NCBI RefSeq assembly: GCF_004010195.1
Contig: NC_057718.1
Span: 80,502,765 to 80,542,160 of the forward strand
Direction: 5' to 3'
Length of the DNA stretch: 39,396 bases
From: Chiloscyllium plagiosum
Lineage: Eukaryota
Shown: piece by piece, positions 1 through 39,396 of the stretch
Layout: each line of letters begins with the position of its first letter
Position numbering within the stretch: the stretch's first letter is position 1
Program-made: the position numbers and the translations under genes
Notes under the pieces: model-generated
What the model was told of the DNA's origin: nothing
Database searches by the model: none
The model's input: the letters and a program-made list of their open reading frames with translations, nothing else

Positions 1-1315
1 GATAGCCGTAGTGCATGTAAATGGTCATCAGAAAGGAAATGAACCAGAGGTTAGGGGAAATAGATTAGCTGATGAAGTGGCTAGGGAAGCCGCCCTGAAC
101 CCACAAGAAGTGGTGATTCATTCCCTAATACCTACTGTCCCAGGTCCTAGGGGAACTCCTATATTTACTGAAAGAGAAGAAAGAGAATTGAGAGATTTAG
201 GGGCTACAAAGACAGCTGACGGGCATTGGAATTTATCTGATGGAAGGGAAATGTTAAACAAAATGATGATGCGAGAGATTATGGCTATTCTACACCAAGG
301 CAGTCACTGGGGAGTACAAGCAATGTGTGATTTAGTTCTTAGGGAATATGGATGTAAAGGGATATATACCATTGCTAAACAAATATGTGAGGGATGCATA
401 ATATGCAGAAAGGTAAATAAAAAAGTTCTGAGAGAACAGGCCCAGGGAGGAAGAGACCCAGGATTGAGACCCTTCCAGAGTATACAAGTAGATTATACTG
501 AACTGCCTGGAGTAGGAAGATTAAAATATATGTTGGTCATAGTAGATCATTTATCTGGTTGGGTTGAAGCCTACCCCCTAGCTACCGCCACTGCAAATGG
601 GGTGTCTAAAACAATATTAGAGCACATAATTCCCCGATATGGGTTAGTGAACCGTATAGATTCCGACCAAGGAACTCATTTTACCTCTAAAGTGTTACAG
701 GGAGTAATGAAGGGGTTGGGGATTTCCTGGGAATTCCATACTCCATGGCATCCGCCATCATCAGGAAGAGTCGAGAGAATGAACCAAACACTCAAACGAC
801 AACTCTCTAAATTGATCATAGAAACCAGACTCCCTTGGACCAAATGTTTACCTATAGCTCTCTTGCGAGTATGAATAGCCCCGAGGAAAGATTTGGGACT
901 ATCCCCCTATGAAATTTTATTTGGATTACCTTATTTGGGAACGCAGGGAGAATTGCCAATTCCTGAAACTAAAGATTTGTTTTTAAAGAAGTATATACTG
1001 GGCTTGTCCTCCTCTTTATCTTTCCTCAGAAAACAGGGTCTATTGGCACAGACTCCGCCCCTTGAATTTGCTGTTCATCCTATCCGGCCAGGAGATTGGG
1101 TCTTAATAAAATCATGGACAGAGACTAAGCTGCAGCCAGACTGGGAAGGGCCGTATCAGGCTGTTTTGACTACCGAAACGGCAATAAGGACGGCGGAGAA
1201 AGGCTGGACTCATTATACTCGGATCAAAGGGCCAGTGGACCCTCCAGTTGAGGAAGAAGTCTGGACAGCCGAATCAACACAAGACCCGCTGAAACTCAGA
1301 CTAAAGAGACTTTGA
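1..1315 (+). pseudogene. pol: ERV pol 3' end: RNase H C-terminus plus integrase, with one in-frame stop at 872-874
   Basis: HVNGHQ…GNRLADEVA (RNase H); HHCC finger (HQGSHWG…CEGCIIC); DDE core (QVDYT, IDSDQGTHF, SSGRVERMN); WEGPY (GPY/F). ORFs 11-874 and 893-1315 are in the same frame, split by a TGA (probably CGA>TGA) in LLRV*IAPRKDLGLSPYE. Confidence 0.95.
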
Positions 1316-1319
1316 GTAA

Positions 1320-2994
1320 TTGACTATACAGTGGCATCTTAAGTCCTATGGGGATGGCCTCGGGGATGGTACCTGGTATAATGGTCTTGTCACAATACAA
1401 CGCGATTGTCCCAATAAAAAGTGTAACCTCATATATTTAACGATAAGGAAAACCACATGGCACGAAGCAGTTTTGGGAGGTGGCACTTATGAGGTACAAT
1501 TAAATGAAACATTTGGGATTGAAATGAAAGCAAATGGGAAGGAGTTTGTGGGCTGTTGTTTTAGAATTAGCGTAGGACAGGGAAAACGGGTAGAATTACT
1601 GGGTAATGAGATACAACCTTTCACCCCTCCCGATGATCCTAAAATAGTAAAAATTATAGAGGTAAAGGATTTGAAACAGACCATCGAGATAGAGACTGGG
1701 TACGGGGAGGCAAATGCCTGGGTTGAATGGGTAAAGTATACTGTAAAAAGTCTGAACAAAAGCAATTGCAATGCATGTACCTCCGGTAGGCCAGTGGCCC
1801 AGGTGGTTCCCTTTCCGCTCGGGTGGAAGCGAGACAGGAAGGGCATGAAATGTATGATAGCCCTGTATCAGCATGAGACTGCATGGAATGATAGGAATTG
1901 TACCTCCCTATCTCTGATGTTCCCTCCCTTGGAGGAGAAAGATGCAAAAGTTCCACCCACGTTTTCCGCCGCAGTTGGAAATCACACGTCATGTGTGCAC
2001 AGGCGAGGTACGAGTCGGTCGAGAGATTTGAGGGAGCTGAAATTATGTACAGAGATTAAGAATGTTACCGAAACGGAGAAGGGAGGGAACTACTCAGCAT
2101 TAAAGGTTCCCAGAGCGGATCTGTGGTGGTACTGTGGAGGAAAAATATTGAGACCCACCCGACCTCCGGATTGGAAAGGGATATGTGCAATTGTACAATT
2201 GGCAATTCCATTTACCTTGGTATTTGAGAAGGAGAAGATAGTAAGAAAAAGGGGAAGGGGTAAGAGATTACTGTTAGATACTTCTTTTGATGACAGGATT
2301 TATCTTGATTCAGTAGGAGTTCCTAGGGGAGTACCTGATGAATTCAAGGCTCGTAACCAGATTGCAGCAGGCTTTGAGTCAGCTCTCTTTTGGTGGGTAA
2401 CAATTAATAAAAATAGACTGGATAAATTACATTTTCTATAATCAACAGCGATTTATAAATTATACAAGAAAGGCGGTTAAAGGAATATCAGAACAGCTTG
2501 ATGCGACGAGTAGGATGGCATGGGAAAATAGAATAGCCCTTGATATGATTTTAGCAGAGAAAGGGGGTGTATGCGTGATGTTAGGAGGAAGCTGTTGTAC
2601 CTTTATTCCTAATAACACTGCGCCTGATGGTTCAATTACTCGGGCCTTACGGGGATTGACTACCTCAGCAGAGGAACTGGCTGAGAATTCAAGAGTAGAC
2701 ACATCTCTCACAGGGTGGCTTGAATCCTGGTTGGGAAAATGGAAGGGGGTGGTGGTTTCTATCCTTACTTCCCTGATAGTAGTAGTCGGGGTATTGGTGG
2801 CCATTGGCTGTTGTATCATACCCTGTATACGAGGGCTCACCCAGAGGCTGATTGAAACAGCCTTGATGAAACGAATGCCCCTGAGGCGAAATTTGACAGA
2901 GGAACTTTATCAACTAAATAATAAGGAAATGAGTGAGACTAAGATGGATGAAATCTCTGAAATGATGCTTGCGAATTTTGGGAACAATGTCTAA
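1320..2994 (+). pseudogene. env: Gamma-type ERV env (SU+TM), frameshifted at ~2414, no visible ATG or signal peptide
   Basis: CxxC (CNAC) in SU, furin site RKRGRGKR, immunosuppressive domain WENRIALDMILAEKGGVC, CX6CC (CVMLGGSCC), hydrophobic anchor. Restoring 2 nt in AAT(GT)AGACTGG gives INKNVDWINYIFYNQQRF and joins the two ORFs. Confidence 0.93.
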
Positions 2995-3040
2995 AAAAAA
3001 AAAGAGGGAGACAAAAATGCAGAAGATAACAGATAGTAAT

Positions 3041-3058
3041 GAAAAGAAAAAGGGGAAA
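3041..3058 (+). other. Polypurine tract of the ERV
   Basis: GAAAAGAAAAAGGGGAAA, 1 nt before TGTGG. Confidence 0.85.
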
Positions 3059-3059
3059 T

Positions 3060-3455
3060 TGTGGCATATAAATGAATTAATGTTATTTCTGCAAGTATAA
3101 ATTCTGATACAGAACAGGAATGAGAAAATACATATTCAGCAAAAACAAAGGATATGTGAGCATGAGACATGAATACAGAACAATGGTGGATATATGGGCA
3201 AACAGGAAAACATCTGTTCTCCTCGCTTGCACAGAGACACGGGGGCCACCGCAAGAAATGCAAAACTTGAAAACATATGGGAAAAAACAGTATAAATTGC
3301 AACGGTTTTTTGGGATATACTGTGCATTTTGTCATTACCTTACCTGGTAATTAGACAAAGCACCCACCTATAGGTGTATAAATAAAACAACGCTGTTATT
3401 CAGAAATTAGTCTCGGACTGAAATTATTAAAGTGAGTGAGCTTTTGTTTCTCACA
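3060..3455 (+). repeat. ERV 3' LTR (~396 bp)
   Basis: Begins TGTG after the PPT and ends CACA; TATAAA at 3291 and AATAAA at 3381. The end could instead be 3457. Confidence 0.8.
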
Positions 3456-4245
3456 CAATATGAGCCAGCACTTAAGAACTCTTATTGCACATGTGTAATC
3501 CACCCACAGTGAGTTTTACACGTCAACACTGTACTTGGTTTGCACTGGCAATTATCACTGTAACGCTGCAGCAAGGATACTGCATGGTGTGGGGCACACG
3601 CCCAACTCATGTGCTGCACCACACTGCATTTCCAGGTTCTTAACTTGCTGCCAAAGTATACACTCATTCCGTCAACTACCTGGATGCCCACTGCATCTCA
3701 GGCCTTGCATTCCCTTGCCTTGCTGCATTTTGTCCCCTCAGCTAGACATGTAAGGCTCAAGTTACATCTGAGTCATCACGAAATGGTAAAAGCATGACAA
3801 AGTCAGGAAGCTTGTCATGGTTGACTGCAGACCTCAGGCAAACCAAGGAGGAAACCCTTTGCTCGGGACTCCTGTCAGAGTAAGTCAAGGGCAGCCTCCG
3901 ATACCAGTCCAGGGATTTCCAAACGGTTAGTCAGTCACTGGGGGTGTTCAGAGTCAGGAAACTCTCCACCTAAAAAATGAGGAGTTGAACCTTGATGGGA
4001 AATGGGCAAGTGCAGAGACATAATGAGTGTGAGGTATGAAAGAGGAATTGTAGAGTGGATATTTTTCATTCGCAACTTTAATTTCAAATGCAAGTGTTGC
4101 AAATCCTCTGCTGCAAGAGGATTTGAGTACTTGAGCATTGACGTCTTGATTCAATTGTATAGAAGCGCGGCTAAACCACACCTGGAGTACTTTGTGGAGT
4201 TCTGGTTTCCATATCTCAGGAAAGATATTATTGCAATAGAGGGAG

Positions 4246-4890
4246 TGAAAAGGGAAAAGTTGAAATCAAACAATGAAAGAGCAATTGTTGAAGACACAGT
4301 AATGGCTCAGGCCATTGCGACCAGCATGTTATCTTTGCTGTGTCAGCAAAGGGAGATTGAAAACACATCGCAAGAATGTAGTTAAGAAATTAAAGAATAT
4401 GTTATATAAATTGGATTGCGATAGAATAATTTAAGAACCCGGTGTCGGGAATTATGTAATTGGATAACAGGTACCAATGGTGTTATGTGATTCGATTACT
4501 GCAACTAACATAAATGTGTTCGAATGGGATATACTGTAGTCGTTCTTCCATGTGTCCGAGGGTTCCGTTTCTGAGAAACCGCGTGAATGATGAAATTCGT
4601 GAGTGCAGAGCTCGTTAAAAATACAGCTTAAAAATAGATTAAAAATCGCAGGTACGTGAGTTTGCCACGGATGTTGAATTTGATGCTATTTACTTTGTGG
4701 CGGAGATAGGCTGATTTGCGAGTCATGAACTATAATTGTAGTCAAGTGTAATTAACTAATGGAATTTGTGCGGAATCTTCAGATATGTGCGATTCCCCTT
4801 CTGTCTACTCAAATAAAGAAACAGTGGACACAGAAACGTGAGTCTCATCTGCTTAATGCAGGTGAGGAGAGGAACTGAATTCCCAGCACA
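4246..4890 (+). mobile_element. Solo LTR (645 bp) inserted into the CR1
   Basis: TG…CA ends, imperfect terminal inverted repeat TGAAAAGGGAA/TTCCCAGCACA, AATAAA at ~4814, 4-bp TSD GGAG/GGGG; the CR1 reading frame resumes at the right edge. Confidence 0.7.
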
Positions 4891-4980
4891 GGGGCGCAAC
4901 GAAGATTCACCACACTTCTTTCCGGGAAGGTAGGAATGTCCTATGGGGAAAGATTGGGTAAACAGGGCCTGTATTCTCTG

Positions 4981-5305
4981 CCATGATTTGGAGATGCCAG
5001 TGTTGGACTGGGGTGTACAAAGTTAAAAATCATACAACACCAGGTTTAACTGGAAGCACTAGCTTCGGAATGCTGCTCCTTCATCAGGTGGTAGTGTAGT
5101 ATAAGATCGTAGGACATAGAAAAAGCTTATAATGTGATGTAACTGAAATTATATATTGAAAAAGACCTGGATTGATTGTTAACAATTCTGTGTCCTACAA
5201 TCTTATACTCCACAACCACCTGATGAAGGAGCAGTGCTCCGAAAGCTAGTCCTTCCAAATAAACCTATTGGACTATAACCTGGTGTTGTGCGATTTTTAA
5301 CTTTA
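4981..5305. mobile_element. PLE inverted-pair insertion (two pseudo-LTR 3' ends)
   Basis: Left arm is the reverse complement of the right arm; TSD TATTCTCTG at 4972-4980 and 5306-5314; hammerhead cores in both arms. Confidence 0.85.
5217..5251 (+). ncRNA. Minimal type I hammerhead ribozyme motif (PLE)
   Basis: CUGAUGA (5220-5226), stem II GGAGC/GCUCC, GAAA (5241-5244), palindromic AGCU, CUA triplet; stem I weakened. Confidence 0.6.
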
Positions 5306-6129
5306 TATTCTCTGCACTATCAAAGAATGTAAAATGATCTCACCAAAACCTAAAAAATACTTTAAAAAGATAGACAGGATAAACTAAGATGTTTCCCTTG
5401 AGTGTGAAGTCTACAAAAAAGATGAGGAGATTTGATTTTACTCAGAAGGTGGTGAATCTTTGGAGTTCTTGATCCAGAGTGTTGTGGAAATTTCAGTCTT
5501 TGAGTATACTTAAAGTAGAGATTGAGACATTTTTATTATGAATAGTTTAAAGGATTATGGAAAAGTGATGATAAAACAAATTGAAATGTCATGATCATGT
5601 TGAATAGAGAGTACGTTCAATGGGATGAATGGCCCATTCCTATTCCCATGTTCCTTTCTTATTAAATGCTAATTCTGCTCCTGTTTCATTGATGTGTAAT
5701 TTGCCATATCCTTTCTAAGGATTTTTTTTCTAGCATTGTGTCAAAACAACATTTCCAAAAAATCGTGATTTAAGCTGTGAAACTGAAAGCTACCTGGAGT
5801 ACTTTACTGAAGTAGTTACTAAACTGAACTCTTATGCCCTATAGAAAAAGAGACCAGATGCCAGAAGCAGGTCCAATTGAGAAAAAGATCCATACCAGCA
5901 GAAAGACACTTCAGTTTTGGAAACCAATATATCTGGAAAGGAATTATATGCTGCTTTATCAGTCCAATAGAATGAGCTGGAAAAAAATCTGAGTTTTACT
6001 TCAGTGAGGAAAATCAGAAAGCTATCTGTGTTTCTCTTCTTTTATGAAATACACTAATTCTATTTATTCAGAAGTATAATAGCAGCCTTGCATTTATATG
6101 TTCAGTGACTGACAACATGTAAGTAAGTA

Positions 6130-6500
6130 TGTAAAGCAATTATGAAGGCAAAAGGAATATTCGTCTTCATTGTAAGTAGGCTAGAGCACAGGAGGAAGAA
6201 AACCTTCCCACAATTCTACAAGACTTTAAAGAGAGCAGACTTGGAGTACAGTACACAGTTTTTAAGGAAGGATGTACGCACACAAGTGCCAATACGACAA
6301 ACGTTTACTAGGTTATTATCCTGGAATGACAGGATTATTCTACAATGGGTTACTGAGTAAATCAAACTTAAACTCTGAAGCTTAGAAGAATGAGAAGTGA
6401 CCTAATTGAACTGTATAAGATTTTGAAGGGGCTTGATACATTGAGACATTATAACATGTATGAGGATTCTAGAAAAAAAGGGCAGAATCTTAGATGCAAA
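6130..6500 (+). mobile_element. Degenerate CR1 ORF2 C-terminal fragment
   Basis: KAKGIFVFIVSRLEH…QFYKTLKRADLEYSTQF…RKD, then RRMRSDLIELYKILKGLD. Confidence 0.7.
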
Positions 6501-6989
6501 CTATCCGACTTGTGACAGAATCATGCAAGTCCAGAGAGCTTATCTTAACATAGGGAGCAACATGCTGCATCTTTTATGCATCCGCCAAACAGCGGAACTG
6601 CCACTAGACAGCAACAACTGGACTCGAACTCAGAATGATCAAAGACAGGATGCTGTCCACAGAAGGGCTGAGGAGCAAATATTGGATAGTCCACCAACTG
6701 CCCGGATGCTTTCTACTTTAGTGTAAGATGTTTTCTTCCTAGAATATGAAAAAGACATATCAAAGGCAATGAACTCCGGTGAAACAACTGTTGTTTTTGA
6801 TGCAGATGGAGAGATGTCCCGAATGAGTCAGTAGGCAGTGCAGAGGGCATGCTGATTTATGTTTTCAGGTGGATAGGTGGATGACAGCAAGTAAGGGAAT
6901 ATACTGTGGGCAAAAATGTGAGTGGTAGAGCCTTGGTGGCAGGTGGATACGATAGCAGAGATGTGCAATATCAGAGAGAAGATGGTGCC

Positions 6990-7225
6990 ACTTAAACTGG
7001 TAGAGTGGAGGTTATTGACCTTTTTCTAACATTGCCGTGCATTCCCATAAACAGCTGAGACTGCAGTGACCTGGGTGGCAATCTTGTACCAATTTGATAC
7101 ATGATCTGGTATCATGGCCTCCTCTGCTAGTCCTTGAGGAAGAGGATACCGTGCATGTGCACTGTCTGTATAGTAGAACCTTCAGATACCTGCCTGCAAA
7201 GCAGGGCAAGAGATTTCCCTTGTAT
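6990..7225 (-). pseudogene. Fossil Myb/SANT-like DNA-binding domain (Harbinger ORF2-like)
   Basis: Across frameshifts reads PCFAGRYLKVLL…GILFLKD*QRRP…WYKIATQVTAVSAVYGNARQC*KKVNNL, matching the F…L..LL / W..IA..V…R…QC.KK.N.L pattern. Confidence 0.55.
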
Positions 7226-7289
7226 GCCACATCTGGGGTATTGTCAGGAGCTGGGCATCGCAGTTCCAGACTGACAGTTGTTATCTCAA

Positions 7290-7462
7290 TTATTGGAGTT
7301 TATCTCTCTCTGCACCTTCTCCATAGCTGTAATACATTATTCTGCATTCTGTTCTATTATCCTGATATACTTATGTAAGGCATGCTTTGTCTGCTAGCAC
7401 ACAAAACAATACTTTTCACTGTATCTCAGTACATGTGACAATAATAAATCAAATCAAATAAA
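7290..7462 (+). mobile_element. 3'UTR/tail of a Rex1/Babar-like LINE
   Basis: …aaaacaatacttttcactgtatctcagtacatgtgacaataataaatcaaatcaaat with an (ATCAA)n tail; family assignment from memory. Confidence 0.55.
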
Positions 7463-7729
7463 CCTGCTGCCTCAAACACAAAGGGACATTACTCAGACCA
7501 GCCCTACACTGTATGTGCATCTCAAAGGGTCACAAATGCAAGCCTGAACATCATATGCATGATAAGCACACATAGGCTTGCAACACCTCATGTTCCCAAA
7601 CTACAAACTCTTCCACGACATTGCACTTCTACTCACATACTGGAGATAGTGCAACTCCTCTTACCGTTATGTATGCTCACAGTGCTCTCCTGCACCTATT
7701 GCCATTAACCTCAATCTTTCTATCCAAGT

Positions 7730-7870
7730 ACAGGAAAATCTGGCCCTCTGGAGAGGACCAAGCAGGGCAAAGAAGTTCTGAACATCAAAATTCCTATCCC
7801 CTTGGAGGAAAGAGTACTAAAGCTGTCTGGGTAAGACTGTTATCATTCCTATGGTGATGGGAGACAGGAA
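7730..7870 (+). pseudogene. Possible downstream segment of a Myb/SANT (Harbinger-like) ORF
   Basis: ERTKQGKEVLNIKIPIPLEERVLKLSG*D resembles the ER.KTGGG…LTPLEERVL motif that follows these domains. Confidence 0.35.
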
Positions 7871-9319
7871 TGGCTTAGGAGGCCAGTCAGTAACATTGCA
7901 AGTTGCTCTCCTTGGCTGTGAAAGAAGGCAAACACATTGGTCTGCAGAAGGTATTGTGCATCTTTACCAATTCATTCTTTCTCCTCTCATCAGTGGCACC
8001 AGCACCAAGTTCAGCAACAAGACAGTGCCAGCTCTGAGAAAGAAGCAACACCCAGGTCTCTAACATTCAGAGCTGCCAGAGCCCAGGATCTCGGTGACCC
8101 CCAGAAAATAAGACATGAGTGGCATGGTCAAGTGCAGATCGCAGGGGATCATCAGGCAGGTGTGACAGACTAGAGTGAAAGGTGGAGAATTCAGTGCATG
8201 TGGTGGTTTCAGCATGCGTTAAAAAAAAAAGGCTGATGGCTATTTTCAATATCCAGGATAAGCTGAACATTCAGGTGGCTGCCAGGTCTGTTTTGGACTT
8301 CCACTCCATCGCTCCAGCCATAGGTATGCAGCATGATTAACAAGCTGAGAGGGGCATGAGCCATCTTGACTTCTCCCCAGGTGTCCCATCTTCTCAAAAA
8401 GATAGTGTAGTGCTAGTAGGTACAAGAGTGGGGAGAAGAAACAGGCAGACTTCTTCTCAGGAGAGAGACAGATGTCCAGGTGCTCTGTCTCCGATCCTAT
8501 CAATGACTCATTGCCTCTAGCAGTTCAGGCTGAAGAAGGTTAACCTGCACATATGAGGAGATTCTTAGCACACAGATCTCTAGGCCAAAAGATTCTGGGA
8601 AGTATCTGCCAAAGTCTTCAAAGTCACTCTGACATACCTGTCAGCAGGCTATCTCCACCAAAGATGTGGATGTCAGGTGCTCATATGGACATGGTGGAGG
8701 GAGAGGAGACAGAAGATATTTTGTCAGAATACTGGTGGAATGGGTGTTCAATCATTTCAAATAAGCAGCACTTTCGTAAATATGTATTTACGTACACTGT
8801 TCCAACTTCTGTTGTGGTCTTAATGTATGAATAGGAGATGAGAAGGCTTGCAACAGTGAAAGATATGGAGTGTCTTACATTGAAAGGATGTGCTACATTT
8901 CAATTGCCACACCTTGGTATCTCTCTTAGCAAAGTGGGTGATTGCTGATCTCATCCATCAGGGAACCACAACACCTGTAAATTGGGGGATTGGAGTCAGT
9001 TTGCTTCAGATTTCTCACAGGGACACTGAGGGCAACAATAAAGCCTAGGAATGTTCAATTGGTGGATCCTGCACACTGACCTTATGGGAGTGATGCCTGA
9101 ATCAACAGGCTCCAAGAGAGAAATATTTATTATATATCTGGGACTTTCAAAAGTAATAATACGTCATTCCATAAGCAACAAAGATTACTGCCCAAAAATA
9201 GGCATTGCCTCCTATCCCATGTATGTTTTCGATTTTTTGAAGATATTTTTGCAATATTTATATCTGTAGCTTCATCAATGAATTTCTTGACACAGCCTAA
9301 TAATTCCATTGACAATAAT

Positions 9320-9448
9320 TTCATCAGGAAGGGCTTATGCCCGAAACGTCGATTCTCCTGCTCCTCAGATGCTGCATGACCTGCTGTGCTTTTCCAGCAC
9401 CTCACTCTCGACTCTGATCTCCAGCATCTGCAGTCCTCACTTTCTCCT
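9320..9448 (+). mobile_element. PLE pseudo-LTR/tail fragment
   Basis: aagggcttatgcccgaaacgtcgatt…ctcactttctcct; close reverse complement of 39159-39280. Confidence 0.85.
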
Positions 9449-9459
9449 AACTTAGAATA

Positions 9460-9655
9460 TCACCATTACGTCACTGTCTCTAAGTCAAAAATGCTGAAAC
9501 TCCCTTCCCAACAGCACTTTGGATGTATTTATGTCTCATGGACTGTAGTGGTTCAAGAAAAAGAGCTCACCAAAACCTTCTCAAGAGCAATTTGGGTTGG
9601 GCAATAAGTGCTTGGCTAGTCAGTGATGCCCATAATTCATGAACAAATAAAAACA
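9460..9655 (+). mobile_element. Degenerate LINE 3' end, family unassigned
   Basis: …tggttcaagaa…ctcacc..ccttctcaag.gcaatt…gggcaataa…gatgccca…gaacaaataaaa resembles a common chondrichthyan LINE tail. Confidence 0.4.
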
Positions 9656-12641
9656 AAATCTGCTGTTTATTTTCTCATAATAAAGCTGCAACATTACTAC
9701 TACTCTCCTTTTGTGTATAGTGTTTTCAGTATAATGCTCAATTTGGAGTCATCATGTCCTCAAGGCTGTATTCTGGCTGCAAGGAAGATCATTTGTCCAT
9801 TCTGTGCTGCCGACACAATAATGTCTTTGGTCATTCCTTAGTTGGAATGACGATTAGAGCAGACATGGCAAATAGAAGATGTCGCCTATCAGTCTTGGGT
9901 TAGACAAGGCAATGCACCTGTATATGAGGACAATGTAATCCCTTGGAAGCACTCAAAATAATTGATCTGATCTTGCAACCCACTTCATGGCAAGGTGTTT
10001 CCATTCATGGCTGTATGGTAACTGCTGCTCCAAATTTGATTTCCTTTGTATAACATCAGATGACACGTCACTTACTTCATGGTTCAAAGCACAGTTACAT
10101 TATACAAATCAAAGATACCCTTTTTAACACAAAGTATTACATTTATCATTTGTTTTCAAAAACAAGAAACACAACTATTCCCCAAGACCAACCAATAAAG
10201 CAGGAAATATGTCTGTACATAAATCCAGTTCTATATATGCACAAAATGTAAAATCTATCTTTAAAAGGATTATGTATTCCTGTAATAGATATAACTTGAG
10301 GAAATGTTGTTTGTAAAATGCAGAATCATTAGCAATAGATAAATCAAACAAAACTAAGTGAAATGGGAACAAAGTGGAGTGCATATGTCTGCTATGCTGT
10401 ATTAACTCAACATTATTATAATCACACAGCTCTTCCCCTGAGGCTTTTCCCTGCCAGGCTCACACTCTGTCACTATAAAGCTGTAAAAATAATATTTTTA
10501 TTAAGTTTCCATCATCCTGAGGAGGCTTCAGGTTAATCCACATCCTATTACCTGCTCAAAAAATTCTACTCACATTGAAGTCAATCAATGACATTCTAAA
10601 TAAAACAACACACAATGTTCTTTTAAAAAAGTGTATTTCCCTATCTCCAAATATTAATAGATTTTTTAAAAATGAGAATTCAGATTCACATCTTCACAAT
10701 CAATGAATCAGTCCTTCTTGGGCCATTCCCTACTTGTGTACCAAGTTGTATTGACATCAGTTCATTAATTTCTGAGATGCATTATTTGCCAGCCAACAGA
10801 CTAACAAAAAGGAGCAAAAAACCCACCTTCAGGCAGAGATAGGAAATGGGATTAAAGGTCATGATTTGAAATTGTTGAACTCAAAGTTGAGGTTAGAAGT
10901 CTGTGATTGGAAATATGCAGAAGTGTTACTTTCTTTTTCCTTAAGATTCTTATGCACTTGATGCAACTGCAATATGCCAATTTCTATGAACAATAACCAA
11001 ATTTTATTAAGCTAGTAAAGTACAAGCTGTGGAGAAACTCTTAACACTCTTTGCCATGCTTGCGAAGCGTGTCGAGAGATCTCTCTGAACAAAGGAACAG
11101 TCCTTCTTTTATACAAAATCTTTACATCACAGTCAGTAATGCCCACAAGACAACACCCAGCCACTCCCTCACAGTCACATGTCACTCAAGATACAATGCA
11201 GTGACTACATCATCTCCAGAAACAATGTAATGCAAATCATCCTTTAATGGCCAGATCTGGTGTGAATTGTATTTTTTTGTAGCTGTCGGGTGCAGTCAGT
11301 ATTTCAACTGCAATGTTCCAATTGACATCTGAGTAGGTGATGATGAGGTTAGAGGCAGTGGAACAGAGAGTTAAAATGACAGATATCTGGAAGCTCCATG
11401 TTCGTTTGCTCCAGGTTATTTATGATTCTGTTATTGTGCTATATTGACTTTCATGCGGTCGCAGATCTTCCATTCTACTCTTTTATCCCCTCACCCATCA
11501 CTTCCCTATTTTTGTAGTTGCTTTAAAGCTATGACTACTTTAACATTTTCCAGTTCTGATGACAGGTCACCGACCTAAATTATTAAGACTGCTTCTCTCC
11601 CTACAAATTTTGCAACAACGATTGAGTAGTTACAACAATATCTGTTTTTATTTTACGTTAATCATATTCTTTATATCTTGGTTTTAGTGATGGTTGTTTT
11701 TCTACACACACTCTGCACTGAGCAATGACAAAAATTATTTACTTACTGTATCACGCTTGCACAAACTGTTTCAAGTATTAGAGGTTGAAATACAACGTAA
11801 TTGCTCCTACTTTTATTTCACCAAATGTGACTTTAGCTCAGTTAACACTGCACTTTTATCATGACAATTTGATTTGACCACTTTCTTTTATCACACAGTG
11901 AAAAAAATCTGTAAAAGGATTTTGATATTCAGATCAGTTGCCAAAGAACTTTGATTTGCCTTTGAATGCTCCCTCAACCCTCAATCAATTCACTTGCATT
12001 CTGCAATCAAATCCAACCAACTGGATCAAGTAAAATTCCATTTTTTGTACATTTACTTTCAGTAATCTCATCTTGGACCCTTTACTGATATTGTAATTAC
12101 TCTGATGATTTGAGAATATGTTACCACTGAGAGTATTCCACAGAGAACATGTATCAAAGCAACCTATTATGGAATTCCCAGAATTAAACAAGCAATTTCA
12201 GGAAACTATTACAACCTTGGTCGAATGGGAATTTAAAGTAGGAAAAAGATTAAAAAAGAAATGTGAAAATCAAGGTACATCTCAACCAACAGTAGTCAAT
12301 TATAAGCAAACCCCTTTCATAACTATCACTGAATATAAAATGATCCCTATTTTTCAATTTTCTCTCGATCACTCCATCCCTTTTAGTGCCAGCAGCTACT
12401 TAAAATCATATTTAATGTCTCAGCCTCAATAGGAAGAGGATGTTTTAACCCAGACTGTGAGCGGAGTGAGGACTGGCATGTTGGGGCCATTCTTCACATA
12501 CAATGAATTCTGTTCAATCCCTGAACTGGGGAAGTTCTGAAATGTTTGATTATTCAGACAGGTCAAGCAGATGCTGACTAACATCTGTAAAGTCATAACC
12601 AGGTAGTTGAAAGAACGGCAAAGCCTTCAAGAAATTCCAAG

Positions 12642-12774
12642 ACAATCAGAACTTCATCAGAAGTCACCGGATTCCAAACACTAACTCAACTTTCTCCCCA
12701 CAGATACTGTGTTTTGCCAGCAATTTCTGTTTTTGTTTCAGATCTGCAGCTTCCACAATTCTTAATTTGATTTT
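12642..12774 (+). mobile_element. Old PLE tail fragment with a 13-bp TSD
   Basis: AAGAAATTCCAAG at 12629-12641 and 12775-12787 flanks a …ccagcaatttctgtttttgtttcagat… tail. Confidence 0.65.
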
Positions 12775-12842
12775 AAGAAATTCCAAGGATTGAAAATGGA
12801 TCTCTAAGAAAGTGCTACAAGGACCTCAGAAGAAAATCCATT

Positions 12843-14530
12843 TGTGTTTACTGTGGAAAAGGACATGGAAGATATAGAATGTAGGGAAATAGACAGCTTG
12901 GAAAATCTCCAAATTACAGAGGAGGAAGTGCTGGATGTCTTGAAATGTATAAAAGTGGATAAATCCCCAGGACCTGATCAGGTGTACCCTAGAACTCTAT
13001 GGGAAGCTATGAATGTGATTGCTGGGCCTCTTGCTGAGATATTTGTACCATTGATAGTCACAAGTGAGGTGCTGGAAGACTGGAGGTTAGCTAATGTGGT
13101 ACTACTATTTAAGAAAGGTGTTAAGGACAAGCCAGGGAACGATAGACCAGTGAGCCTGAAGTCGGTGGTGGGCAAGTTGTTGGAGGGAATCCTGAAGGAC
13201 AGGATGTACATGTATTTGGAAAGGCAAGGACTGATTAGGGATAGTCAACATGGCTTTGTGTGTGGGAAATCATGTCTCACAAACCTGATAGAGTTTTTTT
13301 GAAGAAGTAACAAAGAAGATTGATGAGGGCAGAGTGGTAGATGTGACCTATATGGACTTCAGTAAAGCATTCAACAAGGTTCCCCATGGGAGACTGGTTA
13401 GCAAGGTTAGAGCTCATGGAATACAGGGAGAACTAGCCATTTGGATACATAACTGGCTCAAAGGCAGAAGACAGAGGGTGGTGGTGGAGGGTTGTTTTTC
13501 AGACTGGAGGCCTATGACCAGTGGAGTGCCACAAGAATCAGTGCTGGGTCCACAACCTTTCATCATTTATTATAAATGATTTGGATGTGAGCATGAGAGG
13601 TATAGTTAGTAAGTTTGTAGATGACACCAAAATTGGAGGTGTAGTGGACAGCGAAGAAGGGCATCTCAAATTACAACGGGATCTTTATCAGATGGGCCAA
13701 CGGGCTGAGGAGTGGCAGATACAGTTTAATTTACGTAAATGCGAGGTGCTGCATTTTGAGAAAGCAAATCATAGCAGGACTTATACACTTAATGGTAAGG
13801 TCCTAGGGAGTGTTGCTGAAGGAAGAGACCTTGGAGTACAGGTTCATAGTTTCTTGAAAGTAGAGTCGCAGGTAGATAAGATAGTGAAGAAGGTGTTTGG
13901 TATGCTTTCTTTTATTGGTCACAGTATTGAGTACAGGAGTTGGGAGGTCATCTGATGGCTGTACAGAACATTGGTTACGCCATTTTTGGAATATTGTGTG
14001 CAATTCAGGTCTCCTTCCTATCGGAAGGACGTTGTGAAACTTGAAAGGGTTCAGAAAAGATTTACAAGGATGTTGCCAGAATTGGAGGATTTGAGCTATA
14101 GGGAGAGTTTGAATAGGCTAGGGCTGTTTTCCCTGGAGCGTTGGAGGCTGAGGGGTGACTTTATAGAGGTCTATAAAATCATGAGGGACATAGATATGAT
14201 AAATAGACAAGGTCTTTTCCCTGGGGTGGGGGAGTCCAGAACTTGAGGGCATAGGTTTAGGGTGAGAGGGGAAAGATATAAAAGGGACTTAAGGGGCAAC
14301 TTTTTCACGCAGAGGGTGGTGCATGTGGGGAATGGGCTGTCAGAGGAAGTGCTGGAGGCTAGTACAATTGCAACATTTAAAAGGAAACTGGATGGGTATA
14401 TGAATAGAAAGAGTTTGGAGGGATATGGGCCGGGTGCTGGCAGGTGGGACTAGATTGGGGTGGGATATCTGGTCGGCATGGACAAGTTGGACCAAAGAGT
14501 CTGTTTCCATGCTGTACATCTCTATGAGTC
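12843..14530 (+). mobile_element. 5'-truncated CR1 (HER1-like) LINE: RT domain + 3'UTR, frameshifted
   Basis: KSPGPDQVYPR, DWRLANV..LFKKG, SQHGF…SCLTNL, DFSKAF.KVPH, GVPQ.SVLGP, KFVDDTK, LEYCVQF.SP; tail ctgtacatctctatga. Confidence 0.95.
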
Positions 14531-16058
14531 AAAGTTCACTTTTTTTTTGAACATTCATTTATTTGTAATAAAAAAATTGGATGCAGGGTAAAACAGTTGC
14601 TTCACTCAGAGTCCAGACTAATCCAATTAGGTTCAAATGATGCAGGCATTTGTAAAAAAAAATCAGAAAAATTACGTGAGATTGCCACTGTGGAGCTTCT
14701 TGACATCAACAGCAAAAGGTCCCATTCTCCAACCAAGCTGAACGGCGAGTTAGAATTTTCACGCGTGAGTGCAAGAGGCTTATTTCCATACATGCTTAAC
14801 ATTATTATTAATTAGCTTGCCTTATTTACACACAGTCTCCCACTCTCCTACACACCAGTTATAAACAAAATGGCAACAATTCCTGACATGCAAGTCAGAG
14901 CAGTTATCCGATGACTCCGATTGCCACTTGTTCCTCCAGACACAAGGCACCAAACATCTCATGGCACATGCCATGGGCAGAGACGACACACACCACCCTT
15001 ACATGGACGTTGGCATTTAACACATGCCACCATCACCAACCCTCAAGCACCTCTGATACATTTGCAAGATGCTCATTTGCACTTTGGAGCATATCAGCAC
15101 TTTTCACTGAAATACTGCTGCAAAGTCACTTTGGTCCATCCATCTCACAGATTGGACCAGGCTGTATCTCAGCGATCCTTGCTTACTCTCTTAGCTCTTA
15201 CTCAGTTCGCTTCTGCTTGGATGCCCACAGCATCCCTGTCTTGCCTTACAATGTCTTTTTCTGCTTTGACCCCTGAGCCAGACTCAAAGTGCTCACAGTA
15301 CTTCTGGCTTGCCTTGGCTTTTAGTGCAGAGACAAAGCCAGACAGTTTGTCACAGTTATCAACAGTCATGAGTTAACAGAATGAACACATGAATGCTATA
15401 AGGAGCTGTGCTATTTCAATTTCACAGCAACACTATATACCAGCAGAATTTGCAGCAAACACTCCTCACATGCATAAACCAAATGACCATGTTCCAAAGT
15501 CTAAGGAGAGTAGTCTTCCATCAGGCCGGGGAATCATAGCGCAGTAAATCAAGGGCATCATTAAGGGTCTTGAACATGGTCAGTAAGCGACTTGGTGCAA
15601 TCAAGATAAAAGGATCCATATCACTACATGCTGAAGGTGAGATTCTGAAGCTGGGAATGATCGGATGAGGCCTAGTAGCACATTCCAGACAGAAGATTCT
15701 GCAGAATGAGAGCAATCAAAGACAGCATGGATGAACTCTGAAGAACTAGGAGAGTGGCAACAGACTTCCAAGTAGGAAAATTAGGACATTGAACAGGCGG
15801 AATGTCAACATACATTGACTAACAAACTAAATAGGCCTTAATTGATATCCAGTTCCAGTAGATGTGAGTGGGATGCAGTGATCATTTAATTACAATAATG
15901 TTGTTAATGATTGAAAAGTTAACAGTCCCAGTGTGTTCCCAGAGGCAAATGCAGTTCCTATCTCTGTTCTTTTGATCACTTTTGCTGTTGCTGAATTATA
16001 GATAATGTCTTTAACTATTTCCTACATGTGATTGGTTAATGTGAAACTATGAGAAGCT

Positions 16059-17712
16059 GGGGATCTAAGATGGCGGCATTTTGAGAAGATCGCACTGCAG
16101 TGCTTCACATCGCAGCAGGAACGGGACGGTCCTTTAACCCGCCCAACCCAGGTCATCGGGCTTTCTTGGGATGCCCGAAAGATTGTGGAGTCCCAAGAAA
16201 CATCTAAAAATTAACTTATATGTATTTTCAGCCATCCAGAGATGCTGAAAAAGGGAGGAGGAGCATTCAAGACCGGGTCTGCAGTTCAGCCTGCAGCAGC
16301 CTCAGAGCCGATTACTCTCCAGGACCTGGTGAACCAGCTTTCGAGATCTCATGAGATGCTGGGGAAACAGATTGAAGAAAAGCTGGCTTCAGTCTCTTTC
16401 ATGCTACAGAAGCAAGAGCAGCAGCTGGGAGACCTGGAGAAGAGGACGGATGAGGTGGAGCACAGGTCACAGTGGTGGAAGCTGATGCCAGTTCATTCAA
16501 GGATGAGATCCAAACCCTGAAATTGTAGCTCCGTAAATTGCACGACCAAGTGGATGATCTTGAAAACAGGGGCAGGAGAAAAATCATTTGGATCATCGAT
16601 CTGTCTCAGGATAAAGAAGGTGAGCAGCCTGCAGAATTTGTTGAGGATTGGCTTCCAAAATTCCTTGACTTGGAGGCTGACATCAGGAGATTGAAGATAG
16701 AGAGGGCTCACCAGGTCGCAACACAGAGATAGGGTCTGGGTCAACGTCCTCGTCCTCACCTGGTGTGGTTCCATCATTACCGGGATAAGGAGAGAGTTAT
16801 GGAGGCTTCCAGAGTCCAGGGGAAGGATCTGAAGGCCGTAATTTACGAGGGCTCTAAGATCATGTTTTTTCAGGACTTCTCAGCGGCGGTGATCCAGAAA
16901 TGAAAATCTTACGATGGTGTCAAGAGAAGACTAAGGGAGCTTGGGATTCCTGAGATTTCCAGCAGTGCTTCGGATCACCTTAGATGGATCCATACATCTC
17001 TTTAACCCATCGAGAAGGCAAGAGACTTTGTGGACAAACTAACCTAATTTGAACAATTGTAGTATGTATAAATAGTGTTGTTTGGGTGTGTGTTTATCAT
17101 TCTGTAAAAGAAACGGAGGAAGTCCGGTTGGAGCTTTATTCTTTATTTCCTCTATTGAGAATAACTTGGTTTAAACTATGTCTGGTGGTGGTTAAGATGT
17201 ACATTTTCAATTTCTAAGTTAGGATATACCAAAGGATGGGTGGGTTATTTATTTTTCCTTTTTTAATAAAATTTTTTTTTATTTGTATTGATATTCTATG
17301 GGGTGTTTATTCTTTTCAGCTTGTGTTTGTGGTGCGGCTCTAGCTGAGAGAAGTGAAGGTGGTTGGGATGGTTAGATGCCTACTTATGGCCAGTTCGGGA
17401 GGGATAGTTGCCCCTTCTGGGCAAGGGGTGAGTTTCCCTCGTCAGCTCTGTTGGCGCTTTATATGTTGGTTTGTTTTTTAGTTTTTGTTGTTTTTTATTT
17501 TTAATAATTTTGTAACTTTGCTAAATGTAGTGGTTTTAGTTTATGTAGATTTTATATTTGGTGGATCATGTGACACTAAGGCTCAGCAGTTTATGGTTTG
17601 GGTTCCTCCTCTCTGGAATTTAAATGTAATTGCAGAAGATTATGGCTAATGATTTGATTAAATGGTGTACCTGGAATATCAAGAGAAGTCACTCACCAAT
17701 TAAGAGGAAGGT
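16059..17712 (+). mobile_element. L1-clade LINE 5' half: 5'UTR, disrupted ORF1 (16242-17047), T-rich spacer, first ~23 codons of ORF2 (ATG 17642)
   Basis: YY1-type AAGATGGCGGC at 16067-16077; coiled coil, DDLENRGRR…IERAH, FHHYRDKE, IMFFQDFS (ORF1p RRM/CTD); ORF2 MANDLIKWCTWNIKRSHSPIKRK is the APE endonuclease start. Confidence 0.9.
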
Positions 17713-18473
17713 TGAAGTGGCCCAGGAGTGGAAAAAGACCATGATCAGCATTGGGGTTTTGGTTAGGAAAGGAAGATGACATGATCGGGTGGTGTACTTG
17801 AAGGCCTTTTGAGGAGTGTATCTGTTCTTCCTGGCCCACAAAATAATTGTGAGGTTTTGAGAACACTCCCAAATAGGTTGCAAGTTTTTATTTAAAAAGA
17901 GGCAGATAGAAAAAATTGAGAAATACAGTCCAGTTCGCATCACAGAATCCATCACTAAGGATGTTTTAACAATGCTTTAACTAACCTCATTTATTATCAG
18001 GCACCACAACTCACAAGAATGGTAGAAACAGGAGTTGAAACAGTAGGCTAGTTGGTTCCACCGGTCAATAAGAAATAGCCTCAACTTCACTTTTTCATCT
18101 ATAACCTTCTCCCTTGTCAATTGAAAAGCTAACTCAGCCTTGAATATATACAATGAGCCTCGACTGCTCACTGAGGGAAAGAATCAAAACACTTCTTATG
18201 CTCTGACAGCGAAGAAAAAAATCTTCACCATCAGTTTAAATGGGAGACCAATTATTTTAAAACTGTATCCTGAATTCTTGATTCACCCTCTCAGCAGCTA
18301 GCCTGTAAAGGTTAACTCTCAGCTATTGAGTAAATCACTTTGGATTCATTTCATAATCACATCTAATTATAGAGATTAGTTACAGAATGCCTCGTCCCTG
18401 TTACAACAGCATTGCAAATTATGCATTTTGACACTGGACTAAAATTTCTAACCACTGCATCTTGTTTCACTAA

Positions 18474-18679
18474 ACAAAAAAACCAAAGAACTGTAGTTGC
18501 TGAAAATCAGAAACAAAAACAGAAGGGTCACTAGACCTGAAATGTTAATTCTGCTTTCTCGCAACAGATGCTGCTCGACCTGCTGATTTTCACTTGACCC
18601 AAAATGTTAATTTTGCTTTCTCTCAACAGATGCTTCCAGACCTGCTGATTTTTCCCAGCAATTTCTGTTTTTGCTTCTG
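18474..18679. mobile_element. Old PLE inverted-pair insertion with an internal tandem duplication
   Basis: Inverted tail arms; TSD-like ATCTTGTTTCACTAA (18459-18473) / ATCTTGTTCCACCAA (18680-18694). Confidence 0.65.
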
Positions 18680-19943
18680 ATCTTGTTCCACCAATTAGTT
18701 TGTTTCCCTTGCGTCCCATGGAAATTATCGCCAAACTTTTATATATGGAAGAATATTTTCAAAAATAAATAGAGGATTTTCTGAATGGTTTTCCCCAGCA
18801 GAATTTCAAAGTTCACAGAGGTCATCAACATAGCAATCTTTGTCACAGCTTTGGTTTGGTTGACGGAGAGAGGGGGAGTGCTGACTCAATCCTTGTGGAC
18901 CATCTATGTACAGGTAGTTCTCCTATAATGTGTATTTATTACACACAATTTGGCTGTAACACAATTGGTGAATTGTGGACTTTTTTTTTACAAAGCAAAT
19001 TTCCATTTGCTATTCTGCGATTCCATCCCCAGCATTTACCTGAACTGCAAAATACAAAATGCAGCCTCATGATCCTTTGCCTGCAAAATGTAAATTCAGT
19101 GCGTTCTGCTAATACATGAATGCAATCAGCTCTGCAAGCGTTGAAAGTTAGCTTGAAACTGGGAATTGTAGTGTACATTTAGAAAGAACTTTATTTCAAA
19201 CTGGGAGAGAATTTTGAGGAGGACTGGACTTCTGCATCGGCACCACATGGTCAGTCGACTCGTGCTTTCTGGTGAAGTGCTTCGTGAAAATACAGTCAGT
19301 GATTTTAGTGTTCAAGCATTAAATTTACCATATTATTTCATTAAAATACACGGTTTAAAGATTTACTTGACTGTGCTATCGTTTGTGTTTAGCCAACTAT
19401 TATTTTTGGCTGTTTGCCCCCAAACCCTGTTTTTCCCATAGGCACCATTATTTGTATTGCGTGATTTTCTATAACACGGTATTGCACACGAATGCAACTA
19501 ACACATTATAGGAGAAATACCTCTAATTCAATTGAAGTTTCAAGGCTTTGGATCTATAGGCAGTCAATTTCAATTCTAAAACCAAAAGGATACATACAAT
19601 GCAGAACAAAGATGGAGAATGCATATTTGCTCATTTCTATATTGTGCATCAAGTATTAATAGTCAGAAAATGTCAATCTCAAGTTGTGTCTTATCCAAAT
19701 GCATATAGTATTACAAATAGATAACAAGAAACAAAATATGCTCAACAAAATCTATCCTTTTTTCTAAATAAGACAACAAGCCATATGGAATGCTTCTTGT
19801 GCAACTCAAGTCAGGACTGGTTTCCCTGGCACATTATAAACTGTACTGCATAATCAATGAATTTAATAATTTAATTGCCTAGTTTCTTGCTGGTCTGTAA
19901 TTATCTTTCTTATAGAGAGAGATCCAATTTCTTAAACGTAAAG

Positions 19944-20015
19944 TCCTCGGTAGTATAGTGGTTAGTATCCCCGCCTGTCACGCGGGAGACCGGGGTTCAA
20001 TTCCCCGCCGGGGAG
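19944..20015 (+). tRNA. tRNA-Asp-GTC: tRNA-Asp (anticodon GTC)
   Basis: 72-nt cloverleaf; acceptor TCCTCGG/CCGGGGA, discriminator G, anticodon at 19977-19979, A box TAGTATAGTGG, B box GGTTCAATTCC. Confidence 0.97.
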
Positions 20016-20020
20016 GAACA

Positions 20021-20025
20021 TTTTT
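20021..20025 (+). terminator. Pol III terminator of tRNA-Asp
   Basis: TTTTT 5 nt after the discriminator base. Confidence 0.85.
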
Positions 20026-20229
20026 GTTAACATATCATGTGACAAATTTAAAACATTCCATAAACCTTATGTTTTTATACTTGGTTTCTTACTTCAATCC
20101 TATATTTGTTTACAATATGTTTGTTAAAGTCAAAGCTGGTAGCCTTTAAGCTAACAGCATATGTGCACTTGACATGTCCTCAAATATGTTTAAAGAGGAC
20201 ATAACGAAAGGCTTCAAGGTGTCACCTAC

Positions 20230-20236
20230 CAATCAT
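20230..20236 (-). CDS. PRKN: Coding part of parkin exon 1 (Met-Ile + 1 nt)
   Basis: Minus strand reads ATG ATT G|GTAGGT. This matches the 7-nt, phase-1 coding end of vertebrate PRKN exon 1 (MIV…) and lies head-to-head with PACRG. Identification relies on synteny; exon 2 is not in the window. Confidence 0.8.
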
Positions 20237-21054
20237 TCCTTTGATCACTTTCAGCTCTTGAAAAGGACAGGTCCTGAAATTTGGGGCGAGCTAAATTTTA
20301 CGGCATGTAATCTGTAGATTTTATCAGTTAAAGCCTGTAGGCCGGGTCATTCTGCGCTTGCGTGCAGCCTTCTTCCTCGTCAGAGTTCCAGGATTGTTTA
20401 CTAACACGGTGGAGAGCGCTCGAGGGCAGAGCGAGCGCGCGAGAGACCAAGGGGCTTGAGAGAGCGCGCGAAGTTTGGAAATAAAAGAATTTACGAGATG
20501 GATGTGCAGCTACTGCCAGACACATCATGTGAAAGAATAACTAAAGCAAAGAGGACCACCGAGAACATTACCGAGAACATTAAGTGCTGTGAAAACCAAG
20601 GAGGCGGGAGGGTTTGTCACACTGAGTGGTTGGGTTGCCAAGAAACGAGCCCGAGGGCGTGAAGTTTGAGACAGAACAACTCCTATGCCAGGAAGGAGGC
20701 AACAAAACGCCTTTAATGTCTTGAGTCGCCGTTAATGTCTTGAGTCACCTTTACTGGGGATACTTCCAGAATGAAATAAAAAGTTGGTTTGGTGTGCAGT
20801 CCAGGCACCCGGATTCAAAAATAAGCACGTTCTAACCACGTGATATATGTCAACTGAATTAACGGGAAGGCTTCGGCGAGACGGAAATGACGGCGTTTGT
20901 TTAACATATCTCTCTTAGCAACGGGGTGCCCGGAAAACCACCAGCTGTTTGTGAACCAAGATTTTGTTCGAAACGCCGTGAGAACAATATAACAACAGCG
21001 GAATTTGTTCAGTAGGAGGTGTCTTACTGCTACTCTGCCCTCACAGCAAATACA
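20237..21054. promoter_or_regulatory. PRKN/PACRG bidirectional promoter and 5'UTRs
   Basis: Locally CpG-rich with no recognisable TE; NRF1-like TGCGCTTGCGTG 20353-20364, forkhead TGTTTAC 20395-20401, X-box 20634-20646, E-box CACGTG 20837-20842, X-box half-site TAGCAAC 20916-20922. Confidence 0.85.
20634..20646 (+). promoter_or_regulatory. RFX X-box
   Basis: GTTGCCAAGAAAC fits the X-box imperfect palindrome and lies upstream of an axonemal gene. Confidence 0.6.
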
Positions 21055-21180
21055 ATGCCAGCTGCCTACGGACTGGAAAAGGGCAACCAGAAACTTCTGG
21101 CGACAATGTATCAAAGACCTAAGAAGGATCACAGAGTAACTGAAGGTTTCACAGTGAAAGCCATGATGAAAAATTCCATT
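21055..21180 (+). CDS. PACRG: First coding exon of parkin co-regulated gene protein (42 codons)
   Basis: MPAAYGLEKGNQKLLATMYQRPKKDHRVTEGFTVKAMMKNSI matches human PACRG …SEGFTVKAMMKNSV; phase-0 GTAAGT donor at 21181; ACAATG start context. Confidence 0.93.
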
Positions 21181-23225
21181 GTAAGTAGCTTCATTGGACC
21201 ACATGATTAAAAGCAAACTGCAAGCTACTTCAACCTTCCTCTTATTATGACGTGTGTTAAAAACGAAAATTTTCTTAGCACGATCTCATTATTCTTAGTT
21301 TTAAATTTGCACGAGTTCAGCGCCTCCAAATTTACACGATAATTCTTCTACAATAACGAGGTATATTTTATACCACCTTTTCCAGTGAAGCATCGAGCTT
21401 GTCTGTTTTCAGTTCGCAAGGTAAGACTAAGAATAAAACTTCGAACTGCATGTTCAGAAAAGTTTCACAAGTGTAATTCTCAGAGATTGGAACAATTAGA
21501 CGACAGAATGATTCATTTCGTATATAGTTGCTGTCGTTAAAAGTCATTTGTTAAAAATCTCTGAAACTCCAGCAGCCTTATTTAGCAAGTATTCTAATCA
21601 TCCAGACTGGGAACATAGTAGGTTCTGGCGCTGATCTGTCTTGAATTAAGCAACGTCAGGTCGGTCAGTGGTTTTCAAGATGCACGTATCTGAAATACTG
21701 TGGTTACTAGAAATCTGAAATAAAAACAAACTGCTTAAATTACTGTAGGTCAGGCAGCATTTCTTTCAGGTCAATTATCTTTTGACTTTTTTTCATGCTG
21801 CAGTTGACTTCAGCACCACCAGGCCAGGAAGGGTAAAATTCGTCGTGTTCTGCTCCAACAAGGGGCACGTTGTTAAGTACCCTCTTGACATTCACCATTC
21901 ACAAGATACCATATGATGACTGCTGTCTGTAATGTAATATACCCTGACGAGGGAATGTCAGGAGAGGGAACATGTGATAATTACTAAGAATCCTCGGGTG
22001 TTTATTTTAAATAAAGTGTCAAGTCCCTACATCACCAAGAAACAGGCGACATTACATCAGGAAAAGCACGCTACCAACTGACTAGAGTGGCCAGCGCCTG
22101 AGGATAAATCAATCAAATAGGATTCTCATATTGACAGCAGAAAGGAGTTTGTGGCTGGAGAGGAGGCCTTCCTAGTGTTTAACTCGAGTAAATTACAGCT
22201 CATCCATGATTGTATATTGACCAAACAGTCCAGCAACACCCAGATTGACAGAAGTAGCACTGGGTGTTGTCAATAATTGCTACATGATATGATGTTTTGG
22301 AGCTGTTAGCTTTTAGTTTTTCTTTAATCAACGTGTTCAGAAATGCAATTTACACCATTAGAGCAGATGGGACTTGAACTTCTCTGTGTTTTGTACAGAG
22401 ATCACTGAAAGTTCACAACCAGTGAAAGAAACTGTAGTTAAAGAAACCAGGGCCTTTGGTTATATTAATAGAATAATTCACTATTAATCAAAGCACACCA
22501 TTCTTTTTTTAAGCTATTGATTCGGTGTCATCAGGTGTAACAAGTCCAATGCTGCTGCCCTCTATTTTACTCATCTTTCTGATTCTGTTCTTTGTAAATA
22601 CTTCAAACCTCCCCCTGCAAGTGTGTCTCTGCTCTGATTTGACTTGTGCAACACTCTCTTTGCCACCAAAACTTGATGCATCCCCGTAATCTGTGTTCTG
22701 CTTTTTTCCTTGTCTACCAATTGCTCTGGACAAGTTATAATCAGATGAACTGACAGCATTATTACATTTTAGGAGAAAAAACTGGTCAGTAGGGAAATAT
22801 GTGTGTAAGAGTTGAAAATTATGTAAGAAAGTATTTGAATTTGAAGGAAAAACATATCTGTGTATCAGGCAAAAACAGAACACTTCAGCAAATAGCGGGG
22901 GAGTATTTGTTTACAAATTCAGAGAGCAGACATCACATTTAAGCTTTTGAAAATGACAGAAAATTGCATTTATGTCTTTGGGAGCACATTGTATTAATTC
23001 AAGGCAAACCGGCAAGTGCTGGGGAAATATTTAATTATTTTTATGTCTGAAGAAATGCATTGAATTCTGAATGGAAAAACCAGCAGCAGGGAAGTATTCA
23101 CTCTTTATATACAGTATTGCTCTACAAATAGTGCCACTAATTGGCAATAGAGGATAGCCTATTTAAAGGAATATGTTATCTGAGAGTCAGTTTATTTATC
23201 ACAGAGAACAAGTACCAGGAAAGAT

Positions 23226-23804
23226 GGGATGTAGGTTAGCTTGCCGAGCTGCAAGGTTCATTTCCAGACGTTTCGTCACCCTACTAGGTAACATCTTCAG
23301 TGGGCCTCCGGGCAAAGTGCTTCTGATGATTCCTGCTTTCTATTTGTATGTTTGGGTTTCTTTGGGTTTGTGATGTCATTTCCTGTGGTGATGTCATTTC
23401 CTGTTCTTTTTCTCAGGGGGTGGAAGATGGGGTCTAACCCAATGTGTTTGTTGATAGAGTTCTAGTTGGAATGCCATACTTCTAGGAATTCTCGTGCGTG
23501 TCTCCGTTTAGCTTGTTCTAGGATGCATGTGTAGTCCCAGTCGAAATGGTGTCCTTCCTTATCTGTGTGTAAAGGTACTAGTGAGAGAGGGTCATGTTGT
23601 TTTGTGGTTAGTTGATGTTCATGTATCCTGGTGGCTAGTTTTCTGCCTGGATAGAAAGCTGGAATCATCAGCAGTGCTTCGCCCGGAGGCCCACTGAAGA
23701 GGTTACCTAGTAGGGTGACGAAACAGCTGGAAATCAACTTTCCAGCTCAGCGAGCAAACCTACATCCAGAACCTCAACCTGAGCTACAAATCTTCTCAAA
23801 ACTC
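23226..23804. mobile_element. PLE (Poseidon-like) inverted-pair insertion
   Basis: Minus arm ~23226-23650 encodes the GIY-YIG C-terminus (RKLATRIHEHQL…HFDWD…REFLEVWHS); plus arm ~23651-23804; TSD ACCAGGAAAGAT at 23214-23225 and 23805-23816. Confidence 0.92.
23263..23304 (-). ncRNA. Minimal type I hammerhead ribozyme motif, core intact
   Basis: Minus strand: CCA-CUGAAGA-U-GUUACC-UAGUAG-GGUGAC-GAAA-C-GUC-UGG. Confidence 0.8.
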
Positions 23805-23873
23805 ACCAGGAAAGATTAGCAGAAAATGAATCTCCAAATCTTCAAATTTTCTGAATTTATGGACAGTTGATTG

Positions 23874-25663
23874 ATTTGTTGTGGTTCTGTTCGCCAAGCT
23901 GGGAATTTGTGTTGCAGACGTGTCGTCCCCTGTCTAGGTGACATCCTCAGTGCTTGGGAGCCTTCTGTGAAGCGCTTCTCTGTTGTTTCCTCCAGCATTT
24001 ATAGTGGTTTGTCTCTGCCGCTTCCGGTTGTCAGTTCCAGCTGTCCGCTGCAGTGGCTGGTATATTGGGTCCAGGTCGATGTGTTTGCTGATAGAATCTG
24101 TGGATGAGTGCCATGCCTCTAGGAATTCCCTGGCTGTTCTCTATTTGGCTTGTCCTATAGTAGTAGTGTTATCCCAGTCAAACTCATGTTGCTTGTCATC
24201 TGCGTGTGTGGCTACTAAGGATAGCTGGTCGTGTCGTTTCGTGGCTAGATGGTGTTCATGGATACGGATTGTTAGCTGTCTTCCTTTTTGTCCTATGTTG
24301 TGTTTTGTGCAGTCCTTGCATGGGATTTTGTACACTACATTGGTTTTGCTCATGCTGGGTATCGGGTCCTTTGTCCTGGTGAGTTGTTGTCTGAGAGTGG
24401 CTGTTGGTTTGTGTGCTGTTATGAGTCCTAGTGTTCGTAGTAGTCTGGCTGTCAGTTTAGAAATGTTTTTGCTGTATGGTAACGTGGCTAGTCCTTTGGG
24501 TTGTGGAATGTCCTCACTCTGTTGCCTTTCCCTTAGGCATCTGTTGTTGAAATTGCGGGGGTATCCGTTTTTGGCGAATACATTGTAGAGGTGTTCTTCT
24601 TCCTCTTTTTGCAATTCTGGTGTACTGCAGTGTGTTGTGGCCCTTTTGAATAGTGTCTTGATGCAACTTCTTTTGTGTGTGTTGGGGTGGTTGCTTTCGT
24701 AGTTCAAGACTTGGTCTGTGTGTGTGGCTTTCCTGTATACCTTTGTTGTGAATTCTCCGTTCGGTGTTCTCTGTACCATCATGTTGATTGTGGAGTTGAA
24801 TGGGAGTTGATTGTCCTTTTTTCCCTCTCTAGTGAATCTGATTCCTGTGAGTGTGGCTTTGATGATCTGGTGTGTATTTTCTATTTCTGTGTTTTTAATG
24901 ATTACAAAGATAATCATTTGTAAACCTTTGTAATCATTAAAAACACAGAAATAGAAAACACACACCAGATGCCTAAGGGAAAGGCAACAGAGTGAGGACA
25001 TTCCACAACCCAAAGGACTAGCCACGTTACCATACATCAAGAACATTTCTGAACTGACAGCCAGACTACTACGACCACTAGGACTCATAACAGCACACAA
25101 ACCAACAGCCACTCTCAGACAACAACTCACCAGGACAAAGGACCCGATACCCAGCATGAGCAAAACCAACATAGTGGACAAAATCCCATGCAAGGACTGC
25201 ACAAAACACGACATAGGACAAAAAGGAAAACGGCTAACAATCCGTATCCATGAACACCATCTAGCCACGAAACGACACGACCAGCTATCCTTAGTAGCCA
25301 CACACGCAGATGACAAGCAATATGAGTTCACCTGGGACAACACTACTATTATAGGACAAGCCAAACAGAGAACAGCCAGGGAATTCCTAGAGGCATGGCA
25401 CTCATCAACAGATTCTAACAACAAACACATCGACCTGGACCCAATATACCAGCCACTGCAGCGGACAGCTGGAACTGACAACCGGAAGCGGCAGAGACAA
25501 ACCACTATAAATGCTGGAGAAAACAACACAGAAGCACTTCACAGGAGGCTTCCAAGCACTGAGGATGTCACCTAGACAGGGGTTGAAACGTCTGCAACAC
25601 AAATTCCCAGCTCAGCGAACAGAACCGCAACAACGAGCATTCGAGCTACAAAGCTTCTCACAA
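23874..25663. mobile_element. PLE (Poseidon-like) ~1.8-kb fold-back insertion: RT C-terminus + GIY-YIG + pseudo-LTR on each arm
   Basis: FTTKVYRKATHTDQVLNYESNHP, LPY…, NVVYKIPCKDC..H.IGQ.G; arms are reverse complements around ~24917; TSD AGTTGATTG at 23865-23873 and 25664-25672. Confidence 0.95.
25556..25595 (+). ncRNA. Minimal hammerhead motif; core intact, stem II base weakened
   Basis: GCA-CUGAGGA-UGUCACCUAGACAGGGGUU-GAAA-C-GUC-UGC. Confidence 0.6.
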
Positions 25664-26110
25664 AGTTGATTGCTGACTTTTTAAATAAATCAATGTGTAG
25701 AATTAAGGTTATCTGTGCGAAAGGAGGACAAAACAAGAATTCAATAGGAAACCATGTTCGTGGAGTAACTATGGTCTGCAACTACATTTAACAATCAACC
25801 TTTTGAGTGGGAAATTGGCCATTAGAAGTTTTGACATTAACCCTGTCAATGTTGGCATAAAAGCTTTTACAAAATGTGTGACTAAATTTCACAGAATGGA
25901 AGTGTCTGAATGTGCAAAATTTCAAAGTATGTGTAATAGATATGATAGTTATTGTGTAATGTCTATCTTTTAAGGGTACATTTCTTCAAATTGTCTGTTT
26001 TATGCAAAAATGAAAGTTCAACCTACAATTCTTGTCAACAAACAAGTTTCAGGATATTTTGTTTTGTTTTCTAAGTAGTGGCTGCAACATACAGGTAGAC
26101 AGATAATTTG

Positions 26111-26556
26111 ATGTTAGCGAGTTTTGAGAAGACTTGTAGCTCAGGTGAACCATAACAAACACTACATTGGACAAACAGGCAGAAAACTAGCCACCAGGAT
26201 ACATGAACATCACCTCACCACAAAAAGACTTCACTCACTCTTATATTTACATACGGATGAGGAAAGACACCACTCCAACTGGGACAACACATCCATCTTA
26301 GGACAAGCCAAACAGAGACAGGAATGAGAATTCCTGGAAGCATGGCATTACAACTGAAACTCTATCAACAAACACATTGACTTGGATCCCACTTACGAGC
26401 CTCTGAGAAAAAGAATAGGAAATGACATCATCACCAACCCAAAGGAATCCCAAACACATAAATAGAAAGCGGGCTACACCACCAGTGCTTCATCCGGAGG
26501 CTCACTGAAGATGTTACCTAGTATGGTGATGAAACGTGTGAAAACGAACCTTCATC
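26111..26556. mobile_element. PLE insertion: short inverted tail plus a plus-strand GIY-YIG/pseudo-LTR arm
   Basis: KHYIGQTGRKLATRIHEH; hammerhead core at 26505-26538 with a non-cleavable GUG triplet; TSD CAGATAATTTG at 26100-26110 and 26557-26567. Confidence 0.9.
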
Positions 26557-26744
26557 CAGATAATTTGTTGGATTCTGATCCTTGGTTTAAAGGTGCACTG
26601 GTCCTGACATTAATTGAAAAGTGACTTCCACATGTAGTTGGAATTTGTCAGGCAAAATCCAGAAATCAATTCAGTAGTTCGGAAGCCGTGATAGAACTAA
26701 TTGTTCCAATTATGTTGTTAACTTCCAGGCTTTGAAAATGTAAT

Positions 26745-27200
26745 AAACAGGAGTTGGAGCTCATCATCCTTCGTCTTCCAATTTGTATAATAATGGGTGA
26801 TCTTCTGCCTCAGCTTTCCTGCCTGGTCCCATGCTCCTTGACTCTCAAAGACACTAAAAATCTATCTCTCCCTTGAATATACTCAATGACAGAAGATCTA
26901 CAACCACTTGGGTATACAATTCTAAATATTCACACAACCTCTGAGTGAAGAGATTTTTCTTCATCTTTGTCATAAATGCTCATCCCCCTTATTCTGACAC
27001 ATCACCCTCATTCTTCACTTCCACAACCAGAGAAAACAACTTCTCAATGTCAACCCTATCAAGCCACTGTAGATTGTACTGAAGTGAGTTCTCATTCTTT
27101 TAAACTCCAGAGAATTAAGGCACAAATTACACAGCTCTTCCTCACTGATCAAACCTGTCATCCAAGGAACCAAGCGAGTGAACCGACACTACTTATTTGT
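26745..27200 (-). mobile_element. Degenerate CR1 3' fragment
   Basis: ctctgagtgaagagattttt, ccttgaatatactcaatgac and ctcattcttttaaactccagag are reverse complements of CR1 ORF2-end/3'UTR motifs. Confidence 0.6.
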
Positions 27201-27459
27201 CATCTCTATGAACTGTACTATTTTCATGGACTCGACCTAGTCTGTGTCACACAAGCCTTATAGATTCGAGCTAGTCTGGGCATTGAGTGCCTATTCTGCA
27301 TTTGTGATACTGCTCTCCTTAGCTGAACCGTCCCTGCTCTAAGTCTACTGCACCTTTGTCTTATTTATCTGGACGTGACTATTGTCTGACTCTCAGGCAT
27401 TTCGGTAAATTCTTTATTTATATTCTAATATACAAATAATATGTGAATCCTGACCAGAG

Positions 27460-28999
27460 CCCTGGTGCCAGGATCAAGGATGTCTCAGAGAGGGTGCAGA
27501 ATATTCTCACGGGGGAGAGGGGCCAGCAGGAGGTCATTGTCCACATTGGAACCAACGACATTGGAAGGGAAAAGGTTGAGACTCTGAAGGGAGATTACAG
27601 AGAGTTAGGCAGAAATTTAAAAAGGAGGTCCTCAAGGGTAGTAATATCTGGATTACTCCCAGTGCTACGAGCTAGTGAGGGCAGGAATAGGAGGATAGAG
27701 CAGATGAATCATAGCTGAGGAGCAGGTGTATGGGAGAAGGATTCACATTTTTGGATCATTGGAATGTCTTTTGGGGTAGAAGTGACCTGTGCAAGAAGGA
27801 CGGATTGCACCTAAATTGGAAGGGGACGAATGTACTGGCAGGGAAAATTGCTAGAATTGCTCAGGAGGATTTAAACTAGTAAGGTCGGGGGATGGGACCC
27901 AGGGAGATAGTGAGGAAAGAGATCGATCTGAGATGGGTACAGCTGAGAACAGAAGTGAATCAAACAGTCAGGGCAGGCAGGGACAAGGTAGGACTAATAA
28001 ATTAAACAGCATTTATTTCAATGCAAGGGGCCTAACAGGGAAGGCAGATGAACTCAGGGCATGGTTAGCAACATGGGACTGGGATATCATAGCAATTGCG
28101 GAAACATGGCTCAGGGATGGGTAGGACTGGCAGCTTAATGTTCCAGGATAGAAATGCTACAGAAAAGATAGAAAGGGAGGCAAGAGAGGAGGGGGAGTGG
28201 CATTTTTCATAAGGGCTAGCATTACAGCTATGCTGAGGGAGGATATTCCCGGAAATACATCTAGGGAAGTTATTTGGGTGGAACTGAGAAATAAGAAAGG
28301 GATGATCACCTTATTGGGATAGTATTATAGATCCCCCAGTAGTCAGAGGAAAATGAAGAAGGCATTTGGTATGCTTTCCTTTATTGGTCAGAGTATTGAG
28401 TACAGGAGTTGGGAGGTTATGTTGCGGCTATACAGGACATTGGTTAGGCCACTGTTGGAGTATTGCATGCAATTCTGGTCTCCTTCCTATTGGAAAGATG
28501 TTATGAAACTTGAAAGGGTTCAGAAAAGATTTACAAGGATGTTGCCAGGGTTGGAAGATCTGAGCTATAGGGAGAGGCTGAACAGGCTGGGACTGTTTTC
28601 CCTGGAGCATCGGAGGCTGAGGGGTGACCTTATAGACATTTACAAAATTATGAGGGGCTTGGAAGGGGTAAATAGACAAAGTCTTTTCCCTGGGGTGGGG
28701 AGTCCAGAACTGGAGAACATAGGTTTAGGTTGAGAGGGGAAAGATATAAAAGAAATCTGAGGGACAACGTTTTCACATGGAGGGTGGTATGTGTATGGAA
28801 GGAGCTGCCAGAGGAAGTGGTGGAGGCTGGTACAATTGCAACATTTAGAAGGCAATTGGATAGGTATATGAATAGGAAGGGTTTGGAGGGATATGGGCCG
28901 GGTGCTGGCAGGTGGGACTAGATTGGGTTGGGATATCTGGTCGGCATGGACGGGTTGGACCGAAGGGTTTGTTTCCATGCTGTACATCTCTATGACTCT
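27460..28999 (+). mobile_element. CR1 LINE with a large internal deletion: ORF1 esterase end and ORF2 endonuclease start fused at ~28352 to the ORF2 C-terminus and 3'UTR
   Basis: PGARIKDV…VHIGTNDIG (SGNH), YFNARGL…IIAIAETWL (APE), then KKAFGMLSFIGQSIEYRSWEV; 3' part closely matches 13883-14530. Confidence 0.93.
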
Positions 29000-30066
29000 T
29001 CAGTACAATTATTTTATTCCTTTTTGAGTATAAATAGCATGGTGACTTGATGTTAGAATTACATCATGTGTATCATCATTAACACATTTATTCCTGTTAG
29101 TGTAAATGTTTCAACTCTAAGTCAATTATAAATAAAAGCAAGCATCTGAAATAAAACAATGTTGGAGAAATTCAGCAGGTTTGGTAGCATCTGTGGAGAA
29201 AGAAACAAAGCCAATAGCAAATCAAGTATAGCTCAGCATATTATTGGTGTGGTCTGACAGGTCTTTCTACAATTGCTATAGGCTCCTTTATTCTTGTAAT
29301 CCAAACATCTTGGAATTAAGATCAACATTACATTTTTTCCCTCCATTGTTTGCTGTATCTGCATTTGCTGAACCTATTAACTTACTGCATTTCATATGTC
29401 AGTATATCTCAATCTCTGAACATAAACAATTCCAAGTTTCAAAGGTTGACCAAATGCTTTGTTAGCCGATTACTTTTTCAAAAGGGAACAACCTGACACC
29501 TCCACTTAAAAAACAGATCCATCATCTATTTAGCACTGAGACTTTTAACCATCAAAGTTTCCACTTTTTGGAATTTCTGCACTGAAATGTTCCAGCTGCT
29601 TCAGTTTTGTCTCAACACTATCCTTAAAGCATATTTTCAAACAGCTTTTAATGTTTTATGCTTTGCAGTTCCTTTTCTTGGCTTCTATCATGCTTTTGTC
29701 AAGTGTTTTCTATTCCAAAGTTGCTATGTAAATGTAAGTTATTCTTATCTAACTTATCAATTAGATCAGCTAAAGTCGAATATTTCTCATTAAAATGATC
29801 ACTTCCAATATCAGATTTTAAAAACTTCAATATTTCTTTATTTAGTGGCACTTTCAAAACACAAAATATACTTAGCAGTGTTATGTAATCAGATTTGTTA
29901 TTATGCAGTTCTTTATGGTCTGTTTTGATAGCACAAGTAACAACATTAGAGAATACTAATGCTGATATTGCATGCAGCTGCTGATTTGCCCCTGAACTTC
30001 AACCTCCCATGATGACCAGTTAATTGTTCCGAGATGGATCAGGATGCTTGCAATCTTATAATAGTT

Positions 30067-30497
30067 AACAAAGTTAAAATTTACACAACACCAGGTTATA
30101 GTCCAACAGGTTTATTTGGAAGAACAAGCTTTCAGTGCGCTGCTCCTTCATCAGGTATCTAGTGGAGTAGGATCATAGGACACAAAATTTATAGCAAAAG
30201 ATCATAGTATCATACAAGAGGTGCAATATATTGAACAAACCGAGATTGCTGTTAAGTCTTTCATCATGCAACAATCGCCAGACAAGGCTATTACCTCCCA
30301 TTGGGTGAACACTTTAGCGGTCAGGGAAATTCAGCCTCGGATCTTCAGGTGACCGTCCTCCAAGGCGGACTTCAGGATACACAAGAGTGGCCAAACAGAC
30401 GCTGATAGCCAAGTTCGGTACCCATGTGGATGGTCTCAACTGGAAACTTTCGTTCATGCCACATTACAGGTGACCCCACTACACTCTACACCCACTC
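30067..30497. mobile_element. PLE (Neptune-like) inverted pair; right tail lost
   Basis: Minus pseudo-LTR of the 4981 family (hammerhead core ~30127-30154), then plus-strand LPLGEHFSGQGNSASDLQVTVLQGG…LIAKFGTHVDGLN. Confidence 0.8.
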
Positions 30498-30502
30498 GCT
30501 CA

Positions 30503-30910
30503 CGCTGTTTTCATTAGAGAGAGGAAGATTGAGAGGTGACTTAATTGAGGCATATAAGATAATCGGAGGGTTAGATAAGGGGACAGTGAGAACCCTTTTC
30601 CTCGGATGGTGATGGCGAGCACGAGGGGACATAGTTTTAATTTGAGGGATGATAGGTATAGGGCAGATGTCAGATGTAGCTTCCTTACTTAGAGTACTAA
30701 TGATGTGGAACGTCCTGCCTGCAATAGTAGCAGACTCGCCAACTTTAAGGGTATTTAAATGGCCATTGGATAAACATACGGATGAAAATGGATTAGTGTT
30801 GGATTCAAAGTCTTCAGATTGGTTCCACAGGTCAGCACAACATCAAGGGCTGAAGGGCCTGTACTGTGCTGTATTGTTCTATGTTCTACGTTCTATGTCC
30901 TATGTCTATG
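30503..30910 (+). mobile_element. CR1 3' fragment
   Basis: LFSLERGRLRGDLIEAYKII; 3'UTR gggctgaagggcctgtactgtgctg with a (TTCTATG)n-like tail. Confidence 0.85.
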
Positions 30911-33097
30911 TATTAATATACTGTTCCAATAAAACACTTATTTAAATTACATCAACTTAATTTCAAAACCATACAGTGGCTGTCATCTTTGGTGTATGTC
31001 GTCTTGCAGCTGAAGATCTCCCTGGGTTGTCTTTTTTTTTACTGCGAATATGTTTCATACGAACAGGTGCCTTTGATAGAGACTGTTTCCTAATTGATGG
31101 CAGTTAGTCCATCAGATTTTCAAAATACCTGCCTTTTTTATACCCCCAGAATTGGTTCAATGTTGGGAAAACAATAAATTCAAATGCAATTGAGTTTTAG
31201 TATCCAGGGCCATAATAGGTTAAATTTGAATTGTTGTCAAAACATCAACCAACTCAGGTATCCATTTCACAGCCAAATGTTACGTATTTTCAATTTTCCA
31301 GTACACTCTGAGACTGCTATCTAGTGATATCACAGGTGTTCAGTTCAGAACAGTATTCACTGTCTCACAATACACACTTTCAACTTCATAACAGGTGCAC
31401 ACCAAACAACTGCCAGTAGCTTACAGACCTATGATATCAGTGTGCAATACTGATTTTATGTCAATTTTGTTATTTTCAAACACCCATCCTCCAGCCTGTG
31501 CCCAGCCTTAATTTCATATAGCTGAACACCGTATTAAATGGCATGAGGAACCATCATCAATGCTACTTAAATTGATCATAAACTATTTAAAGCTTATAGA
31601 TTCAGAGAGTCACACAGCAGCTTGGCTGTTGTTGCAATACAGTTTTGGAACCCTGCTGCACTTTGAGCAGTCTGCAGAGCTCTGAAGTGATTGTTTTATT
31701 CATTTAAAAGCTTGTGTTGAAACAAATTGCTTCCAGAATTGGGTGGCCTGATGCGTCCCTCTGTTAGAACTGAAAGTAAGGAATTCCAACTCTTGGAAGA
31801 GAAAGGCAGAGAGAAGGACTCTGAAGATATCTGCCAGTAGGTTTTTGGGGAGCAATTTGCTTTTGTCAGTTTCAGCAAGGATTTATGCATAAAAAGTCTT
31901 TAATTTATCAAAACTTTCAGAAATCTGCCAGCTATTGCAGCTGTAAATAGAAACTCAAACTAAGGCAAGAACAGGAGTGCCTGCAGCCAGCAAGGTAATT
32001 ATGGCTCTTAACATTTATTCTCTTCATTCTTTTCAGGCTGCTGCTGGAGATTCAGACAGCAATTCACATGTTTTAGTACACAACAGCAAAAGGAAGTTCA
32101 CTCAGATTTTCCATATCCTGAGATACAGCTTCATATCATTTCCTTCGCCGAAACAGTTGGATTGTCATGGTGTAAGATACCATTGATTGTACATACATTG
32201 CCTTGCTTGCACCTTGTGCTGTCTTCCATTTCACTGAGCCGAAAGGGATTCTAGACCCTCAGTGTGTAGCTAGTTTGTGATCACAGGCAGGCGAATACTC
32301 AGTATCCTGCAAGTACTGTAGTTTAATCTGTGATAGTCCTGAGTGCCAATTCCATTTGAACTACCATGAGAAGTCAAAGGCTGGTTACTGAGCTACAAGG
32401 CTTTATCATTCCTATCTATATCCACATGCTTACACACACCAGGCATACAATGAGACCCATTAAACCATAAATATTATAGAACAACCATCAGTATCCAAAG
32501 CACTTCTGGTAGCTGGATCACTATGAAACAGCACTAACTGCTCAATTGAGTGCTGGTCAAGATTTACAATTACATACATGTTACATAACCTGTCCATAAT
32601 GAGGGAAAGGTCTTTGCTACCACATTACAGGTGTAAGACTGAGAAACAAGGTTAAGAGGGAGGGTGGAGCACATCAAGAAGTGGGTAAGATGAGTTGGAA
32701 GGAAGAATACAATATAGACAACCCTCTTTTATCTCATGCTTCATGCAAGTGAGTAAATGCATTAATTTTAGCTAGCCAAATCTCTTCTTTCACAAACAGT
32801 CCTCTTTCCCCCCTACCTGTCCTCAGTGATTAAGTATCAAATTATTCTCTTGGCAAAAACATAAAAATACAAACCACCCGAAAATGTATATTCAATCAAT
32901 ATTTATTAATTAAAATATTACATAATTCAAAACAAAATAAATTAATAATTCTTATGTGTCCACTTAGTAAAGCCTTCTCTGTGTTTTTGCTGCTCATTGT
33001 GTTTCTGCGAGATGTAAGCCCTCTGGCTGAGGCATGAGTATCGAAAGGTTGCTAACCTCTAATTAAGGAGAGGGCAGATGACATTGGAGAATGAGCT

Positions 33098-33285
33098 TAT
33101 GCTGGAGATCATAGCACGTAAGGCAGCATCCATGGAGAGAAAGCAAGGTAATGTTTCTAATCTGAAGTCATCTAGACTCAAAATGGTAGCTTGGTTTCTC
33201 TCCATGGATGATGCCTGACATGCTGTGATCTCCAGCATTTTTTGTTTTCGGTTCAGATTCCAGCATCTGCGTAATTTGCTCCTGT
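33098..33285. mobile_element. Old PLE-tail inverted pair
   Basis: atgctggagatcatagca…ggcagcatccatggagagaaa is mirrored by tttctctccatggatgatgcc…tgtgatctccagcat; no convincing TSD. Confidence 0.6.
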
Positions 33286-33289
33286 AAGA

Positions 33290-33570
33290 ACTTGAGAGAT
33301 ACAGCTTAAAGTAATTGACAAAAGAAGCAAAAGATATGAGAAAAACTTGTTCATTAGGCAATTGCTTCAGGTCTGGAATGCACTGCCTGAGAGTGGAATC
33401 AGGTTCAATGGCAATAGCCTAATTCTCTTTTAAATGCTACCTGAGAAGGAAGAATGTGCAGGGTTATGGGAAGAAGACGAGAAAATGCCACTTGCTCATT
33501 TTGAGAGCTGCTTTAGAATTGTTGGGCAAATTGGCTCCCTTTCTGCACAGCAATAATTCTGTGATTTAAA
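33290..33570 (+). mobile_element. Degenerate CR1 3' end
   Basis: tctggaatgcactgcctgagag…gcagggttatgggaaga…gggcaaattggctcc. Confidence 0.55.
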
Positions 33571-33873
33571 GGTTTAACTTGCAAGGTCATTACACTTTTT
33601 TTCTTACAATGCATCTCTAATCTTGTAGCAATTTCTAGCATTGACTTCCACTGCTGCCTTTTTGCTTCACTTTCTAAGCATGTGACTGCCTGCCCTCCAT
33701 ATGAAACAGGATATTTCCCCTCCTTTCTATCTCTTCACCATAAACCTTTAGTGTAATGTTGGAAAATATTGTGCATGCTCTCTTGTATATTAAGCTATTG
33801 CTCAAAGTATTAGAGCACATAATCTGTTTTCAAATCACTTCCAGTACTTATTACAGCCATTGTCCAAACTTTT

Positions 33874-34292
33874 GGATGTAGATTTGCTGGCTGAGCTGAA
33901 AGGTTGATTTCCAGTTCGACTGGGACAATATATCCATCCTCGGACAAGCCAAACAAAGACACGCATAAGAATTCCTGGAAGCATGGCATTCCAACCGGAA
34001 CTCGATCAATAAACACATCGAGTTAGACCCCATCTACCACCCACTGAGAAAAGGAACAGGAAGTGACTTCACCACAGGAAATTAGATCACCACAGGAAAT
34101 TACATTACCAACCCAAAGGAACCCAAGCATATAAATAGAAAGCAGGAATTTTCAGCATTGCTTTGCATGAGATCCACTGAAGATGTTACCTAGTAAGGTA
34201 ACGAAACGTCTGGAAATGAACCTTTCAGCTCAGCGAACAAACCTCCATTCAAAAGCTCAACCAAAGCTAAAAATCTTCTCAAAACTTGCACA
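33874..34292. mobile_element. PLE inverted-pair insertion
   Basis: Short minus arm 33874-33914 plus a plus-strand arm (FDWDNISILGQAKQRHA*EFLEAWHS); TSD GTCCAAACTTTT at 33862-33873 and 34293-34304. Confidence 0.92.
34173..34214 (+). ncRNA. Minimal type I hammerhead ribozyme, best-preserved copy
   Basis: UCCA-CUGAAGA-U-GUUACCU-AGUA-AGGUAAC-GAAA-C-GUC-UGGA: 4-bp stem I, 7-bp stem II, ACGU palindrome; predicted cut after 34210. Confidence 0.85.
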
Positions 34293-34388
34293 GTCCAAAC
34301 TTTTAAAGGTGCAAGTTACTTTTGAATATTTCTAGCAGCCTGGTATATAAGGTCCTCTGTTGATGAAAGCAATTGATCAACAGTGTGA

Positions 34389-34965
34389 GTGAGGTAAAAA
34401 CAATGACTGCAGATGCTGGAAACCAGATTCTGGATTAGTGGTGCTGGAAGAGCACAGCAGTTCAAGCAGCATCCAAGGAGCAGCGAAATCGACGTTTTGG
34501 GCAAAAGCCCTTCATCAGGAATAAAGGCAGAGAGCCTGAAGCATGGAGAGATAAGCTAGAGGAGGGTGGGGGTGAGGAGAAAGTAGCATAGAGTANNNNN
34601 NNNNNNNNNNNNNNNNNNNNNNNNNNNNNNNNNNNNNNNNNNNNNNNNNNNNNNNNNNNNNNNNNNNAAACTTCCAGCTCAGCACTGTCCCCATGACTTG
34701 TCCAGACTTGTCCGACCTGCCTATCTCCTTTCCCACCTATCCACTCCACCCTCTCCTCCCTGACCTATCACCTTCATCCCCTCCCCCACTCACCTATTGT
34801 ACTCTATGCTACTTTCTCCTCATCCCCACCCTCCTCTACCTTATCTCTCCATGCTTCAGGCTCTCTGCCTTTATTCCTGATGAAGGGCCTTTGCCCGAAA
34901 CATCGATTTCGCTGCTCCTTGGATGCTGCCTGAACTGCTGTGCTCTTCCAGCACCACTAATCCAG
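34389..34965. mobile_element. PLE inverted-pair insertion with an assembly gap in the middle
   Basis: Reverse-complement arms; hammerhead cores at ~34491-34518 (minus, GAAA>AAAA) and 34877-34904 (plus); TSD AACAGTGTGA at 34379-34388 and 34966-34975. Confidence 0.9.
34596..34667. other. Assembly gap (72 N)
   Basis: Run of N. Confidence 1.
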
Positions 34966-35094
34966 AACAGTGTGACACTAGCTGCACTCAGTGATCATGT
35001 CAGATTGCAGGCAGTATAAAATTATTATGCTGCCTTCAATGTAAGTAAAGATACCTGTAAATTATGCATGACGATCCATGTTATTTTCCTTAAA

Positions 35095-37330
35095 CAATGA
35101 CATAAGTGCTGAAGAAACTCAGCAGATCTGGCAGCATCTCTGGAGAGAAAAACAGTTAACGTTTCAAGTCTAGTGAGTTCCTTTATCAAACCCGAAAGCA
35201 GCTAGGAAATGTGGTATTTATGCTCACGGTGTTTTGGGGGAAGAGTGAGATGAATAGACAAATATGGTGCCCAGACAGAGAAAGGGAAAATGGGAAGCAA
35301 ACAAAGGGTTTGCTTATAGTAGTAAGCACTGAATAGGTGATTAAGGGAATTGTGAATGGTTGAAAATGAGTTGCGATATATTCATTCAGAACACGATCTA
35401 GCGATGTGGGCATGGATAATGAACATGGAGGGAGGTATTTATGCTCTGAAATTGTTAAACACAGAGTTGAGTCCTGAAAGCTACAAGGTACTTAGGTGGA
35501 ACATGAGGTGTTGTTCCTTCAGCTAATGCTGAGCTTTGCTGCAATGCTGCAGCAGTCCTAAGATAAAAATATTAGCATGGGAACACAGTAGTTTGTTGAA
35601 GTCACAGGCAACTGAAAGCTCAAAGTAAATTTTACAAATAGTGCACAAGTATTTGGCAAATCAATCACCCAATCTGCATTTCAACTTCCCAGTGTAAAGG
35701 AGACCACATTGTGAGCAACGAGATTAGGAATAAGTGCAGGTAAATTGCCATTTCACCTGAATAATGCATCTGGACCCTTGGATAAGGCAGATGTAAATGA
35801 CAGGTGTTGCACTATCTGCAATTGCATGGGATGATGTTATTGGTGTGTTGGGAGTGGACCAAAGTGTCCAGAAGGAATGGACCCTGTGAAATTCCAACGA
35901 GGAGAGGGGAATATGATTCTTATGGTGGCATCCTGTATCAGGTGATGGAAATAGTGCTCAGGATCCCTTAGATCTAGTGGGGTGGAAAGTAAGGCCAACG
36001 GGAACCCTATTGTTGTGAGAGGAAGGGAAGTGGTCAGGGCAGAAGTGGGAAAATCAGTCAGACATGGCTGAGGACTGTGTCAACCACAGTTGAGGTAAAA
36101 AAAAACAAAGAGACATGTCTGAGGCCACTTATGAAAGGTGATATCATCAGAACAGAATTGATGGAGATAGAGGAATTGATCAAACAAAACGGTGTCCTTG
36201 CTGGAATCAGGTTGTGGGAATATATAGTCAAGTGCTTTATTAGTTATCAGTGGCTAGCCCATTCTTGGGAATAGAAACAAGGATGTCAAGGCAGGGAAAA
36301 GAGATGCTAGAGGTGGGCCAGGTGAAGGTGAGAGCAGGGTCAAAATGTGAAACAAAATTCATAAATTTTCCAAGTCCAGATGAGAGAGGGAAGCAGCACC
36401 AATGATGTAATTGGAGAAAGTATTGTGGGATGGGAGCTGCTTAGGACTGGAACAAGAAATGTTCCATATATTCCACAGACAGGCATAACTGGGGCTGGTA
36501 CAGATACCTTTAACCTGAAGAAAATGAGTGGAGTTAACAAAGAAGTTGCTCAAAGACAATCTCAGCAAGGTGGATAAGAGTAATGGTGGATGGGGATGTT
36601 TCTGGCATTCGTTGAAGGAAGAAGTTGGGAGCCCTAAGAGCATCCTGATAGAGGTTGGACATATAATAAGATTTCACATTCATCGTGAAGAGGAAGTGGC
36701 TGGTGCCAGCAAGCTGAAAAGGTTGAAACAAACCTAAGGTATCCAGAGAATCACAGATGTAAGTGGGAAGAGATTGGACGAAAGGAGGAAGAATTGAGTC
36801 AAGGTAGGAAGAAATAAGTTCTTTGGGGCAGGAACATGCTGAAACAATGGGTCTTCCCAGGCTGTCCTGTTTGTTGATTTTAGGAAGAAGGTAGAAGCAG
36901 GCTGGACTGGTTTAGGAGGATGTGGAAGGGGAGAGATCCCCAGATGTGATGACGTTTGTGACAGTCATGGAAACAGTTGCTTGATATTTGATGGTGGGCT
37001 CATGGTCCGGGGGAGATAGGAGAACTGATGGTTGCTTCCCCTTGGTAGACATCAGTAAACCACAACAATAACACCACCCTCATCAGCAGGATTGCTTACA
37101 AACTCAGGATTGGATCTGAGAGCATGAAACAGAGTCAGTTGAGAGGGAGGTAATTTAGAATGGGCGAGGGGAGCAGAGAAATTAAGGCAACAAATGTCAT
37201 GCCAAGTGCCAGAGGGTGAGGTCTTGGTGAAGGGAGAGTAAGTCAGCTGAGGGGATCTGTGGGAAGGGGAGAGGACTTCTGCCCAAAATATTAGCCACAG
37301 AGACAAAGACAAGGGAGAAATGTTCAATAT
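35095..37330 (-). mobile_element. Long, old PLE (RT + GIY-YIG + tail), heavily degenerate
   Basis: Minus-strand remnants NPADEGGVIVV (KPADKG motif), LFTMNVKSYY, THFLQVKGICTSPSYACL, YIIGAAS; PLE tail at ~35095-35190. Confidence 0.8.
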
Positions 37331-37899
37331 CACATTGTGTCTGAAGTTTCATCAATGCTTTGTCAATCTCTCAGAATGTCACCTAATCATATTCTTACTT
37401 GATATAACTCATATTTATTTATGTGCAAGTGATAAAGCCTTTTTGCATCTTTGGTGAATGAAAGAAGAATAAACTAATGACAAGTGGACTTGCCTGTAGC
37501 AAATCTTTCTAAAATTAGCTGATATGATATGACAGTGAGGACCTTTCTCCCTATTTTCTCCACTCATTTGCTGATTCTTTTTTGTTCAATTGTTGTACAG
37601 CCAACGTAACAGGAGGATATTCTGGATATAATTTTTAATACTTGGGTGTGGTGTATAAAATCAAAGGTCAGGGACCACTGAGGATCTGAAATGCTTATGC
37701 CAGCATCCAGAAATGGCAATGACATCAATCATTAAAGCTTCACTTTGGGTTAATGAAAATAATTCAAAAGAAAACAATCACTATTTTACAAAATTTTTTT
37801 GTTGAATAAATACTAGAATGTGCAAAATGTCTAAGAAGCCTTGAATTGAAATTCATTCTGACCATACCCAAATAGATTAAAGGGAAAAATTGATTCATA

Positions 37900-38255
37900 T
37901 TATTTAAGAAGGATAAATGTGAGGATGGAATATTTGGGATTGAGGATGGTGAGAAGGGAAGGTAAATGGGCAGATATTACATGGCCTGCATGTTTTTGGA
38001 AAGCTGCCATGGGAAGCAGATGTTGGGTATGATTCTGATATGAACTATTTCGCTGTGCAGGGAACAGTCCATTCAGAATGTTGGGACAGGAGAAAAATGT
38101 GTTTGGTAGTAACCACGCACTGGCAACATTAGAAATGTTTGAAGATAACCCATTTGCATACAGAGGCAGGTGGGGTTGAAGGTGAGGGTTATCAGGATTC
38201 TGGGATTGAGAGCATGACTCCTAGACATTTACAATAATGTTGTTGGTGTTCTGTG
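37900..38255 (-). mobile_element. Degenerate PLE fragment
   Basis: Resembles parts of 35800-36100 (e.g. gggaacagtcc…gtgtttggtagt…ggtggggttgaaggtgagg). Confidence 0.45.
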
Positions 38256-39158
38256 TCCGAGGGACGTTTACACAGAATTTGACACCACGTGATCAGATTG
38301 ACACTTGTTTATTTCTCCAACTTTTTTCATATTTTAATGAGTAAGGTTAAAAAAAACTTTGAATTTGTCATTAAAATTTCATTAATTCTCTGTTACATCT
38401 CTGGTCCTTTGAATTATAATAATAATAATTTTTATTCCTGATTTATCTTCCTTTTTGAATAAATTTTATTTAAACCTGAATCTGAAGAATTACCTTTAAC
38501 ATGCTGTTGTTAACATTGTCATCAAGTAAATAGTTCAGAAATGTGTTAACTGTCAAGGAGAAATATTACCGCTGCTCCTTAAGATAGATTTTTTGGTTGG
38601 AAACAAGGCTTTCTTTTGTCTCTATGCTGAAAGAATCAGATTTGCTTTGGATGACAAATGACAACCTCTTTTTTTGCAGGTATTTGATTCACATTTCTCT
38701 CCTTCACTGCTAATCAGCTTTTACTGTTCTCAATGCTTGTTTTAAATCTTGGTCTGACAGTAAAAGTCTTTTGGGGAGTTAGTGTTCTGGTGGTTTCTCT
38801 GGATGAGTTTTCTGTTCAGGCTATTTCCTTCACAACAACTTCTCTGGCTGCTAGCCATCTTAAAACTGCACTAATGATTTCTTGAGAAGTTATATATTTT
38901 TAAAACTTCTTTTCTTCCCCAGGTATTTCAGATCTGTTTCTTAACCTTCACTGCTGCCATGATTCTCCAGCAAGTGTATTCTGATGCTGTTGCCATCTTT
39001 TATTGTGTGGTTTGATGCACCAGTGAGTTTGGGTTCTTTGCAGGATGGTTGAAGAGAAAACAAAGTCAAAGACGGTCATCAGACTTAGACTTTTAAGCAA
39101 CATTATTTATGATACATTAATACTAAATATAGATATAAATAGTAATCCTAAATGTCGC

Positions 39159-39396
39159 AGGAGAAAGTGAGGACTGCAGATGCTGGAGATCAGAGCTGAA
39201 AATGTATTGCTGGAAAAGCGCAGCAGGTCAGGCAGCATCAAAGGAGCAGGAGAATCGACGTTTCGGGCATAAGCCCTTCTTCAGGAATGAGGAGGGTGTG
39301 CAAAGCAGGCTAAGATAAAAGGTAGGGAGGAGGGACTTGGGGGAGGGGCATTGGGAATGCGATAGGTGGAAGGAGGTTAAGGTGAGGGTGATAGGC
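39159..39396 (-). mobile_element. Young PLE pseudo-LTR running off the window
   Basis: Same family as 9320-9448; CpGs retained. Confidence 0.88.
39254..39287 (-). ncRNA. Minimal hammerhead motif, core intact
   Basis: Minus strand: UUC-CUGAAGA-A-GGGC-UUAU-GCCC-GAAA-C-GUC-GA. Confidence 0.75.

Follow-up and report, generated by a model that had tools for sequence, protein, structure and literature searches.

Inverted units of the kind considered here are already described for Penelope-like elements (PLEs). In the available parts of PMC3846280 (Adineta vaga Pen2a), PMC8557442 (the general scheme of its Fig. 2) and PMC2377424 (Drosophila virilis Penelope), the canonical unit has an inverted 5'-truncated copy, outward-facing ends, a target-site duplication (TSD) of 8-10 bp around the whole unit, a 30-40 bp tail that often lies at one end only, and palindromes at the junction. 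Inverted repeats are the most frequent Penelope structure in D. virilis according to the same portion of PMC2377424. Across the available text of the three papers the tail is optional or often one-sided, and those portions contain no count of how long and short ends are paired. How inverted units form is called open in PMC11167929 and in the accessible part of PMC8557442.

Two systems bear on this question. With Poseidon_Ac (PAc) of the anole lizard, both target strands were cut and extended in vitro, reverse transcriptase (RT) started at two internal sites in the 5' part of the ORF, downstream of the hammerhead, the tail is the stretch between these start sites, and a dimer is predicted (PMC11167929). 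The start sites did not differ between strands, and their pairing within one target molecule was untested there; the paper does not assign them to opposite ends of a single inverted insertion. In L1 twin or dual priming, as presented in the available part of PMC2837659, both nicks prime and inverted pieces lie within one TSD around a centre formed by microhomology or end-joining; priming occurs at the poly(A) and at an internal site that varies, with no overlap between the pieces.

We analyzed a 39,396-nt window of a shark genome, the whole stretch of DNA under study. Both flanks of seven units (U1-U7; Table 1) were Penelope element ends pointing outward, and all seven lay where the original prediction had placed them. 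The direct duplication claimed around each unit was present in 7/7 cases and varied in length from 9 to 14 bp; poly(A) was absent from all 14 ends. Among 1500 random intervals of matched lengths, none had an exact edge repeat of at least 9 nt and none had one of at least 11 nt with one mismatch; for U2 the same test scored no exact repeat but 12 nt when one mismatch was allowed. The architecture is that of the canonical units as they appear in the available parts of the three papers. Unlike those, the units of the shark consist of short stumps and lack a partial tandem of full ORFs, and the tails of U5-U7 reach 41-46 nt rather than 30-40 bp. The novelty asserted in the original prediction was overstated, since inverted pseudo-LTRs with a TSD and a one-sided tail, and extension of both strands in vitro, were already published.

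Table 1 Features of the double-ended Penelope units and of two further loci, in window positions.
Feature	Position	Strand	Remarks
U1 left TSD	4972..4981		10 nt exact; as 4970-4981 / 5304-5315, 12 nt with one mismatch
U1 long arm	4982..5174	-	family B; tail 4982-5017/5019; hammerhead-like core 5063-5087
U1 short-ended arm	5176..5305	+	hammerhead core 5220-5244
U1 right TSD	5306..5315		
U2 left TSD	18459..18470		12 nt with one mismatch, plus 3 extra bases on left
U2 long arm	18471..18527	-	family D; 37-nt tail plus ~20 nt common to right arm
U2 short-ended arm	18528..18679	+	internal 63-nt tandem duplication
U2 right TSD	18680..18691		one mismatch
U3 left TSD	23214..23225		12 nt
U3 short-ended arm	23226..23649	-	family A; C-terminal GIY-YIG region; hammerhead core 23271-23300
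U3 long arm	23651..23804	+	hammerhead core 23694-23723; tail 23768-23804
U3 right TSD	23805..23816		
U4 left TSD	23865..23875		9 nt exact; 11 nt with one mismatch
U4 short-ended arm	23876..24909	-	C-terminal RT region and GIY-YIG endonuclease, Penelope/Poseidon-type ORF
U4 central filler	24910..24925		16 nt; flanking arms stop at same element position
U4 long arm	24926..25663	+	internal deletion of 326 nt after 24970, 5-nt microhomology; tail 25634-25663, last codon 52 of ORF N-terminus
U4 right TSD	25664..25674		
U5 left TSD	26100..26110		11 nt; 14 nt with one mismatch
U5 tail-only arm	26111..26146	-	36 nt; inner end ~10 nt outside short end-point
U5 short-ended arm	26148..26556	+	family A; hammerhead core 26505-26534; ~19-nt deletion just before end
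U5 right TSD	26557..26567		
U6 left TSD	33862..33873		12 nt
U6 short-ended arm	33874..33914	-	family A; 41 nt
U6 long arm	33912..34292	+	hammerhead core 34177-34206; tail 34251-34292
U6 right TSD	34293..34304		
U7 left TSD	34379..34388		10 nt
U7 long arm	34389..34595	-	family C; tail 34389-34429; hammerhead-like core 34495-34518; enters N gap
Assembly gap	34596..34667		72 N, over U7 central junction
U7 short-ended arm	34668..34965	+	hammerhead core 34877-34900
U7 right TSD	34966..34975		
Further inverted unit	33099..33284		family D-like; 65-nt arms, 10-nt centre, extension right side only
Family B short end	30067..30500		minus arm 30067-30255, head to head with plus-strand endonuclease-like fragment

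A one-sided tail of 30-46 nt was found in 7/7 units. The end-points of the two arms were offset by 36-38 nt in U1, 37 nt in U2, 36-37 nt in U3, 30 nt in U4, 42 nt in U6 and 41 nt in U7, and by ~43-46 nt in U5 when compared with U3. In every unit one arm stops short of the full tail, as anticipated, and the anticipated offset of ~30-40 nt gives way to a measured range of 30-46 nt. The short ends of the related units U3, U5 and U6 lie within 2 nt of each other, and their long ends scatter across ~8 nt. The short end had also been noted often to share bases with the target; it shares at least two in 5/7 units (U1, U2, U5, U6 and U7) and none in U3 and U4. RNA folding of four ends revealed no common structure at either end-point. 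The arms overlap in 6/7 units, by only ~20 nt in U2; in U5, the sole exception, mirrored arms are absent. Central junctions had overlaps of 0-5 nt or a short filler; that of U7 is hidden by the assembly gap.

The count of at least four PLE families proved right: family A (U3, U5 and U6), a relative of A at 68-76% (U4), B (U1), C (U7) and D (U2). The Penelope/Poseidon-type assignment is based on similarity and domain order. The U4 fragment matches protein P0002 (PF00078 + PF26215) at 87% and contains the motif VYKIPC..C...IGQ.GR, and U3, U5 and U6 match the same proteins. The coding sequence of U3-U6 has RT followed by a C-terminal GIY-YIG endonuclease, the order that marks endonuclease-bearing PLEs; a direct Pfam scan gave no match for two U4 fragments or for the fragment at 36534-36911. 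At 35105 a D-type end lies next to a decayed RT ORF; PF00078 and PF26215 occur in relatives of this ORF, some of which also have PF01541. Family B sits head to head with a fragment that weakly matches P0023 (E 4e-4), and no coding link was found for family C. The non-coding families B, C and D may be 'Neptune-like'. A motif scan placed hammerhead cores (CUGAnGA-stem-GAAA) in the arms of U1, U3, U5, U6 and U7; that of U4 was visible only by alignment and that of U2 is truncated. Rfam returned no hammerhead match at E <=1, and its microRNA matches at 24863-24972, far below gathering scores, correspond to the U4 central hairpin. Pattern scans for the family B hammerhead motif found no match in either viral or metagenome contigs. 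Unequal arms, RT/endonuclease coding sequence and variable TSDs led us to reject a DNA transposon or MITE; an LTR or DIRS element was rejected because the units lack such termini and have a GIY-YIG domain.

The long end of U4 corresponds to residues 1-52 of the related predicted protein P0010: its tail stops at codon 52 of an ORF N-terminus that, in P0010, goes on for ~600 residues. In tandem copies from another organism (L001, L005, L006, L007 and L026), the tail continues straight into the ORF. A pseudo-LTR overlapping the ORF start, as in tandem or partial tandem organization, was evident in U4, in these run-throughs and in the 63-nt tandem of U2. We rejected the long end as a transcript end because it lies within the first codons of the ORF and is continuous in tandem copies. 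The end of U4 at codon 52, the tandem run-through and the internal start sites of PMC11167929 together argue against the claim that one arm is primed at the RNA 3' end; the accompanying claim of priming at a fixed internal site is supported in that there are two fixed end-points, both internal, a position established for U4 and two families of the second set. The shark units thus share with PAc two internal end-points in the 5' part of the ORF with the tail between them. They commonly overlap the target by 2-5 nt, whereas PAc priming is described at a site non-homologous to the cut DNA (PMC11167929). L1-type twin priming fits neither in its sites, both of which are fixed and internal here and free of poly(A), nor in its non-overlapping pieces of one RNA, an arrangement seen in U5 only. 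The twin-priming model reportedly dates from 2001.

The pairing of ends was strict. Every resolvable double-ended unit had one long and one short end, both in the window (7/7), where the units had been picked for this pattern by the earlier reader, and in a second set of loci from an unrelated organism (9/9), chosen by RT match only. Under independent choice, 9/9 in the unselected set has a probability of at most 0.002, and none of these nine units was long/long or short/short. This strictness is the only fresh point, which we did not find stated in print. In the second set the short end shared at least two bases with the target in 6/7 scored units and the long end in 4/7, against a chance level of 7% for one random side and ~18% if both sides count.

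We consider it fairly probable (roughly 0.6) that the units are ordinary insertions of endonuclease-bearing PLEs by two-sided target-primed reverse transcription. Judging from the TSDs, the GIY-YIG enzyme would nick both strands ~9-15 nt apart. Each freed 3' end would then prime RT at either of two favoured positions separated by 30-46 nt, in many cases aided by 2-5 nt of pairing with the target; both putative priming sites fall within the RNA, downstream of the hammerhead and among the first codons of the ORF. The two cDNAs would stop at variable points and be joined head to head, probably by end-joining. Priming on one side only would leave a plain 5'-truncated copy, as may be the case in about half of loci. 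Priming of cDNA on both target strands during a single event is suggested by the anatomy of the units and by the per-strand extension in vitro of PMC11167929, although that element is from a lizard and is not among the families of the window. Two separately primed cDNAs joined centrally, as proposed originally, are consistent with the 0-5 nt overlaps or filler at junctions and with either arm reaching further: the short-ended arm extends further upstream in U3, U5, L003, L024, L028 and L032, and the tail arm in U6, L008, L029, L060 and L063, as expected of two cDNAs. Against this reading stand the short ends of U3 and U4, which have no bases common to the target, and the lack of a strand difference in the start sites of PMC11167929.

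Independent choice of start site does not predict strict long and short pairing, which hints at one particle priming both sites. The outer site would go to one nick and the inner site to its partner, and the simplest cause of such coupling may be one ribonucleoprotein, probably a dimer, holding both. Tentatively, and drawing on 16/16 resolvable units in two unrelated organisms, the pairing could reflect a single dimeric Penelope particle loaded on one RNA, its two RT active sites separated by 30-46 nt and each receiving its primer from one strand of the staggered cut. The RT that lags might stall behind the leading one, as in the tail-only arm of U5, which stops ~10 nt before the inner site, or it might displace the leading cDNA and follow, sometimes to the same template end (U4 and L008). 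If so, tail length would measure how far apart the two RT active sites sit, and Penelope would integrate by programmed twin priming, unlike the occasional error of L1.

Fold-back of a single cDNA is an unlikely alternative. Here a cDNA primed by one nick at the outer site would fold and serve as its own template; the returning strand would be cut or would end 30-46 nt early, with the endonuclease resolving its own tail, and would join the second nick, and unpaired centres would be later deletions of an unstable palindrome. Strict pairing follows directly, and fold-back is the simpler explanation of the arms of U4, which share an inner end around the filler, one of them with a microhomology deletion, and of L008, whose inner stops lie within 19 nt; both L008 and the unit at 33099 show near symmetry. 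Junction palindromes are read as self-priming in the available part of PMC3846280, and endonuclease-mediated resolution of the tail is suggested in that of PMC8557442. However, the tail arm lacks sequence that the short-ended arm carries in the six units listed above in which the latter reaches further. Each needs a later deletion, yet the mirrored arms of L003, L024, L028 and L032 are still 99.4-100% identical. The tail arm of U5 has no overlap at all with the other arm, and RT initiation was mapped to both tail ends in PMC11167929.

If two particles or RNAs acted independently and could each start at either site, arm overlap would be explained by two templates without strand displacement. 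The same start sites serve both strands in PMC11167929, and dual priming is proposed for L1 in the available part of PMC2837659. The pairing would then be a sampling or survival effect, such as loss of fully symmetric-ended units, and the window units were indeed selected for it. We judge this improbable: the nine units chosen by RT match are all mixed, and an asymmetry of 30-45 nt should have little effect on the survival of 1-2 kb arms.

A single-event origin of each pair is supported by the one TSD that encloses it. Related organisms' contigs also cross several junctions, which argues against assembly artefacts: the U4 right and U5 left junctions are crossed by contigs of both organisms B and C, the U5 right junction by those of organism B and the U6 left junction by those of organism C. 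Among the contigs listed for B and C the elements are present at U4 and U5; organism B diverges from the window 16 nt before the U6 left TSD. Empty sites were absent from the joints (15 listed out of 6355) and the pieces (24 listed out of 773687), and the relatives mostly share the insertions. Two neighboring insertions, later recombination or mis-assembly are accordingly very improbable even with the N gap in U7, the lack of an empty site and the difficulty of assembling long inverted structures from short reads (noted in the available part of PMC8557442), since the window arms differ by 4-13% over alignable parts, whereas mis-assembly would copy exactly.

Finally, we asked how common the structure is in this one 39-kb window and at 28 loci of one other organism. 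The full signature was present at 7/16 Penelope-end loci of the window; 9/16 were inverted, as were 13/28 in the unrelated organism. With about half of loci inverted, this is a common mode of integration rather than clearly the dominant one that had been suggested. The unit at 33099..33284 was absent from the earlier list, and its TSD (6 nt) is not convincing. In the 30067..30500 locus, a LINE 3' piece takes the place of the plus-strand fragment's end. The loci at 9320, 11566, 21692, 29140, 30067, 35105 and 39159 yielded no TSD. The inverted structure itself is textbook for PLEs and matters mainly for repeat annotation. If the pairing rule holds genome-wide, it allows independent priming to be told cheaply from twin priming by one particle, and it directly predicts an outcome for the in-vitro system that already exists. 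Sequences of these element families abound in this shark: over their ends the raw-read depth is in the thousands, against 0-4 on unique DNA. As a separate observation, raw-read alignments stop at the long end that the window copy itself has, and the breakpoints of subfamilies lie elsewhere.

A boundary search recovered an enclosing direct repeat, the target duplication (TSD), for 7/7 of the inverted Penelope units in the window (U1-U7), and both sides of every unit are an element end read outward; the units are real and were correctly located by the original prediction. An exact edge repeat of at least 9 nt, or one of at least 11 nt with one mismatch, occurred in 0 of 1500 random intervals of unit-matched lengths. 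In each unit one arm reaches the outer end-point (long end, or tail) and the other stops earlier (short end). Within family A (U3, U5 and U6), short ends fall within 2 nt of each other, whereas long ends spread over about 8 nt, indicating that position is more tightly fixed at the short end. The left arm of U5 is a 36-nt tail piece with zero overlap with the right arm, the arms of U2 have only about 20 nt in common, and the centre of U7 is a 72-N gap. The units cluster locally: a 3.3-kb stretch (23226-26556) contains three double-ended units, with only 48 nt between U3 and U4, and a 1.9-kb stretch (33099-34965) contains another three.

Features of the window, with TSD length from the boundary search and shortfall of the earlier-stopping arm
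Feature	Position	Family or content	TSD (nt)	Shortfall (nt)
U1	4981-5305	B	10 exact (12 with one mismatch)	36-38
U2	18474-18679	D	12 with one mismatch; 3 further bases	37
U3	23226-23804	A	12	36-37
U4	23874-25663	A relative	9 (11)	30
U5	26111-26556	A	11 (14)	about 43-46
U6	33874-34292	A	12	42
U7	34389-34965	C	10	41
Inverted unit	33099-33284	small, near-symmetric; centre at hammerhead stem	not convincing
Inverted locus	30067-30500	LINE piece overwrites right end	not usable
Single-armed stump	9320-9452	inner end at hammerhead core
Single-armed stump	12643-12774	inner end at hammerhead core	13-16
Single-armed loci	11566; 21692; 29140
Single-armed copy	35105-37340, minus strand	decayed second-clade Penelope-like copy; family D-type end, remnants of RT and endonuclease	not found
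Retrovirus remnant	875-2994, + strand	integrase C-terminal domain (PF18697), then env-like ORFs
tRNA gene	19944-20015	anticodon GTC (Asp); Rfam 60.5 bits
LINE fragments	13885-14530; 27450-28999; 30503-30910	very high copy in reads

U4 codes for the C-terminal part of the RT together with a GIY-YIG endonuclease, and U3, U5 and U6 match the same proteins. The window is repeat-rich vertebrate DNA whose best protein relatives are carpet-shark sequences (87% to one from Chiloscyllium punctatum), making a shark source likely. Hammerhead cores are carried by the arms of U1, U3, U5, U6 and U7; Rfam found no hammerhead. U1, U2 and U7 are non-coding stumps, and their assignment as Penelope rests on the hammerhead core and on how the ends are built, to which family D adds an attached, decayed RT ORF. 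The family D-type copy at 35105 has no second arm.

The possibility that the inversions are assembly artefacts was tested and did not hold: alignable arms diverge by 4-13%, and contigs of two relatives (organisms B and C), from four public runs compared with 24975-34590 (U1-U3 lie outside this stretch), cross several junctions. Contigs of both organisms start in the U4 tail and run through the U4 TSD and unique flank into the U5 left arm, and both cross the two sides of the 33099 unit. Organism B contigs also span the U5 right junction and the 30067 junction, and an organism C contig crosses the U6 left junction. These insertions are therefore older than the divergence of the window's lineage from B and C; among the B and C contigs listed for the compared stretch, none showed an empty site. 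Contigs of two organism B runs diverge from the window at 33846, 16 nt before the U6 left TSD, and continue for 399 letters. Among the best 15 of 6355 joints, six map to the U7 family, in one cluster at 34390-34393 and another at 34427-34430. The latter coincides exactly with the U7 short end-point, indicating that further U7-family copies stop there; the former is uninformative because alignments cannot run beyond the window copy's own end.

We next consider where the long end lies in the element. In translation, the last 156 nt of U4 correspond to the first 52 residues of P0010, a related 656-residue predicted protein that continues into RT. A second set of 74 Penelope-relative loci was fetched from metagenome contigs; we analyzed the 30 with a common contig-name prefix, likely from one eukaryote, while nine others entered an inverted-repeat screen only and the remaining 35 were left out. 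In tandem copies of this set the tail leads directly into the next unit, and two families have a reading frame that stays open across both end-points. Together with the N-terminal coding sequence of U4, these data argue that both end-points lie inside the element RNA. The proposal that one cDNA was primed at the RNA 3' end is accordingly wrong. A published element similarly has two start sites in vitro, with the tail between them (PMC11167929), a likeness of description rather than of mapped positions.

Long and short ends are strictly paired. Both outer ends could be resolved in nine of the 13 inverted second-set loci (L001, L003, L008, L024, L028, L029, L032, L060 and L063); in the other four (L014, L023, L026 and L053) an end is missing or lies beyond the sequence in view. 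Each of the nine has one long and one short end and a TSD of 12-15 nt; the offset is 30-37 nt in the seven scored. The inverted arm carries the tail in 4/9 and the direct arm in 5/9. Were each side to choose freely, the probability of nine mixed pairs would be at most 0.002. The window gives 7/7, in units pre-selected by the original prediction, and the 33099 unit, the only other inverted unit there that retains both ends, is one-sided too; relative to the short end of U2, its short end is shifted upstream by about 17 nt and falls at an internal repeat. Individual second-set loci have further peculiarities: a direct arm beginning exactly at the tail (L024, 3891), a 78-nt repeat that comes after a short end and finishes at the long site (L029, 6407-6484), about 300 nt inserted within the right end (L063, 6474-6780) and an inverted junction present twice in the unit (L060, 1334-6533).

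The reading we favor, with a probability of roughly 0.6, is that both sides were primed, at two internal sites, and that the two events were coupled such that each side would take one site. A narrower version, in which one dimer acts on one RNA, is tentative. The predicted outline of two primed strands and two sites is retained, and its start at the RNA 3' end is not. At least two bases are common to the outer junction and the element continuation at 11/14 short ends and 4/7 long ends scored, against a chance rate of 7% for one side; judged from sequence, this sharing is consistent with primer-template pairing at both sites. Central junctions have overlaps of 1-5 nt or filler of 4-16 nt. Alternatively, a single cDNA could have folded back and copied itself, with later palindrome decay. 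Both U4 arms end at one and the same inner base, with a 16-nt filler between them, and a 326-nt deletion affects one arm, as expected of such a remnant, and we therefore keep this explanation, although it is unlikely. Two cDNAs fit better, because upstream sequence that the tail arm lacks is often present in the short-ended arm (U3, U5, L003, L024, L028 and L032) and vice versa (U6, L008, L029, L060 and L063).

The inverted mode had been called dominant; it instead accounts for about half of loci. A profile scan found 16 Penelope-end loci in the window: seven with the full signature, two inverted without a usable TSD, six single-armed, one of them with a TSD, and one extending past the window edge. 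The second set is biased to long copies and viewed with 5-kb flanks; here, removal of L004, which is the L003 unit again, and of L037, which has the flank of L038, left 28 loci, of which 13 are inverted, 12 have no inverted arm in view and three have the left end out of view. In the window, the inner ends of the single-armed stumps at 9320-9452 and 12643-12774 open with about 9 nt that are the reverse complement of the hammerhead core.

The observation is mostly known: structure, frequency and both ingredients of the predicted mechanism are already in print. Three sources describe inverted pseudo-LTRs in a unit enclosed by a TSD of 9-10 bp, one of the pseudo-LTRs bearing a 31-bp tail (PMC3846280), the inverted form as most frequent in D. 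virilis (PMC2377424), and L1 twin priming and dual priming (PMC2837659); cutting and extension of both target strands are also reported (PMC11167929). In the literature searched, no study tallied how long and short ends pair or assigned the two start sites to opposite ends of a single insertion, although older Penelope reviews may do so. Strict pairing is a small, testable addition.

Other features lie among these insertions. The env of the retrovirus remnant is split over two frames near 2400-2440, with PF00429 in the second piece. The tRNA gene is isolated amid repeats, and the LINE fragments are presumably CR1-like.
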